A program made the position numbers and the translations under genes. Below, piece by piece: positions 1-64,000 of a stretch of DNA of 64,000 bases; position 1 is the first letter of the stretch; each line of letters starts with the position of its first letter. The notes below the pieces were generated by a model, which made no database searches, had not been told where the DNA came from, and saw only the letters and a program-made list of their open reading frames with translations. The stretch is from an uncultured Desulfosarcina sp. (lineage in GTDB: Bacteria > Desulfobacterota > Desulfobacteria > Desulfobacterales > Desulfosarcinaceae). The stretch is taken from positions 384,001-448,000 of the forward strand of contig CAXXWQ010000002.1 in assembly GCA_963674945.2 (NCBI GenBank), read 5' to 3'.

Positions 1-1
1 A

Positions 2-133
2 GACCAAAAATATATAACGAATGAAGAATTTCAGGATGTTTATGACCATGCCGGACGAACACGAGCAACTATTCGTGGCTTCATTAAGTACTTGATTGAC
101 TATGAACAAAAACAAAAGAATAAGAAACGCTGA
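2..133 (+). CDS. 3' end of four helix bundle protein (23S rRNA IVP / bAvd-like family), partial
   Basis: Frame 2 reads DQKYITNEEFQDVYDHAGRTRATIRGFIKYLIDYEQKQKNKKR*, a typical C-terminus of this family; followed by GAAC-containing low-complexity repeats. Confidence 0.75.
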   Translation, partial: DQKYITNEEFQDVYDHAGRTRATIRGFIKYLIDYEQKQKNKKR

Positions 134-182
134 ACTTCCAATCCATTATCTTGAATAGCCCTGAACGGTGAACTCATAACCT

Positions 183-1361
183 GTGAACGTCAATAATTTC
201 CTAAGAAATTTTTATTGGTACCCTCCAGCAGAGACAAAAATACCCTGGTCGGCAATTTTTTCGGCCTTTGGCAAACAACCAACCGATTTCAAATCCGTTT
301 TATGCAACTACTTGGGTATCAAAAATTGCGTTCTCGCCGAAAGTGCAAGAGCTCTATTATTCAAATTGCTGAAAGTCTTAAAACAAAAAGACAACGGTCA
401 GCGTAACGAAGTACTAATCCCTGGCTACACATGTTATTCGGTTGCTGCGGCTGTTGCCAGGGCGAATTTACAAATCAGCGTATATGACATTGACCCAGCA
501 ACCTTATTGCCAGACACGGATTCAGTAAGAAAGGCAATTTCAGAAAATACACTTGCAGTTGTTGCGCAGCACTTATTTGGATTTCTCACACCGCTTGATG
601 AGATTAAGAAGACAGCAAGTAATAATGGTGCCTATCTAATTGAAGATTCAGCGCAGGCAATGGGCTCTGTAAAGAACATCCCGAAGCCCGGGACCATAGG
701 TGATTTCGGCCTTTTCAGCTTTGGTCGTGGCAAGCCGTTGCCAGTTGGTGGTGGTGGCGCTTTGGTTTCCGCAGATCATTTTGATGTTTTTGATACAATC
801 AAATTCGGATCAAAAAAAAAGGGATACAAGCAGGCGTTAGAATCAGCTTTCGTACAGGTGGTTTCTAAACCGTATCTTTACTGGATACCGGAGATGTTAC
901 CACTTGGACTTGGTGAGACGGTGTTTGATCCTGAGTTTGAAGTTGAAGAATTGTCGGAATCAGTTGAAACATTGCTTTGCAATGCCTTACCAACCCTTGA
1001 TCGTTTGAATGAACACAGAACATATATGGCCGATGTGTATGCGGCGAATATCAATGACCACCTATTAATTAAACAGCCTAAACATGCGTCTTCGATTATC
1101 CGTTTTCCGGTAGTTCTACCTAAGACAATTCTCAAAAAAGACCTTAAGCGTTTTGGCGTGCGGCGAATGTATCCCAAGGCGATCATTGATGCAGTAGAGA
1201 TAAAACCGTTCTTAAAGGAAAACCAAAAACCAACTCCTGGTGCTATTGAAATAGCTAATCGTCTTATCACTCTACCAACACATATGGGAATTAGCGATTC
1301 GACGGCCAAGGACATTTCTATTTTAGTGCAAAAAACAGTCAGACAGGATCTACAAGATTAA
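183..1361 (+). CDS. DegT/DnrJ/EryC1/StrS-family PLP aminotransferase
   Basis: EVLIPGYTC, IEDSAQAMG, FSFGRGKPLPVGGGG, LITLPTH motifs. Confidence 0.85.
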   Translation: MNVNNFLRNFYWYPPAETKIPWSAIFSAFGKQPTDFKSVLCNYLGIKNCVLAESARALLFKLLKVLKQKDNGQRNEVLIPGYTCYSVAAAVARANLQISVYDIDPATLLPDTDSVRKAISENTLAVVAQHLFGFLTPLDEIKKTASNNGAYLIEDSAQAMGSVKNIPKPGTIGDFGLFSFGRGKPLPVGGGGALVSADHFDVFDTIKFGSKKKGYKQALESAFVQVVSKPYLYWIPEMLPLGLGETVFDPEFEVEELSESVETLLCNALPTLDRLNEHRTYMADVYAANINDHLLIKQPKHASSIIRFPVVLPKTILKKDLKRFGVRRMYPKAIIDAVEIKPFLKENQKPTPGAIEIANRLITLPTHMGISDSTAKDISILVQKTVRQDLQD

Positions 1362-1525
1362 CCGCAGGATAAAAAAGTTGTCGCTTCGCGAAAAAAAAGC
1401 CTTGGTTTGACAGGATTAACATGATGGACAGGATTGCAGGTAGAAGGGTGAATAATACCAATTTCATATTATGAATTGATAATTTTAGAATTAGGCCAAA
1501 GCATTAATTTCTTAATAAATCTTTC

Positions 1526-3091
1526 GTAACCGTTCACGGGGCATTTTAGGGCTGACATCATGGCCTTTAACCCATTGAAAACAAAGCATAAATTGTGTGC
1601 ACCGTAACTGCCTGAAATAATTTAAAATAAATCTAGATTTTTTCTTTTAACTATGTTAGAGTGCTTTTCATGGCACTCAAAAGACCATTTTCAGAACTCG
1701 ATTGGCAACTGACACCAGAGGCGGTGAGAAATTACATCCTATATCTGGAACAGGCGCTTCATGATATGCAAAAATGGGTTGAGACCCATGAAAAACGCAT
1801 AGAGAAACTTGAAGTCCAGACCAAAATGAATTCTCGTAATTCCAGTAAACCGCCCTCATCCGATCCGCCTTTTAGCAAGCAGAAAAGAAAACAGAAAAAG
1901 AGCAAGCGATCCAAAGGCGGACAAAAAGGACACAAACCGCACCAGCAACAACTGCTCGAGCCGACAAAGCAACATTCGTTGATGCCAAAATGCTGCAGTT
2001 GTGGTCATTCGGTGTTCGATCAGGAAAAGATGAAGCCTTTTTACACCCATCAACAGATCGAACTTCCCAAAATCGAAATGGAAGTCAGCCACTATATTCT
2101 GCACAAGTGCGATTGCCCCAATTGCGGGAAGGTTGTCAAAGCCAAGCTGCCATCTGCCCTGTCGAGCGGATACGGTCCCCGATTTACCGCATTTGTTGGT
2201 GAATTAAGCGGTATTAAAGGGATGAGCCGAATGGACGTAAAGCAGTTATGCGACTCTGTGTTAGACATTCCCATTGCTACGGGGACGATCCAAAAAATCG
2301 TTGACCGCACTTCAATGGCGATTTTGCCTGTGTATGAACGTATCGGGGGTATCGCCAGAAGTTTCTGGTGCAATTATATCGATGAGACCTCCTGGTTTAC
2401 AGAAAACGATCTGCACTGGCTGTGGGCCATGGTCAACGAGCGGGTTGCTTTCTATCGCATAGACCCGCATCGCTCCAAGGTGGCTTTCGAAGCACTCATC
2501 CAGGACTGGAACGGCATTCTGGTCAGCGACGGTTACGGCCTGTATCAAAAATGGGTTCACCGCCAGACGTGCCTGGCTCATCTAATCCGTAAGGCCGATT
2601 CTCTGGCGGAGAGAAAGAAGCCGGATTTACGTCGCTTCGGAGAAATCGTCGCCGCTTGGTTGAGACAACTGGTATCGTTTGCCAAAGAGCCACCCGACCC
2701 AAAGCAATGGTCGGATTTTTATACATTCTTCTTGTTTACCGTGTCCCTTTGGGAACCCGATAAAACGGATGCAGGAAAACTCGCTCGGCAGATCATCCGG
2801 GAAATGAACAACCTATGGGTGTTTATGGATCACAAGGGCGTCGATCCCACAAACAATCGTGCCGAAAGAGCGCTACGCTTTGGTGTATTGTGGCGGAAAC
2901 GAAGCCTTGGCACCCAAAGCGAGAAAGGAAACCGTTGGGTTGAGCGGATATTGTCACTGAAAGAAACCTGTCGCTTACAAGCAAAGCAGACTTTTCCTTT
3001 TCTCGTGGAGTGCATTACTTCCTATTTTCGAAATTTAGAGCCAAACCTTTCCTGGATTTAATCCAATGGGTGTTACCCTGTGAATGCGTAC
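1526..3091 (+). mobile_element. IS66-family (single-ORF, ISBst12-like) insertion sequence
   Basis: Ends GTAACCGTTCACGGG / CCCTGTGAATGCGTAC; 8-bp TSD AATCTTTC at 1518-1525 and 3092-3099. Confidence 0.9.
1661..3061 (+). CDS. IS66-family transposase
   Basis: NSSKPPSSD, Zn-finger CxxC pairs, IDETSW, LVSDGY, QTCLAHL, TNNRAERALR. Confidence 0.93.
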   Translation: MLFMALKRPFSELDWQLTPEAVRNYILYLEQALHDMQKWVETHEKRIEKLEVQTKMNSRNSSKPPSSDPPFSKQKRKQKKSKRSKGGQKGHKPHQQQLLEPTKQHSLMPKCCSCGHSVFDQEKMKPFYTHQQIELPKIEMEVSHYILHKCDCPNCGKVVKAKLPSALSSGYGPRFTAFVGELSGIKGMSRMDVKQLCDSVLDIPIATGTIQKIVDRTSMAILPVYERIGGIARSFWCNYIDETSWFTENDLHWLWAMVNERVAFYRIDPHRSKVAFEALIQDWNGILVSDGYGLYQKWVHRQTCLAHLIRKADSLAERKKPDLRRFGEIVAAWLRQLVSFAKEPPDPKQWSDFYTFFLFTVSLWEPDKTDAGKLARQIIREMNNLWVFMDHKGVDPTNNRAERALRFGVLWRKRSLGTQSEKGNRWVERILSLKETCRLQAKQTFPFLVECITSYFRNLEPNLSWI

Positions 3092-3300
3092 AATCTTTCC
3101 AGTTCAAAACTTAAAATTAATAATTACCATTTATTGCACCGCAGAGCCGCAGAGCACGCTAAGTGTTGTTAGGGTTCCCCGGAGGGGAAAAAGAAAAAAC
3201 CTCTCTGTGCACTTTGCGACTCGAGCGTAGCGGGCGGTGAATAAAAAATTCTGTGAGTCATGTAAATCATGTTAATCCTGTCAGAAAGTTTTTAAAAACA

Positions 3301-4575
3301 ATGCTCGAATTCATCTTCTGGTTTTCAGTCTTCATGATCTTCTACGTCTATTTCGGCTACCCTCTTTGCTTGATGGGAATATTAGCATGGAGAAAGCTTA
3401 AATCCCTCTTTTCATATAAAAAGGAAAGAAGTCAAAATTTAGACTCTGAGCTATCAGCTGTCAGCTATCAGTTTCCCTCCGTCTCCTTCATAATAACAGC
3501 ATACAACGAAGAAAAAAGAATCGAAGATAAAATAAAGAATTCATTAGCTGCAGATTACCCAAAGGATAAATTGGAAATCATCGTCGCATCAGACTGCTCA
3601 AACGATAAAACAGATGAAATTGTCCAATCATATGCGGATAAAGGCGTGAAACTTGTCAGGGCACCAGAAAGAAAAGGCAAAGAAAACGCACAAAAATATG
3701 CAGTGGATGCGTCAAAGTCTCAAATCCTGATATTTTCGGATGTAGCTACGATTTTAAAACCTGATGCTATTTCAAATATTGTACGAAATTTCGCTGATCC
3801 TTCGGTTGGGTGTGTCAGCAGTGAAGACAGATTTATTGATAAAGATGGAAATGTCAGCGGTGAAGGGGCTTACGTGAAGTATGAAATGTTTCTGAGGGGC
3901 TTGGAAACGAAAGTCAATACGCTTGTTGGTCTCAGTGGATCATTCTTTGCTGCAAGAAGATCGGTATGTGAAAATTGGGCCGTTGATCTGCAAAGCGATT
4001 TCAACACACTGATAAATTCTATAAAATTCGGTTTGCGTGGCATATCTGATTCCAACAGCATCGGTTATTACCAAAACCTTGCCGATGAAAGAAAAGAATT
4101 TCAACGAAAAGTCAGAACAGTACTTCGTGGAATTTCAGTATTAATGCGTAACCTGTCATTGTTCAATGTTAAGAAATACGGATTGTTTTCATGGCAATTG
4201 TTCAGCCATAAACTATGCCGTTGGATGGTCCCCTTCTTTTTGATTCTGGCTTTTTTATCAAATCTGTTATTGGTAGCCGGCACGGGAACCTATATCCTAT
4301 ATCTATTATTACAGGTAATATTTTATTCTTTTGCATTATTTTATTATTTATCTGAAGTTAAACAAAAAACTATCTTCCCTCAAATACAAAATACAAAATA
4401 CAAAATTATTAATTTAGTTTTCAGTTTTCTTAAACCTTATACCTTAAAGCTTCAACCTTATTTCAAACTAACCTATTTCTTCACAACCGTAAATTATTCC
4501 ATCCTTGTTGCATGGTTAAAATATTGGAAAGGCGAAAGGGCAACTTTGTGGGAGCCTTCAAAACGCTTGGTATAA
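3301..4575 (+). CDS. GT2 glycosyltransferase (CesA-like, C-terminal TM helices)
   Basis: SFIITAYNEE, ASDCSND, FSDVA, RKVRTVLRG; ATG 3301 preferred because the ORF-track start at 3253 lies in a repeat. Confidence 0.9.
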   Translation: MLEFIFWFSVFMIFYVYFGYPLCLMGILAWRKLKSLFSYKKERSQNLDSELSAVSYQFPSVSFIITAYNEEKRIEDKIKNSLAADYPKDKLEIIVASDCSNDKTDEIVQSYADKGVKLVRAPERKGKENAQKYAVDASKSQILIFSDVATILKPDAISNIVRNFADPSVGCVSSEDRFIDKDGNVSGEGAYVKYEMFLRGLETKVNTLVGLSGSFFAARRSVCENWAVDLQSDFNTLINSIKFGLRGISDSNSIGYYQNLADERKEFQRKVRTVLRGISVLMRNLSLFNVKKYGLFSWQLFSHKLCRWMVPFFLILAFLSNLLLVAGTGTYILYLLLQVIFYSFALFYYLSEVKQKTIFPQIQNTKYKIINLVFSFLKPYTLKLQPYFKLTYFFTTVNYSILVAWLKYWKGERATLWEPSKRLV

Positions 4576-4784
4576 AAGACGGGTTGCTCTTTTTGATTGG
4601 ACCCTCGTATTTTTTCAATATATCCGGGTCTGATCATGATCGAAACATGGTGGAACGATATCAACAATTCACTCTGATGTTGATTAATACGCTATTGTTG
4701 GCAAGTTTCTACATCTCATCTCATGTTTTGTAGTTATTGTATGAATTCAATCACATTTTGTGCCACGGATTTAGGTATATTATA

Positions 4785-5345
4785 ATGTTTGAGAACATTC
4801 GAAAGGATTATACACGCTATGTTGAGAATGCGGGTACTATTGATTTTAGATTCTTTTTAAATATGTTTCTGACTATGTTAAAATCACCTGGTTTTTTTAC
4901 GACTTGTGTCCACCGGTTTGGTTTCTGGATTGACAATTATGTAGAAAAATCTGAAGTAAAAATCGTCAGATACCCTTTAATTATTGTTTATAATATCGGT
5001 AAATATTTTTCAGTGGTTTTCTGCAAAATTATGATTGAAGAAAGTTCTGACATCGGGCCAGGACTTTATCTTTCTAAAAACGGTGGAAGTATAATAGGTG
5101 TAAAAAAAATGGGTAGAAATTGCTCTATTCATGAAAAAGTGACCATAGGCTTGGGTATAGAGCAAGAAGCACCTATTTTAGGTAATAATGTTACTGTAAA
5201 CAAAAATTCGGTTATATATGGAAAAATTTCAATTGGCAGCAATGTCGTTATACACCAAGACACCGTTTTGAGCAAAAGCGTTCCGGCCAATTGTGAAATA
5301 GAGGGTAATCCTGGCCGAATTATAAAAATTGATATTCCGAAATAA
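4785..5345 (+). CDS. serine O-acetyltransferase-like hexapeptide-repeat protein
   Basis: HRFG, IGPGLYL, left-handed beta-helix repeats, GNPG. Confidence 0.75.
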   Translation: MFENIRKDYTRYVENAGTIDFRFFLNMFLTMLKSPGFFTTCVHRFGFWIDNYVEKSEVKIVRYPLIIVYNIGKYFSVVFCKIMIEESSDIGPGLYLSKNGGSIIGVKKMGRNCSIHEKVTIGLGIEQEAPILGNNVTVNKNSVIYGKISIGSNVVIHQDTVLSKSVPANCEIEGNPGRIIKIDIPK

Positions 5346-5371
5346 TTGAGTAACGTATTTTAGTATTGGCC

Positions 5372-6013
5372 ATGTTTGAAAATTTAAAAGCTGATTTTAG
5401 AAGATTTTATATCATCGAGGGCGGAAAAGAAAACCCGCCCTCAATACGGAAAATAAAAATTGTAATTTTTTGTTACGGTTTACAGGCACTGATTGTTTAC
5501 AGGTTTGGAGTATGGGTAGAAAATAATTTTACATCCATAATTTTGCGGCCAATTAAGTGGTTATTATCTCGTAGCTATCACTGCCTTAATTTTATGGTAA
5601 TAAAGATGTATGGAATCCGATTAGAAAAAAAAGCTCAGATTGGAAGAGGTTTTTACATCGGTCATTTTGGCGGGATCGATATAAACTGCTGTCATATAGG
5701 AAAAAACTGTTCAATTCACCAAAATGTTAGGATTGGTAACTCACATTCAGGTATCAGTGAAATTGCCCCAAATATTGGTGATAATGTTTGGATTGGTGCC
5801 CACGCGGTTGTCGCAAATGAAACTAATATTGAAGATTATTCAACTATTTCCGCCGGAACACTCGTCGGGTCGGGAAAAACTGTTCAGAAATATTTTCTTG
5901 TTATGGGGCCTAAAGCTCGTGCTGTTAGAAAGGATTATGATAATACAATTCTTCTGGGGGTAACTAAAGATGAAAAAGACTTATTATCTAAATATAAAAC
6001 GTTTCGATACTAA
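5372..6013 (+). CDS. serine O-acetyltransferase-like hexapeptide-repeat protein (paralogue)
   Basis: VYRFG, IGRGFYIGHFGGI, IGDNVWIGAHA; starts MFEN like the upstream gene. Confidence 0.8.
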   Translation: MFENLKADFRRFYIIEGGKENPPSIRKIKIVIFCYGLQALIVYRFGVWVENNFTSIILRPIKWLLSRSYHCLNFMVIKMYGIRLEKKAQIGRGFYIGHFGGIDINCCHIGKNCSIHQNVRIGNSHSGISEIAPNIGDNVWIGAHAVVANETNIEDYSTISAGTLVGSGKTVQKYFLVMGPKARAVRKDYDNTILLGVTKDEKDLLSKYKTFRY

Positions 6014-6142
6014 ATCTTTTTAGTATTGACCATGTGAATCAATATTTTTAATACGTTAAAAACGTTGATGGATAACACTCTGTAAGAGTATAAATAACAT
6101 CATAAAGAATATAAAGAAAGACCTAATTTAAACCGCTATATT

Positions 6143-6961
6143 ATGAAGATAATCTATGCTATAATTTTTCTCTCTATTACATTTTTTACGACCTATCATG
6201 ATGTTATATACTGGATGTATAATAGATATATAAGCCCTGATTCATACTATTCTCACGCATTTTTTATCCCTTTTATCTCTGGCTTTTTAATATATAAAAA
6301 AAAGGACGAATTAATAGAGATACAGCCCGAATGCTCTTTGTTAGGACTCCTGATTATAATCCTTTCATTTGTTTTACATGTTTTGGGTACAATCTTATAT
6401 GTATTTTCAATTTCTGGTTTTTCCATATTTATCTTGTTAATAGGTATTTCGCTTTATATTTTTGGGGAAAAAATTTTTAACATAATATTTTTTCCAATCG
6501 TTTTTATGCTTTTCATGTTTCCGCTTCCGCTTGCTTTCATATCAAAACTTTCATTTCCACTAAAAATGATAGTTGCGAAGGGAGGTGTTTGGATCGCAAA
6601 ATTATGGGGATTTCCAATATTAAGAGAAGGATTTTATATTACGATTCCTGCTGGAAATCTCCTGGTAGGGAATCCTTGTAGTGGTTTAAGATCTATAATC
6701 TCATTTTTAGCGCTTGGATCTATATTTGCCTATATTATAGATACTTCAACATCTAAAAAATGGTTGATTTTTATAATATCTGTACCTATCGCGCTGCTTT
6801 CAAATATAGTTCGTATTTTCATACTTATTTTAATATCTCAATATTGGAGTATTGAGGCGGCATCTCCTGAATCTGTTTTGCATAATGCTTCTGGTATTTT
6901 TGTTTTTATTTTAGGATTGAGCTTACTTTTTTTCTTTGGGAAAATAGTTGAAAAAATATGA
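6143..6961 (+). CDS. xrt: exosortase (EpsH/Xrt family)
   Basis: Polytopic membrane protein with YSHAFFIP, catalytic Cys (PCSGLRS), Arg (NIVRI), His (LHN). Confidence 0.92.
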   Translation: MKIIYAIIFLSITFFTTYHDVIYWMYNRYISPDSYYSHAFFIPFISGFLIYKKKDELIEIQPECSLLGLLIIILSFVLHVLGTILYVFSISGFSIFILLIGISLYIFGEKIFNIIFFPIVFMLFMFPLPLAFISKLSFPLKMIVAKGGVWIAKLWGFPILREGFYITIPAGNLLVGNPCSGLRSIISFLALGSIFAYIIDTSTSKKWLIFIISVPIALLSNIVRIFILILISQYWSIEAASPESVLHNASGIFVFILGLSLLFFFGKIVEKI

Positions 6962-7599
6962 ATAAAATTATTAACAGATATTTTGTTTTAGTTGTCCTTT
7001 TTATTATAACAGGCATAATAGTTAATTATTTATCTTATGATAAAGATGCTGATTATATAGAAATTGATAAGGTGATAAATAATATTCCCTTAGATATCGG
7101 AAATTGGAAAGGAAAAGATGTCAAATTAAAAGAGCAAATTTTTAAAATACTTGAAACAAGATCTATCATTCACCGGGTTTATTACACAGATGATAGCCAA
7201 CTCTTTCTTTCTATAGTCTATTATCCGAAAACCAAAGTGGATTTTCATGCACCTGAGGGTTGCCTGGCAGGGAAGGGAATTCAGTTAAGTAAAGTGACGA
7301 AGGATTTATATATTGATTATAATAACGAAAAGTTTAAAATAAGAACCAACCAGCTGTTAAGAAAATCTGATGAAACAGATGAATTGATTTACTATTTTTA
7401 TAAAGCCGGGGATTTTGTTGGAGAAAATTACATTAAATTACGATTTGCTCTTGCTTTGAATAAATTTGGCAGCCAGAAGAAAAGTGGTTCGCTTATCAGA
7501 GTATCCACACCTATTTTTCAGAATGACGAAAGAGATTCTCATAATCGTCTTGTTGAATTCATAGAAGATTTATATCCCTTTTTAATAAAATATTTATAA
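6958..7599 (+). CDS. epsI: EpsI-family exosortase-associated protein
   Basis: IPLDIGNWKG, FHAPEGCLAGKG, GSLIRVS; overlaps exosortase stop. Confidence 0.88.
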   Translation: MNKIINRYFVLVVLFIITGIIVNYLSYDKDADYIEIDKVINNIPLDIGNWKGKDVKLKEQIFKILETRSIIHRVYYTDDSQLFLSIVYYPKTKVDFHAPEGCLAGKGIQLSKVTKDLYIDYNNEKFKIRTNQLLRKSDETDELIYYFYKAGDFVGENYIKLRFALALNKFGSQKKSGSLIRVSTPIFQNDERDSHNRLVEFIEDLYPFLIKYL

Positions 7600-7607
7600 A
7601 TTTAATT

Positions 7608-9146
7608 ATGATCTTAATCACTGAAGTAAACAATAAAAAGGAACTAATAGAATCTGAAGAAAGATGGAATAGGTTTTTATTAAAAACATCTTTCACAGCA
7701 CCTTATTATTGTTATAATTGGTATTGTTCAGCTTTAAAAACAATAGATAATAATAAAACTCCGCTATTATTGTTCTTTTCATTATTTGACCAGGACATTG
7801 CTTATGCACCATTAGTATATGAGGAAAAGAAAATAATGGGCATTACTTTTTTTTATATTAGCTTTATCCAAAATGCCTATACACCTTACCAAGGTATTGT
7901 TTACTTGGATTCATTTGAAGATGTGATTTTATCTCTAATTAAATATCTGGATAGAAAGTTTCATAAAAGATATGTTATTAACTTAAATGAAATGCGGTTA
8001 AATACAACAGAAAAGAAAATCTTTAATAATCTATTGAACAAAAAAGTCATTTATATAAATAAAGAAGAGGGAGAAAATAGCAGGTATTTAAAACTAAATA
8101 ATACCTTTCATGAAACATTAAAGCTTTTAAAAAAGAAAACACAAAAAGAATTCAAGCGAAAGATAAAAAGAATTTCCGAATTAGGAAATATTAATTTAAA
8201 GCAAATAAAGGGAAAAAAACTCGTATCGGAACATTTAGAAAAATTTTTTCAGCTATATGCTCTCACTTGGAAAGGTAAAGAACCATTTCCTGAGTTCTAC
8301 TTTAATATTTGTAAGAAGTTTGGCGAATCTGGGCAACTATATTTATTTTGTTTATATGTCTGTAATAGACCTGTTGCATATTTGATTAGCATTTTATGTG
8401 GAAAAAAATTATATGGTATAAAAACAACTTATGATCCTGCATTTTGTGCATTTTCACCAGGCGTTATATTATTTTATAAGTGTATTGAAGAATTATTCTC
8501 AATTGGGGGAGTTGAGGAATTTGACATAGGAAGAGGGAACGAGCAATTTAAACGTGAATGGACGAATTTATATCATGAACAAATTAGAATGGAACTTTTC
8601 CCTTGCACTCTTTTTTGGCGACTAATAAATCAAATGCGATTTTATATATTGCCATTTTTTAAAAAGAACAAAACCTTTACTAAACTATACGATTGTTTAA
8701 GAGTTCGTACCTTGAATTCATATACCGATAATAGCAGCATATGTACAGTAAAAGAACTTTCAGTATTAAGAAAAAGGTTTGAACTATATAAACTCCCAAC
8801 ACAAATATTAATAAACGATAAAATTTCGACCAAATACGCTGTGAAGAGTGACAAATATCATTTAGCTGTCGCTATGGGTTCTAAAAATATAGATGGAATA
8901 AGTAATCGACTGGAAAACAATAAATGTGTGTTGATGATAAAAGAGTCATGGGTGGTAGGATACTTTTGGCTTTCCTATTCAGATGATAGGGATGAAAATG
9001 GAAATCATGGACCTGGAATAAACATAAATGATTGGAATATTGCAGACTATCAAAATGATAAAAGCCTTTCTGAGATATGTATTAATAAATTATGTAAATT
9101 TTTAAAAGAAAATGAACCTCAAAACTCATATTTGGTACTTTACTAA
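7608..9146 (+). CDS. GNAT acetyltransferase, CelD/BcsL type
   Basis: TTYDPAFCAFSPG, FDIGRGNEQFKREW. Confidence 0.8.
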   Translation: MILITEVNNKKELIESEERWNRFLLKTSFTAPYYCYNWYCSALKTIDNNKTPLLLFFSLFDQDIAYAPLVYEEKKIMGITFFYISFIQNAYTPYQGIVYLDSFEDVILSLIKYLDRKFHKRYVINLNEMRLNTTEKKIFNNLLNKKVIYINKEEGENSRYLKLNNTFHETLKLLKKKTQKEFKRKIKRISELGNINLKQIKGKKLVSEHLEKFFQLYALTWKGKEPFPEFYFNICKKFGESGQLYLFCLYVCNRPVAYLISILCGKKLYGIKTTYDPAFCAFSPGVILFYKCIEELFSIGGVEEFDIGRGNEQFKREWTNLYHEQIRMELFPCTLFWRLINQMRFYILPFFKKNKTFTKLYDCLRVRTLNSYTDNSSICTVKELSVLRKRFELYKLPTQILINDKISTKYAVKSDKYHLAVAMGSKNIDGISNRLENNKCVLMIKESWVVGYFWLSYSDDRDENGNHGPGININDWNIADYQNDKSLSEICINKLCKFLKENEPQNSYLVLY

Positions 9147-10582
9147 TGATCATTTTAATTCGAGTAAATAGTGAAGAAACAATTAATAATCCGCCTTTAG
9201 GATTGTTATATGTTGGTGACGCCTTGAAAAAGGCCGGGTATGATGTGAAAGTATACCATGTCTCTGAAAATGATATTCTTTCTTTTACAGAAGAAATCAT
9301 TAGCCTGAATCCTTTATGGGTTGGTTTTTCCGTAAACACGGGTTGGTCAATGAGAGCCGCATTGAGATTGACCTCCATAATCAAGGATGCAGGGATCCCC
9401 ACCGTTTGGGGAAATGCGCACGCGTCCATTTTACCTCACCAATGTTTACTGGAAGTCGCAATAGATTTTGTGGTTATTGGTGAGGGAGAGGTTACCGCAG
9501 TGGAGCTTTCCAAGGCCATAGCAAAAAAGGCTGATTATCATGATATTAAGGGAATAGGTTTTAAGGAGAGCGGTGGTCGAATTATCATTACGAAGAGCAG
9601 GGAACTGATAGAAGATCTGGATCAATATGAAATGGACTGGACACTTCTGGATCCTGATGCTTATGTCTTTGAAGCACCACAATTCGGCATGAAGCGGGCA
9701 TTCCAGTTTATTACTTCCCGTGGATGCCCACATTCATGCGGGTTTTGTTTTAATCAAGAGTTTAACCGAGGCCGCTGGCGCGCCCACTCGGAACATTTTG
9801 TTATAGATAAAGTTCTGGCATTAAAAGAGAAACTCGGACTCGACGGTATCCGTTTCTGGGATGATAATTTCTTCACAAATAGAAAACGTGCATTTCGCAT
9901 CCTCGATGCTATTGGCCTACCATATACCTCCGAGATACGTGTGGACTATTTTAATGAAGAATTTGCCAAAAAACTTTCCGCATCAGGATGCAAAATGGTA
10001 CTTTTGGGACTTGAATCGGGAAGTGATCGGATACTTAAATTAATTAATAAGAATACCACTCGGAAGGCAAACTGGGAAGCTCTCAAACTCCTAAATCGTT
10101 ATCCGCAGATATCAATCCATCCGTCTGTTATTGTAGGGTTCCCGTCTGAAACGGAAGATGAATATAAAGAGACATTAGATATGTTTGCCGAAATGATTCG
10201 TACGCATCCTAATTTTTGGTTTGTCAGATTGGGTATCTGGGTACCATATCCTGGGTGTGATCTCTATAAAAGAGCTGTTGCAGATGGAATAAAGATGCCG
10301 GCCCGGATCGAGGAGTGGGATGATTTGCTTTTCGATACATCTAAATCAAAGTCCCTTGTATGTGTGGACTGGATTGCCGATAAGAGAGACATTGAGATTG
10401 ATGAAGAATATCTGGTTATGCTAAACAAAATGGTCCATTCTCGCATCCCTTACGGACCTTTAATACATTTGTTGCATTGGAGAATAAAAAATCGTTTTTA
10501 CGGGTTTCCTGTGGAAAAGACGATATTTCATATTGTAGGCTCTTTATTAAAAGGTATCCGTAAATTAGTTTCACGTTTTTGA
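9146..10582 (+). CDS. B12-binding domain radical SAM protein
   Basis: PPLGLLY, WGNAHAS, GEGE, TSRGCPHSCGFC (CxxxCxxC), GLESGS. Confidence 0.92.
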   Translation: MIILIRVNSEETINNPPLGLLYVGDALKKAGYDVKVYHVSENDILSFTEEIISLNPLWVGFSVNTGWSMRAALRLTSIIKDAGIPTVWGNAHASILPHQCLLEVAIDFVVIGEGEVTAVELSKAIAKKADYHDIKGIGFKESGGRIIITKSRELIEDLDQYEMDWTLLDPDAYVFEAPQFGMKRAFQFITSRGCPHSCGFCFNQEFNRGRWRAHSEHFVIDKVLALKEKLGLDGIRFWDDNFFTNRKRAFRILDAIGLPYTSEIRVDYFNEEFAKKLSASGCKMVLLGLESGSDRILKLINKNTTRKANWEALKLLNRYPQISIHPSVIVGFPSETEDEYKETLDMFAEMIRTHPNFWFVRLGIWVPYPGCDLYKRAVADGIKMPARIEEWDDLLFDTSKSKSLVCVDWIADKRDIEIDEEYLVMLNKMVHSRIPYGPLIHLLHWRIKNRFYGFPVEKTIFHIVGSLLKGIRKLVSRF

Positions 10583-11121
10583 AATTATGGGAGGATATCA
10601 TGCTATGCCAATTGAAAGGTATTGAAGAAGCGCTTGTTAATTTTTCGTTTTTTGACAGACTCAAAAGAAAAATTATATATTTACTATGTTTTATAAAATC
10701 CAAAATATATAAGGAAAACAGCACCTACTCTCAAAATACTAATAACATCTCTTCGATCAAAACGCCTTCACAAAATTGTGCCAATAAAATCATCCCATTA
10801 AACCTTAGGGCTGGTGAACTTGTAAAAGTAAAGTCGGTTGAAGAGATAAAAAGAACACTTGATCAAAATAATAAATATCAAGGGCTAGCATATACGCCGG
10901 TTATGTGGAAATTCTGCGGCGGCACATATACCGTCCTCAAAAAAGTAGAACTGGTATTTGATGAGCGAAAATGGAAGTTGTCAAAGGTAAAAAATATCGT
11001 GTTGCTTGATGGCGTGTTTTGCGATGGAGTCGGTGGTATCGAAAAAGCATGGGACGGTTGTGACCGGACATGTTTTATCTGGTGGAAAGAAGGATGGTTG
11101 GAAAGGCTTCAGGATAAGTAA
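10579..11121 (+). CDS. conserved Cys-containing hypothetical protein of EPS clusters (start may be ATG 10600)
   Basis: LNLRAGELVKVKSxEEI...CDG...GCDRTCFIWWKEGWL; GGAGG before 10600. Confidence 0.65.
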   Translation: MKLWEDIMLCQLKGIEEALVNFSFFDRLKRKIIYLLCFIKSKIYKENSTYSQNTNNISSIKTPSQNCANKIIPLNLRAGELVKVKSVEEIKRTLDQNNKYQGLAYTPVMWKFCGGTYTVLKKVELVFDERKWKLSKVKNIVLLDGVFCDGVGGIEKAWDGCDRTCFIWWKEGWLERLQDK

Positions 11122-11127
11122 AAAGGC

Positions 11128-12039
11128 ATGAGAATATTTATCCAATATAGTTTGATTTTTTTGTGTATTGTGATTGTTTCAGGATGTTCAGCTCGGAAAA
11201 AAGTTGAAAAGAATCCACTAATTGACTCAATTATTTCAGAAGTGTCGACACAGAATATTAAATCTTCAATTACCGATCTGGTTGGGTTTGAAACCCGTTA
11301 TCCATACGATAAACAGATTAAATCCGCTGAATACATTTACGAGCGCTTATACCAATACCTTGATAAAGTTAATTACCACACGTATGAATACTGGGGTGTT
11401 GAATGGAAGAATGTAGTCGGTACCATTGAAGGGAATAAATATCCGGAACAGACTATCGTTGTCTGTGCACACTTTGATACTAAATCTGAGAAGCAGCTCG
11501 TCTATGCACCTGGTGCTGATGATAATGCAAGTGGCTGCGCTGGCGTAATTGAGCTTGCCCGAATCCTTTCAAAATATTCATTCGAAAAAACATTAAAATT
11601 CATTTTCTTTTCACGAGAGTCAACAGGACAAAATGGAAGTAACGCGTATGTTAAAAGCATTAACAGGGACAAGCTAAAAATCATTGCCGCGCTCAACATG
11701 GATATGATTGCCTATGGGCCGGCTGATGAGGATATCGATCTAGTAACGCGACCAGAGTATGCATGGCTTGCTGATACTGCTTTTTCCGTGAGCCGGGCAT
11801 ATGGGTTCAACGTGCGAAAAATAGTTAAAAAACAGTGTTACTGAGGAGATGAAGCTGCCTTCTGGTCAGAAGGTTATCCGGCACTGATCCTCATCGAAGA
11901 CTATCCGATAACTGAACACAACCCGAATCGGGATACGATAAATGATATCATATCCACCCTTAATTATGATCTTGCTGGAAGATCGACGAAAGTTGCGGCT
12001 ACTATTCTATGCTATCTTGCCGGGATAACAGAAAAATGA
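11128..12039 (+). CDS. M28 metallopeptidase-fold lipoprotein, probable selenoprotein (Sec239 at TGA 11842-11844), 303 aa
   Basis: Lipobox VSGC; AHFD, PGADDNASG, NMDMI; frame continues past TGA with M28-type C-terminus GDEAAFWSEGYPALILIED...TEK*; SECIS-like hairpin follows. Confidence 0.75.
11845..11879 (+). promoter_or_regulatory. candidate bacterial SECIS element
   Basis: Stem GCCTTCT(11857-63)/AGAAGGT(11868-74), loop GGTC beginning 19 nt after the TGA. Confidence 0.7.
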
Positions 12040-12055
12040 CATATTACCTCAAACT

Positions 12056-13165
12056 ATGACGACGAAAGATAATACTGTTACATTAATGGCTGTTGGCGAT
12101 ATCATGCTTTCTGAAAACAGGGGAACAGGAAAAGCTATAAATCGTCATGGGCCTGAATATCCATTTTTAAAAATTAGAGAGTATCTTCAACAAGCGGATA
12201 TTCTTTTTGGGAATCTTGAAAGTCCTATCTCAAATAATGGAACCCCTTATCAAAAGCAAGATCCACATATGACATTTCGATCAAACCCCATATCTGTAAG
12301 GGGATTATCGTATTGTGGGTTCGGTGTATTATCACTTGCAAACAATCATACCCATGATTTTGGCAATGATGCGTTCTTTAATACCTTATCTATTTTAAAT
12401 GAAAATGAAATTAAATACGTGGGGGCTGGAATTGATGCTTTAACGGCACGAAGACCCGTGATGATTGATAGTTGTGGAATAAAAGTAGCATTTATAGCTT
12501 ATTCATGCTTCCTTAACCCGGCAACAAGGATTGCAAAAAAAAAACAAGGTGGAATAGCACATTTTAGAATAAAAGATGCTATAATAAATATTCAAAATAT
12601 TCGTACTAAAGCTGACGTTATTATAGTTTCAATGCACTGGGGACTTGATTTTTTGGAATACCCTATTCCGTTTCAGATGCAATATGCACGAGAAATGATT
12701 GATAACGGGGCGCATCTTATTATTGGCCACCATCCGCACTGCCTACAAGGAGTCGAAAAATACAAAAATGGAATCATTGTGTATAGCCTTGGAGACTTTA
12801 TTTTCGATGAACCCGATCAAGATACCTGTATTTTAAAATGCGCCATTTCAAAACAGGGTATTTACGATTTTGAAATAATTCCTGCTGTAATAACGAATAA
12901 TTTTCAGACTGAGATAGCTGTTGAAGACAGAGCAGAATATATTACAAGTAAAATTCTATCTCTTTCAAAAAAATATGAATGCATGAATTCAGATATTTCA
13001 AATGATATATTGAATAGATATATCTATATTAACTTATACGTATTCAAGCTGTCTTGGAATTTGGATGTATTGAAAAATTTGGGATCTTCATTTATAATAA
13101 GAAGGATCTTTCACCATTTATTTAAAAAGGTGATCAAATTCATTTTTCCCATTCTTAAAATTTAA
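12056..13165 (+). CDS. CapA/PGA_cap family metallophosphoesterase-fold protein
   Basis: AVGDIM, GNLES, LANNHTHD, MHWG, IGHHPH, YSLGDF. Confidence 0.9.
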   Translation: MTTKDNTVTLMAVGDIMLSENRGTGKAINRHGPEYPFLKIREYLQQADILFGNLESPISNNGTPYQKQDPHMTFRSNPISVRGLSYCGFGVLSLANNHTHDFGNDAFFNTLSILNENEIKYVGAGIDALTARRPVMIDSCGIKVAFIAYSCFLNPATRIAKKKQGGIAHFRIKDAIINIQNIRTKADVIIVSMHWGLDFLEYPIPFQMQYAREMIDNGAHLIIGHHPHCLQGVEKYKNGIIVYSLGDFIFDEPDQDTCILKCAISKQGIYDFEIIPAVITNNFQTEIAVEDRAEYITSKILSLSKKYECMNSDISNDILNRYIYINLYVFKLSWNLDVLKNLGSSFIIRRIFHHLFKKVIKFIFPILKI

Positions 13166-13191
13166 AGGCAGTAGCTGATGAGGACTATTCT

Positions 13192-14367
13192 ATGAGTAAA
13201 GAAAATCCAGTTCTTATCTTAGGCCTTTATCAAGGTGGCTTAGACATTGCGCGTAGTCTTGGAAAAAAAGGAATAAAGGTTTTTGGCATTGACAATGCCG
13301 AAGAAATAATCGGATCTTTTTCAAAATGGATAACAAGGCTTCATGCGCCTAAAAAGAATGAAGAACTCAGGGATTATTTAATTGAGTTCTCAAAAAGGTG
13401 CAACTCGAAACCAGTGTTGTATACAACAAGTGATACTTACCTTGTACTGGTTTTAAAATATCATGATATATTGTCGAAATATTTTTGTTATCCTGATAAT
13501 TTTAATGTCGCAAAAAAACTTGTATCCAAAGTTGAAACAGCGAAGCTTTTTCAATATTTAAAAATAAATTGTCCTAAAACATATATTATAAAAAAGGGTT
13601 TTCAATCAATTCCGCAAATAAACGATATTAAATTTCCAGTCATATTAAAACCTGATTATCATGATCTTTGGCAGGAGGAAAAAAGCATAGTAGAGTATAT
13701 AGGTCGGGGGCAACGTGTTAAGATAATAAAAGATGGGAACGAACTTGAATCGGCTGTAAATATGCTGGGTTCGTTTAGTGATATGGTTCTTCAGGAGTGG
13801 ATACCAGGCCCCAGTAAGAATAGTTTTTACTATACTGGTTATAGATCTGAAAATAGTAGAACTACGATAGCATGTGTAGGACAAAAAATAAAAACGTATC
13901 CCAATGGTACGGGGTCGGAAGTTCTTTTGACAGCAGTTAACATTCCTGAGATTAAAAAACAGGGAAATGAGATTCTTGATAATCTTAATTATATAGGTCA
14001 TGCCGGGATCGATTTTAAATACGATGATTACGATAAGAGTTTTAATGTAATTGAAATAAACAGTCGTTTTGGAATTAATGACGGATTTTGTGTCGACTTT
14101 CCATATATATATTATCAAGATATGCTGGGAGTACTCACAGAACAGCAATGCAATTATCCTGACGGCATTACATGGTGTGATTTTGAGAAAAACATCGAGT
14201 GGATAATAGAATATGGGAAAATGAAAGATATATTTACCTTTTTTATATCAATGTTGAAAGGTTATGATAAATATGCATTGTTTGATTGGAAAGACATGAA
14301 TCCTTCAATGAAAGAATGGAAGAGTTTCTGTATAAGAGTTATTAAATATACTGGGGTATGCACTTGA
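13192..14367 (+). CDS. ATP-grasp carboxylate-amine ligase (D-aspartate ligase-like); last codons supplied by IS1595
   Basis: IARSLG, FPVILKP, LQEWIPG, IDFKYD, IEINSRF; removing the IS restores the end IKYILKS*. Confidence 0.8.
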   Translation: MSKENPVLILGLYQGGLDIARSLGKKGIKVFGIDNAEEIIGSFSKWITRLHAPKKNEELRDYLIEFSKRCNSKPVLYTTSDTYLVLVLKYHDILSKYFCYPDNFNVAKKLVSKVETAKLFQYLKINCPKTYIIKKGFQSIPQINDIKFPVILKPDYHDLWQEEKSIVEYIGRGQRVKIIKDGNELESAVNMLGSFSDMVLQEWIPGPSKNSFYYTGYRSENSRTTIACVGQKIKTYPNGTGSEVLLTAVNIPEIKKQGNEILDNLNYIGHAGIDFKYDDYDKSFNVIEINSRFGINDGFCVDFPYIYYQDMLGVLTEQQCNYPDGITWCDFEKNIEWIIEYGKMKDIFTFFISMLKGYDKYALFDWKDMNPSMKEWKSFCIRVIKYTGVCT

Positions 14368-15398
14368 CTCCAGTGGCCACAACATATAGTGTACCAGTCT
14401 ATGGAGGAAGATTACCCCAGAACGTTGATAGAATTTGAAAAACGATTTAGCTCTGAAGCTGGATGCACTGACTATTTGATGGCTCTTAGATGGCCCGAAG
14501 GCTTCCGTTGCCCTCATTGCGGTTCTGCATCCTCGTGGAGAACTAAACGATCCCAGTTTCATTGTACTGATTGTGGAAATCAATCTACGATAACTTCCGG
14601 TACAATTTTTCACGGCACCAGAAAGCCCTTGTCTCTTTGGTTTCGGGCTATGTGGCACATTACAGGTCAGAAGTACGGAGCTAATGCACTTGGGCTTCAG
14701 AGAGTACTTAACCTTGGGAGTTATAATACCGCCTGGCAATGGCTCCATAAACTTCGAAGAGCAATGGTTCGTCCAGGACGTGACCGATTGTCCGGGATTG
14801 TTGAAGTTGATGAAACCTATGTCGGTGGGAAAAAGTCTGGAAAACGCGGTCGGGGTGCTGAAGGTAAAGCTTTGGTCGGTATTGCCGTGGAGGATAAAGG
14901 CCGAAAAGGAATTGGGCGAATTAGACTCTGGCACCTCGAAGACGCATCGGGAGATAGTCTGACTCAATTTGTACAAGAAATCGCCCAGCCAGGCAGCACC
15001 ATCAGGACGGATGATTGGCCCGGCTATAGCAGCCTTGGCGATAAAGGATTTAAGCATATTGCGATTCCATCGCATGACTTGAAGATTGTACATTTGGTAG
15101 CGTCGCTCATGAAACGATGGTTACTTGGTACTTATCAAGGGGCGGTCAGACCGTCTCATTTGATGTACTATTTGGATGAATTCACATTCAGGTTCAACCG
15201 TAGAACATCAGTGTCTCGCGGAAAACTATTTTACAGGCTGGTCCAACAGGCCGTGATGGTGGACCCTGCCCCAGCTAGTACTCTTAAAGGTGCATCGTTA
15301 CCGTTTTTGGAAGGGGCAGCAAATTTAAATCTCGATCCAATTGACGATGACCTGGGCCACAACATATAGTATGTGCTGGATTTAAGTGCATACCCCAG
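14351..15398 (+). mobile_element. IS1595-family insertion sequence, copy 1
   Basis: IRs CTGGGGTATGCACTTGACTCCAG / CTGGATTTAAGTGCATACCCCAG; TSD TTAAATATA at 14342-14350 and 15399-15407. Confidence 0.92.
14389..15369 (+). CDS. IS1595-family transposase
   Basis: Zn ribbon CPHC/CTDC, VEVDETY, TDDW, YLDEFTFRFNRR. Confidence 0.93.
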   Translation: MYQSMEEDYPRTLIEFEKRFSSEAGCTDYLMALRWPEGFRCPHCGSASSWRTKRSQFHCTDCGNQSTITSGTIFHGTRKPLSLWFRAMWHITGQKYGANALGLQRVLNLGSYNTAWQWLHKLRRAMVRPGRDRLSGIVEVDETYVGGKKSGKRGRGAEGKALVGIAVEDKGRKGIGRIRLWHLEDASGDSLTQFVQEIAQPGSTIRTDDWPGYSSLGDKGFKHIAIPSHDLKIVHLVASLMKRWLLGTYQGAVRPSHLMYYLDEFTFRFNRRTSVSRGKLFYRLVQQAVMVDPAPASTLKGASLPFLEGAANLNLDPIDDDLGHNI

Positions 15399-15595
15399 TT
15401 AAATATATTTTAAAAAGTTGATATATTATTTTTTTAATATAGAAAATATCTTGGAAAGATCTATATTAAATTACGTTTCGCATTGAGTGTAAACAAGTTT
15501 TCAAGAAGCGAAAAAAGAGTGATTCATTGATTTGAATATCAACAAATGTTAGAATGATAATTTTCAAACAGCGGATGAAGTTTTGAAAGAGCTTT

Positions 15596-16201
15596 TTGAA
15601 GGCTTATATCTATATTAATTATGTATTTGTTAAATTCAAGATAATGATTCTAAATTCCTTATTTAATAAAAGTTATCAATATTTATTAAAGAACAAAAGA
15701 CAAAGATACATTTCCTCCTTAGTAAAAAAGGGTCTAAAATTAGGAAAGAATATATCAATTATAGAGGATTTTTTTTTTGATCCTTCTCACTGCTTTTTGA
15801 TTTCAATAGGCAGCAATACAACAATTTCTCCAAATGTCCGTTTGATTGCTCATGATGCAAGTACAAAAAAAATCCTTGGTTATACGAAGATTGGTAAAAT
15901 TGATATCGGTGAAAACTGTTTTCTTGGGGATTCAGTGATCGTTCTTCCAAAAGTAAAAATAGGTTCTAATTCTATTATTGGTTCCGGTTCTGTTGTGACA
16001 AAAGACATTCCTCCAAATTCTATTGTAGCGGGAAATCCTGCTAAGGTTATTTCTAATCTCGATGAATACAAAAACAAAATTAAAAATATAGCGGAAAACA
16101 AAAAAGTCTTTGACAAGGAATATCATATTGAAAAACTTGATAATGAGAAACGAAAAGAAATTATTCAGTCCATTGGAAACTCAATAGGCTTCATTGTATA
16201 A
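15596..16201 (+). CDS. hexapeptide-repeat acyltransferase (start may be 15644)
   Basis: LbH repeats, VVTKDIP, AGNPAKVI. Confidence 0.85.
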   Translation: MKAYIYINYVFVKFKIMILNSLFNKSYQYLLKNKRQRYISSLVKKGLKLGKNISIIEDFFFDPSHCFLISIGSNTTISPNVRLIAHDASTKKILGYTKIGKIDIGENCFLGDSVIVLPKVKIGSNSIIGSGSVVTKDIPPNSIVAGNPAKVISNLDEYKNKIKNIAENKKVFDKEYHIEKLDNEKRKEIIQSIGNSIGFIV

Positions 16202-16309
16202 TTCAATCAGATAAAAACTTGAATGATAACTCATTGTTTCTATGTAATAAGGGCAAAAACAAATATTATACCGTAATTTGTATGAGTGGATTGAATTAAA
16301 GCCATTTAA

Positions 16310-18208
16310 CGTACATTCCGCACCCTTTTTCGAGGCTCTCTGTTCATTTTTTTTACTTTTACGGATTGAAAAATACTTCCGGACTGACGTTCAGCGCCGT
16401 TAGAAATTCAAGCTGAACAGTCCTTAGCGGTTTTACCAATTGTCTTCGTTTTCCTGATTTTGCTACCAGAATGCTTAAGAACTTCGTCGTCATCATAAAA
16501 GAGGTCGGACGCTTGGTTGGGCGGTTTTTCCATCCGGTGATTTCGCTTTCCGTTTTTTCTAAATGAAGCCGCATGCAGCGTTCCATCAAACGCCAAATGA
16601 GAAGTGCAATGAGCAGCACCAACCCGAGCACCTCAATACGGTTCGGCTTTTTCAAAAAGATGCTGTTGACGATAACCGGATCTTTCAAGAATCCAAAGTT
16701 TTGCTCGATGCCGCTCTGGTTTTTGTATAACGTTAAAAGGGTGACGGCAGGCCATTGGTACAACTCCTGTTGGCCGGACAGGTTGGATAGTAATACAAAG
16801 CATCCGGCTTCAAGACGTAGGGGCGCGACGGCATCCGCATCCACATCGATCTCTACATCGAGAAGATATTCATAACCGATTGGCGTGCGTGTTTTCCCTT
16901 TGGCGGGCCGTCCCCTGGGATATTTGGGCTCTTCTTTGATTTCATATTGTAGCTTGTGATAGCTGCGCTCAGCGGCTTTTTGGATTTTTTCGGCTGCCGC
17001 CTCGGCATCCGCCAGACAATAAAAAGGGCCTGCGTTGATTTTTTTGCAGTTTGTTTCAAGCTCCTTGCGTTTTTGCCCAAGCAATCGATCGATCAATACG
17101 CTTATGGCGCCTTTTATCATGCGCGGAGGAGTGAATAACGATAGCGCGGTACGTTTCATCGTACAGCTCAACGGTGGTTTCAAAGCCACGGTAATACGCT
17201 GCGGGACGTTTTTTCGTGGCCGGCGTTTCATTGAGTTTGCCCAAATCGATCCAGTTATCGGCGGCTACAGCATCAAAAATGGCACGGCCGCACTCCTTGT
17301 AGGTGGCCGGTAGCCGTGTCAGAAATTTTACATTTTTCTCTTTCGCTTTCACCAGATTGTCAGGCGTGACAAAGGCCGAGTCCGCGACATAAACGAAAGC
17401 CCCTGGTTCGAGACCGTGTCGGGCCATGTGCCGGGAGACACCTGCCAACAGTTCGTTGTTCAACGTCTTGTCCGATGCGTTACCGTCCTCGCATGTCCCC
17501 AAAATGGGAATATTGCGATCCACGCACAGCATCGAAACGAGAAACTGTTTCAGATCGGGTCGCTTGTCTTTGCTATGGCCATACGTGATCTTCAGCGGAG
17601 GATCGCTAAAATCATAATCCCCGAAAACGCTGATGGAGGTGGTATCAAAATGCAAACGACGGGGATCGATGTCAAAGATGCCAATCGCGTTTTGCGCAAT
17701 CTGTGAGAACACCTTTTGCGTACCGGTGTCGAATATCTTGTCCAGCACGCGGCCCAGATTGTAGTCACAGAAAAGTTCCGGTTCGACATCGTGGCCCAAA
17801 ATCAATTCGGCATCCTTTTCCTGGAAAAATTCTTCAAGCCGGTACAAAGGGGTTCTTCCCGAAAGTGTATCCAACACCATGGCCAGAACAGCGATTCCCG
17901 GTGAAAGTTCCATTTCACTGTCGACCATGGCGTCCAATGTTTCAACCAGCTTGATCTTTTTGGCAAAGTCTTTGATGATCGGTAGGTGGCCGACCTCGGA
18001 GAACGTCAGATTTTCAGGAACCAGATTGTCCATTTTGTCCTCTCAGCGTTTGAGTTGAAGCCTGTGAGGACATAACTACCAGAAATTACTATCAATGTCT
18101 ATGCATAAATTATTTCTTGTTATATCAATATGTAAAATATTTTATCCTCTTGGAGTTATTACAAAATAAATTCATCTGGAATCGTCTAAAAATGGTGTCG
18201 AAAGTAAG
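16310..18208 (-). mobile_element. IS1634-family insertion sequence
   Basis: Imperfect IRs CGTACATTCCGCACC / GGTGTCGAAAGTAAG; TSD ATTTAA at 16304-16309 and 18209-18214. Confidence 0.85.
16359..18033 (-). pseudogene. IS1634 transposase, frameshifted
   Basis: HFDTTS, YGHSKDKRPDLKQ, VADSA in ORF 17056-18033; YKNQSGIEQNFGFLK in ORF 16359-17231; 4-nt duplication at 17084-17094. Confidence 0.85.
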
Positions 18209-18274
18209 ATTTAACTTATCAGCTACAACCTACAACCAATGATCTATGAACTAATATAATTAAAAATTGACTTT

Positions 18275-19396
18275 ATGTTCTCATCCCATCGAAAAACGCG
18301 CATTATGCAGATAACTCATGATCTTGCAATTGGCGGACTTCAGCAGGTTGTAGTTAATATCTGCAGGACAATAAACAAAGAAAAATTTGATATATCTGTT
18401 CTTTGCCTTCGTGAACTAGGGGAGTTTGTTCCAGATGTTGAAAAAATTGGAATTAAGGTTTTCTATCTTCCTCAGAAAAATATTGGTACGGATTATTTTG
18501 CTTTTCTGAAAGTAGCTAACATTTTAAATCGTGAGCGGATAGATGTTATTCATACCCATAATACTCAGCCATTCACTGATGGAACTCTTGGTGCACTTTT
18601 AGCAGGTGTAAAAAATATTGTTCATACAGATCATGCTAGAAATTTTCCTGATAAAAAGAGATATATGTTTTCAGAGTGGTTTATGTCTCATTTCGCATAT
18701 AAAGTTGTAGGTGTTTCAGATCATACATCAAATAATCTTATGAAATATGAATATATATCTCCAAAAAAGATAGTAACCATTACCAATGGTATTGATGGTT
18801 CAAGATATGACATTACTATAGATAAAAATAAGAAGAGACAGGAATTAGGGATTAATTACGATGGCCCTGTAATAGGTCTCGGTGTAAGACTTTCGCCTCA
18901 AAAAGGAATTACATATCTTCTAAGGGCTATGCCGGATGTTATAAACAAATTTCCTAATATTTCACTTATAATCGCTGGAAAAGGAGAACTTGAAAGGGAA
19001 CTAAAACAGGAAGCTATTAATCTTGGAATTAATAACAATGTTTTTTTTGTTGGCCCAAGGCTTGATATACCGGAACTTTTGAAATTGTTTGATTTATATG
19101 TTCTTCCCTCACTTTGGGAAGGTCTGCCAATGGTATTAATTGAGGCAATGGCGGCTGGTTGTCCTATAGTTGCTACTGACGTAGGGGGAAATTCAACTGT
19201 TATAAAGCATGGAAACAACGGTTCCCTAATTCAGTCAGAAAGTCCACATTTATTAGCTTCAGAAATTATAAAAATATTGTCTGAAAATAAGCTAAAGAAT
19301 AAATATATTTCAAATAGCCTCGAAATTTTTCAAAAGAAGTTTAGTTCAAAGATAATGACAACAGAATATGAGAAACTATATTTAAGATCTGATTGA
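18275..19396 (+). CDS. GT4 glycosyltransferase
   Basis: GGLQQVV, PSLWEGLPMVLIEAMAAG. Confidence 0.92.
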   Translation: MFSSHRKTRIMQITHDLAIGGLQQVVVNICRTINKEKFDISVLCLRELGEFVPDVEKIGIKVFYLPQKNIGTDYFAFLKVANILNRERIDVIHTHNTQPFTDGTLGALLAGVKNIVHTDHARNFPDKKRYMFSEWFMSHFAYKVVGVSDHTSNNLMKYEYISPKKIVTITNGIDGSRYDITIDKNKKRQELGINYDGPVIGLGVRLSPQKGITYLLRAMPDVINKFPNISLIIAGKGELERELKQEAINLGINNNVFFVGPRLDIPELLKLFDLYVLPSLWEGLPMVLIEAMAAGCPIVATDVGGNSTVIKHGNNGSLIQSESPHLLASEIIKILSENKLKNKYISNSLEIFQKKFSSKIMTTEYEKLYLRSD

Positions 19397-19447
19397 TAAA
19401 CATTATTGAACCACAAGAATATTTATGAGACTATAAAGGGGGAAATA

Positions 19448-20482
19448 ATGACAGAAAAAGTTTCATTTTCTGTTACAACCTACGAGGGTCATGAAAAAGA
19501 AGTCCTTGAGATTTTAAATAGGAATAGACCTGAAAAGTTTTCGGTTAAATATTTAAACTGGCGCTATTTGGGAGAGAAATCGCCTATACCTCCGATCGTT
19601 TTTTGGATACATTCAGAAGATGGCACCCGTATAGGTATGTCTGCTCTAATATTTCGTTCTTATTGGGTAAACGATAAAAGACATTATTTTGCAATTAGCG
19701 GAGATACTTCAATAAGTAAGGAATGTCGAGGAAAAGGTGCTGGTAAAAAATTATTTAAATTCAAAACTGCATATATAAAAGATAAACGATATACTTGTGC
19801 ATTTGGAATTGGAACTCCAGCTGCGGTTAGAGTTGTTTCTCATGCTGGGTGGGAGACTGTAGACAATCTCTCTCCATATGTATATCTGATAAATATCTCG
19901 GGCAAAATATATAAAGTTATTAAAAATAAAAGTTTAGCAAAAATTATTGAGTATCTTTACGTCTTATGCAGTAAAACCAAATTGTTTTTATTAAAAAATA
20001 GCTCTTATAATTTAATAGCAGTTGAAGACTTCGACGACTCTTTTGATTCTTTTTGGGTGGAATTAGACAAAAAAAATATTGTCCTACGAGATAGAAGTTC
20101 TGCTATACTACGCTGGAGATACTCTACACACCCTTTTGAAAAAATATCAACATATAAAATTATTAGGAACCAGAAATTTGTGGGTTATATTATTTGGAAG
20201 CAATTAAACAATATGGTTATTATATATGATTTAATTGTTATTGAAAAAGACCATATAAAGCCTTCACTAAGATTATTTATTAAGGAAATCTTAAAAATAA
20301 AAGAAATTGAATCGATAAGAATTCCTTTGATAAACGTTAACCATCCATATGCTTCAAAATTAATAAAAACCGGTTTTATAAAAAGATCTGATGAGGGGGT
20401 CTTTCAAATTTATTCACCTACTAACACTGAAGAATATATTTCAAAGAAATGGTTTGTTTCCAATGTTGATAAAGATATATAA
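19448..20482 (+). CDS. GNAT-family N-acyltransferase
   Basis: YLNWRY, ECRGKG acetyl-CoA motif, LRWRY; ATG after GGGGG RBS. Confidence 0.75.
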   Translation: MTEKVSFSVTTYEGHEKEVLEILNRNRPEKFSVKYLNWRYLGEKSPIPPIVFWIHSEDGTRIGMSALIFRSYWVNDKRHYFAISGDTSISKECRGKGAGKKLFKFKTAYIKDKRYTCAFGIGTPAAVRVVSHAGWETVDNLSPYVYLINISGKIYKVIKNKSLAKIIEYLYVLCSKTKLFLLKNSSYNLIAVEDFDDSFDSFWVELDKKNIVLRDRSSAILRWRYSTHPFEKISTYKIIRNQKFVGYIIWKQLNNMVIIYDLIVIEKDHIKPSLRLFIKEILKIKEIESIRIPLINVNHPYASKLIKTGFIKRSDEGVFQIYSPTNTEEYISKKWFVSNVDKDI

Positions 20483-20554
20483 GTAATTTACAAAATATAA
20501 CTCATAAATATAAGAAAATAAAAGAAGCAAATTATTCTTTCAAGGATCAGTTCT

Positions 20555-21745
20555 ATGTCACAAGTCAAAATAGTAGTTGAAAGTGAATTTGTAGGCTTTA
20601 ATTCAGGTTGGCCGACAAGATATATTGGTTTGATCACAGAGTTATACAAAAAACATCAACTGACAATATTCGCCCCTGGCGATACATCATTGTTTAAGAA
20701 ATTATTCCCAGAATCTTCAATTTGTGCAAAAACTGACTTGCCAACAGAAAATAATACTATCAGTCGTTTTAACTTATTCAAAGAACTGATATTTCCTTCA
20801 AGGAATAAGCCATTGAAATCAATTTTTCCTTACTGTCCGAAACTTCATGAAATAATAAAACAGGATCCGAACATTTATAACGTGTCAATTTATTTTGGTA
20901 GGAATTCATTTGTGTATTATGGTGAAGAAGATTGCAGCTCTAATATACTGTGTGATTTTTGTGATTCATTTCTACGGCATTTATATAATGAGCTAAGTAA
21001 TACACAGAGTATTCACGGGAAATTAGGAATCATTTTTGATATTTTCTATGCTCGAAGATTTAAAAAAAAATATTTTACACCCAATATAACTATCCTTTCC
21101 ATCACAAAAAAAGACAGTAGCTATATCTCATCAGTATTATCTAAAAATATGGTTTATACTATTCCGAACGGAATTAAATTACAGGATATTGATTATAAAA
21201 GCGATTTGTTGAAAAAAAAATACATTTCTCCATACATTATATTTATTGGGAGCCTTGATTATGAACCAAACATAAAGTCAATTCTTTTCTCGTTGGAAAA
21301 TCTATGGCCGGAAATACATGCAAAATTTCCTGAGATGATTTTCAGAATTGTTGGACGATCACCGGCACAAAGACTAAAACGAGTTGTAAAAGATATTAAT
21401 GGCGTTGAGCTCGTTGGACCAGTAAAAAGTGTTGAGGAATATTATCTTAATGCAAAGTGTTTTCTGGGTCCAATTTTTTCTGGTGGTGGTTTAAAGAATA
21501 AATTTTTAGAATCTATAAATACAGGTACTCCTGTTATAACAACTTCAGAAGGTTCTTTTGGAATTGGTATGGTTTCTAAGAAGCATGGTATAATCGCTCA
21601 AACAAAATCTGATTTGATTGGCGGGACTTTGGAACTGTTATCTTGTTCAGAAAGAGAATATTTTCAATATGTCAATGAAAATCTTATTTTGGCGAAAGAG
21701 TATAGCTGGGAAAAAGTAGGTGAGTTATTTGATAGAATTTTGTAA
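20555..21745 (+). CDS. GT4 glycosyltransferase
   Basis: FIGSLDYEPN, SGGGLKNKFLES..G.PVITT. Confidence 0.85.
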   Translation: MSQVKIVVESEFVGFNSGWPTRYIGLITELYKKHQLTIFAPGDTSLFKKLFPESSICAKTDLPTENNTISRFNLFKELIFPSRNKPLKSIFPYCPKLHEIIKQDPNIYNVSIYFGRNSFVYYGEEDCSSNILCDFCDSFLRHLYNELSNTQSIHGKLGIIFDIFYARRFKKKYFTPNITILSITKKDSSYISSVLSKNMVYTIPNGIKLQDIDYKSDLLKKKYISPYIIFIGSLDYEPNIKSILFSLENLWPEIHAKFPEMIFRIVGRSPAQRLKRVVKDINGVELVGPVKSVEEYYLNAKCFLGPIFSGGGLKNKFLESINTGTPVITTSEGSFGIGMVSKKHGIIAQTKSDLIGGTLELLSCSEREYFQYVNENLILAKEYSWEKVGELFDRIL

Positions 21746-21836
21746 TATGGGCTTGGTTGAAACAGGTATAAATTAAAAAACCGATTCGTTCAACTCATGT
21801 AAATTGGGGCTTGATAATATAGGATTTGGAGAAAAA

Positions 21837-22688
21837 ATGAAAACAATATTGCGTGGATATTTTGGGCACCATAAGTGTGCTTCATCATGGATCAATGGCA
21901 TCCTGCAAGGATTTTTACTTGATACTGGTTATATTTATAAACAAGTCTTTAGATCTAAAGACTTTGAAAAAGATTTCAATAAATATATTTACGATAATAA
22001 TATTGACTTTATATCTTATACAAACGCTAATTATGCATGTGTGAAAACCATAGACGTTTACAAAGGTTTTCACGTGATAAGAGATCCGCGTGACATGGCT
22101 GTATCGGGGTATTTTTCTCATTTAAACAGTCATCCGACTGATGATTGGCCTGAATTAATACCACACAGGGAAGCTTTGAAAAAGTTAACAATTGAAGAAG
22201 GGCTCATCATGGAATTTGAATTTTCAAGGCAGTTTTATGAGCATATGTACGACTGGAATTATGAGCAGTCAAATATACTTGAATATAAAATGGAGGAATT
22301 TACTAAGGATCCTTTTAACAATTTTATTGAAGTATTGGACTTTATGGGTTTAGTAGATTTAGATGAGTTCACCACCAAAAAAAGGATAAAAGATTTACTA
22401 ATAATCTTATCAAACAAAATGTATCGAAACTATCAAAAATATGGTTCATTCCATTTAAAGTACAAAACAATACCTGCTGAAAAGTTATTTGGCAAAATAT
22501 TTAATCATCGATATTCCAAGTTGTCAGGTGGCCGTACTAAAGGTAAAGAAGATGTAAAAAAACATTATCGGAAAGGTGTTCCCGGAGATTGGAAAAATTA
22601 TTTTACCGGTGAACATCGTGAATATTTTAAAAAAGAATATAACGATCTTTTATTGAAGTTGAGGTATGAAAAAGGTAGTAATTGGTAA
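21837..22688 (+). CDS. sulfotransferase domain protein
   Basis: HHKCASSW, IRDPRDMAVSGYF, YRKGVPGDWKNYF. Confidence 0.85.
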   Translation: MKTILRGYFGHHKCASSWINGILQGFLLDTGYIYKQVFRSKDFEKDFNKYIYDNNIDFISYTNANYACVKTIDVYKGFHVIRDPRDMAVSGYFSHLNSHPTDDWPELIPHREALKKLTIEEGLIMEFEFSRQFYEHMYDWNYEQSNILEYKMEEFTKDPFNNFIEVLDFMGLVDLDEFTTKKRIKDLLIILSNKMYRNYQKYGSFHLKYKTIPAEKLFGKIFNHRYSKLSGGRTKGKEDVKKHYRKGVPGDWKNYFTGEHREYFKKEYNDLLLKLRYEKGSNW

Positions 22689-22908
22689 AAGTTTATTGCC
22701 GCTGCTGAAGGAAGAAGCAACCTAATTATTCCACATGATATCAGATTTATAATCTATTTTTACTTCTCATTATTTGCTTTGATAAAAATATTTCAGAAAG
22801 TTTTGAAGAAAAAACGTTAATAAATCTTGGGTTTTTATAATGTAAACACACGAAATCGCGCGATCCATTGGCGCACGGGCATCCGGCTCACTGAATGATA
22901 TTCATCGT

Positions 22909-23931
22909 GTGTCTACAGTTATACAGAAGGCGAAGATGAGAGTCAAATTTATCGACAATGCAAAGGCAATTGCGATCTTACTTGTTGTTATAGGTCATAC
23001 CGATGGAATATCAAAAAATTTAGAAAATTTTATTTTCAGTTTCCATATGCCAGCATTCTTTTTTATTTCAGGTTTCCTACTAAAAGACAAGAAACTTAAT
23101 CTAAGCTCAATTAACTATTTATGGATTCAAATCAAAAGCCTGGTTGTTCCATACTGTTTTTTTGGTATTATTTCTATTTTATATTTGTTTGTAAATAGTT
23201 TCGTAAAGGGTCTGGATATCGATATTTACAAAATAGTTGTTGGTTTCATATATGGTAATAGCGAGGGGCTAACTAATAAAGTTTTATGGTTTTTTACCAC
23301 TCTATTTTCTACATCTATTCTCTATTATTTTCTTTCTAAGAAATTTAGAAATGGATACATATTTATTATTTCGCTTGTACTAAGTTTTATTGTAGTTAAC
23401 TTTTATAAGAACATTAATTTCCGGCCACCATGGAATATTGATCTATCAGCAATAGCAATGATTTTTTATACTGCGGGAAAATATTTCTCGTGCAAAAAAT
23501 ATTCTATTGACTCTTCGGTATTAAATAAAATATTAAAAATTGTTTTATTTGTTTTTTTAGTGATAGGTCTATTTTTCATATCTGGTCTCAATGGCAGAGT
23601 TGATATGGCTTTCATGACGTTTAAAAATCAAGTGCTTTTTATAATTAATGCTTTTATTGGGATATCAATATTATTACTTTTGGGATCATCTTTTCCATCT
23701 AATAAAGTATCCTTATATTTGTCAAAAAATACGATAATAATATTCCCCTTACATCCCATTATTTTTAGTATTTTTACTGGATTAGGAATGATCGTCTTCA
23801 CTCAGCCTCATGATTTTCAGAACAACATAATTTGGTCCATAATTTATACTTGTGGCGCACTAATATTATGCCACCCGATATCTGTTTTCTTATTTAGATT
23901 TTTTCCTATAATGTTAGGTGGTCGGAAATAA
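22909..23931 (+). CDS. acyltransferase 3 family membrane O-acyltransferase
   Basis: IDNAKAIAILLVVIGH, FHMPAFFFISG, LWFF. Confidence 0.9.
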   Translation: MSTVIQKAKMRVKFIDNAKAIAILLVVIGHTDGISKNLENFIFSFHMPAFFFISGFLLKDKKLNLSSINYLWIQIKSLVVPYCFFGIISILYLFVNSFVKGLDIDIYKIVVGFIYGNSEGLTNKVLWFFTTLFSTSILYYFLSKKFRNGYIFIISLVLSFIVVNFYKNINFRPPWNIDLSAIAMIFYTAGKYFSCKKYSIDSSVLNKILKIVLFVFLVIGLFFISGLNGRVDMAFMTFKNQVLFIINAFIGISILLLLGSSFPSNKVSLYLSKNTIIIFPLHPIIFSIFTGLGMIVFTQPHDFQNNIIWSIIYTCGALILCHPISVFLFRFFPIMLGGRK

Positions 23932-24099
23932 AAGGATTGGTGCTTAATGAAAACAGTAGTTTTAGTGATGCGTAATGCGTGATAAGTGAAGGACTAAAGG
24001 ATATAAACAATAGGAGGGAATAGACAGTAGGCAAAGACCTTGGAGATTGGATCGGGGGACAAAGAACGAAAACTAAGTGATGGTAATGAATTATGAGTA

Positions 24100-24560
24100 A
24101 TGAGAGGTTTAAAAAAACAACCTCTTCCTCTTATTATGATCTGAGAAATTTGAAAAATTTGAAATTTTCCTGATTTTAAGATTTTGGGCCCGAAATTTTT
24201 TGAAATAAAACAGAAGATGCAAAAGCACGTAGCAATAAACCTAATAAAAATAGGCAAATAAGACTACTTTAAAGCAAAAATATCCTCAATAAGAGGGCGC
24301 TGATGAGGTGCATCCCCCGGAAATTCAGCCACCGGACCCACCACTGCCCGTAGAAAGCATAAGCCTTTTTGATTTTAAGACCCCGTTGAATATTGTAAGC
24401 TGCCTGCAGCATCAGGCAGTCAAACTTGATTTTGGCGATAGTCGTGAATCTGGCCCTTTGAGCATTGTCGTGAAGATGACTCAAGCCGAAATACTGCTCA
24501 ACAATATTGCGTACCATGGTGGTCTGTTTTTTTCTGCATTTTTCAAATCTGTAAGGTCTC
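24100..24560 (-). pseudogene. IS transposase C-terminal remnant (IS5/IS1182-like DDE)
   Basis: RNIVEQYFGLSHLHDNAQRARFTT...AAYNIQRG with no N-terminus; boundaries approximate. Confidence 0.6.
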
Positions 24561-24664
24561 AATTTCAATATGTTATATTATTATGTTTATACATTTGATT
24601 TCAAAGTTTTACAAGTGCTTGGCCGCCTCGTGAATAAATACGAAAAAAGAATACTGTTTTTAAT

Positions 24665-26122
24665 ATGTCAATAGTCCATAAAGCTTTCAAGCAGGTGTCA
24701 TGGCTTGCTCTATTCAAATTAGTAAGTCAGATTTTTTCATGGCTAAGTACTATTATTGTTGCGAGATTACTCTTGCCAGATGACTATGGCCTTATGGAAA
24801 TGGCAACAATTTTTACTGGATATGCTGCAATGTTTAGTGAGCTAGGATTAGGTTCTGCCATTATACAACGCACCAAACCAACACAACATCAACTATCATC
24901 ACTATTTTGGTTTACTGCCTTTATTAGTCTATTTTTTTCATCAAGTTGTTTCGTGTTAGCCTATCCCACAGCATTCATTTTTCATGAGCCACGAGTAATC
25001 CCACTCACACAAATGGTTTCGGTTATTTTTCTGACTGATGGTTTGCAGATTGTTCCTTTAAGTCTAATGAAAAAAGAATTAAATTTTAAGTTATTAGGAT
25101 TAATTGAGATGTGGAGTGTGTTTATTTCATGCATTAGTATGATTACCATTGGATACTTAAATGGGGGAGTTTGGACACTACTTTATGGGTACATCACAAG
25201 ATCTTTTACTAAACTTATTTTAATATTTTTTTTTCAAAAATGGAGTCCGAAATTTTCTTTTGAATATAAAGAAGTTAAAGATTTTATAAAATTCGGTGTA
25301 GTGGTTTCTTTAGGGCGCTCTCTTAATTATATGTTTGAAAAGTCAGACAGGTTCTTTGCTGCTCGGGCATGGTCTTCTAAAGTGTTGGGGCAATATGCAT
25401 TTGCATTTCAGCTTGCACAATTACCCACTGAAAAAATAGTTTCATTAATTACTCAAGTTTCTATGCCGGTGTTTGCTCAACTTCAAAACGATAAAATTAA
25501 TTTTAATGATTTTTATTTAAACGTAAATAAAGCCATTATTTCTTTTGTTTTGCCATTGTTTTTTGGGGGATTTCTTCTCGGAGAAGATTTAATCAAAATA
25601 GTTCTTGGAGAAAAATGGATCCCAATAACCTTTTTATTCAGGGTGCTGTGTTTATCACAAATTTTTATGGGGATAAGCTCAATTAATAATACGACGAATA
25701 TTGCACAAGGGCGCCCGATATGGAATATGTATTTTACAGGAGCATGTGCTATTTTAATGTCAGTATCGTTTTTTATTGCTGTTCAGTACGGCTTAAATGC
25801 TATTTTAATTCCTTGGTTAACAATATATCCCACATTATGCTTTATATTATTAATTGCTACTATTAATAAAATCGGAATTAATATCAAACAATATTTATTT
25901 AATGTAATAACCCCATTTACAGCTATTGTTGCTATGACCATATCTATTTATTTTTGTGATAGAATTCTTATCTCGTTGTTAGATGAAAAAATAATATCAG
26001 TTTTTACTCTACTTATTAAAATCATAACTGGTGGGGGAACCTATATTGGTGTTTATTTGATTCTTGATAAAAAATTTATAAAGAAATTTTTTACAATGAT
26101 AAAAAGGGATCTTAATAAATGA
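24665..26122 (+). CDS. wzx: Wzx flippase (WzxC-like)
   Basis: ARLLLPDDYGL, ELGLGSAIIQ, many TM segments. Confidence 0.9.
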   Translation: MSIVHKAFKQVSWLALFKLVSQIFSWLSTIIVARLLLPDDYGLMEMATIFTGYAAMFSELGLGSAIIQRTKPTQHQLSSLFWFTAFISLFFSSSCFVLAYPTAFIFHEPRVIPLTQMVSVIFLTDGLQIVPLSLMKKELNFKLLGLIEMWSVFISCISMITIGYLNGGVWTLLYGYITRSFTKLILIFFFQKWSPKFSFEYKEVKDFIKFGVVVSLGRSLNYMFEKSDRFFAARAWSSKVLGQYAFAFQLAQLPTEKIVSLITQVSMPVFAQLQNDKINFNDFYLNVNKAIISFVLPLFFGGFLLGEDLIKIVLGEKWIPITFLFRVLCLSQIFMGISSINNTTNIAQGRPIWNMYFTGACAILMSVSFFIAVQYGLNAILIPWLTIYPTLCFILLIATINKIGINIKQYLFNVITPFTAIVAMTISIYFCDRILISLLDEKIISVFTLLIKIITGGGTYIGVYLILDKKFIKKFFTMIKRDLNK

Positions 26123-27312
26123 ATTGTTTATGTCCTAAAACTAAAATATTATTGGTGGGTGCTGGGCCTTTTGCTTTAAAATCAAGAATTAAAAATGACA
26201 AATTGTTTTACTTAAGCCAAAATTTTGCATGTAGTTATATTACCCCTCTTTTTCAAGCTGAACATTATGAAATAAAAAAAAATATTGGGATTGATAAAAT
26301 TATAGTTGATGGAGTTAAAATATACTCTTATCCTTATTATTTGGGGAATAGTTTGTTGAGAAATTTTATTTCTGGTTTTCATATTATTTCTAAAGCCTTA
26401 AAAATTAATTATAAGGAAAACATGAAATATAAAGTTATCATTTCAACAAACCCTCTTTTTATAGGATTGATTGTTATCATCGTCGGTGCGATTACAGGTG
26501 CAAAAACAATTATTGAAGTTAATGGTAATTTCGAGGATGCATTTAAATATGGATATACATACGATACAAAATTAAAAACCTTTGAAAAAATGAAGGAGAA
26601 AATTTCTAGGCTTATTATTACTATTGTTGTGAAAAGAGCCGATATGGTAAGACTTCTTTATGATAAACAGCTACTTCCTCTTGGTTTAAGTGAAAGAAAA
26701 TTTCCCAATATAATAAGTTTTTCAGATTTTGTTCCAGTAGAACAATTTGTAAAAAGTAAAAAATCAGATAATAAATATATTCTGTTATTGGGTTTTCCAT
26801 GGTACTTGAAAGGTGTTGATATTTTAATTAAAGCATTTAAAAAAATTCACATTTATATTCCTGAATATAGACTAAAGATTGTTGGTTGGTGTCCTGAAGG
26901 ACGGGAATACTATGAAAATTTAGCAAAAGGTAACTCTAATATAGATTTATGTAATCCGGTAAATTATAAAGAAGTTATTCCTTTAATGGCAAAGTGTTCT
27001 TTATATGTGTTAGCTTCTCGTACTGAAGCCATGGGGAGAGTCTTAATTGAGGCAATGGCCTGCAAAAAGCCAATAATAGCTTGCGATGTGGGAGGCGTTT
27101 CATGTATTGTAAAGAATGGATTTAACGGCTTGTTGTTTGAAAAAGAAAATGTTGATGATTTAGCTGAAAAAATAAAAATTGTTTTGTCGGATCAAAAATT
27201 AGCATTTGAATTAGCTGAAAACGGATATCAATTTGTTCAAGCTATGTTGTCCGAAAAATGTTATGTTCAAAACTTTAGGAATATGATCGAGAAAGTTGTT
27301 AAGAATAATTAA
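26119..27312 (+). CDS. GT4 glycosyltransferase
   Basis: KGVDILIKAF, SRTEAMGRVLIEAMA. Confidence 0.9.
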   Translation: MNCLCPKTKILLVGAGPFALKSRIKNDKLFYLSQNFACSYITPLFQAEHYEIKKNIGIDKIIVDGVKIYSYPYYLGNSLLRNFISGFHIISKALKINYKENMKYKVIISTNPLFIGLIVIIVGAITGAKTIIEVNGNFEDAFKYGYTYDTKLKTFEKMKEKISRLIITIVVKRADMVRLLYDKQLLPLGLSERKFPNIISFSDFVPVEQFVKSKKSDNKYILLLGFPWYLKGVDILIKAFKKIHIYIPEYRLKIVGWCPEGREYYENLAKGNSNIDLCNPVNYKEVIPLMAKCSLYVLASRTEAMGRVLIEAMACKKPIIACDVGGVSCIVKNGFNGLLFEKENVDDLAEKIKIVLSDQKLAFELAENGYQFVQAMLSEKCYVQNFRNMIEKVVKNN

Positions 27313-27715
27313 TACTAATATTGAGCATGGGACAAATATGAACCTGTACAGTACAGCAACTTATATTGGATTATTAGAAATAATATTATGAATTTTGCCT
27401 TCATCGAAATTATATAGGGCACAAATTGTCTTTGGCGGCACCCATATAATTGTTTGTTTAATCTAAAGCAACAAGAAAAAGAGAGTTCTTGGCTTAACAA
27501 ACTTGGGATCTTTGAATAAGGGAATTAAATTTATTTTAGATGGTTTGTTTATAAAATAGTTGAAGCAATTATCAATTTCAATATACTTGTTATGTTGGTG
27601 AGATTATGACTCTCGCGAATTCAAACGGAGGGTAAAACCAATACGTCAATATGCCCCCCACAATTTAAATGCTCTCCATTCAAAATGGTATTTTTTTACA
27701 ATTCTTTTCATTATT

Positions 27716-28852
27716 ATGGATTATGCTCGCCTTTATAATCTATTACACTTAGGTTTTCTGCGGCCATTATTATTGAACACCTTAGTTTTAATTTTCTTTA
27801 TTCTTAAATTTACTGACTGGAATAGTGTTAAATGTAAACAGATAAAATATCTCTGGCTATTTGTTTTTCTTCTTTCTATCTATATACCATTTGCAATGAA
27901 TAACAGTTTTGCGTATCGGGCATTTAAAACACAAGTCTTGTATATGCCTTTTATTTTGTCAACAATGATTTGTATTAACTCGATACAACGTTTAAGAAAT
28001 TTTATTCTCATTTGTATTTGTATAGAGATTTACATTTCTATATATGCTATAAACCATAATGGATTAGGGCCAGGAAATTATTTTGGTGATGAAAACGATT
28101 TGGCGTTGTATATTAATATGTGGTTACCATTTTGTTTTATTTTATATTTTTCAGATAAAAACAAAATTCATAGAGTTATATATATTGTAGGTTTAGCATC
28201 AGGTCTTATAGCTATTATTGTTTCGTTTTCAAGAGGAGGTTTCGTTGGTTTAATTGCAGTCGCTTTTACATTGTGGTCTTTTTTTAATAAAAAAATATTA
28301 ACTTTAGTATTATTGAGTTCTATACTTTTCCTTATGCTTGTAATTGGTGCTGATAAATATTGGGAAGAAATGTCTACAATAACAAATACAAAAGAAGAAA
28401 CAGCAAATACAAGACTTTTATCTTGGGAGGCAGGTTGGAAAATGTTTCTCGACAATCCATTAGGGGTTGGGGGATATAATTTTCAAGTTCGATTTCCTGA
28501 ATATCAATCAAAAGAATTCACTAGAAATATGTGGGGACGTGCTGCACATTCACTTTGGTTCACCCTCTTTCCAGAACTTGGGATTTTGGGCATCTATATT
28601 TATTTTGTTCTCTTATATTATAACATAAAGGATATTTTATTTATTAAGAAAATAGAAATAGAGGATAGTAATGATGACATGCAATATCTTAATCATCTAT
28701 CTGTTGCATTTCTGGCTTCATTAGCAGGATATTTTGCATCAGGGACCTTTTTATCTGTTCTATACTATGCTCATTATTGGTATATGACTGGTATTATTGT
28801 TGCTGCAAACAAAGTTACAAAAAAATATGTGGATTTAATGCGTTATGAATAA
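27716..28852 (+). CDS. O-antigen ligase / Wzy polymerase family protein (5' end uncertain)
   Basis: DENDLA, SFSRGG, R..SW, NPLGVG, AHS. Confidence 0.85.
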   Translation: MDYARLYNLLHLGFLRPLLLNTLVLIFFILKFTDWNSVKCKQIKYLWLFVFLLSIYIPFAMNNSFAYRAFKTQVLYMPFILSTMICINSIQRLRNFILICICIEIYISIYAINHNGLGPGNYFGDENDLALYINMWLPFCFILYFSDKNKIHRVIYIVGLASGLIAIIVSFSRGGFVGLIAVAFTLWSFFNKKILTLVLLSSILFLMLVIGADKYWEEMSTITNTKEETANTRLLSWEAGWKMFLDNPLGVGGYNFQVRFPEYQSKEFTRNMWGRAAHSLWFTLFPELGILGIYIYFVLLYYNIKDILFIKKIEIEDSNDDMQYLNHLSVAFLASLAGYFASGTFLSVLYYAHYWYMTGIIVAANKVTKKYVDLMRYE

Positions 28853-29933
28853 AATAAATTATAGTAAAACAAAAATATCCATTGCGGCCGTGGGTGATAT
28901 TTGTTTAGCAGATCATATACTTTGTACAGGATTTGGCGTGCGTACTAATATTGAAAAACATGGTTATGATTTTTTATTTAGAAACGTTAAAAAATACTTT
29001 ACTAATAATGATATTAATTTTGGTAATTTAGAATGTGTTCTCTCGGATGTTGGTCTTAAAAAAGACGATTATTATAGTAAATTATTTCGTGGAAAGCCTG
29101 AGTATGTAAAAATTCTTAAAAACGCTGGTTTCAATGTAATAAATATTGCTAACAATCATACAATGCAGCATGGACCAGAAGCCTTTAATGATACAATAAA
29201 CATTTTAAAAAAAAATTCTATACATCCTTTGGGGACCAAAGGGACTTTTGGCTATAGTACAGAGCCAGTAATAATACAGAAAGGAAACATTAAATGTGCA
29301 ATGCTTGGTTACTATTTTGGGAGGGATCAGTTCTGTGCTGATCCACTTTATGCTTTGGGAAATTTATCAAAAATTAAAATTGATATTAAAAAGGTAAAGA
29401 AAAAGTCTGACTTGGTTATTTTATCTTGCCACTGGGGTTTAGAATTAATGAACAGGCCATCACCCAATACAATAAAAATAGCCAGAGATTTTATTGATGC
29501 TGGAGCGGATATAATTTTAGGGCATCATTCTCATACCGTGCAGGGTGTTGAAAATTATAAAAACAAACTAATATTTTACAGCTTAGGAAATTTTATTTTC
29601 GACCTTTTATGGGATAAATATTTAAGAAATACCGGCATATTTAAGATTGATATTAATAATAAATTATTTAATTATTGTATTTTCAGATGTTTTGTGAATG
29701 ATTCATGCCAACCTCAACCCATTGGCCCACTAGTTGGTAATTTGTCGAAATATCAAATAATAGAAGATCCAAACGAGAATATTGAATATAATAATTTTGA
29801 GTATTACAAAGAGTTTAATAAAAGAGAGAATAAAAATCAAATTAATAAGGTACTTTTTGTGTTAAAAAACATAAATAAAATCCCAATAAAAGTACTATTT
29901 TTATTATTTAAAAGAAAACTCAAAAATAGATAA
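28845..29933 (+). CDS. CapA/PGA_cap family protein (second paralogue)
   Basis: AVGDI, GNLEC, ANNHTM, CHWG, GHHSH, YSLGNF. Confidence 0.9.
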   Translation: MNKINYSKTKISIAAVGDICLADHILCTGFGVRTNIEKHGYDFLFRNVKKYFTNNDINFGNLECVLSDVGLKKDDYYSKLFRGKPEYVKILKNAGFNVINIANNHTMQHGPEAFNDTINILKKNSIHPLGTKGTFGYSTEPVIIQKGNIKCAMLGYYFGRDQFCADPLYALGNLSKIKIDIKKVKKKSDLVILSCHWGLELMNRPSPNTIKIARDFIDAGADIILGHHSHTVQGVENYKNKLIFYSLGNFIFDLLWDKYLRNTGIFKIDINNKLFNYCIFRCFVNDSCQPQPIGPLVGNLSKYQIIEDPNENIEYNNFEYYKEFNKRENKNQINKVLFVLKNINKIPIKVLFLLFKRKLKNR

Positions 29934-29935
29934 TA

Positions 29936-31039
29936 ATGAATAAAATAAGAGTATTACATATTATTCATTGGCCCAAAAGTGGTATAGTTAATCTTGTTTA
30001 TAATCAAATTGCTTGTAGTACGAACACTAATATTGAATATAAAGTTGGATTTTTTATAAAAGATACTGCAACAACAACAAAATTTAAAAATCTTGGTGTA
30101 GAAGTAACGAATTATGAATATAATCCATTGAAATTATTAATAACATTATTTAATATACATAAGGATATAAAAAAAAATAAGCCTAACATAATACATACGC
30201 ATTCCTTTTTACCAGGAATTTTTGTTAGGATGCTTTCAGTTTTCTTTTCAAACTCTAAACTAATTTCTACTATTCATAATAGTTATCCATACTTTGAAAA
30301 AAAAACGTTGAGAGATAAAATAAAAGCTAATCTTGAAATTACTTCGTTAAATCAAAAAAATTCATTGGTTATAGTGGTATCCAATTATGTAAAAAAATTT
30401 ATAATTGAGAATACAAATATTGCACCATCGTTAATTCAAGTCGTTTATCCTGGAATTGCGATAGAAAACAATAATATTTCCTCTCAGCAAAATGAGTTGG
30501 GTACAAAAAATGTTATTATTGTTGGCAGGTTAGACAAACAAAAAAGGCACGATAGACTATTATATATATGGAAGAAAGTATTAAATGAAATTCCAGACGC
30601 TCAGTTGCTCATTGTCGGTGATGGTTCTGAAAAAGAAATGCTAAAAAAAATCACAAAGGCTTTGGATATTGAAAATAATGTAAAGTATTATGGGTTTAGA
30701 ACCGATATATCAAATCTTTTAAGAAGTTCAAATGTTTTTGTTCTTACTTCTGATCATGAGGGTTTGCCTTTAGTCATCATAGAATCATTTTTACAAAAAA
30801 TACCGGTTATTGCTTTTGATATCGGACCGATGAAAGAGATAATTGATAGTAAATGTGGAATCCTTGTTAAAGCATTTGATTTAGATGATTTTGCACAAAA
30901 AATTGCTTTTTTGTTAAAGACTCCAAAATTATCAATGAATTTAGGAAATAATGGTTTTAAAAAAGCAGTTACTAATTTTAATATAGAACGAATGGTTGAA
31001 ATAATTGAATATATTTATTTTTATACGGACCCTATGTAA
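29936..31039 (+). CDS. GT4 glycosyltransferase
   Basis: VGRLDKQKRH, SDHEGLPLVIIE. Confidence 0.9.
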   Translation: MNKIRVLHIIHWPKSGIVNLVYNQIACSTNTNIEYKVGFFIKDTATTTKFKNLGVEVTNYEYNPLKLLITLFNIHKDIKKNKPNIIHTHSFLPGIFVRMLSVFFSNSKLISTIHNSYPYFEKKTLRDKIKANLEITSLNQKNSLVIVVSNYVKKFIIENTNIAPSLIQVVYPGIAIENNNISSQQNELGTKNVIIVGRLDKQKRHDRLLYIWKKVLNEIPDAQLLIVGDGSEKEMLKKITKALDIENNVKYYGFRTDISNLLRSSNVFVLTSDHEGLPLVIIESFLQKIPVIAFDIGPMKEIIDSKCGILVKAFDLDDFAQKIAFLLKTPKLSMNLGNNGFKKAVTNFNIERMVEIIEYIYFYTDPM

Positions 31040-31064
31040 AATACTTTTTGAATAAACTAATAAT

Positions 31065-32033
31065 ATGTGCAACGAAATTCCTAAGGTTTCAATAATTATA
31101 CCTGCAAAAAATGAAGAACAAAGACTTCCTTCATGCTTAAATTCGATAAAACAATTAGATTACAATCATGAATTAATTGAGATAATTGTTGTTGATAATG
31201 GGTCAACCGACAACACAATCGAAATTGCACAAAAATTTAAATGCCGAATTTTTGTAGAACCAAATATTCATATTTCAAAAATGAGAAATATTGGGGCAAC
31301 GCACTCAAAAGGTAAAATTATTTGTTTCGTAGATGCTGATATTATTGTTTCCAAACTTTGGTTAAAATCAGCAATAAAATATTTTGATGATCCATCGAAC
31401 GGTTGTTTAACTGGAATGATAAATATTCCACCAAAACCAACATGGGTTGAAGAAATATGGGCTATGAACAGAAAAATAAGTAAAGATGTTTTTACAGTGC
31501 GTTGGGCTTCATCTATGAATATGATTATGCCTCGGGATGTTTTCATGCAAGTCGGTGGTTTTTCTGTAGCCCTTACCACTGGAGAAGATGTTGAGTTATG
31601 TAGTAAAATTTGTGCACAAGGATTAAATATACTTTTTGATAAAAAGATAAGTGTTACTCACATTGGAGAGGCTAAAACTATAAAGCAGTTTATTAAAAAG
31701 GAACGATGGAGGGGGTATAGTGATATTGATTTACTCATATCAGAAAGTTTTAAATTAAATAATTTGCGACATGGAACTCAGCCCTTTTTTTTCCTTTTGT
31801 CTTTCTTATTATTATTCTGCGCATTTATTTTGCATTCATTATTTCTATTTGTTGTCTCAATATGTGCAATACTATCACTACCCTTAATAAGAACTGCTAT
31901 AATTATAAAAAAACATAAAAAAATAAAAAAATTACATTTGATATTTTTTATATGGTTTGTCTACTATTTTGCTAGAAGTATTTCTATTTTTGATAATTTT
32001 AAAAATAAATTATCTGCATCTATTAAAAGTTAA
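31065..32033 (+). CDS. GT2 glycosyltransferase
   Basis: SIIIPAKNE, VDNGSTD, FVDAD, GEDVEL. Confidence 0.9.
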   Translation: MCNEIPKVSIIIPAKNEEQRLPSCLNSIKQLDYNHELIEIIVVDNGSTDNTIEIAQKFKCRIFVEPNIHISKMRNIGATHSKGKIICFVDADIIVSKLWLKSAIKYFDDPSNGCLTGMINIPPKPTWVEEIWAMNRKISKDVFTVRWASSMNMIMPRDVFMQVGGFSVALTTGEDVELCSKICAQGLNILFDKKISVTHIGEAKTIKQFIKKERWRGYSDIDLLISESFKLNNLRHGTQPFFFLLSFLLLFCAFILHSLFLFVVSICAILSLPLIRTAIIIKKHKKIKKLHLIFFIWFVYYFARSISIFDNFKNKLSASIKS

Positions 32034-32051
32034 TTTTATTGGTCACATAAA

Positions 32052-33437
32052 ATGGCATTAGATCTATTTAGTATATATAATAATACACCAATTTATTTGC
32101 AAAATGTTTTTTGCTCTATATATGGTGCTAAATTATTTAAAGAGAGATATTCAGGAAAATGGAAAGAATATTATAATTTTTTATGCAGAACCCAATACCT
32201 AAACCCCGAAGAGATATTAAATAATCAGACCATTGCCTTAAAAAACATTTTAAAACATTCAATAAATTTTGTGCCATATTATAAAAAAAATATTGATTTA
32301 AAACCAAATGAGATCGATTCTATAAAAGATATTGAATTTATATCAGAATTACCAATTATTGAAAAAAAAAGTATAAGGGAATCATATAAAGATTTTTTGT
32401 CCCAAAAATTCAATAGATCATCCTTGATACGTATTGGTACAAGTGGTACAACTGGTACACCACTAACTATATATATAGCTCCTGATGCTAGAAAATTGAA
32501 CTATGCTTTTTTCGCCAGGTCAAAAAAATGGGCCGGAATTGAAGGTTTTGAACGTAGTATAACACTTGCAGGTAGACCTATAGTACCCTCATCACAAAAT
32601 ACACCACCTTTCTGGAGAAAAAATATTCTTTTTAAAAATTTATTATTTTCTTCATATCATATAAGTGAAAACAATCTTAAATATTATGTAAGTCAGATAA
32701 GAAAATATAAGCCAGTGTTTATTGATAGCTATCCATCTAGTATCTATAGAATCGCTGATTATATTATTAAAAATAATATTGAAAATATTAAATTGAAAGC
32801 AGTTATTACTTCTGCAGAAACTTTATTAGAGCATCAAAGGGACATTATTGAAAAAGCGTTTCAATGTAAAGTTTTCGACCAATATGGAAGTGCAGAACAA
32901 GTTGTGTTCGCCTGTCAGTGTTCTAAAGGGTCATATCATATTAATCCTGAATATGGTTACCTTGAAGTTGTAGACAAAAATAATTGTAAAGTAAAAAATG
33001 GTGAAATAGGAGAGTTTGTTTGTACAGGATTTACTAATTTTGCGATGCCTTTTATTAGATATAAAATAGGTGATAAGGGTATAATTACTAACGAATCATG
33101 TAGTTGTGGAAACAATTTTCCTATTATTAAACAAATTGTTGGAAGAAATGATGATATTTTAATTACTCCTGACAGGAAATATATTGGCCGATTGGATCCC
33201 ATATTCAAAGGCGTTGATAGTTCAATAAAGGAGACTCAGATAATTCAGGAACGTTTAGATTATATTGTCATAAAGCTTGTAAAAACGTCTAATTATAAAG
33301 ATAAGCATGGTCAATTTATTATTAACGAATTGCAAAAACGGATGGGCTACAATATCAATTTTTCAATTCAATATGTAAATTCAATTCCATTAACAAAATC
33401 AGGTAAATTTAGAGCGGTCATTTGTAAAATCGATTAA
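32052..33437 (+). CDS. phenylacetate-CoA ligase-like adenylate-forming enzyme (CapK type)
   Basis: TSGTTGTP, YGSAE, MPFIRYKIGD, GR.DD, SGKFR. Confidence 0.88.
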   Translation: MALDLFSIYNNTPIYLQNVFCSIYGAKLFKERYSGKWKEYYNFLCRTQYLNPEEILNNQTIALKNILKHSINFVPYYKKNIDLKPNEIDSIKDIEFISELPIIEKKSIRESYKDFLSQKFNRSSLIRIGTSGTTGTPLTIYIAPDARKLNYAFFARSKKWAGIEGFERSITLAGRPIVPSSQNTPPFWRKNILFKNLLFSSYHISENNLKYYVSQIRKYKPVFIDSYPSSIYRIADYIIKNNIENIKLKAVITSAETLLEHQRDIIEKAFQCKVFDQYGSAEQVVFACQCSKGSYHINPEYGYLEVVDKNNCKVKNGEIGEFVCTGFTNFAMPFIRYKIGDKGIITNESCSCGNNFPIIKQIVGRNDDILITPDRKYIGRLDPIFKGVDSSIKETQIIQERLDYIVIKLVKTSNYKDKHGQFIINELQKRMGYNINFSIQYVNSIPLTKSGKFRAVICKID

Positions 33438-33498
33438 AACATATGTACGCTAGCATTTTATTATTCCACTTTCAATAATTGTCAATGGGAATGAAAAG

Positions 33499-33523
33499 GG
33501 CGGTGGACCCCAAAAACTGGACA
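33499..33523 (+). mobile_element. IS3-like terminal inverted repeat (left), pairs with 36074-36098
   Basis: GGCGGTGGACCCCAAAAACTGGACA versus reverse complement GGTGGTTGCCCCTAAAAACTGGAGA (20/25 match). Confidence 0.6.
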
Positions 33524-33565
33524 ATTTGATAAGCTATAAGTCAGACTAAAATGAAGGAGAATCTG

Positions 33566-33698
33566 ATAGCCCTTGCAGGTGCAATGCAATAATGTCCATT
33601 TACGCCTCCCATGAAATCATGGCGACACCTCCCTTCCTGGAAGGAGTCTACCACGGGGTTATTTTTCTGGGTGGTACATTTTTGCATTCCCGCTGAAA
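33566..33698 (-). pseudogene. IS21-family left end plus istA 5' remnant
   Basis: Minus strand TTTCAGCGGGAATGCAAAATGTACCACC, then RBS and MISWEA*MDIIALHLQGL. Confidence 0.55.
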
Positions 33699-33817
33699 AT
33701 AATATTTATTTGATAGAAGCCTTGTTGTGGTATAACAATTGCAGAAAATCAATAAAATTTGATTATGGTGATTTTGGAATAATAATTTGTATTAAATATT
33801 ACAATGGAGGGTTCGAC

Positions 33818-35851
33818 ATGAATTTATATAAAAAGAAATTTTATACAATCTTTTTTTTATTTGTTGTCCTTTGGTGTTTTCCTGTAGATGTACTAGCAGA
33901 TATATATGTTTCGTGTGGGGGAGGGGTGCTACCTGAAGGTAATGACACGACTGGTACAGGTACGACTGGTAAACCATACAGAACAATTCAAGTTGGAATT
34001 GATGCTTTAAAACAACAGGGGCCTGGAAATATTTTGTATCTTGGCGGCGGGTCATATACTACGATTCCAAGCGGTTCTCCGTGGGAATCAAGAAGAATAT
34101 CGTTTGAGACACTTAACGACGCCACGTCATGGACTAATTCGTACACAATATGCTCATATCCTGGGGAGTGGGCGGTTATAGACGCATCGTCTTATACAGA
34201 AGAAGATAGGATTTTTGTTTTTAACGGTAGCGATTCAAATGGTGGGCAGGGATTTATAGAGTTTTCAAGACTTGAGATAAAGGGTGCACACGCGGCCTTG
34301 TCTTGCGCTGGAATTCGAGGAAGAGGGGGGCCGTATAAATTTAGATACCTTTATATACATGACAATACATGTGACACTGGAGCCACAAACCCAGCCGGTT
34401 TACAACTGGAAAATGGTACTGGTGATTCTATTATTGAGTATTGTTATTTTTACGGAAATGGATATCTCGGTGTAAATGAAAATTCTGCTAATGTGGCTAT
34501 TTTTGGAGATTATTTATATCATTGGGGGGACCAGCAGCTGAATAACATCAGTGGGTTTTCTACTGCCAGGCATAATAATATTGTACGATATAATTTGTTT
34601 GATGGTGGAAATGGAAGTGGTGATCAAAAAACTTCAGTTGGTTTTAAGCATAAGTCAGTTCAATTTTTAGCAAATAATTCGGATAACGAAGGTGTGCCCC
34701 AGGATGTAAATAATTGGAAGGCCGAGGGTGATAATATACACCACAATATATTTTTAAATCATAGTTATGCTGCCATAATAGATAAGGGTGATTTTACACA
34801 AATCCATCACAATATTATTGATTCATATAGCAATACAGCAGAAGGTATTCTGGGGGGGTCAACTACAGATACTCAAAGGCCTCCTTGGAGTCCAGTTGTC
34901 TATAATAATCTGGTCATAAATACACGCGGTGGGGTACATTATTTCAATGGGAGTGGAGATGTTTATACACAAGATTGGATTTTAAATAATATAATTGATG
35001 CAAGTACATACTATTCATTTATACAGGAAATAACGTTTTTTAGATATAATTCTACAGAAACATGGGATATCGACACTTATTTAAAAATAAATAATAACAT
35101 ATTTTATAGGCCGCCAGATACTACACTTATACGAATTTTAGGCAATGACTACACCCTATCGCAAGCAAACAGCAATGCGTGGGCGAGTGATAATTATAGT
35201 TACGAATACAACGAAAGCGATTATTTATATGCTGCTCAAAGTGGAGCGGACAAATATAAGTTAAATTCGGCATATTCAAATTTTAGCACTGTGTCCGCGG
35301 GCGGTGTTGGTGGCGTTCATCCATATCTTACAGGTATTACAATCCCTTCTTATATTGGCGCAGCTAATCCAGATGATAATGATTGGGTAGATGGTGTTTT
35401 GAGTTTAGCAAATGTTTCACAACTTCAGAATGGCGGTTCTGGTGATCCAGATTGGATAGAAGGTGGACAATCCTATAATTGTGATGTTCAAAATGCCACA
35501 GTTAAAGGAAATTTTGAAGAAGACGGAGTCATCGTAGAATGGACAAACCCAGATTGTAGCGATTACAAAGGTGTTGAAATACGAATTAAAGAGGGTAGCC
35601 AATGTGTTGACCATACCGATGGTTACGAGATATATGATGATGAAGAAAGTGGTCAACCGAATATTGCTTATTCGTACGAGTACAAATACGATGAAGACAA
35701 TTTTGTAAAAGGAATACAATATTATTATTCATTTTATACATATAAAGTAGTAGAGAGTGAGCGTATATATTCACATACTGTTGTTATTCCTTTTCCACCT
35801 ACACCTGATACACCAACTAACTTAAAAGTTGTTGATGACAATGGCAATTAG
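33818..35851 (+). CDS. secreted right-handed beta-helix (pectin lyase-like) protein with C-terminal FN3-like domain
   Basis: GGAGG RBS, signal peptide, GT..KPYRTIQ, many I.HNI/YNN repeats, tail PPTPDTPTNLKV. Confidence 0.7.
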   Translation: MNLYKKKFYTIFFLFVVLWCFPVDVLADIYVSCGGGVLPEGNDTTGTGTTGKPYRTIQVGIDALKQQGPGNILYLGGGSYTTIPSGSPWESRRISFETLNDATSWTNSYTICSYPGEWAVIDASSYTEEDRIFVFNGSDSNGGQGFIEFSRLEIKGAHAALSCAGIRGRGGPYKFRYLYIHDNTCDTGATNPAGLQLENGTGDSIIEYCYFYGNGYLGVNENSANVAIFGDYLYHWGDQQLNNISGFSTARHNNIVRYNLFDGGNGSGDQKTSVGFKHKSVQFLANNSDNEGVPQDVNNWKAEGDNIHHNIFLNHSYAAIIDKGDFTQIHHNIIDSYSNTAEGILGGSTTDTQRPPWSPVVYNNLVINTRGGVHYFNGSGDVYTQDWILNNIIDASTYYSFIQEITFFRYNSTETWDIDTYLKINNNIFYRPPDTTLIRILGNDYTLSQANSNAWASDNYSYEYNESDYLYAAQSGADKYKLNSAYSNFSTVSAGGVGGVHPYLTGITIPSYIGAANPDDNDWVDGVLSLANVSQLQNGGSGDPDWIEGGQSYNCDVQNATVKGNFEEDGVIVEWTNPDCSDYKGVEIRIKEGSQCVDHTDGYEIYDDEESGQPNIAYSYEYKYDEDNFVKGIQYYYSFYTYKVVESERIYSHTVVIPFPPTPDTPTNLKVVDDNGN

Positions 35852-35865
35852 AATAGGAATCTAAA

Positions 35866-35915
35866 AATAATAAATAGCAGTATTTCTGGGTATGGAAATA
35901 CTGCTATTTATTATT
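35866..35915. terminator. 21-bp perfect hairpin, probable terminator
   Basis: AATAATAAATAGCAGTATTTC-tgggtatg-GAAATACTGCTATTTATTATT. Confidence 0.75.
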
Positions 35916-36073
35916 GACAAATATAAATTATAAATACAAATTCATAGAATTGTAGATCGTTTGTTGTTTTAGAGGTGTGAGCGACTTTCGCTTTAAAATA
36001 TGAACAATTATTGTGCATTTTACCCCATCACAAAAAACTCCTCTATTTTTTCCTGTCATGAAGCTTACTATAT

Positions 36074-36098
36074 TCTCCAGTTTTTAGGGGCAACCACC
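36074..36098 (-). mobile_element. IS3-like terminal inverted repeat (right)
   Basis: TCTCCAGTTTTTAGGGGCAACCACC. Confidence 0.6.
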
Positions 36099-36160
36099 CC
36101 CAATTAATGGCTAATGTTAAGAACATAATAGATATCGATTATCAACTTTGACATAATATA

Positions 36161-37183
36161 ATGAATTTTTCTATATTAATTAAAAAGCTTTTTGCCTCTA
36201 TACTGTATTCATCAGGTGTTGTTGAGAAGAGGTTAAAAAACTATTCTGAAAATAAATGTTTGATTTTAATGTATCATCGCATTTTGCCAGAATCAGCAAT
36301 AAATAAATGTATCCAACCTGGTATGTATGTAACACCAGATTCATTTAGAAATCATTTATGTTTTATTAAAAAATATTTTCAAATAGTTACACTTTTAGAC
36401 TTATCTAATAGATTAATTAAAAAAGATGTAGAGGGCAATAATAAACCAATCTGCTCACTTACATTTGATGATGGCTGGAAGGATTTCTATGAATACGCAT
36501 ACCCTGTTTTAAAAGAGTTCAGGATACCTGCTACAGTTTTTTTACCAACTAGCTACATTGGAACAAATCAATGGTTTTGGACGGACCGATTAGCATATAT
36601 ATTATTACAAAGAAGTGAAAGAGAAACTCAAAATAAAATGCAAACTGATCCTGCTTTGCAAGAGATAGAGAACCTTAATGGATCCTTGAAATTTCGATTA
36701 GAAAAGTCAATTGAAATGCTAAAAAAATTTCGTCATGATAGAATTGATAGGCTTCTGAGTGAATTATCAAATAAGTGGTGCAATAGTTCAATAATACCTG
36801 GTCGGGCATTTCTTTCTTGGGAAGAAATTCAAGAGATGCAGGAATCAAAAATTATTACATATGGTTCACATACTTCCAAACATTCCATTCTTACAACTAT
36901 TAGTGCCAATGAAATACAAAAGGAGTTAATAAAATCAAAAGAAAAGCTTATTTTCGAAAATGCAGTTGAGAATGAATTTGTGCCGTTTTGTTATCCAAAC
37001 GGAAATTTTAATGAAGATATTGTTAAGATGGTAGAAAATACAGGTTATAGTATGGCTGTAACCACAACAAACGGTTGGAATAGGATTAATGCAAATCCAT
37101 ATTGTTTAAAAAGAATCGGAATACATCAAGATATGGCGTCGAATTTGACGATGTTTGGTTGTAAAATTACAAAAGTTATTTGA
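36161..37183 (+). CDS. polysaccharide deacetylase (NodB/CE4)
   Basis: LMYHRI, LTFDDG, GSHTSKH, FCYPNG. Confidence 0.92.
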   Translation: MNFSILIKKLFASILYSSGVVEKRLKNYSENKCLILMYHRILPESAINKCIQPGMYVTPDSFRNHLCFIKKYFQIVTLLDLSNRLIKKDVEGNNKPICSLTFDDGWKDFYEYAYPVLKEFRIPATVFLPTSYIGTNQWFWTDRLAYILLQRSERETQNKMQTDPALQEIENLNGSLKFRLEKSIEMLKKFRHDRIDRLLSELSNKWCNSSIIPGRAFLSWEEIQEMQESKIITYGSHTSKHSILTTISANEIQKELIKSKEKLIFENAVENEFVPFCYPNGNFNEDIVKMVENTGYSMAVTTTNGWNRINANPYCLKRIGIHQDMASNLTMFGCKITKVI

Positions 37184-37206
37184 ATATTTAGGATTCAATC
37201 TCATAT

Positions 37207-38307
37207 ATGTTAAATGTCTGTCACATTATTTCTGGTGATCTTTGGGCTGGTGCAGAAGTGATGGCGTTTCAACTATTAAAAGAGCAAAGTAGATGTAAGG
37301 AACTTGATATTTCCGTTGTTTTGCTTAATAAAGGGCGCCTTTACAAAGAAATAAAAAAATTGGGTGTAAAAATTTACTTGATTGATGAAAACCAGCAGTC
37401 GTTTATAGAAGTGCTGATAAAAATGAGGAAGATAATAAGAGAACAATATATTGAAATTATACATTCGCATCGATATAAAGAGAATATCCTTGCGCTTTTT
37501 TCACTAAATCCCTTGTCGAAGAAAAAATTGATTGCAACTCAACATGGTATGGCGGATGTTCAGGTAGGAAAAGTAAAATTAAGGAGCCATTTTATATCCT
37601 GGCTAAATCTATTAATCTTAAAAAGGAAATTTAATATCATTGTAGGGGTTTCCGATGATATTAAAAGACAGTTTGTTGAAAAACACAAAATTAATGAGAA
37701 AACTGTTGATGTAATTCATAATGGTATAGAAATCCCAAAAATTTTGACGAATAGAGATAAATACTCCTATTTTACTATAGGATCTGCCGGACGATTTTTC
37801 CCAATTAAAGATTACTCTTTTTTTATAGAAATCGCTAGGTTGATTAGGGATAATACAGATCAAATACGGTTCAAGCTGGCTGGTGATGGGCCGGATATGG
37901 AAAAACTTCAACAAAAAGTTCGATTATACAATCTCAAGGATTGTTTTGAATTCGTTGGGCACATTGATGATATGGATTATTTTTACCAGGGACTAGATCT
38001 ATATATAAATACTTCCATTCATGAAGGCATTCCAATGAGTATATTGGAAGCCATGGCGTATAAACTACCAATAATTGCGCCAAACGTTGGGGGATTTAAT
38101 GAGATTGTTGATAGCGGAATTGATGGCTATCTGATTGAAATAAGAACGCCTGAACAATTCGCGGAAAAATGTCTATATTTATATGAAAATCGTACATTGA
38201 GTAAAAAAATGGCAGAATCAGCAAGAGAAAAAGTGATCAAAAAGTTTTCCGTGGAAAACATGGCTGAGAAATATTATTCGTTATATAAAAATATTGTATC
38301 TGTTTAA
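37207..38307 (+). CDS. GT4 glycosyltransferase
   Basis: LWAGAE, SIHEGIPMSILEAMA. Confidence 0.92.
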   Translation: MLNVCHIISGDLWAGAEVMAFQLLKEQSRCKELDISVVLLNKGRLYKEIKKLGVKIYLIDENQQSFIEVLIKMRKIIREQYIEIIHSHRYKENILALFSLNPLSKKKLIATQHGMADVQVGKVKLRSHFISWLNLLILKRKFNIIVGVSDDIKRQFVEKHKINEKTVDVIHNGIEIPKILTNRDKYSYFTIGSAGRFFPIKDYSFFIEIARLIRDNTDQIRFKLAGDGPDMEKLQQKVRLYNLKDCFEFVGHIDDMDYFYQGLDLYINTSIHEGIPMSILEAMAYKLPIIAPNVGGFNEIVDSGIDGYLIEIRTPEQFAEKCLYLYENRTLSKKMAESAREKVIKKFSVENMAEKYYSLYKNIVSV

Positions 38308-38584
38308 AGAAATAAGGCAATAATGGGGACAGGTACCAAATGGTTACTGGGGGCTTGGAGCATGGAGGAAGCGGGGAGCAAAAAGTGATGGGTGGTGCGT
38401 GAGTTATAAAACAACGGGGTCAGGTCTACATTCTTGACAAAACATCGTCGCCCTCATTAACACACAGATCCACACAACCCCACACGAACATTAAAAAAAC
38501 TGAAGATGGGAAGGTAAGAAATTTGGAAGCATAGAAAAGGCCTCTCCGCTTCCTAAGATTTTATAGGCTAAATAGAATAACGCT

Positions 38585-38985
38585 TTACAGCACTCGGGTG
38601 AACTCTGATGCCTCCCTTATGACAGATTCGATATCAGGTTTAGAAGCCGCTACAACTTCATTTATAAGGTGCTTGTGTTCAGGATGACTATTTAAATGTG
38701 GGAAATGTGGTGTGTTGTCATATCTGAAGATCAAATTATTCTGTTCATCTTGAAAATGGTACCTATAACCAAGATGCCGAATGAAATGATCTTCCGCTAT
38801 GGCTGCTTCATTCAGTTCAAGCAAGCAAGCAAGAATCCGTCAATCATGCGAATTCTCAAGCGGATATTGATCCGATCTTCGGTAAGGGCCTCCACATAGT
38901 AGGCTTCAACATATGCATCTTCAAGACTATGAATCACATCATCCAAGTCTGAAATATATTTCTCAAGAGCTGAGTTAAGCAACAT
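38585..38985 (-). pseudogene. DUF6516 (TumE-like) toxin, frameshifted by (CTTG)4
   Basis: YRYHFQD...FRYDNTPHFP...HPEHKH; ATG at 38985 is out of frame; removing 8 nt at 38818-38833 gives 130 aa. Confidence 0.7.
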
Positions 38986-39211
38986 GGCGAAGCTGCTTTT
39001 CCAATTTTCGATAAATCGCTAAATAATGACGATAATCATTTGCCCATTCAATAAATTCTATTGAATCATCCAGAAGCCCTTTGGAAAATTTGTCATAGAA
39101 GTCCTCGGAAGCCATCTTGTGATTTTTTTCAGACCAACTTAGGCGTTTGGAAAGTGCAACCAAAGCATCAAGGCTTGAATCATATTCAATGCGGTTTTTT
39201 TGCATTTGCAT
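38975..39211 (-). CDS. TumA-like antitoxin partner of DUF6516
   Basis: EKNHKMASEDFYDKF..G.LDD..EFIEW; overlaps toxin start; GGAGG RBS. Confidence 0.7.
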   Translation of the reverse strand: MQMQKNRIEYDSSLDALVALSKRLSWSEKNHKMASEDFYDKFSKGLLDDSIEFIEWANDYRHYLAIYRKLEKQLRHVA

Positions 39212-39353
39212 GGCCTCCATTTTATTTGAAAACGTCCCGAACATATTAGATCAATATATCAATAACTTACTGTGTTGTCAATTGGAGAATAATAATGGAT
39301 ATGGAACAGCTATGGGGTCAGGCAGGGTAATGAATCCGTTAAATATAATTTTA

Positions 39354-39790
39354 GCCTCTCGCAGAGTTGCAGAGAGCGCAGAGCTAAAGAACAGGTTTGG
39401 GTTGGCTTCGCCAAAAAGAGATATAAACGATTCAGCTACTTTCTTGATTTGATTTCCATCTCAGAAATCAAATGAAACTCCGCGTCTCTGTGTTCTTGAG
39501 CGAAGCGGGCGGGATGAAATAATATGGACCTTAACAGGCTATCCTCCCAAATTATCAAAGCTACTATCAATATACATAGGGAACTGGGTCCCGGATTGTA
39601 AACCAAAAGAATTGGCCTCTCGCAGAGTCGCAGAGAGCGCAGAGCTAAAGAACAGGTTTGGGTTGGCTTCGCCAAAAAGAGATATAAACGATTCAGCTAC
39701 TTTCTTGATTTGATTTCCATCTCAGAAATCAAATGAAACTCCGCGTCTCTGTGTTCTCGAGCGAAGCGGGCGAGAGAAATAATATGGGCC
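39354..39790 (+). repeat. two near-identical ~177-bp copies (about 39354-39530 and 39615-39790) of a CGCAGAG...CTCTG...GAGCGAAGCGGGCG element
   Basis: Direct comparison; related elements at 3137-3241, 44365, 45575-45650, 46522, 47549, 56824-56925. Confidence 0.9.
39524..39601 (+). pseudogene. GxxExxY (PD-(D/E)XK) protein N-terminal remnant
   Basis: MDLNRLSSQIIKATINIHRELGPGL*, stopping just before the ExxY motif. Confidence 0.7.
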
Positions 39791-39791
39791 T

Positions 39792-40161
39792 AAGCCGTGG
39801 AAACCGTTTCCGGTGAAGAGATCAATGCCTTTCTGAACCGACATCTTGCAAATAGCCAACATGTTCGTACCGATGCACTGCCAGCTATGAACATTATTGA
39901 AGAAGGGTATGAACATGAGAAAAAAGTGACACCCCGGAAGAGGCTTCTAAATGGCTGCCCTTGGTTCACATTGTTATTGGAAATATGAAAACCTTTTTGA
40001 ACGGCACATTTCATGGCGTAACTCACAAATATCTCCAGGAGTACCTGGATGAATTTTGCTACCGTTTTAATCGACGCTTCTGGGAGTCCGAACTCCCATT
40101 TCGTTTGTTGAATGCCTGCATGGCTCATGCACCAGCTACTGGCTGAAAATAGTTAAGAGCC
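39792..40161 (+). pseudogene. IS1595-family 3' remnant (different element from 14351/60028)
   Basis: VRTDALP, frameshift, VHIVIGNMKTFLNGTFHGV..KYLQEYLDEFCYRFNRR; end TTAAGAGCC. Confidence 0.75.
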
Positions 40162-40208
40162 ATTTAAATTAATGTTCCGAAGGGCCGAAATAAGCCCCTT
40201 GTTAAAGG

Positions 40209-40613
40209 TTAATACCAATCTTCGATATTAAGCCCTCTAATACGTTCAAACTCTTTGAGATTATGTGTTACCAGGACACCTTTGTTCGCTAAGGCAGTTC
40301 CAGCAATCAATACATCATATGGACCAATTGGAGTGCCCTGTTTCTCAAGTGTCGCACGAATGTTTGCAGCACATTCTGCTTCATCTGTCCCAAAGGGAAG
40401 GATGCTGGTAATGGATAATAAGGATTGAAGCTGTTTCATACGTTCTTCAGGATAAACTGATTTGGCGATGCCGACCTCCAACTCATAGAGTGCCACTGTT
40501 GGGATTCCGATGCGATTCGGAGGATTTGCCAGCAGAGACTTAGCTACGTTCCCCACTCCTTTGAAAAAGTAAATCAGAGTATTGGTATCCAGGACATACA
40601 TGCTTCCCATCAT
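40209..40613 (-). CDS. vapC: VapC PIN toxin
   Basis: LDTN, YELEVG, GTPIGPYDVLIAGTA, VTHNLKEF. Confidence 0.9.
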   Translation of the reverse strand: MMGSMYVLDTNTLIYFFKGVGNVAKSLLANPPNRIGIPTVALYELEVGIAKSVYPEERMKQLQSLLSITSILPFGTDEAECAANIRATLEKQGTPIGPYDVLIAGTALANKGVLVTHNLKEFERIRGLNIEDWY

Positions 40614-40840
40614 ATTTTTTCTCGACTATAATCTTTGCCCATACTATCTCTAATCTCTTCAGCATTTGGCATCTCTTTCCACGCCCCTGCAAGACGTACA
40701 ACATTTTCCGGCCATGTTGTTGCGGTTTTTTCACGAATCAATTCCGCAATCCATTTGCTTTTTGACACACCGTTTTTTTCAATCATATTCAGCATTTTCT
40801 TTTCAGTATGATCGTCGAGGTAGATTGTTACTTGTCCCAT
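40610..40840 (-). CDS. CopG/RHH antitoxin
   Basis: QVTIYLD, VSKSKWIAELI; coupled to vapC. Confidence 0.8.
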   Translation of the reverse strand: MGQVTIYLDDHTEKKMLNMIEKNGVSKSKWIAELIREKTATTWPENVVRLAGAWKEMPNAEEIRDSMGKDYSREKI

Positions 40841-40981
40841 GCTTTCTGCTCCTTTTGAAATGCGATAAAGTATAAGTTAGCATATATGTGGTTAAAGTCA
40901 AGTTCTGTTTCTTAAGGTCAAATCGGGGTCACATTCTTGACAGAACTACCGGGGGGAAGATGTAACACCGCCGCCGAGTGG

Positions 40982-41157
40982 GCGGTATTGATTACTGTTT
41001 ACCGACCGGATCCTGAAAAATGGGTAATTGGACACAAAGGAAGAAAACATCATGAAACCTTTTGAGAAATGCCCTGTCAGATGAAGCATGTAAAAATCCC
41101 CTTGAAGGGGTCATCGGTTCAACCCTGTTGGGTAGCCCGGAATTTGTCACATTCATT
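40982..41157 (+). pseudogene. mosaic remnants: DUF4258 C-terminus, YgiT-type Zn-finger N-terminus, RAYT/Y1-transposase-like fragment
   Basis: AVLITVYRPDPEKW; MKPFEKCPV (41052); DEACKNPLEGVIGSTLLGSPEFVTFI (41080-41157). Confidence 0.55.
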
Positions 41158-41354
41158 ATCGTATACACGATCCGGTCTTGAAAGCTTAAACGAGCAGAAT
41201 AAAAGCCTTTCAACTGTCCGACCAATTTTTTGCAGGAATAAGGTTCGTGGCATATTTGGTGCTCAAGAATATCTTTGAGTTTGGATTTCAGGCGTGGTGT
41301 GAGTTTATTCACATCTTTTAAAGATTCTTTCGTGAATCTGACTTCATACATCAA
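41158..41354 (-). pseudogene. YoeB/RelE toxin, 3'-truncated copy of 59312-59566
   Basis: Near-identical to 59312-59566 up to RIVYTI, then unrelated sequence. Confidence 0.8.
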
Positions 41355-41623
41355 GATTCCCCAAAGACGTCATTCATTGAATAGGTGTCGCCATCATTCA
41401 TTTGGTTCACAGATCGGTTCAAACTTTTCAGCATGCCTGGAATTGAAAGAAGTTCAAGGGTTTCAATGAGGCTTTCATATTTTTCTTCAGAGAGCATGAC
41501 AACGGTACCTTTTGGGTGCTGAATTCGAAATATCTGGTGCTTTTCGTTGGCACCTTTCACGATTTCGAAAAAATTACGGCGGGCATCCGTTGCTGATATG
41601 TTGTTTTTCATTCTAAACTCCAA
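41351..41623 (-). CDS. Phd/YefM antitoxin (copy of 59563-59823)
   Basis: ISATDARRNFFEIV, VMLS.E.YESLIETLELLS. Confidence 0.88.
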   Translation of the reverse strand: MEFRMKNNISATDARRNFFEIVKGANEKHQIFRIQHPKGTVVMLSEEKYESLIETLELLSIPGMLKSLNRSVNQMNDGDTYSMNDVFGES

Positions 41624-41689
41624 TAAAAATGTACATTATTACGTACACCATAGGCCTGTGGATGATTTTTGTCAATATTCATATTTTAT

Positions 41690-41825
41690 CTTGACCACCC
41701 TCATTTCCGGTATTTTCGAACCAGAAAGCGGTCGAGCGTTGCTCTTCCTTTACGGCATCATCTTCGAAAACGCTGTCGTAAGCATCCTTTAAACAGGTCG
41801 CTTTTTCATCTGCTGTCCTTTGTCC
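41690..41825 (-). pseudogene. remnant copy of antitoxin 48925-49179
   Basis: Shares CTTGACCACCC...CGAACCA...CACGGCATCATC.TCGAAAACGCTGTCGTA-like sequence with 48934-49050. Confidence 0.7.
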
Positions 41826-41910
41826 AACTGCAAGCCATATTTTTGGAGGTTGACATTTGTCGATAGAGTAGCTACTTTTGTCACTTAAGGTAGCTACAAA
41901 AGGGGGCGAA

Positions 41911-42189
41911 ATGATTCAAGCGGGCGTAAAGGAAGTGAAGAATAATTTAAGCCGCTTTTTAAGCCGGGTAAAAACGGGAGACGAAGTTTTGATCACAGAA
42001 AGGGGCAAACCAATAGCACGCATTATCAAAGAAAACTCAAAGCGAATGGATATACGTGAAGAGCTCAGGCCTTTAATTGATAGCGGTTCGGTTGTACTGC
42101 CAAGCAATAGACTGAAAAAGGAAAAGTTACGTAGTTACACGGTCCCTGGAAAGGCCGCTTCTGAAATGGTCATTGAGGATCGCAGATGA
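41911..42189 (+). CDS. Phd/YefM antitoxin
   Basis: AGVKEVKNNLSRFL..V..G.EVLITERGKPIARI. Confidence 0.9.
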   Translation: MIQAGVKEVKNNLSRFLSRVKTGDEVLITERGKPIARIIKENSKRMDIREELRPLIDSGSVVLPSNRLKKEKLRSYTVPGKAASEMVIEDRR

Positions 42190-42614
42190 TCCTGTATTTG
42201 GATACAAGTGCGCTCGTGAAAAGATACTTCCGTGAACCTCATACGGAAGAAATCATCTCACTGTGGCAAAAAGCGGATGAAGTCATTACATCATCGGTTG
42301 CGTATGCGGAAGCGATGGCGACTTTTTATAGAAAAAAGAGAGAAACCGGGATCCATGTTGATGAAATTCAAGCGATCATTAATGATTTTTCGGAGGATTG
42401 GAACTGTTTCATCCGAATTAGAGCAGATGACGAATTAAATCGATATATAAACCAGGTTACTGCCCGGTATCCACTTCGTGGATTTGATGCCATTCATCTT
42501 TCTTCAGCACTGATCGTTTTTCCGAAATTTGAAAAGGAACTGCTTTTTTGTTGCTTCGACAAACAATTGGTCGATGCTGCCGAAAAGGAAGGGCTTTGGA
42601 TTTTCCAAGGGTGA
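42186..42614 (+). CDS. vapC: VapC PIN toxin
   Basis: YLDTSALVKRY, LRGFDAIHLSSA, FDKQL. Confidence 0.9.
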   Translation: MILYLDTSALVKRYFREPHTEEIISLWQKADEVITSSVAYAEAMATFYRKKRETGIHVDEIQAIINDFSEDWNCFIRIRADDELNRYINQVTARYPLRGFDAIHLSSALIVFPKFEKELLFCCFDKQLVDAAEKEGLWIFQG

Positions 42615-42664
42615 TTGGTGAGAAACAACAGGCTGTAGGAAGTAAGGACAGAGTGATGAGCAAA

Positions 42665-42949
42665 CTAAGACAAGGAATGGATGCTTTGCAACACATCTGT
42701 TGCTCTAATATTTCCTTTAACACCCTTTTCAGATAGCATGTCGATGGCTTCGGATATGGAAACGCCTAATTCGGTCGACACCTCTCTAATGGAGAGTTTT
42801 CCGTTTTGATATAGGTCTGCGATGTATGTTTCAAAACCGATCCTGGCAAGTTTTCGGAATGACTGGGTGCTGTCAATTTTTTCGATTCTAGACAGGAAGT
42901 TAACAGCATGCTCTATGTCTTGGGGAATCCGGATGGATTTCACTTTCAT
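42665..42949 (-). CDS. UPF0175-like antitoxin (copy of 52927-53211); upstream PIN partner internally deleted
   Basis: Near-identical protein; 42946-43058 retains only the 3' end of the PIN gene fused to its promoter. Confidence 0.8.
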   Translation of the reverse strand: MKVKSIRIPQDIEHAVNFLSRIEKIDSTQSFRKLARIGFETYIADLYQNGKLSIREVSTELGVSISEAIDMLSEKGVKGNIRATDVLQSIHSLS

Positions 42950-43582
42950 GGTACCCTCCCAATCATGGTATAAACCATCGCATATTCGTCATCGCTGATA
43001 AACGGCGCCAACTGCTCGAACATCCAGATCGCCTTTTCCTGTTTGAAATGTTTCAGTGTTTTGTAATTATTGTATTACGCGTCGTCAACGAAAAACAAGG
43101 CAAAGGGCTCGCACAAATAGGTCGGTCTGCATTCTTGATAGGCCCCCATTATAAACTACTGCCTCACGAAAATGTCAGAGAAATGATTAGCCACGGACAC
43201 ACACGGACGGGAAAACAGGTGGTAGACTATCGGCTACAGGGGGAGAGGTGAAAGCGTTGAGCCTGGCGCGTGGAACAAACAGTTATGGGTGATGAGTGAG
43301 GAACGCAGGTGGATAGGCTATAGACTGTAGGCTGTAGGAAAAGGGTTTAGATCGGATATGGGAAGGGAAATAGGATTTGGGTCATGGGCAAATAGCTTAG
43401 AGAAGGGAGCGGGGAGCAAACAGTATGGGTGATAGGAAAATTAGCTGATATCTCATAGGGGATAGCTGATAGGGTAAAAAGAAATAAGCAAGAAGCGGAG
43501 AGCGGGTTGTCAATAAATGATTGACAAAAGGCTATTGTATATCCATATATGTATATACAATAGCTTTTATTTGGAGAGCGAA

Positions 43583-43813
43583 ATGGATACGGCAAAAATC
43601 TTTAAAAGTGGAAACTCTCAAGCGGTTCGGTTGCCCAAAGCATATCAATTCGATGTGACAGAGGTGCAAATATTTCGAAGGGGTGATGAAATTGTTTTGA
43701 AACGTAAACCCCAGAACCTATCCAAAGCATTCGAGCTTTTAACCAGCATGTCGGATGATTTCATGGACGATGGACGTTGTCAGCAACCGTTACAGAATAG
43801 GGAGCCACTATGA
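43583..43813 (+). CDS. vapB: VapB (AbrB-type) antitoxin
   Basis: TAKIFKSGNSQAVRLPK. Confidence 0.92.
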   Translation: MDTAKIFKSGNSQAVRLPKAYQFDVTEVQIFRRGDEIVLKRKPQNLSKAFELLTSMSDDFMDDGRCQQPLQNREPL

Positions 43814-44217
43814 CGGTGATGCTGGACACTGATATTTGCATCTATACGATAAAGAAAAAACCTCGAAATGTCCTCAAACATTTTGAGAGATGCCAGCCAG
43901 GATCGGTTGTTATGTCGGTTATCACTTTTGCCGAATTGATCAATGGAGCGAAAAAGAGCCAATACGTGGAAGATAATGTTCGTCGTTTGAATGCCCTGAG
44001 TGAACTTATCGAGGTGCTTCCTTTCGAAAAAAGCGCAGCTATTGCATATGGTGATGTTCGCTCAGACCTTGAGAAAAGAGGCTTGATTATCGGTAGCAAT
44101 GATATGTTTATCGCTGCCCATGCATTGAGCTTGGACCTGACATTGGTTACCAACAACCAAAAGGAGTTTGGCCGGGTCAAAGGATTAAAAATCGAGAATT
44201 GGGTTAATGGTGAGTGA
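43810..44217 (+). CDS. vapC: VapC PIN toxin
   Basis: MLDTDICIY, IGSNDMFIAAHA, VTNNQKEF. Confidence 0.92.
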   Translation: MTVMLDTDICIYTIKKKPRNVLKHFERCQPGSVVMSVITFAELINGAKKSQYVEDNVRRLNALSELIEVLPFEKSAAIAYGDVRSDLEKRGLIIGSNDMFIAAHALSLDLTLVTNNQKEFGRVKGLKIENWVNGE

Positions 44218-44421
44218 TGAGGGGGGGAACGCAGGTGGATAGGCTATAGACTGTAGGGTTATATGCAAAGAGCATACGGCGTGGGGCTTGGAGCTTGGAG
44301 GAGAGAAACAGAAGTCAGGAATTTGGGAAAAGCAGAAATTAGGAAGAGCCAAGGCCCTTTTTTGCACCGCAGAGTCGCAGAGTCGCAGAGATCCCAGAGG
44401 GTTATCATTTTTTGAGATAAA

Positions 44422-44742
44422 TCATGCTGCGAAAAGAATTTCACCATCACGAGCGAAATCAGTTACAAATGAATCTCCTTGCTCCCATTCCTCTTGGGTC
44501 ATTGCTATTGCTTCAATCGGTTCAAATATTTCATAAATTGCTTCTGACATAATATCAATTCGTTCCCAGTAATCTTTGCCAATGAAATTTTCAGATATGA
44601 CGATAAGGTCAATATCACTTCCTTCTTGATGGATACCGGAAACATATGATCCATAGAGTATGATTTTTGACGGGCTGATACCTTTTGCCTTAATTGCTTG
44701 ATGAAATTCATCGACTATTTTTATAACTGCTTTTTTATCCAT
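44422..44742 (-). CDS. minimal nucleotidyltransferase (MNT) antitoxin
   Basis: ILYGSY..G....GSDIDLIVI. Confidence 0.9.
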   Translation of the reverse strand: MDKKAVIKIVDEFHQAIKAKGISPSKIILYGSYVSGIHQEGSDIDLIVISENFIGKDYWERIDIMSEAIYEIFEPIEAIAMTQEEWEQGDSFVTDFARDGEILFAA

Positions 44743-45101
44743 GCAACGACCTCCCTTCCCTGGGTCAGGATATCATCGACCACTGCTTTGCTATAAACTT
44801 TCTGAAGTTTAACGAGATTTTCCGGATATCGGGTAGGAATGCTGGCTTCGTTTAATTTTACGATAAACTTGCCATGGTCGGGTGACGGTTTGATACCCAT
44901 TTGGTTTAATAGATATATCAGATTGTGGGATTTAGGTGGTATTGAATGATGTTTTTCGTAATAAAGACCTTTCAACGCCTTCTCAATGGCAAGATGGCAC
45001 ATGAAAACAGCATAGATGTACCGTCCGCCATCATACATGTAGACTGCTGTGTCCATATCATAGTCAGATTGGTTCATCCATTCTATTGTCCGTTTTTCCA
45101 T
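44721..45101 (-). CDS. HEPN domain protein
   Basis: FMCHLAIEKALKG, SHNL, TRYP. Confidence 0.9.
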   Translation of the reverse strand: MEKRTIEWMNQSDYDMDTAVYMYDGGRYIYAVFMCHLAIEKALKGLYYEKHHSIPPKSHNLIYLLNQMGIKPSPDHGKFIVKLNEASIPTRYPENLVKLQKVYSKAVVDDILTQGREVVAWIKKQL

Positions 45102-45729
45102 AATAAATGATTAACAGACAAATTATTGTAAATTCAAGCAGTAATTTATTGGTGAGGTAAGCAGGTGGATAGGCAATAGAAAAATAGTGGTCAGTGATGC
45201 GTAATGGATGATGCGCGAATTAGCTGATAGCTCATAGGAGATAGCTGATAGTGGTTATAGGCTTTAGGCTAAGCAAGATGACTTTCATCCATTTAGCCAC
45301 GGACACACACATATTACAGGCTATAGATTTTAGGCTGTAGGAAAATAGCGGTTAATGATCAGTCATGGGTGATGGGAAAAGGGCAAATAGCTTGGAGCGA
45401 AGAGCGGAGAACAGAAGTTAGGAAGAGCGGAGGACCGGAAGGGAAAGAGGTGATAGACTGTAGGCCGTAGGCAAAGAGCATACGGCGTGGGGCTTGGAGC
45501 TTGGAGGAGAGAAACAGAAGTCAGGAATTTGGGAAAAGCAGAAATTAGGAAGAGCCAAGACCCTTTGGTTTTGCACCGCCCTGCCTGTCCCGCCTATCGG
45601 GGCTTCGCTCGAGTCGCTGAGATCGCAGAGGGTTGTTTGTCCCCTTCGGGGAGAGTGGGGATGGGCGATAGGCCATAGACTTTAGGCTGTAGGCTGTAGA
45701 CTATAGGCGAAACAGAAAACTTTATGTGC

Positions 45730-46080
45730 TTAAGCGAAACTACTTTCTTCAATACCAAAGATCGATGCAAATTTTTTTCGTGTTGCTTTTCGGTAAACAG
45801 CGTTTTGGCGTTCCCATTTGGCAATGGTTGATTGCTTTACGTTCATCCTGCGGGCGAGTTCCGCCTGCGTCCAACCCCTTTCAATACGTTCCCTTTTTAC
45901 AGGGTTCATGAAAATGTAATCTTCGGCCTCCTTGCGGTCATATAGCGATTCCGTCGCCACCGAACGGATTGCATCACAATCAGTGTCGTCTTCAATTTTT
46001 TCCAACAAACGGTTGAATTCGTCTACCGGTAATACGATGAATTTAATTTTCCCTTTTTCTTTAATGGTTTGATATTCCAT
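45730..46080 (-). CDS. Xre/HigA-type HTH antitoxin
   Basis: RIERGWTQAELARRMNVKQSTIAKWE. Confidence 0.85.
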   Translation of the reverse strand: MEYQTIKEKGKIKFIVLPVDEFNRLLEKIEDDTDCDAIRSVATESLYDRKEAEDYIFMNPVKRERIERGWTQAELARRMNVKQSTIAKWERQNAVYRKATRKKFASIFGIEESSFA

Positions 46081-46083
46081 GAT

Positions 46084-46344
46084 TTATCCTTTGTAAATGT
46101 CTCCACGTGATCGTACCTTAACGATTTCAATTGTTAAAACATCATCATTGCGCGTGTATATGATGCGATATTTCCCCACCCTGAGTCTCCAACCGATCCT
46201 GCCTTTTGGCACAGCAGTATCGAGGTCCGGACTATCAGGGTTTTCAGCCAGGGCATGAATTTTCTCGACAATAGCGGTTTTCGATTTTAATGGGAGGCGC
46301 GCAATATAGTTTCTTGCGCTTCGCCTATATTTTAGTTCATACAT
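46084..46344 (-). CDS. RelE/ParE/HigB toxin
   Basis: WRLRVGKYRIIY, RSRGDIYK; toxin-first order. Confidence 0.9.
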   Translation of the reverse strand: MYELKYRRSARNYIARLPLKSKTAIVEKIHALAENPDSPDLDTAVPKGRIGWRLRVGKYRIIYTRNDDVLTIEIVKVRSRGDIYKG

Positions 46345-46777
46345 ATAGAGCTATATAGCTTAAAGGGGTATATTTGTCAAAGCGTATTTTTCTTTGAAAC
46401 GGCTTTCGGAGAAAGCAGGTGTTTAGGCTGTGGGCGATGGGTAATAGGCAATAGGTGATAGTCTATGGGCTATAGGGGATAGCTGATAGGCTGTAGGCTA
46501 TAGGGGGAGATAACAAAAGGGCCTCTCGCAGAGTCGCAGAGCTAAAAGAGGTTGTAGGATAAAGACAACCAATTTTAAATTATGAATCGGTAATTTTGAA
46601 TTAGATAAGCCTCCGGCAATGGGGCTTAAATAATTTCGCAAAAGGAATTTGTAAAATGAAAGGGTTCTCGATATGGTATTGCTTTTATTTTTATGTATTG
46701 TATAAATGTTATAGGCATTGAAAAAGATATTTAATAATACATATATTTAAATGTAATGATCGTAGTTGGGGGGCAAC

Positions 46778-47023
46778 ATGGTTTCAACGGTAACTATCAA
46801 AGGCCAGGTAACAATTCCTAAAGAAATCAGATTGTTTCTTAATATTAAACCTAGTGACAAGGTTGATTTTTCTGTTGAAAACGGACTAGTCGTCCTGAGA
46901 CCAATCAAAACATTGAAAAATTTCAGAGGGAGTGTCCCAGCCAAAGGGACAGGAGACTTTGATTTGGAAAGATCAAAAGCCAAGCATGAAGTTGCTAATC
47001 GTATCGTTGAGGCTATGGAATGA
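46778..47023 (+). CDS. AbrB/MazE antitoxin
   Basis: TVTIKGQVTIPKEIR. Confidence 0.9.
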   Translation: MVSTVTIKGQVTIPKEIRLFLNIKPSDKVDFSVENGLVVLRPIKTLKNFRGSVPAKGTGDFDLERSKAKHEVANRIVEAME

Positions 47024-47430
47024 AGACCTGCTTTATCGACACCAATCTTTTCATTCGATATTTGACCAATGATGATCTCGAAAAGGCAGATCGTGTTGAC
47101 AGATTGCTTGATAAAGCAGCTAATTCAGATATTAAGCTTATCACTGCTGAAATCGTTATAGCTGAGGTCGTCTGGGTATTGGAATCGTATTATAAGCTTG
47201 AAAAGAAACAAATTGCTGAAATGCTGAGGGCTATTCTGTCTACCCCTGGCCTTGATGTGCAAAATGGGAAAATTGTTGAGAACGCACTACAGTATTACGC
47301 GCCCAATAATATTGATTTCGTGGATGCTTGCATTGTTGCGCTGATGCAAAAGCAAGAAATAACAGGAATCTATTCGTTTGACAAGAAACACCTTGATCGC
47401 ATTACGAATGTTAATCGACTCGAGCCATAG
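47020..47430 (+). CDS. vapC: PIN domain toxin
   Basis: IDTNLFIRYL, AEVVWVL, DFVDA, YSFDK. Confidence 0.9.
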   Translation: MKTCFIDTNLFIRYLTNDDLEKADRVDRLLDKAANSDIKLITAEIVIAEVVWVLESYYKLEKKQIAEMLRAILSTPGLDVQNGKIVENALQYYAPNNIDFVDACIVALMQKQEITGIYSFDKKHLDRITNVNRLEP

Positions 47431-47635
47431 TTTATACAATTAAGAAAGGGGGCAGCAAAGAGCGTGGAGTGGAGAACAGAAGTTAGGAAGAGCGGAGGAT
47501 GAACAAAATAATTTGAATTATAAATTTTGAAATAAAATTGTTAATATTCACCGCCCGCTGCGCTTGAGTCGCAGAGAACGCAGAGCAGACTATGGGCTAT
47601 GTGCTATTGTTTCTGTCGATGGCAACCAGGTTATC

Positions 47636-48013
47636 TTACGTTTTTGGAATGTAGGTTGCACAGGATTGATCTTTCAGGTCAATATCCGAGGTGATCACGT
47701 TGCAGTTGTTTTGTCGGGCTGTCGCAATAATAATGGCGTCCGCCATTGCTAACCGTTCCTGGAGCGCGACATCCGCTGCGGCCAAGGCAAGAGTATCATC
47801 GAGCGGAATAATTGTTGAATTCTTCATATATCCGGTGGCAAGCAGGGCCTTGTCTTCACCCACTTCCCGTTTTAAAATTTTATACACTTCGTAAAGAATA
47901 ATCGAAGGCATCAATATCTTGCTTTGATCGACAAGATATTTTTCATACTTGGCTGCCAGTTTGCTGTCGGTAAACCACTCCAGCCAACCGCAAGAATCGA
48001 CAATAAACATCAA
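47636..48013 (-). CDS. vapC: VapC PIN toxin
   Basis: VDSCGWLEWF, YEVYK, MADAII.ATA, TSD. Confidence 0.9.
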   Translation of the reverse strand: MMFIVDSCGWLEWFTDSKLAAKYEKYLVDQSKILMPSIILYEVYKILKREVGEDKALLATGYMKNSTIIPLDDTLALAAADVALQERLAMADAIIIATARQNNCNVITSDIDLKDQSCATYIPKT

Positions 48014-48216
48014 AAACGATCCCTTTTTTCACGGTAATCATCCACATTGGCCCCGGCTGCTATGCCTCTCAACGATTCAATCGAGGTCTGGGGGATTAGG
48101 ATGAGCATGTGATCTTTTTCGATTACGGTGAGTTTTTGTTTGGGTTTCAGGTTCATATGTTCCCTGACGGGTTTGGGGATGACCACCTGAAATTTGCTTG
48201 AAATCGTTGTCTGCAT
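48010..48216 (-). CDS. AbrB/MazE antitoxin
   Basis: TTISSKFQVVIPK.VRE. Confidence 0.9.
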   Translation of the reverse strand: MQTTISSKFQVVIPKPVREHMNLKPKQKLTVIEKDHMLILIPQTSIESLRGIAAGANVDDYREKRDRF

Positions 48217-48586
48217 TAAATTCTCCATATTTATGATCGATAACGATAGTGTAAGAAATATCATCCTTCATGTCAAGCATTCAACGCTGATGCCGATGTG
48301 ATTGGATGGTGCGCTTCGTTGAAACGGCATTCGGAAATAATTTAGCCACAGACCCATTTGGACGAATCAGGTGATAGGCTATAGGCTGTAGGCAAAGAGC
48401 ATAGAGCTTGGAGCGTAGAGTTTTTTGCCACGGACACACACGAACAGGGTTTAATCTTAGATCAAATGTAAAGAGTAATGCGTAATGAGTGATGGGCAAC
48501 TTAGGCGATAGGCTATGGGCTATGGGCTATGGGGGATAGGAAAATTAGCTTATAGCTCATAGGGGATAGCTGATAGGGTAAAAAAT

Positions 48587-48931
48587 TTATAGGTCCAAGA
48601 CCAGCTTTATTCCTTCAGTGACCGCTGCCATTTTTTCTTTTGTAAGGGTCCCAATTTTTTCCCTGATGCTGTTTTTATCGACCGATTTAATCTGTGACAC
48701 ATTGATCACGCAGCGTTTTGGTATATTGGCCTCGCCTTTTTGTAAGGTGACGTTTCCGGGAAGGTCGCCGAATCTCATTGTTGACGTAATCGCCAGCATT
48801 ATTACTGTATTAATATTACTGTCGTTTATCGCGTCGGCCTGAATCACCAAACCCGGACGCCGACCCATCGGTTCAGAACCTTTTGCTGGCGAAAAGTCGA
48901 CCCAGTATATGGATCCTTTTCGAATCACCAC
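48587..48931 (-). CDS. mazF: MazF/PemK toxin
   Basis: KGSIYWVDF...GSEP..RRPGLVIQ.D, ITS, INVSQI..VDK. Confidence 0.9.
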   Translation of the reverse strand: MVIRKGSIYWVDFSPAKGSEPMGRRPGLVIQADAINDSNINTVIMLAITSTMRFGDLPGNVTLQKGEANIPKRCVINVSQIKSVDKNSIREKIGTLTKEKMAAVTEGIKLVLDL

Positions 48932-49179
48932 TCTTGACCACCCTTATTTCCGGCATTCTCGAACCAAAAGGAGGTTGAGCGTTGCTCATTTTTCACGGCA
49001 TCATCCTCGAAAACGCTGTCGTATGCATCTTTTAGAAAGATCGCTTTTTCATCGACAAGCCTCTGTTCAAGCATCGAGGCAATCAATTTGCTTCGGGATA
49101 CCCCTTTGGCCTGACTGATATTGTCAATCATGGTAAGAATATTTTTGGGTATGGTAATTGCCACTTTTTGGGTATGCAT
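48925..49179 (-). CDS. RHH antitoxin of MazF
   Basis: KVAITIP, GVSRSKLI; coupled to mazF. Confidence 0.8.
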   Translation of the reverse strand: MHTQKVAITIPKNILTMIDNISQAKGVSRSKLIASMLEQRLVDEKAIFLKDAYDSVFEDDAVKNEQRSTSFWFENAGNKGGQEW

Positions 49180-49490
49180 TTTATTGTCCCTTTTTTAGAG
49201 TGCTGATTTAGTATAATTACCTTTGATCTGGCGGTCAACCGTAGATATTGGAGCGTGGAGTTTGGAGCAGGGAGCTGGGAGCAAACAGTGATGTGTGATG
49301 TGTAAAGTGTGATGAGATGAAAAAATGTATTAATTGGCAATGATCCCTTGCCCATCACTGATCACTCATTACGTAAGGGTCAAATAAACCCCATCTTCAC
49401 ATAGCCCAGATATTATGACATCATAGGCTTGGCAATGAAAATGTGTATGGGAGACGATTGTGAACCGGCCGGTAGAAAGTAAGAGAAGAA

Positions 49491-51086
49491 TCAATAGCGA
49501 AGGATCGCCAGCGTCTGTTTGTCGATATTTTTTGGCAAAAGCGCCAGATGGTCCTCCCGCGTCCTGGCCAGCGGAAGTTTGGCGAACAGGTATCGAAGAT
49601 AGGCATAGGGTTCCAGCCCATTGGCTTTGGCCGTTTCGATCAAACCGAAGAAGGTGGCGCTGGCTTCCGCACCCCGGGGCGCGCCGGAAAACAGCCAGTT
49701 CTTGCGACCCAACACGAATGGCCGGATGACATTTTCAGCCACATTGTTGTCGGGCTTCAGAAATCCGGCATTGATATAGACAACCAGTTTGTCCCATTGG
49801 TTTAGGCAATATTGGATCGCTTTGCCGAGAAGGCTTTTCGGAGGAGCTTGCCAATGGTAGGTGTCCAGCCAGGTTTTAAATTGTTTCAGAATCGGCTTGG
49901 CCTTTTCCTGTCGCAGGTCACGGATCTGTTCATACGACAAATCCTTGTCTCGCGCATACCGTTCTATGCCATACAATGCGCCAATGTAATCCAGCGCCTC
50001 GTCGGCAAGCCCCTTGGCTGCTTTTTGTTTGCCGCGCGCCTTGCGCCCTTTGTTCACCTCGACAAATTTACGTCGGGCATGGGTCAGGCAACCTAAATGG
50101 ATGATCCCTTGCTTTTGGGACAGCTGATCATAGCCGCTGTAGCCGTCGCTTTGAACATAGCCCGAATAGTCTTCTATCATATCTTGCACTACCTTCCCAC
50201 TACGGGTGGGATGATACTGGTAAAGCACCACAGGGGCATCCAACGGGCCGCCACAAAACACCCACATATACGATTTTGTTGTATTGCTGCGGCCCGGTTC
50301 CTGAAGCACCTGAAACGGACTTTCATCGATATTGATCACAGGACCGCTTCGAATCTCCTGATGCATCAATTCGACGATCGGCTGGCAGCAACCGGCGGCC
50401 TGAATCATCCAATTGGCCATGGTTGACCGTGAGATGTCAACGCCCAGACGGTCAAATATCTTTTGTTGGCGATGCAGGGGAAGCGCATCGGCGAATTTTG
50501 AGACAGCGATGTGGGCCAGCAGTCCCTCAGTGGCGTTGCTCTTGGGAATCAGTTGTTCTGGCGGCGGAGCGATCCTAACGGTGGGGCCGTCATCCTCGAC
50601 GCCTTCGCAGGCCTTGCAGGCGTATTTGGGGCGGATGTGACGGATCACCTGGATTTTTGCCGGGATATAATCGAGCTTCTCACAGGTCTCTTCGCCGATA
50701 CGGCTCAGTTCAACTCCGCAAGCACACCGTTTCTCGGCCTCAGGGATATCGTGCAGGACCTCGACGCGGGGCAGATCCTCAGGCAACGGTTTGCGGCCAC
50801 GCTTTTTGCGGGTGTGCTCCGGGACGGTGATGTCGTCATCGGCAAGGACGGGCTCTGCGGTTTCGTCGGGTTTGAACAACTGGAGTTGGTTGGGATTGAC
50901 GGCCGGCAAAACTTCACTTTTGCGACCGAACAGCTCGTTCTTCAGCAGACGTACCATTTCTTGCAGATGGTCGATTTGCTGCTGCTGAGAAGAGATAATC
51001 TCCTTAAGCGATTGGGCGTCATCGGGCAGGTTGTTCGATTCCGAAAGCATGCCTGATACATAGCATAACCAATTGAATTTGTACAC
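49491..51086 (-). CDS. tnpC: IS66 transposase TnpC
   Basis: LFGRKSE, LPRVE, IDESP, QSDGY, CLTHARRKF, NNVAE..IRP. Confidence 0.93.
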   Translation of the reverse strand: MYKFNWLCYVSGMLSESNNLPDDAQSLKEIISSQQQQIDHLQEMVRLLKNELFGRKSEVLPAVNPNQLQLFKPDETAEPVLADDDITVPEHTRKKRGRKPLPEDLPRVEVLHDIPEAEKRCACGVELSRIGEETCEKLDYIPAKIQVIRHIRPKYACKACEGVEDDGPTVRIAPPPEQLIPKSNATEGLLAHIAVSKFADALPLHRQQKIFDRLGVDISRSTMANWMIQAAGCCQPIVELMHQEIRSGPVINIDESPFQVLQEPGRSNTTKSYMWVFCGGPLDAPVVLYQYHPTRSGKVVQDMIEDYSGYVQSDGYSGYDQLSQKQGIIHLGCLTHARRKFVEVNKGRKARGKQKAAKGLADEALDYIGALYGIERYARDKDLSYEQIRDLRQEKAKPILKQFKTWLDTYHWQAPPKSLLGKAIQYCLNQWDKLVVYINAGFLKPDNNVAENVIRPFVLGRKNWLFSGAPRGAEASATFFGLIETAKANGLEPYAYLRYLFAKLPLARTREDHLALLPKNIDKQTLAILRY

Positions 51087-51113
51087 ACTTATTTTACTTC
51101 CAGGTGGATGTTC

Positions 51114-51461
51114 TCAGCTTGCATAACGGTAGTTTAAACGCACATGAGCATTCGTATAATCCAGTCCGGCGAGAAGCCATTCCAGTTCTTTCGCACTAAG
51201 GGAAACGACTTCTTTTGTGGTTGTTGGCCAGTGGAAACGGTGCTTCTCCAGCCGTTTGAGCCAGAGAGCAAATCCATTTTTATCCCAGTATAAAATTTTT
51301 ATCATGTTCCGACGCCGATTGCAGAAGACGAACAGGTCCCCTTCGAAGGGATTCAAATCCATGGCCTGTTCCACCAAAACCGAAAGCCCGTTGATCGATT
51401 TGCGCATATCGGTATTACCCACGGCCAGAAAGACCCTTTTGGGATTGGTGGGCAACATCAT
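51114..51461 (-). CDS. tnpB: IS66 accessory protein TnpB
   Basis: TDMRKSINGL, LFVFCNRRR, KRLE. Confidence 0.93.
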   Translation of the reverse strand: MMLPTNPKRVFLAVGNTDMRKSINGLSVLVEQAMDLNPFEGDLFVFCNRRRNMIKILYWDKNGFALWLKRLEKHRFHWPTTTKEVVSLSAKELEWLLAGLDYTNAHVRLNYRYAS

Positions 51462-51787
51462 AATGTAGCCACCATTGCAACAAGCTTGTTGATTTCTATC
51501 GATCCGTTTTGATCATCGACTTCGATGGTAAATCCGTTGGGGGTATGAATACGAACGGATGGATGTTTCCTCGTCGCTGATCCGTTGAGCGCAACCGGCA
51601 AAAAAGTAACTCGGGTTTTATCAACGGGCATGATGCGCCGTTTCCAATCGTAAAACCGATGGAGAATGAGATCGTTTTTTTTACAATAGGCCCTTTGGCT
51701 TAGGCTGCTGATCTTCCATTTCTCGATATGATTTTCCCAAAATTTTCGCCTTTGCTTGGAATCGAATGAATCATAGTCTTCAGGCAT
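51458..51787 (-). CDS. tnpA: IS66 accessory protein TnpA
   Basis: W..SSLSQRAYC, FYDWKRR. Confidence 0.85.
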   Translation of the reverse strand: MPEDYDSFDSKQRRKFWENHIEKWKISSLSQRAYCKKNDLILHRFYDWKRRIMPVDKTRVTFLPVALNGSATRKHPSVRIHTPNGFTIEVDDQNGSIEINKLVAMVATL

Positions 51788-51986
51788 GATATCTTCTCCT
51801 TTCTTTGGGGAAACACATTGCCATGCCTGAACAATTTTGTGAAGATGGGGTTAATAAACCGCTTACCTCATTACTGATTACTGGCTTGTAAAGAGTTGGG
51901 AGCGTGGAGAGAAAAAGCGATAAAAAAATAGAATTGTGAATGATAAATTTTAAATTTCTCTTATTTATTGGAGCAAATTGTGGAAC

Positions 51987-52388
51987 TTACGGTTCGATAC
52001 GATTCATTTTAAATTTATCGAAGTCCTTGTCGTAGCTATAGATACTATTTTTTGGATCTTTTTCCAAAAGTGCGATCAAATAGGCATCAACGATTTCGAT
52101 ATTGTTCGAATCCCAGATGTCGATCATTCGGGCGATAATTTTCTTGTCTCTTATCTTCAACCCCTTGAACGTTAATAGTTTTCTAATGATCTCTGTAATC
52201 TGGTCTTTGGGTACCTTATAGAATCTTTTCAGAACGAAAATGGTCTGAAAAAGAACGATGGGCTTGAGTTCGACATTAACTTTTCCAAGTTCGATATCCT
52301 GGAAAAAACCAAACACACCTTTATATTTATCATCAGGATTACCTGTCAAAAATCGAAGAATGACGTTGGTGTCAAGAAGTGGTATCAT
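51987..52388 (-). CDS. vapC: PIN domain toxin
   Basis: LDTNVILRFL, VDAYL, YSYDKDF. Confidence 0.88.
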   Translation of the reverse strand: MIPLLDTNVILRFLTGNPDDKYKGVFGFFQDIELGKVNVELKPIVLFQTIFVLKRFYKVPKDQITEIIRKLLTFKGLKIRDKKIIARMIDIWDSNNIEIVDAYLIALLEKDPKNSIYSYDKDFDKFKMNRIEP

Positions 52389-52678
52389 TTAAACCACCTT
52401 GATGAAAAACCGACTTCCGTTGCCTTTTCGACCATTTTTTTATCAGGAAGGTCACCTTCTGGCGAGTAGCTGCGTAGTAAACCAAAAAGTTCATCAGTTA
52501 ATGTCCGACCCGTCTTCCTGTGCTTAGATGGCTTTAAAAGAATACCATCTTGAGAAGTGATGAACTCGATTTGGTCACCGATTTCTATGTTATACCTGCG
52601 TCTTATATCGGCCGGAATCACGACTTGTCCTTTTGGAAAAATCTTCATTTTTAGTGTCTTTCTTGCAGTTTGCGGCAT
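52385..52678 (-). CDS. AbrB/MazE antitoxin
   Basis: KGQVVIPADIRRRYNI..GD. Confidence 0.88.
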   Translation of the reverse strand: MPQTARKTLKMKIFPKGQVVIPADIRRRYNIEIGDQIEFITSQDGILLKPSKHRKTGRTLTDELFGLLRSYSPEGDLPDKKMVEKATEVGFSSRWFK

Positions 52679-52926
52679 CGGGCCTCTCCTTTTTTCTGCA
52701 AATTGTTATACACAAAAATAAATTATGTATAACAACCTGTCAAGGTGTTTGTGGCGACAGCTGATAGGGTAAAAAGCTAAGAGCAAGGAGCGTGGAGCAG
52801 GAAGCAAACAGTGATGGGTGATGAGTGAGGAACGCAGATGGGTAGGCTATAGACTTTAGGCTGTAGGAAATTAGCTGACAGCACAGAGCCTATAGCTGGG
52901 AGTTTAGAGTGTAGAGATCACTTCAA

Positions 52927-53211
52927 CTAAAACAAGGAATGGATGCTTTGCAACACATCTGCTGCTCTAATATTTCCTTTAACACCCTTTTCAGATAGCA
53001 TGTCGATGGCTTCGGATATGGAAACGCCTAATTCGGTCGACACCTCTCTAATGGAGAGCTTTCCGTTTTGATATAGGTCTGCGATGTATGTTTCAAAACC
53101 GATCCTGGCAAGTTTTCGGAATGACTGGGTACTGTCAATTTTTTCGATTTTAGACAGGAAATTAACCGCATGCTCTATGTCTTGGGGAATCCGGATGGAT
53201 TTCACTTTCAT
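52927..53211 (-). CDS. UPF0175-like antitoxin
   Basis: LYQNGKLSIRE..LGVS. Confidence 0.75.
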   Translation of the reverse strand: MKVKSIRIPQDIEHAVNFLSKIEKIDSTQSFRKLARIGFETYIADLYQNGKLSIREVSTELGVSISEAIDMLSEKGVKGNIRAADVLQSIHSLF

Positions 53212-53678
53212 GGTACCCTCCCAATCATGGTATAAACCATCGCATATTCATCATCGCTGATAAACGGCGCCAACTGCTCGAGCATCCAGATCGCCTTTTC
53301 CTGTTTGAAATGTTTCAGCGTAAACAGTTTGTAGATAATCACGGCGGGTAATATGAACGGTATACCGTTTGTAGCGAGCCGTTTTGCCAGTTTGGCATCG
53401 TCTGTCCCGACAGCATCATGCAGTGACTTATCAAATAATCCCACGAGTGCATCGTCTCCCTTGCCACCCTCTTCTGTATTACCGAAAACACTTATTGTTT
53501 CAGCCAATATGTTATTTTCGACGACGAAAGCGTCTTCACAACCTTTTTTCTTGCCGGCGTCAACAACCTCAACTTTGACAGCATGTGGAATTGAGATTGC
53601 ACAAAAGGAGGCGACAACTTCTTTCAAACCGGCTTTTGTAAGTTTTATCAGGCAGTCGGCATCCATCAATATCTTCAT
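53208..53678 (-). CDS. PIN-like (DUF3368-type) toxin
   Basis: LMDADCLIKL, IP..V..EVV, GTDD. Confidence 0.75.
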   Translation of the reverse strand: MKILMDADCLIKLTKAGLKEVVASFCAISIPHAVKVEVVDAGKKKGCEDAFVVENNILAETISVFGNTEEGGKGDDALVGLFDKSLHDAVGTDDAKLAKRLATNGIPFILPAVIIYKLFTLKHFKQEKAIWMLEQLAPFISDDEYAMVYTMIGRVP

Positions 53679-54079
53679 GTGTTAGATTGTAATTATTGTA
53701 TTACGCGTTGTCAACGAAAAACGAAGCAAGGGGGGCGCACAATTAGCTCGGTCTGCATTCTTGTCAGGCTCTGCTATAAATTTCTGCCTCACGAAAAAGT
53801 CAGAGAAATGATTAGCCACCCCAGTTAAATTCGCTTCGCTTTTCACTATCGTGAATGTAACGGGATAGACAGACCCATTCGGAAGGACACGGACAATATA
53901 GGTGATAGGCTATAGGCTGTAGGCGATGGGTAATGAACGAATGCTGAAGGCCGCCAATTCGCTCAATTTTTAAATTGGGAACAGTTGGGGTAGGTTAACC
54001 TAAGCAGTATCGGTACAAATATATATCGGATTTTAAATTTGAAAATTAAGATTAGCTTTTTTTCATCCTGTCCGTTTGA

Positions 54080-55003
54080 ATGAAGAATTCCTATTGTCAT
54101 TGCATCATAAAGGCTTCAAAAATATTTATATTTTTAAGTATTTTTGTCTTTCAATTTGTTTTGATCCAGACATTCAGTGACGTAGCCTTGGCTTATTTGA
54201 CCGTTTCCACAGAAAAAAGACTCATTAAAAGCATTGTACCTCATTCAAAAGATATCCCTGTTTCTGCATCGCACCTTCTTGAAATATGCGGTGATGATAC
54301 AAAAGATCCATCCATATACAGTGGCAATGTAAATTATCCAAACAACAAAACATTATTTTGCTATCTGCCCATTCCCGAGGTCGTTACAAGGCAAATGGAT
54401 CGATATGTCGCCTCGGAATTCAGCATTGAAAATCTGTTGTATGCCAACCTCAAAATTGAAAGGTTAATGAGAGAATACGATGACCTTGAAAAGAGAAGTC
54501 ATGAAATTTTAGAAGGGCTGGATGTACCATTTATCCATGGTGTAGAGTACGAACAACTGTTGCAGCAAAAAGCATCTTTCGTTACCCTTGAAATCGATCG
54601 TGTTACCGAACAGTCCAACTTCATCGCCGGTCCGGAACTGGTTTATGCAACACAAAATAATTCAACTGGTTCAAGAAAACCAATTGCTGCAAAGAAGACC
54701 TTCGGGTCGACACATCGGTTTCGATTCGAGAAACCAGGTGTCAGTTTATCGACCGGATCATCGGTAACCCGTGGATCCTCTCATAAATCCAATGATGCCA
54801 ATCATTCACAGCCGGAATTCGATGCATCCGAATCAAAAAATATACAGTATGGGGTTGATTCAAAGGATCAGTTGCCTCGGCTGATCAGAGTCCTGAGATC
54901 ATTATTCAGATATCTGTTTGAGAATAAAATCGAGGCGGTTTTGTATATCATTTTGATTTACGGTATTGGTCATTTGGTGTTTTCTGCGCGTGGTAAGGGC
55001 TAA
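54080..55003 (+). CDS. hypothetical exported protein with C-terminal TM anchor
   Basis: Hydrophobic N-terminus, C-terminal AVLYIILIYGIGHLVF; no family recognised. Confidence 0.6.
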   Translation: MKNSYCHCIIKASKIFIFLSIFVFQFVLIQTFSDVALAYLTVSTEKRLIKSIVPHSKDIPVSASHLLEICGDDTKDPSIYSGNVNYPNNKTLFCYLPIPEVVTRQMDRYVASEFSIENLLYANLKIERLMREYDDLEKRSHEILEGLDVPFIHGVEYEQLLQQKASFVTLEIDRVTEQSNFIAGPELVYATQNNSTGSRKPIAAKKTFGSTHRFRFEKPGVSLSTGSSVTRGSSHKSNDANHSQPEFDASESKNIQYGVDSKDQLPRLIRVLRSLFRYLFENKIEAVLYIILIYGIGHLVFSARGKG

Positions 55004-55149
55004 TTGGTGATGGGGAAATAAGCTGATAACTCATAGGCGATCGCTGATAGGACACGGATGATGATCGAAGGGAAAAAATGAATTATTGTTTTGCCACGGA
55101 CACACACAGACGCACACGGACAAAAGAAAAAGCAGTAAATTTTACATTT

Positions 55150-55305
55150 CAGTATGGGATACAGGCAAACCTTATCGATAGGCCCGGCTGCGATGGTGAG
55201 CGCCAATCATGAAAACAATGTTTTCCTGCTCGTCAATTTCGTAGAAAAATCGCCATGAACCGATACGATAACGCCATGTTGGCGGTGTAAAATTTTTTAG
55301 TTTTT
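55150..55305 (-). pseudogene. RelE-like toxin 3' fragment
   Basis: KKLKNFTPPTWRYRIGSWRFFYEIDEQENIVFMIGAHHR. Confidence 0.7.
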
Positions 55306-55455
55306 TTATGTTGGAACCGTAATGGTGACCGTTCCCGAATACTGATTGTTGATATCATTCGATATGATGACAACTGGCCTGGTTTTGGCGATTTCCCGCC
55401 CCAGTGTCGGATCTAATGAGGCCAGATGAATCTCCCCCCTTTTAATATCGGTCAT
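55306..55455 (-). pseudogene. MazF/PemK toxin, truncated
   Basis: IKRGEIHLASLDPTLGREIAKTRPVVIISND, then junction to the RelE fragment. Confidence 0.8.
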
Positions 55456-55693
55456 CCCATCCCTCCAAATCGATGACATGAAATTCATCTGCCATATCAA
55501 GGCTTTCTGTATTACAGGCGCGATACCCTTCAGCGAGTTGCTTTTCTAGTTCTGTTTTTCTATCTTGCCCAATCTTGAAGCGAATGGCGTCGGCGATGAA
55601 TGAACTCCGTTTTCTTGGGCCTGATATGGAATCCACCAATTGGATTAATTCTTTCGGTAGGGTGATATTAATGCGTACATTTTCTACGTTCAT
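55442..55693 (-). CDS. RHH antitoxin
   Basis: RINITLP, KRSSFIADAI, LAEGY. Confidence 0.82.
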   Translation of the reverse strand: MNVENVRINITLPKELIQLVDSISGPRKRSSFIADAIRFKIGQDRKTELEKQLAEGYRACNTESLDMADEFHVIDLEGWDDRY

Positions 55694-55949
55694 AAGTTCG
55701 CCCCTTTTTTGTGACATATTGTGTGTAAAATAATGTGTCAAATTGTGGTGAGTGTCAAGAGCTTAGAGCGGAGAGTAATCAGTGATGAGTGAGGAAAGCA
55801 GGTAGATAGTCTTTAGACTGTAGGCTGTAGGAAATTAGCTTATAGCTCATAGGGGATAGCTGATAGGGTAAAAAGCATTGAGCCTGGAGCTGGGAGCAAG
55901 CAGTGATGGGTGATGCGTAATGAGTGATAGGAAACAGGTGGTGTGATAC

Positions 55950-56369
55950 TTATGACTGCAGACTATGGGGTATGGTTTCTGTCACAAAACCTGGAAAACG
56001 CTTTTGAAGTTTTTTATCAAAACTGAAGAGATTTTTAGCCCCATAGTTTTTTGCTTGTTCTACAATTAACAGATCAGCAAAATCACCACCATTTACATAT
56101 TGCTGGGCAGCCTTACGAATCGCTGTCGAGTCGGGAAGGGAAAAAACCGGTGCGGATAGAAGGTTTCCCATGAACATCGAAATTTCTTCACGGTTGCATT
56201 GATAAACAGATTCAAGAACCCATACGGTTTCAATAATCACTTCTGTCAGAAGCAACAGCTTTTTCCCGTTGGCTTCAGCAATATCAATAATTTCTTGTGC
56301 TTTTTTTGCCTGACGTTCATCATCTTCAACCAGCACCCTGACAATGGCGTTGGTATCGAGTGCAATCAT
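55950..56369 (-). CDS. vapC: VapC PIN toxin
   Basis: ALDTNAIVRVL, ETVWVL, DFADLLI, SFDKK. Confidence 0.9.
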   Translation of the reverse strand: MIALDTNAIVRVLVEDDERQAKKAQEIIDIAEANGKKLLLLTEVIIETVWVLESVYQCNREEISMFMGNLLSAPVFSLPDSTAIRKAAQQYVNGGDFADLLIVEQAKNYGAKNLFSFDKKLQKRFPGFVTETIPHSLQS

Positions 56370-56620
56370 TTCGCCGCCCGTTGAAGACGTCTTTTCTGAA
56401 TTTCATTTTCCATCTGGTCAAGAGAAACTATCCGTTCTTTCTTTCTATGTTTTAACATTCCAAAAATAGATGATCCCGATCTTTGTTCTTTCGTAACAAG
56501 GACCTTCCCATCCTCAATTGGAGTGAAGACAAGCTTCTCAGAAGTTTCGATATTAAGAAAATCTCTGATTTTTTTGGGAATTGTTATTTGTCCCTTGGAT
56601 GTTACAGTTCCTGTTTCCAT
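56366..56620 (-). CDS. AbrB/MazE antitoxin
   Basis: TVTSKGQITIPKKIR. Confidence 0.9.
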   Translation of the reverse strand: METGTVTSKGQITIPKKIRDFLNIETSEKLVFTPIEDGKVLVTKEQRSGSSIFGMLKHRKKERIVSLDQMENEIQKRRLQRAAK

Positions 56621-56934
56621 AGTCGTTCTTTTCTGTTTTAAATTTCCTTACATGTTGGTAAGGATATCAGCGCGACCTGCTATTGTCAATGGTGATTGGG
56701 GAGGGCAAAGGGTGATGGGCTGTAGGAAAAGAGCATGGAGCTGGGAGCGTAAAAATTTTTTGCCACGGACACACACGGACTGACACGGACGAGGTTTTTA
56801 TTAGCCTTCGGCTGGAAATGATTCACCGCCCACTTCGTTAAAATTACAGTGATCGCAAAGGTTTGTTTGTCCCCTTCGGGTAGAAAAACATTACATCTCT
56901 ACGAGCTTTGCGTCTTTGTGGTGAAAAATAACAT

Positions 56935-57070
56935 CATAGATAGGCTTGGCAGCGGGGATGCGTGCCAATCATGAAAACAATTTTCTCCAGTTCTTCAATT
57001 TCTTAGAAAAACCGCCATTAACCTATACGGTATGCCACGTTGGAGGTGTAAAATTTTTTAGTTTTTTTTA
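56935..57070 (-). pseudogene. second RelE-like 3' fragment (degenerate copy of 55150-55305)
   Basis: Shares GCCAATCATGAAAACAAT and GGTGTAAAATTTTTTAGTTTTTTT. Confidence 0.65.
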
Positions 57071-57147
57071 GGACAGGATTAACAAGATCGACATGGTTAT
57101 TTCGCCACGGGCGAATAAAACTCCTTTTTGCATTCCAGTATCTTCTT

Positions 57148-58119
57148 TTATATGTTTGCCTGGTAAACGGCAGTACGTTTATCTCCGGTTTTTTTTAGAA
57201 GCTCCAATTTAACTCCATGTTGCAGGTCGCGACTGGCTGTAGCTGTGGAAATTGTTTTAAATAATGCTTGGTATGCTTTTCGTGTAAAAAAATCTGCACC
57301 GAACGAGTCGATCGCCAGATTCAACCTGTCTATGGAAGTAAGCATCACGGATCGCGTTGCGGTCATTAACTCATGAAGCGCATCTATGATGAGGCGTAGC
57401 ATCAAAATGACAAAACCGGTGCAGTCACCTGAATCATCACCCGTGGCCAATTCCCGATAATAGTCATCTTGGCGGGCTTTGATGAAATCTTCAACTGGAA
57501 GATACTCAAAGATGGGATGATATACCATCAATAACCGGGTTTGCCATAGCCTTCCCATTCGGCCGTTACCATCAATAAACGGATGAATGTACTCCACTTG
57601 GTAATGAAACCGGCAGGATTTTATAAGCCAATGATCATCACTGCTTTTCAGATAGGTGAAAAGACTCTGCATCATGGATGCAACGTTTTTCCAGGAAGGA
57701 GACTCATGAAATATATCACCTGGCCGCATTACCCCAATGGGACCGGTGCGAAATGTACCCGATGATGGAATTAGATCCTCCATCAACATCTTATGCGCTT
57801 TCAGGAATGAGGAGATCGACAAGGGCGCAAGTCTTTCGATGGACCGATAGGTGCGAATGGCATTTTGAACTTCCAAGATATCCTGCTTGGGACCGATAAC
57901 CCGTTTTTCATCGATCAGACTTGTCACCTGTTCACGAGTTAACGAATTACCTTCGATGGCAAGGGACGACTGGATCGTATGGATACGGTTTTTTCTCTGT
58001 AGCATAGGGCTTGGCCTGCGCAGTTTGACCCCTTCCAACTGGCCGATTTGTTCTGCGATGCCGGTCATCAGGTTAATTGCTTTTGGAGTTGTCCGGCAGG
58101 TATGCATTTTATGCTTCAT
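57148..58119 (-). CDS. Fic family protein (class II-like, internal inhibitory motif)
   Basis: HPFIDGNGRMGR; SSLAIEGN; C-terminal HTH-like TASRDL; start 58119 preferred because the promoter lies at 58172-58199. Confidence 0.9.
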   Translation of the reverse strand: MKHKMHTCRTTPKAINLMTGIAEQIGQLEGVKLRRPSPMLQRKNRIHTIQSSLAIEGNSLTREQVTSLIDEKRVIGPKQDILEVQNAIRTYRSIERLAPLSISSFLKAHKMLMEDLIPSSGTFRTGPIGVMRPGDIFHESPSWKNVASMMQSLFTYLKSSDDHWLIKSCRFHYQVEYIHPFIDGNGRMGRLWQTRLLMVYHPIFEYLPVEDFIKARQDDYYRELATGDDSGDCTGFVILMLRLIIDALHELMTATRSVMLTSIDRLNLAIDSFGADFFTRKAYQALFKTISTATASRDLQHGVKLELLKKTGDKRTAVYQANI

Positions 58120-58339
58120 TTCCGTGATCTCACTGTTGTTCGTCCAGAAATAGCTTTTACAGCGGATATTTATAGTATCATATGATACTATCATGTCAAG
58201 TATGCGTTTTTTCGAATTCATAGGGGGCGCATCTTAATTATAGACATTTCTGGTGAGAAGAGCTTGGGGCATGGAGAAGGGAGCGGAGAACAGAAGGTAG
58301 GAAGTTGGGAAGAGCAGAAGGGCGGAAAAGCTATTTTGA

Positions 58340-58637
58340 TATTCCACCGCAAAGGCCTTAATTGCACGAAAGGGCTTTCTGCCATCGATAGCCATTCCTT
58401 GATGTCTATTTTCAGGATGAGTCTCTTTTTTGCTGCCAGTAATGCCATTTCCCAGACACTGATGCACGATACATAAATACTATCGTTTTTTACCGCTTTT
58501 TCTATATGTTCGCTGGCTGTTTTGGACAGTAAATCCGGGTTGCTGAGAAACCAGATCCAAACGTGGGGATCCATTACGATCATTTCAGAGTTTCCCAGTC
58601 GTCAAGACCAATCGGCGCAAACGGATCGATATTGCAT
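58340..58637 (-). pseudogene. truncated VapC plus 3' tail of its antitoxin
   Basis: MIVMDPHVWIWF...SCISVWE; upstream IDPFAPIGLDDWETLK*. Confidence 0.7.
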
Positions 58638-58684
58638 TGAGTCTCATATGAATATATTATTGAGACTCAAAGGGAGGTCATTAG

Positions 58685-58972
58685 ATGAAATTTTTAAGTG
58701 TAAGAGAGCTAAAATCCAAATCGGCAAAGGTTTGGAAAGAGTTACCCAGTCAGAAAGAAATGATCGTGACCAGCAATGGCAGGCCTATTGCCATGCTTTC
58801 TTCTATAAATGAAGATAATCTCGAGCAGGTATTAAATGCATTTAGAATTGCAAGAGCAACCAATGCAGTGGCTTCGATCCAATACGAATCGGCAGAACAA
58901 GGGACGGATAAAATTTCTATGGAGGAAATCGAAGTTGAAATCCAAGCAGTAAGATCCAGCCGAAAACAATGA
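58685..58972 (+). CDS. Phd/YefM antitoxin
   Basis: LSVRELK, IVTSNGRPIAML. Confidence 0.88.
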   Translation: MKFLSVRELKSKSAKVWKELPSQKEMIVTSNGRPIAMLSSINEDNLEQVLNAFRIARATNAVASIQYESAEQGTDKISMEEIEVEIQAVRSSRKQ

Positions 58973-59310
58973 AAATTGTACTGGATACAAATGCACTTGT
59001 TTCTGGTCTGCTCACGCCATTTGGTTCGAGCGGCGAGATCGTTCGAATGGTTTTTTCAGGTGAACTTACGTTGTTTTTGGATGCTCGGATATTATCCGAG
59101 TACAAAGATGTTTTGCAGCGTCCAACATTTTGTTTTAACAAGGAAAATGTTGCGACCTTGATTGATTTCATAAAATATTTCGGGCGTTTCGTTTCGAGTT
59201 CACCATTAAGAGATCGGTTGCCGGATCATGACGACGAACCATTTCTCGAAGTGGCCATTGCCGGTGATGTAAATGCCTTGATTAGTGGAAATATCGTTCA
59301 TTACTTTTGC
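58969..59310 (+). pseudogene. PIN-family putative toxin, 3'-truncated against yoeB
   Basis: IVLDTNALVSGL, DDEPFLEVA, ISGN; then reads antisense into yoeB. Confidence 0.7.
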
Positions 59311-59311
59311 A

Positions 59312-59566
59312 TCAGTCACCATAATGGGTCCTTGCCCTATGTATGTAGACCTTATGGTTATCTTCGTCAATTGTATACACTATTCGGTCTTGAAAGCTTA
59401 AACGAACAGAATAAAAACCTTTTAATTGACCAATCAATTTTTTGCCGGAATAGGGTTCGTGGCATAGTTGGTGCTCAAGAATATCTTTGAGTTTGGATTT
59501 CAGGCGTGGTGTGAGTTTGTTCACATCTTTTAAGGCTTCTTTCGTGAATCTGGCTTCATACATCAA
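59312..59566 (-). CDS. yoeB: YoeB/Txe (RelE superfamily) toxin
   Basis: KKL.G.LKGFYS.RL...DRIVY, RARTHYG. Confidence 0.85.
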   Translation of the reverse strand: MMYEARFTKEALKDVNKLTPRLKSKLKDILEHQLCHEPYSGKKLIGQLKGFYSVRLSFQDRIVYTIDEDNHKVYIHRARTHYGD

Positions 59567-59823
59567 GAATCCCCAAAGACGTCATTCATAGAATAGGTAT
59601 CACCATCATTCATTTGGTTGACAGATCGGTTCAAACTTTTCAGCAAGCCTGGAATTGAAAGAAGTTCAAGGGTTTCGATGAGGCTTTCATACTCTTCTGC
59701 AGAGAGCATGACAACGGCACCTGTAGGATGCTGAATTCGAAATATCTGGTGTTTTTCGGTGGCCCCTTTCACGATTTCGAAAAAATTACGGCGGGCATCC
59801 GTTGCTGTTATATTGTTTTTCAT
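59563..59823 (-). CDS. yefM: Phd/YefM antitoxin
   Basis: ITATDARRNFF; TGTAC-core operator at 59842-59858. Confidence 0.85.
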   Translation of the reverse strand: MKNNITATDARRNFFEIVKGATEKHQIFRIQHPTGAVVMLSAEEYESLIETLELLSIPGLLKSLNRSVNQMNDGDTYSMNDVFGDS

Positions 59824-60027
59824 TCTAAATTCCTATGAAAATGTACACTATTCCGTACAGGATAGGCCTGTGGATGATTTTTGTCAATATTCAAGTTTTG
59901 AAAAGAATAAATCAGCCACAGACCCACACAAATTACAGACTATAGGCTGTAGGCTGCAGAAAATTAGCTGAGAGGTCGTAGGTGATAGCTGATAGGACAT
60001 GGATGATGATCGAAACAAAAATTTGAA

Positions 60028-61075
60028 CTGGGGTATGCACTTAAATCCAGCACATACTATATGTTGTGGCCCAGGTCATCGTCAATTGGATCGAGATTTA
60101 AATTTGCTGCCCCTTCCAAAAACGGTAACGATGCACCTTTAAGAGTACTAGCTGGGGCAGGGTCCACCATCACGGCCTGTTGGACCAGCCTGTAAAATAG
60201 TTTTCCGCGAGACACTGATGTTCTACGGTTGAACCTGAATGTGAATTCATCCAAATAGTACATCAAATGAGACGGTCTGACCGCCCCTTGATAAGTACCA
60301 AGTAACCATCGTTTCATGAGCGACGCTACCAAATGTACAATCTTCAAGTCATGCGATGGAATCGCAATATGCTTAAATCCTTTATCGCCAAGGCTGCTAT
60401 AGCCGGGCCAATCATCCGTCCTGATGGTGCTGCCTGGCTGGGCGATTTCTTGTACAAATTGAGTCAGACTATCTCCCGATGCGTCTTCGAGGTGCCAGAG
60501 TCTAATTCGCCCAATTCCTTTTCGGCCTTTATCCTCCACGGCAATACCGACCAAAGCTTTACCTTCAGCACCCCGACCGCGTTTTCCAGACTTTTTCCCA
60601 CCGACATAGGTTTCATCAACTTCAACAATCCCGGACAATCGGTCACGTCCTGGACGAACCATTGCTCTTCGAAGTTTATGGAGCCATTGCCAGGCGGTAT
60701 TATAACTCCCAAGGTTAAGTACTCTCTGAAGCCCAAGTGCATTAGCTCCGTACTTCTGACCTGTAATGTGCCACATAGCCCGAAACCAAAGAGACAAGGG
60801 CTTTCTGGTGCCGTGAAAAATTGTACCGGAAGTTATCGTAGATTGATTTCCACAATCAGTACAATGAAACTGGGATCGTTTAGTTCTCCACGAGGATGCA
60901 GAACCGCAATGAGGGCAACGGAAGCCTTCGGGCCATCTAAGAGCCATCAAATAGTCAGTGCATCCAGCTTCAGAGCTAAATCGTTTTTCAAATTCTATCA
61001 ACGTTCTGGGGTAATCTTCCTCCATAGACTGGTACACTATATGTTGTGGCCACTGGAGTCAAGTGCATACCCCAG
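60028..61075 (-). mobile_element. IS1595-family element, copy 2 (inverted relative to copy 1)
   Basis: Same IRs; TSD AATTTGAA at 60020-60027 and 61076-61083. Confidence 0.92.
60057..61037 (-). CDS. IS1595 transposase
   Basis: Protein identical to 14389-15369. Confidence 0.93.
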   Translation of the reverse strand: MYQSMEEDYPRTLIEFEKRFSSEAGCTDYLMALRWPEGFRCPHCGSASSWRTKRSQFHCTDCGNQSTITSGTIFHGTRKPLSLWFRAMWHITGQKYGANALGLQRVLNLGSYNTAWQWLHKLRRAMVRPGRDRLSGIVEVDETYVGGKKSGKRGRGAEGKALVGIAVEDKGRKGIGRIRLWHLEDASGDSLTQFVQEIAQPGSTIRTDDWPGYSSLGDKGFKHIAIPSHDLKIVHLVASLMKRWLLGTYQGAVRPSHLMYYLDEFTFRFNRRTSVSRGKLFYRLVQQAVMVDPAPASTLKGASLPFLEGAANLNLDPIDDDLGHNI

Positions 61076-61168
61076 AATTTGAATTGTTGTTTTGCCACGG
61101 ACACACACAGACGGACAAGGACGGGGTTTGATCAACTGTTCAACTTCGGTTGGGAGAGTAGAATTATA

Positions 61169-62065
61169 ATGCGTAGAACGATAATTTTTTGCATTTGCTC
61201 GTTATCCATTCTATCAATCTCATGTGGTCACCAGGCCAAAAAGCTCAATGCGGCCAATTCACGGCAGGCGCCCATCATTATTGATCACACCTGCACAGAC
61301 CTCGACCGTATTCCTGAGGAGTGGATTGGAAATGCCAAGAAGGACATCCGCATCGCTTATGGCCATACCTCCCACGGCAGTCAGATCATCAGCGGCATGG
61401 AACGTCTTTATCGTGAAAACAAGCTTTTTGCATTCAGCAACGCAGGCTATGGAAGCACTCTTGCCGTCTTTGACCGAGAACCCGGAGGTGATCTGGGAAA
61501 TCCCGACTGCGTCACGTGGGCCGAGCGTACGCGCGAGTACCTGAATTCATGGGGTGATGTAAATGTCATCATGTGGTCATGGTGCGGACAGGTTTCATCC
61601 GCAACCGACAAAGATATCGAAACCTACCTGAATTTAATGAATGAGCTCGAGAACGAATTTCCAGAAGTTGTCTTTGTCCATATGACAGGCCACTTGGACG
61701 GAACCGGTAAGAATGGCAACCTGAATGTAAGAAACGATCAGATCCGCCAGTATTGCAGGGAAAACAACAAGGTGTTGTATGATTTCGCCGATATTGAAAG
61801 CCATGACCCTGATGGCCGGTATCTGCTGGAAGAGTATGCGGACGATGGGTGCAATTACAGAAAGAACAACCAAAAGAGAAATTGGGCCGATGAGTGGTGT
61901 TTACGCCATCCAGGCAGTTGTGAACCATACGCGTGCGCCCATTCCAGACCTCTTAACTGCGATTTGAAAGCCAGAGCCTTTTGGTGGATGGTGGCACGGC
62001 TGGCTGGATGGGGGGATTCGCCACGGACCCACACGGACGCACACGGACAAAGAAAGAAAAGATAA
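61169..62065 (+). CDS. hypothetical lipoprotein, possible SGNH-like hydrolase fold
   Basis: Lipobox SISC; YGHTSHGSQI, MWSWCG, FADIES, CAHS. Confidence 0.65.
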   Translation: MRRTIIFCICSLSILSISCGHQAKKLNAANSRQAPIIIDHTCTDLDRIPEEWIGNAKKDIRIAYGHTSHGSQIISGMERLYRENKLFAFSNAGYGSTLAVFDREPGGDLGNPDCVTWAERTREYLNSWGDVNVIMWSWCGQVSSATDKDIETYLNLMNELENEFPEVVFVHMTGHLDGTGKNGNLNVRNDQIRQYCRENNKVLYDFADIESHDPDGRYLLEEYADDGCNYRKNNQKRNWADEWCLRHPGSCEPYACAHSRPLNCDLKARAFWWMVARLAGWGDSPRTHTDAHGQRKKR

Positions 62066-62181
62066 ATTCGCCACGGACCCACACGGACGCACACGGACAA
62101 AAAACAGATAGGAGATAGCGAACAGGAAGGAATAAAACTGCAAATCGCCTATTGACACACCCCAAAAGTCATTGAATTTTC

Positions 62182-62396
62182 GCTATCAGCTATCAGCTAT
62201 CAGCTATCAGCTATCAGCTATCAGCTATCAGCTATCAGCTATCAGCTATCAGCTATCAGCTATCAGCTATCAGCTATCAGCTATCAGCTATCAGCTATCA
62301 GCTATCAGCTATCAGCTATCAGCTATCAGCTATCAGCTATCAGCTATCAGCTATCAGCTATCAGCTATCAGCTATCAGCTATCAGCTATCAGCTAT
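62182..62396 (+). repeat. perfect heptanucleotide tandem repeat (GCTATCA)x30 + GCTAT
   Basis: 210 bp of exact units. Confidence 0.97.
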
Positions 62397-62472
62397 ATCG
62401 TCTGTGTTCGTCCGTGTGTGTCCGTGGCTAAAATTAAACGGCTCTGACGAAAAAGAATTTAGAAAAGCTTTA

Positions 62473-64000
62473 ATGAAAAATACAACAATCCTATTGATGG
62501 CAGCGGCCATCAGTTTATTGCTTTCCTGTAACCAGGATACACGAAGTCAATTCGCGGAATTGGTGACAGCAGGTCAGGAAAGTTACGATGCCGGCGACTA
62601 TGCCCACGCCGTCGGGCAGTGGGACGCTGCCTTGCAGCTTGCACCAGACAAACCCGAGCTCTTGGTGAAGATTGCAAATGCCTACCAGCGATCGGGAGAA
62701 TTCGACAAATCAAACGAAAAACTTCAACAGGCCATCGAGAAAAATTCTCAATCTGTCGAATGTTATTATAAGATGGCCCAAAATCATATCTTGTCCGGTT
62801 ATTTCGATTCGGCCCTGGAAATTTGCCGGAATCTAGAAAAGATGACGCGCCGGGACTATCGACTGATCCTCCTGGAAGGTGATATCTCCTCTTTTAAAGG
62901 GGATTACGATGAAGGCGAATCCCTTTACAGGGAAGCAATCCGGTCAAAAAGCGCACCTTGGGAGGGATATTTCAAGCTGGCGGCCAACCTGTTGGCACAG
63001 GAACGGCCTGATGATGCAGATCAATGTTTCCAGAACGCGGTGAATACCGGTGATCGAACGGCGATCTTGTACTGGCTCCACCGGGCTGAATTCATGGCTT
63101 TGAACGGGGACGCCGAGAGCGCGGAGGCGGCGATGAAGCAAGCCCTGGAGATCGAACCGGACGATCTTTTCATCAAACTGCGAATCGTCAACCTGATGTT
63201 ATCCTATAAAAAGTACGAGTCCCTGCTGGCCTTTTTGGGTGAGCCGGCCGAAGATGAAACGGAGCATCCGGCCATCGAGAAGATAAGGGCGGAGACACTG
63301 CTCAATACCCATCGGCTTGACAAGGCTCGTCCCCTGATCATGCGTCACCGCCTTTCCTCCGATGCCGAGTGGATGCTGGTTTCAGGAAAATACAACCTTC
63401 TGCGCGGAAATGAAACCGCTGCTATCGGTAATCTGGAGATGGCGCTGGAAAAACGAAAAGAGGATCCCAATGCATACTACATGCTGGCGTTGGCCTATAT
63501 AGCCGGCGATAAACTCAATTTGGCAAGCCAGACCCTGATTCAATGTCTCACGCGTTTTCCCCATATGACGGAAGCGCAAATGGCGCTGGCAGCCATTTAT
63601 TACATGAAAGAGGATTACGATCTCAGCGTGGATTATCTGGAAAGGGTGATATCCCATAACCCTGAAAATTTCAGGGCACATCTTTTGCTCGGCAACTGCA
63701 TGCTGGCGACCGGTCAACTCGTTGCGGCCGAGCAAGATTTCAAAAAGGCCACGATCCTCGCCCCCCAATCGATACCCGCACGATACAATCTGGCCTGGCT
63801 CTATCTCGAAAAGGACGTTAACCTGGCAAACGCCTTTGACCTGGCCCGAAAAGCATTCGAAGCAAAACCGGACAATTCGCATTTTGCCCATACACTGGGA
63901 TGGGCGTACCATAAGAAATGTATCAACAATCAGGCCCAGTGGTATTTAAACGAGGCCATACGTCTGGCAGGCGGTCAGGAAAAGGAGTGCAACCCGTATA
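62473..64000 (+). CDS. TPR-repeat lipoprotein, PrsT-like (exosortase/PEP-CTERM system), runs off window
   Basis: MKNTTILLMAAAISLLLSC lipobox; TPR motifs, AHTLGWAYHKK; no stop before the window end, so absent from the ORF track. Confidence 0.8.
   Translation, partial: MKNTTILLMAAAISLLLSCNQDTRSQFAELVTAGQESYDAGDYAHAVGQWDAALQLAPDKPELLVKIANAYQRSGEFDKSNEKLQQAIEKNSQSVECYYKMAQNHILSGYFDSALEICRNLEKMTRRDYRLILLEGDISSFKGDYDEGESLYREAIRSKSAPWEGYFKLAANLLAQERPDDADQCFQNAVNTGDRTAILYWLHRAEFMALNGDAESAEAAMKQALEIEPDDLFIKLRIVNLMLSYKKYESLLAFLGEPAEDETEHPAIEKIRAETLLNTHRLDKARPLIMRHRLSSDAEWMLVSGKYNLLRGNETAAIGNLEMALEKRKEDPNAYYMLALAYIAGDKLNLASQTLIQCLTRFPHMTEAQMALAAIYYMKEDYDLSVDYLERVISHNPENFRAHLLLGNCMLATGQLVAAEQDFKKATILAPQSIPARYNLAWLYLEKDVNLANAFDLARKAFEAKPDNSHFAHTLGWAYHKKCINNQAQWYLNEAIRLAGGQEKECNPY

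Follow-up and report, generated by a model that had tools for sequence, protein, structure and literature searches.

A toxin-antitoxin array spaced by one-directional heptamer repeat arms in an uncultured Desulfosarcina

The window analyzed here, 64,000 nucleotides of contig C2 from an uncultured Desulfosarcina genome (G000), contains an array of toxin-antitoxin (TA) modules. Positions 38308..61159 encompass 17 units of TA or TA-like type (antisense in 13 cases, sense in 4), along with four decayed duplicate fragments, three IS pieces and one orphan ORF, and the gaps consist of plus-strand arm words. The array is embedded in a polysaccharide (sugar-coat) gene cluster and flanked by protein genes. 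Among the TA matches of the genome, 7 of 27 for PIN, 5 of 10 for MazE/AbrB and 4 of 14 for Phd fall in these 24 kb; the array explains why about one quarter to one half of some TA families of this genome lie in 0.3% of its DNA.

The array opens with a TumA/TumE module (38585..39244, minus strand), followed by a pair of 180-bp hairpin units of F type that are 97% similar (39351..39791, plus) and flank a 27-codon GxxExxY remnant (39524-39604), by an antitoxin/PIN module common to the related genomes G021 and G022 (40209..40840, minus), and by a YefM/YoeB copy that is cut within yoeB (41158..41687, minus; 91.5% identity to 59370-59899). An antitoxin fragment (41689-41810) directly adjoins this copy through a repeat-free joint. 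The sense Phd/PIN module (41878..42614, plus) precedes an internally deleted duplicate (42663..43194, minus) of the PIN_9/UPF0175 module at 52925-53819; the sequence common to the two stops 9 bp into an E arm. The next gap (43190..43510, plus) is typical, with left arms E, D, C, B and A arranged serially and blocks of 83-154 bp shared with the gaps at 52788 and 55774. It is followed by a MazE-type/PIN module (43517..44217, plus), sense in 6 of its 7 copies in the genomes compared; a 128-bp direct repeat (44246..45579, plus; copies at 44246-44370 and 45453-45579, 93% identical) around an antisense HEPN/MNT module (44422-45101); a ParE/HigA module (45730..46382, minus), a unit of ~660 bp that extends from the stop codon to just beyond the -35 box and is found in many contexts; and sense AbrB/PIN, antisense AbrB/PIN and antisense RHH/MazF modules (46766..49240, mixed strands). 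A local C-type hairpin (49285..51890, plus) has its reverse arm (49351) interrupted by IS66 (49370-51866), with an 8-bp target duplication. The stretch 51987..59890 carries, in this order, AbrB/PIN, PIN_9/UPF0175, the orphan ORF (54080-55003, sense), antitoxin/MazF, AbrB/PIN, a MazF fragment, Fic, a PIN fragment, a clipped sense Phd/PIN_3 and YefM/YoeB; beyond it, an IS1595-family element that is multi-copy in the genome lies beside an E arm (60015..61070, minus). Second, decayed copies of four modules are present inside the array in unchanged orientation. An Atlas search gave no usable match for the orphan ORF at 54080 and unnamed clusters for the ORF at 61160.

The gaps share a heptameric vocabulary. 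In 26 gaps (6,218 bp), autocorrelation was 0.072 at period 7, 0.055 at lag 14 and 0.037 at lag 21, compared with period-7 values of 0.019 after shuffling of the gaps and 0.016 for genes. The 7-nt repeats described in the original prediction are real, with the exact word at 22 of 31 checked positions and degenerate variants at the other 9; for TGATAGC, 2 of the 6 listed positions were exact and the rest were not. The 201 heptamers that occur at least 5 times fall on the majority strand 1,132 times and on the other strand 164 times, against about 24 such heptamers and strand counts of 93:33 in the shuffled control. Motif families in C2:420-440 kb produced 94 plus and 2 minus matches, and blocks of at least 35 bp link 17 of the 21 gaps, 48 of 48 sharing one orientation. 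As predicted, the polarity is irrespective of gene strand (13 antisense and 4 sense units), and complementary (reverse) arms are confined to a few spots, namely 62182-62430, 49351, 18217 and 3450. Taken word by word, one orientation holds for GAAGTTA (4:0) and fails for TGAATTA, which is unpolarized (3 plus, 2 minus). Genome-wide, the arm words are not uniform and peak at C2:340-460 kb. The polarity in relatives is only ~2:1 (41:18 before antisense TA modules and 35:21 before host genes, compared with 27:2 in this array). Such repeats may have been published under the name 'short variant repeats'.

The gap words are the upstream ('left') arms of a class of hairpin element that, elsewhere in this polysaccharide locus, brackets four-helix-bundle (PF05635) or GxxExxY genes: when the surroundings of 19 four-helix-bundle genes in relatives are examined, array words count 46:2 on the upstream side and 8:81 on the downstream side. 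At C2:454800-455290, a nested element that is complete and retains its right half has 106 bp (90.6% identity) and 77 bp (92%) in common with two gaps. The first 133 nucleotides of the window (1..133, plus) comprise the last part of a four-helix-bundle gene that is intact in the contig (C2:383744-384133), followed by the downstream arm of this gene; further four-helix-bundle genes are located at C2:369146, 360382 (split) and 451602 (cut), and a GxxExxY gene at C2:376497. Outside the array, there are 10 PF05635 matches in this genome, 5 of them in C2:360-452 kb. Intact genes for a four-helix-bundle, GxxExxY or RAYT protein are absent from 38340-62430, where the GxxExxY remnant is the sole trace. 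Of the three candidate effectors proposed originally, the four-helix-bundle and GxxExxY proteins are indeed linked to the repeats, through genes outside the array, whereas RAYT is not: no Y1 transposase lies by the repeats, and the PF01797 profile matches in the genome are solely on contigs C3 and C4, on which grounds a REP/RAYT system (REPtron) was rejected. One PF01797 match sits within an array of the related genome G015.

Another line of evidence comes from 11 genomes of the genus, in which 16 shared TA families are represented by 60 copies; array direction was equated with locus direction, since local-polarity estimates were noisy. Orientation was kept in 59 of the 60 copies (mean 51.6 and maximum 56 in 5,000 shuffles), the sole flipped copy being in G009, and in 55 of 56 once two arrays with direction set from local arms were dropped; the signal above the general antisense bias comes from two sense families (9 copies), and the genomes, being kin, are not independent. 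Module order is random among relatives, with 28 pairs the same and 27 swapped. Of the predicted directional cassette addition or shuffling, shuffling with fixed direction is upheld, whereas one-ended addition was not demonstrated. The combination of kept orientation and scrambled order is likely to result from repeat recombination, with integron sites uninvolved.

Specifically, we favor, with a probability of roughly 55%, a reading in which the gaps are one-direction patchworks of upstream arms and recombination between same-direction blocks duplicates, deletes and re-inserts TA modules; such recombination would preserve module orientation while scrambling order. The shared compound blocks, the fixed orientation with changed order and the trimming of units to the stop codon and -35 box support this reading; the lack of breakpoint enrichment in strict tracts, the repeat-free junctions and the weaker polarity in relatives count against it. 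Presumably, nested elements in their complete form insert next to the ends of genes in the polysaccharide locus, after which unequal crossover, or excision and re-entry via left-hand blocks, would multiply left halves only. The route could involve RecA or microhomology, with no fixed cut site; flanks would turn over faster than point mutation, selection would trim the units to their working limits, and addiction would retain TA modules as other DNA disappears.

The prediction that breakpoints fall in the repeats failed in its strict form, with 7 of 40 breakpoints between relatives within 12 bp of strict periodic tracts compared with 41% expected. Breakpoints cluster at the edges of cassettes and, where the pairs compared are closest, often coincide with the ends of repeat units; junctions within genes, or joining modules without a repeat, were found at 41158, 41688, the 42.6-kb deletion and 59311. 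Long flanking direct repeats are present in just 13 of 95 TA units, and the adjacency rank of TA units, 0.58, is that of host and IS genes. Among metagenomic loci, the ParE/HigA unit has 25 contexts on the right (37 loci) and 20 on the left (27 loci); pairwise breaks are at functional limits (stop codon, -35 box) in 266 of 281 and 94 of 105 cases, and homology past the break is regained by 0 of 156 and 2 of 70 pairs. In the most closely related pairs the break lies as much as ~150 bp further out, at scattered positions, so that there is no fixed cut site, and the arm vocabulary around one module varies between genomes. Beyond the genus, where the analysis covered 34 of the 51 HEPN loci and 23 of the 24 MazF loci, most homologs lie outside arm-rich arrays and their orientation is mixed; at least 4 TA units were found in 3 of 75 loci, and arm runs in one of these three (L126), which is not independent of the genus set. 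In contigs assembled from four sequencing runs of one study, none of them listed as RNA, the traceable joints in 37600-49400 and 51800-62150 match paralogous blocks elsewhere in the genome, at genome depth. No circles or excision junctions appeared among the joints traced in these contigs, from which rare variants drop out, so that their lack counts neither way.

Dedicated capture, whereby four-helix-bundle proteins would recognize cognate arms and a GxxExxY (PD-(D/E)XK) nuclease would cut, with putative site-specific one-way insertion, appears possible albeit rather improbable. The arm word tracks the four-helix-bundle subfamily (13 changes against 19.4 in shuffled data, 0 of 200 shuffles, with labels that were set post hoc and are shared by kin); families A, B, G, E and F have cognate genes in the locus, three of these genes being broken; relatives carry four-helix-bundle and GxxExxY genes inside their TA arrays, on the host strand; and fixed orientation with random order fits as well. 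Harder to reconcile with such capture are an array without an intact effector, family C, for which no cognate gene was seen in G000, the scattered break positions in the closest pairs and the changing arm vocabulary around one module. Tentatively, and with similarly low confidence, one can envisage an integrase-independent capture platform in polysaccharide loci, with four-helix-bundle and GxxExxY proteins as candidate trans-acting factors, heptamer arms as oriented landing sites and integron-like TA arrays as the outcome. Should four-helix-bundle or GxxExxY proteins act on their arms, ready substrates would be offered by the 128-bp repeat that flanks HEPN/MNT and by the 660-bp unit of ParE/HigA.

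Passive build-up seems doubtful: ordinary horizontal transfer would bring TA modules into a polysaccharide locus that is hypervariable, the ends of genes would independently receive elements, and right arms without a partner would be purged because, being C-rich on sense RNA, they would load Rho, leaving orphan left arms to serve as Rho sites for antisense TA transcripts. The composition of the gaps (G 0.27 and C 0.16 on the plus strand), the presence of rho in the genome, a chance-level number of terminator-like sites (20 compared with 19.3, in 38300-58200) and the clustering of breakpoints at functional limits are consistent with this course of events, but it leaves unexplained the compound blocks copied between gaps and the families that remain sense, and a C-rich E left arm survives on the sense strand. 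That polarity is set by replication direction (through the single-stranded lagging template), as for attC sites, rather than by transcription, is very improbable. GC skew and locus direction are concordant in G000, G004, G015 and G018, and in G023, where the skew is plus in 10 of 10 flanking samples and host genes are on the minus strand, a 10-kb segment has plus arms and co-flipped TA modules. However, in that segment the four-helix-bundle fragment has turned with the rest and an IS marks the right edge, a picture that fits an inversion; the neighboring segment follows the host strand, and G023 is a single case.

Past the TA stretch, with the gene 61160-62065 intervening, lies a self-contained nested hairpin (62020..62430, plus) that consists of E left arms, an A left arm, a core, and reverse arms (62182-62430) comprising 30 reverse A heptamers and one reverse E arm; 160 bp of it are present again at C2:349714. 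These arms fold with local partners (z -7.3), leaving most of the 30 heptamers unpaired, and in silico the stretch 62180-62430 can pair with 7 of the 10 gap pieces (z -3 to -7; local partner -3.5), as would be the case if plus-strand RNA paired upstream arms with the distal ones and antisense cassettes were looped out, or processed around, like an intervening sequence. We nevertheless regard this as highly unlikely. The predicted looping-out of single cassettes finds no support in their flanks, which pair in 0 of 15 TA cassettes but in 11 of the 24 controls with four-helix-bundle genes; full nesting of the array, with closure by the distal arms, was rejected for families B, C, D, F and G because no reverse arms of these families are found distally; a protein gene stands between the array and the distal arms; and long reverse-arm expansions also occur beside four-helix-bundle genes at C2:631663 and 620680. 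Retro-capture was rejected as well, given that G000 has just three reverse-transcriptase matches, all partial.

Among known systems, sedentary chromosomal integrons and CALINs with TA cassettes, in the part of PMC13108822 drawn on here, resemble the array in their ordered, gene-sized, TA-enriched units of fixed orientation and shuffled order, and retention through killing upon cassette loss is a plausible parallel; in contrast, the array spacers are degenerate heptamer patchworks that vary around one module. The integron-type trait, kept orientation with changed order, is present here. With RYYYAAC...GTTRRRY assumed as the consensus of the attC core pair, no such pairs were found in 38301-61160, compared with 3 in a control near the integrase of this genome, and no integron integrase lies next to the array, the sole full TIGR02249 match being on another contig (C3:2206329); integron or CALIN identity was rejected accordingly. 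What is new is integron-like behavior (fixed orientation, random order, tight trimming, TA enrichment) without attC or an adjacent integrase, tied to two very large protein families, four-helix-bundle and GxxExxY, of unknown function.

The 23S rRNA intervening sequences of Coxiella, as covered in part of PMC4990558, contain an S23p/PF05635 ORF, terminal inverted repeats and heptameric repeats upstream of the ORF. The protein family, inverted repeats and heptamers recur here, with intact examples within the polysaccharide locus, whereas the array lies outside rRNA and has left arms only, with unpaired cargo flanks. Enclosure by terminal inverted repeats was seen in 0 of 15 TA cassettes, the array has no PF05635 ORF in a loop, and the window yielded no Rfam match, which excludes rRNA and known RNA families. 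NIME arrays, built on 20-bp dRS3 inverted repeats, reported from Neisseria alone and proposed to promote recombination with incoming DNA (PMC1797815, in part), are likewise fast-changing intergenic mosaics near surface genes, and the array has this trait, varying among relatives near surface-structure genes; unlike NIMEs, it consists of one-sided heptamer arms with TA modules as cargo, and its over-represented words are unlike dRS3. The G-rich heptameric intergenic repeats of Xanthomonas and Nostoc are a single word, evenly dispersed without strand bias, and the portion of PMC4692102 used here gives them no link to a four-helix-bundle gene or cassette array; they share with the array the heptamer period, convergent pairs and a G-rich coding strand just after stop codons.

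The window carries a real and extreme one-way, repeat-spaced toxin-antitoxin (TA) array, which probably reflects shuffling promoted by the repeats. Before the array (38.3-61.2 kb) comes a long series of glycosyltransferase-type genes on the plus strand, and the neighbouring genes look like a PEP-CTERM exopolysaccharide region, with NCBIfam matches there below cut-off. It consists of 17 TA or TA-like units (13 antisense and 4 sense relative to the plus-strand host genes), four decayed duplicates, three IS pieces and one orphan sense ORF (54080-55003, 307 aa; zero matches in Pfam, NCBIfam and Atlas). The 7-nt period noted in the gaps was recovered (periodicity 0.072 versus 0.019 in shuffled sequence), as was the single orientation of their words (1,132:164 over 201 heptamers; 94:2 by motif family); the exact word stands at 22 of the 31 listed positions checked and a variant at the remaining nine, and TGAATTA, listed among the gap words, has no polarity. 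Blocks of at least 35 bp are shared among 17 of the 21 gaps, in direct orientation in 48 of 48 cases. Repeat density peaks at 340-460 kb of contig C2 of the source genome, on which the window spans 384001-448000, and TA genes are concentrated likewise: 12 of 27 PIN matches lie at C2:349-459 kb, 7 of them in the array, and arm words (the 7-nt repeats) occur near 12/12 PIN genes within this locus and 3/15 beyond it (11% for random places).

Several single sites merit description. At window 49345-51890, an IS66 element (~10 near-identical genome copies) has entered a reverse C-family arm, and 8 bp of target sequence are duplicated. In the sense MazE/PIN module, a 7-bp inverted repeat (window 43503-43526; TTGTCAA, 7 bp, TTGACAA) makes up the -35 box; it was not seen in the relatives' copies compared. 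A lone TA module lies within nested arms between host genes (C2:349650-350730), where 160 bp of the window's distal element also recur. An antisense PIN module at C2:365136-366315 is a counter-example to left-only spacing: its left flank holds reverse E arms, its right flank a full E unit.

On sequence grounds, the gaps are left halves of hairpin elements, given the arm layout at four-helix-bundle and GxxExxY genes and one complete nested element (C2:454800-455290), whose left half is 90-92% identical to two gaps and whose right half is retained. The four-helix-bundle genes of the locus (PF05635/TIGR02436) are preceded by array words and followed by the reverse complements of these words, and the GxxExxY genes (TIGR04256) are flanked by palindromic units that have E and F words as left arms. 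In relatives, the array words around 19 four-helix-bundle genes split 46 plus:2 minus upstream and 8:81 downstream; the split is weaker at 16 GxxExxY genes (56:14 and 33:15). Elsewhere in the source genome, the words form mostly left-then-right hairpin units, as read by eye. In a tree of 27 four-helix-bundle proteins, subfamily and arm word cluster (13 changes versus 19.4), with labels assigned after the sequences were seen and shared by kin. Four loci of relatives (L020, L030, L031 and L068) contain tandem 125-170-bp GxxExxY-type units in up to seven or more copies. A dedicated capture system of four-helix-bundle and GxxExxY proteins appears doubtful: several relatives' TA clusters contain both genes, but within the array these proposed effectors have left nothing except a GxxExxY remnant of 27 codons, with an F unit on each side.

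TA clusters with arm words occur in ten further genomes of the genus and usually lie amid polysaccharide genes (the Pfam scan covered 300 of 431 unlabelled small ORFs, and the TA lists are thus incomplete). Among 16 families, each present in at least two genomes, orientation relative to the array is kept in 59 of 60 copies (mean 51.6, maximum 56 in 5,000 shuffles), 51 copies being antisense, so that the signal past that bias depends on two sense families; the lone exception is MazE/PIN in genome G009. Pairwise order is scrambled (28 same, 27 swapped). Excluding two arrays whose direction was set from local arms (G023R and G013a), orientation is kept in 55/56 copies and order stands at 27:24. 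In a 10-kb segment of genome G023, arms, a four-helix-bundle fragment and TA modules are all reversed relative to host genes. Replication as the source of polarity is very improbable; the junction of two TA stretches of opposite polarity at G023:C1:2099400-2110200 offers a natural test of transcription versus replication. In relatives, G-rich tracts outnumber C-rich ones 41:18 before antisense TA units (39 gaps) and 35:21 before host genes (41 gaps); at 27:2 in 21 gaps, the polarity of the present array is stronger. Outside the genus, HEPN and MazF homologues occur mostly in other settings and in mixed orientation; therefore, the arms are not obligatory to these modules.

Homology of shared modules usually stops near the stop codon and, on the other side, 0-40 bp past the -35 box. 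Our ParE/HigA survey covered 40/48 metagenomic loci, with 25 contexts among 37 right flanks and 20 among 27 left flanks. In pairs of at least 88% identity, which are not independent, breaks fall at these functional limits in 266/281 right and 94/105 left cases, and homology restarts beyond the break in 0/156 right and 2/70 left pairs. The closest pairs (≥95%) break up to ~150 bp further out, often at a repeat-unit end, a pattern consistent with inexact exchange and later trimming rather than with cutting at one fixed site. Breakpoints had been expected within the repeats; strict periodic tracts are not enriched (7/40 versus 41% expected), and several decay junctions of the window fall within genes. 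Repeats of 128 bp (93% identical) bracket HEPN/MNT; across arrays, long flanking repeats accompany 13/95 TA units, no more than host and IS genes (6/60).

We favor, at a probability of roughly 0.55, recombination between same-direction left-half blocks that duplicates, removes and re-inserts the enclosed modules. Such recombination, itself conjectural like its enzyme, would preserve orientation, scramble order and multiply left halves alone; right halves would be lost, and TA units would be held in place by addiction. Sequencing data from one study, assembled as contigs that would miss rare variants, showed no rearrangement. Passive build-up, with right arms lost through Rho, seems less probable still than a capture system; a rho gene is present in the genome. 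Another Rho-like match (C2:556881-557972) is shorter and scores below the family cut-off.

Looping out of antisense cassettes by plus-strand RNA pairing, as originally proposed, is highly unlikely: cassette flanks pair in 0/15 cases versus 11/24 controls, although in silico 7/10 gap pieces pair with the distal reverse arms (62182-62430) as well as or better than the local partner of those arms does, and most of the 30 distal heptamers stay unpaired in the local fold. The adjoining gene (61160-62065) encodes a protein of 301 aa that matches nothing in Pfam or NCBIfam (Atlas clusters unnamed, 0.94) and may itself be cargo; by eye, two similar genes occur in further gaps of the locus that are rich in arms (L003:9318-10163 and L004 ~11670-12660).

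Integron arrays behave similarly (PMC13108822); here, attC sites and an integrase adjoining the array were sought, and neither was found. S23p-bearing intervening sequences have the same arm layout and also carry heptamers (PMC4990558), and the mosaics are reminiscent both of NIME arrays (PMC1797815) and of the G-rich heptamers described in Xanthomonas and Nostoc (PMC4692102). A search with thin coverage of subscription journals returned no TA arrays spaced by such arms. A full-length integron integrase is encoded on another contig (C3:2206329-2207270). Three attC-like core pairs lie no more than 4 kb from it, units with heptamer arms follow it directly, and 13-17 kb upstream there are two partial matches to reverse transcriptase. 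Downstream arms often grow into long pure heptamer runs of up to 30 copies or more (C2:631663, C2:620680, window 62182-62396 and L074 ~3700); upstream arms stay degenerate.
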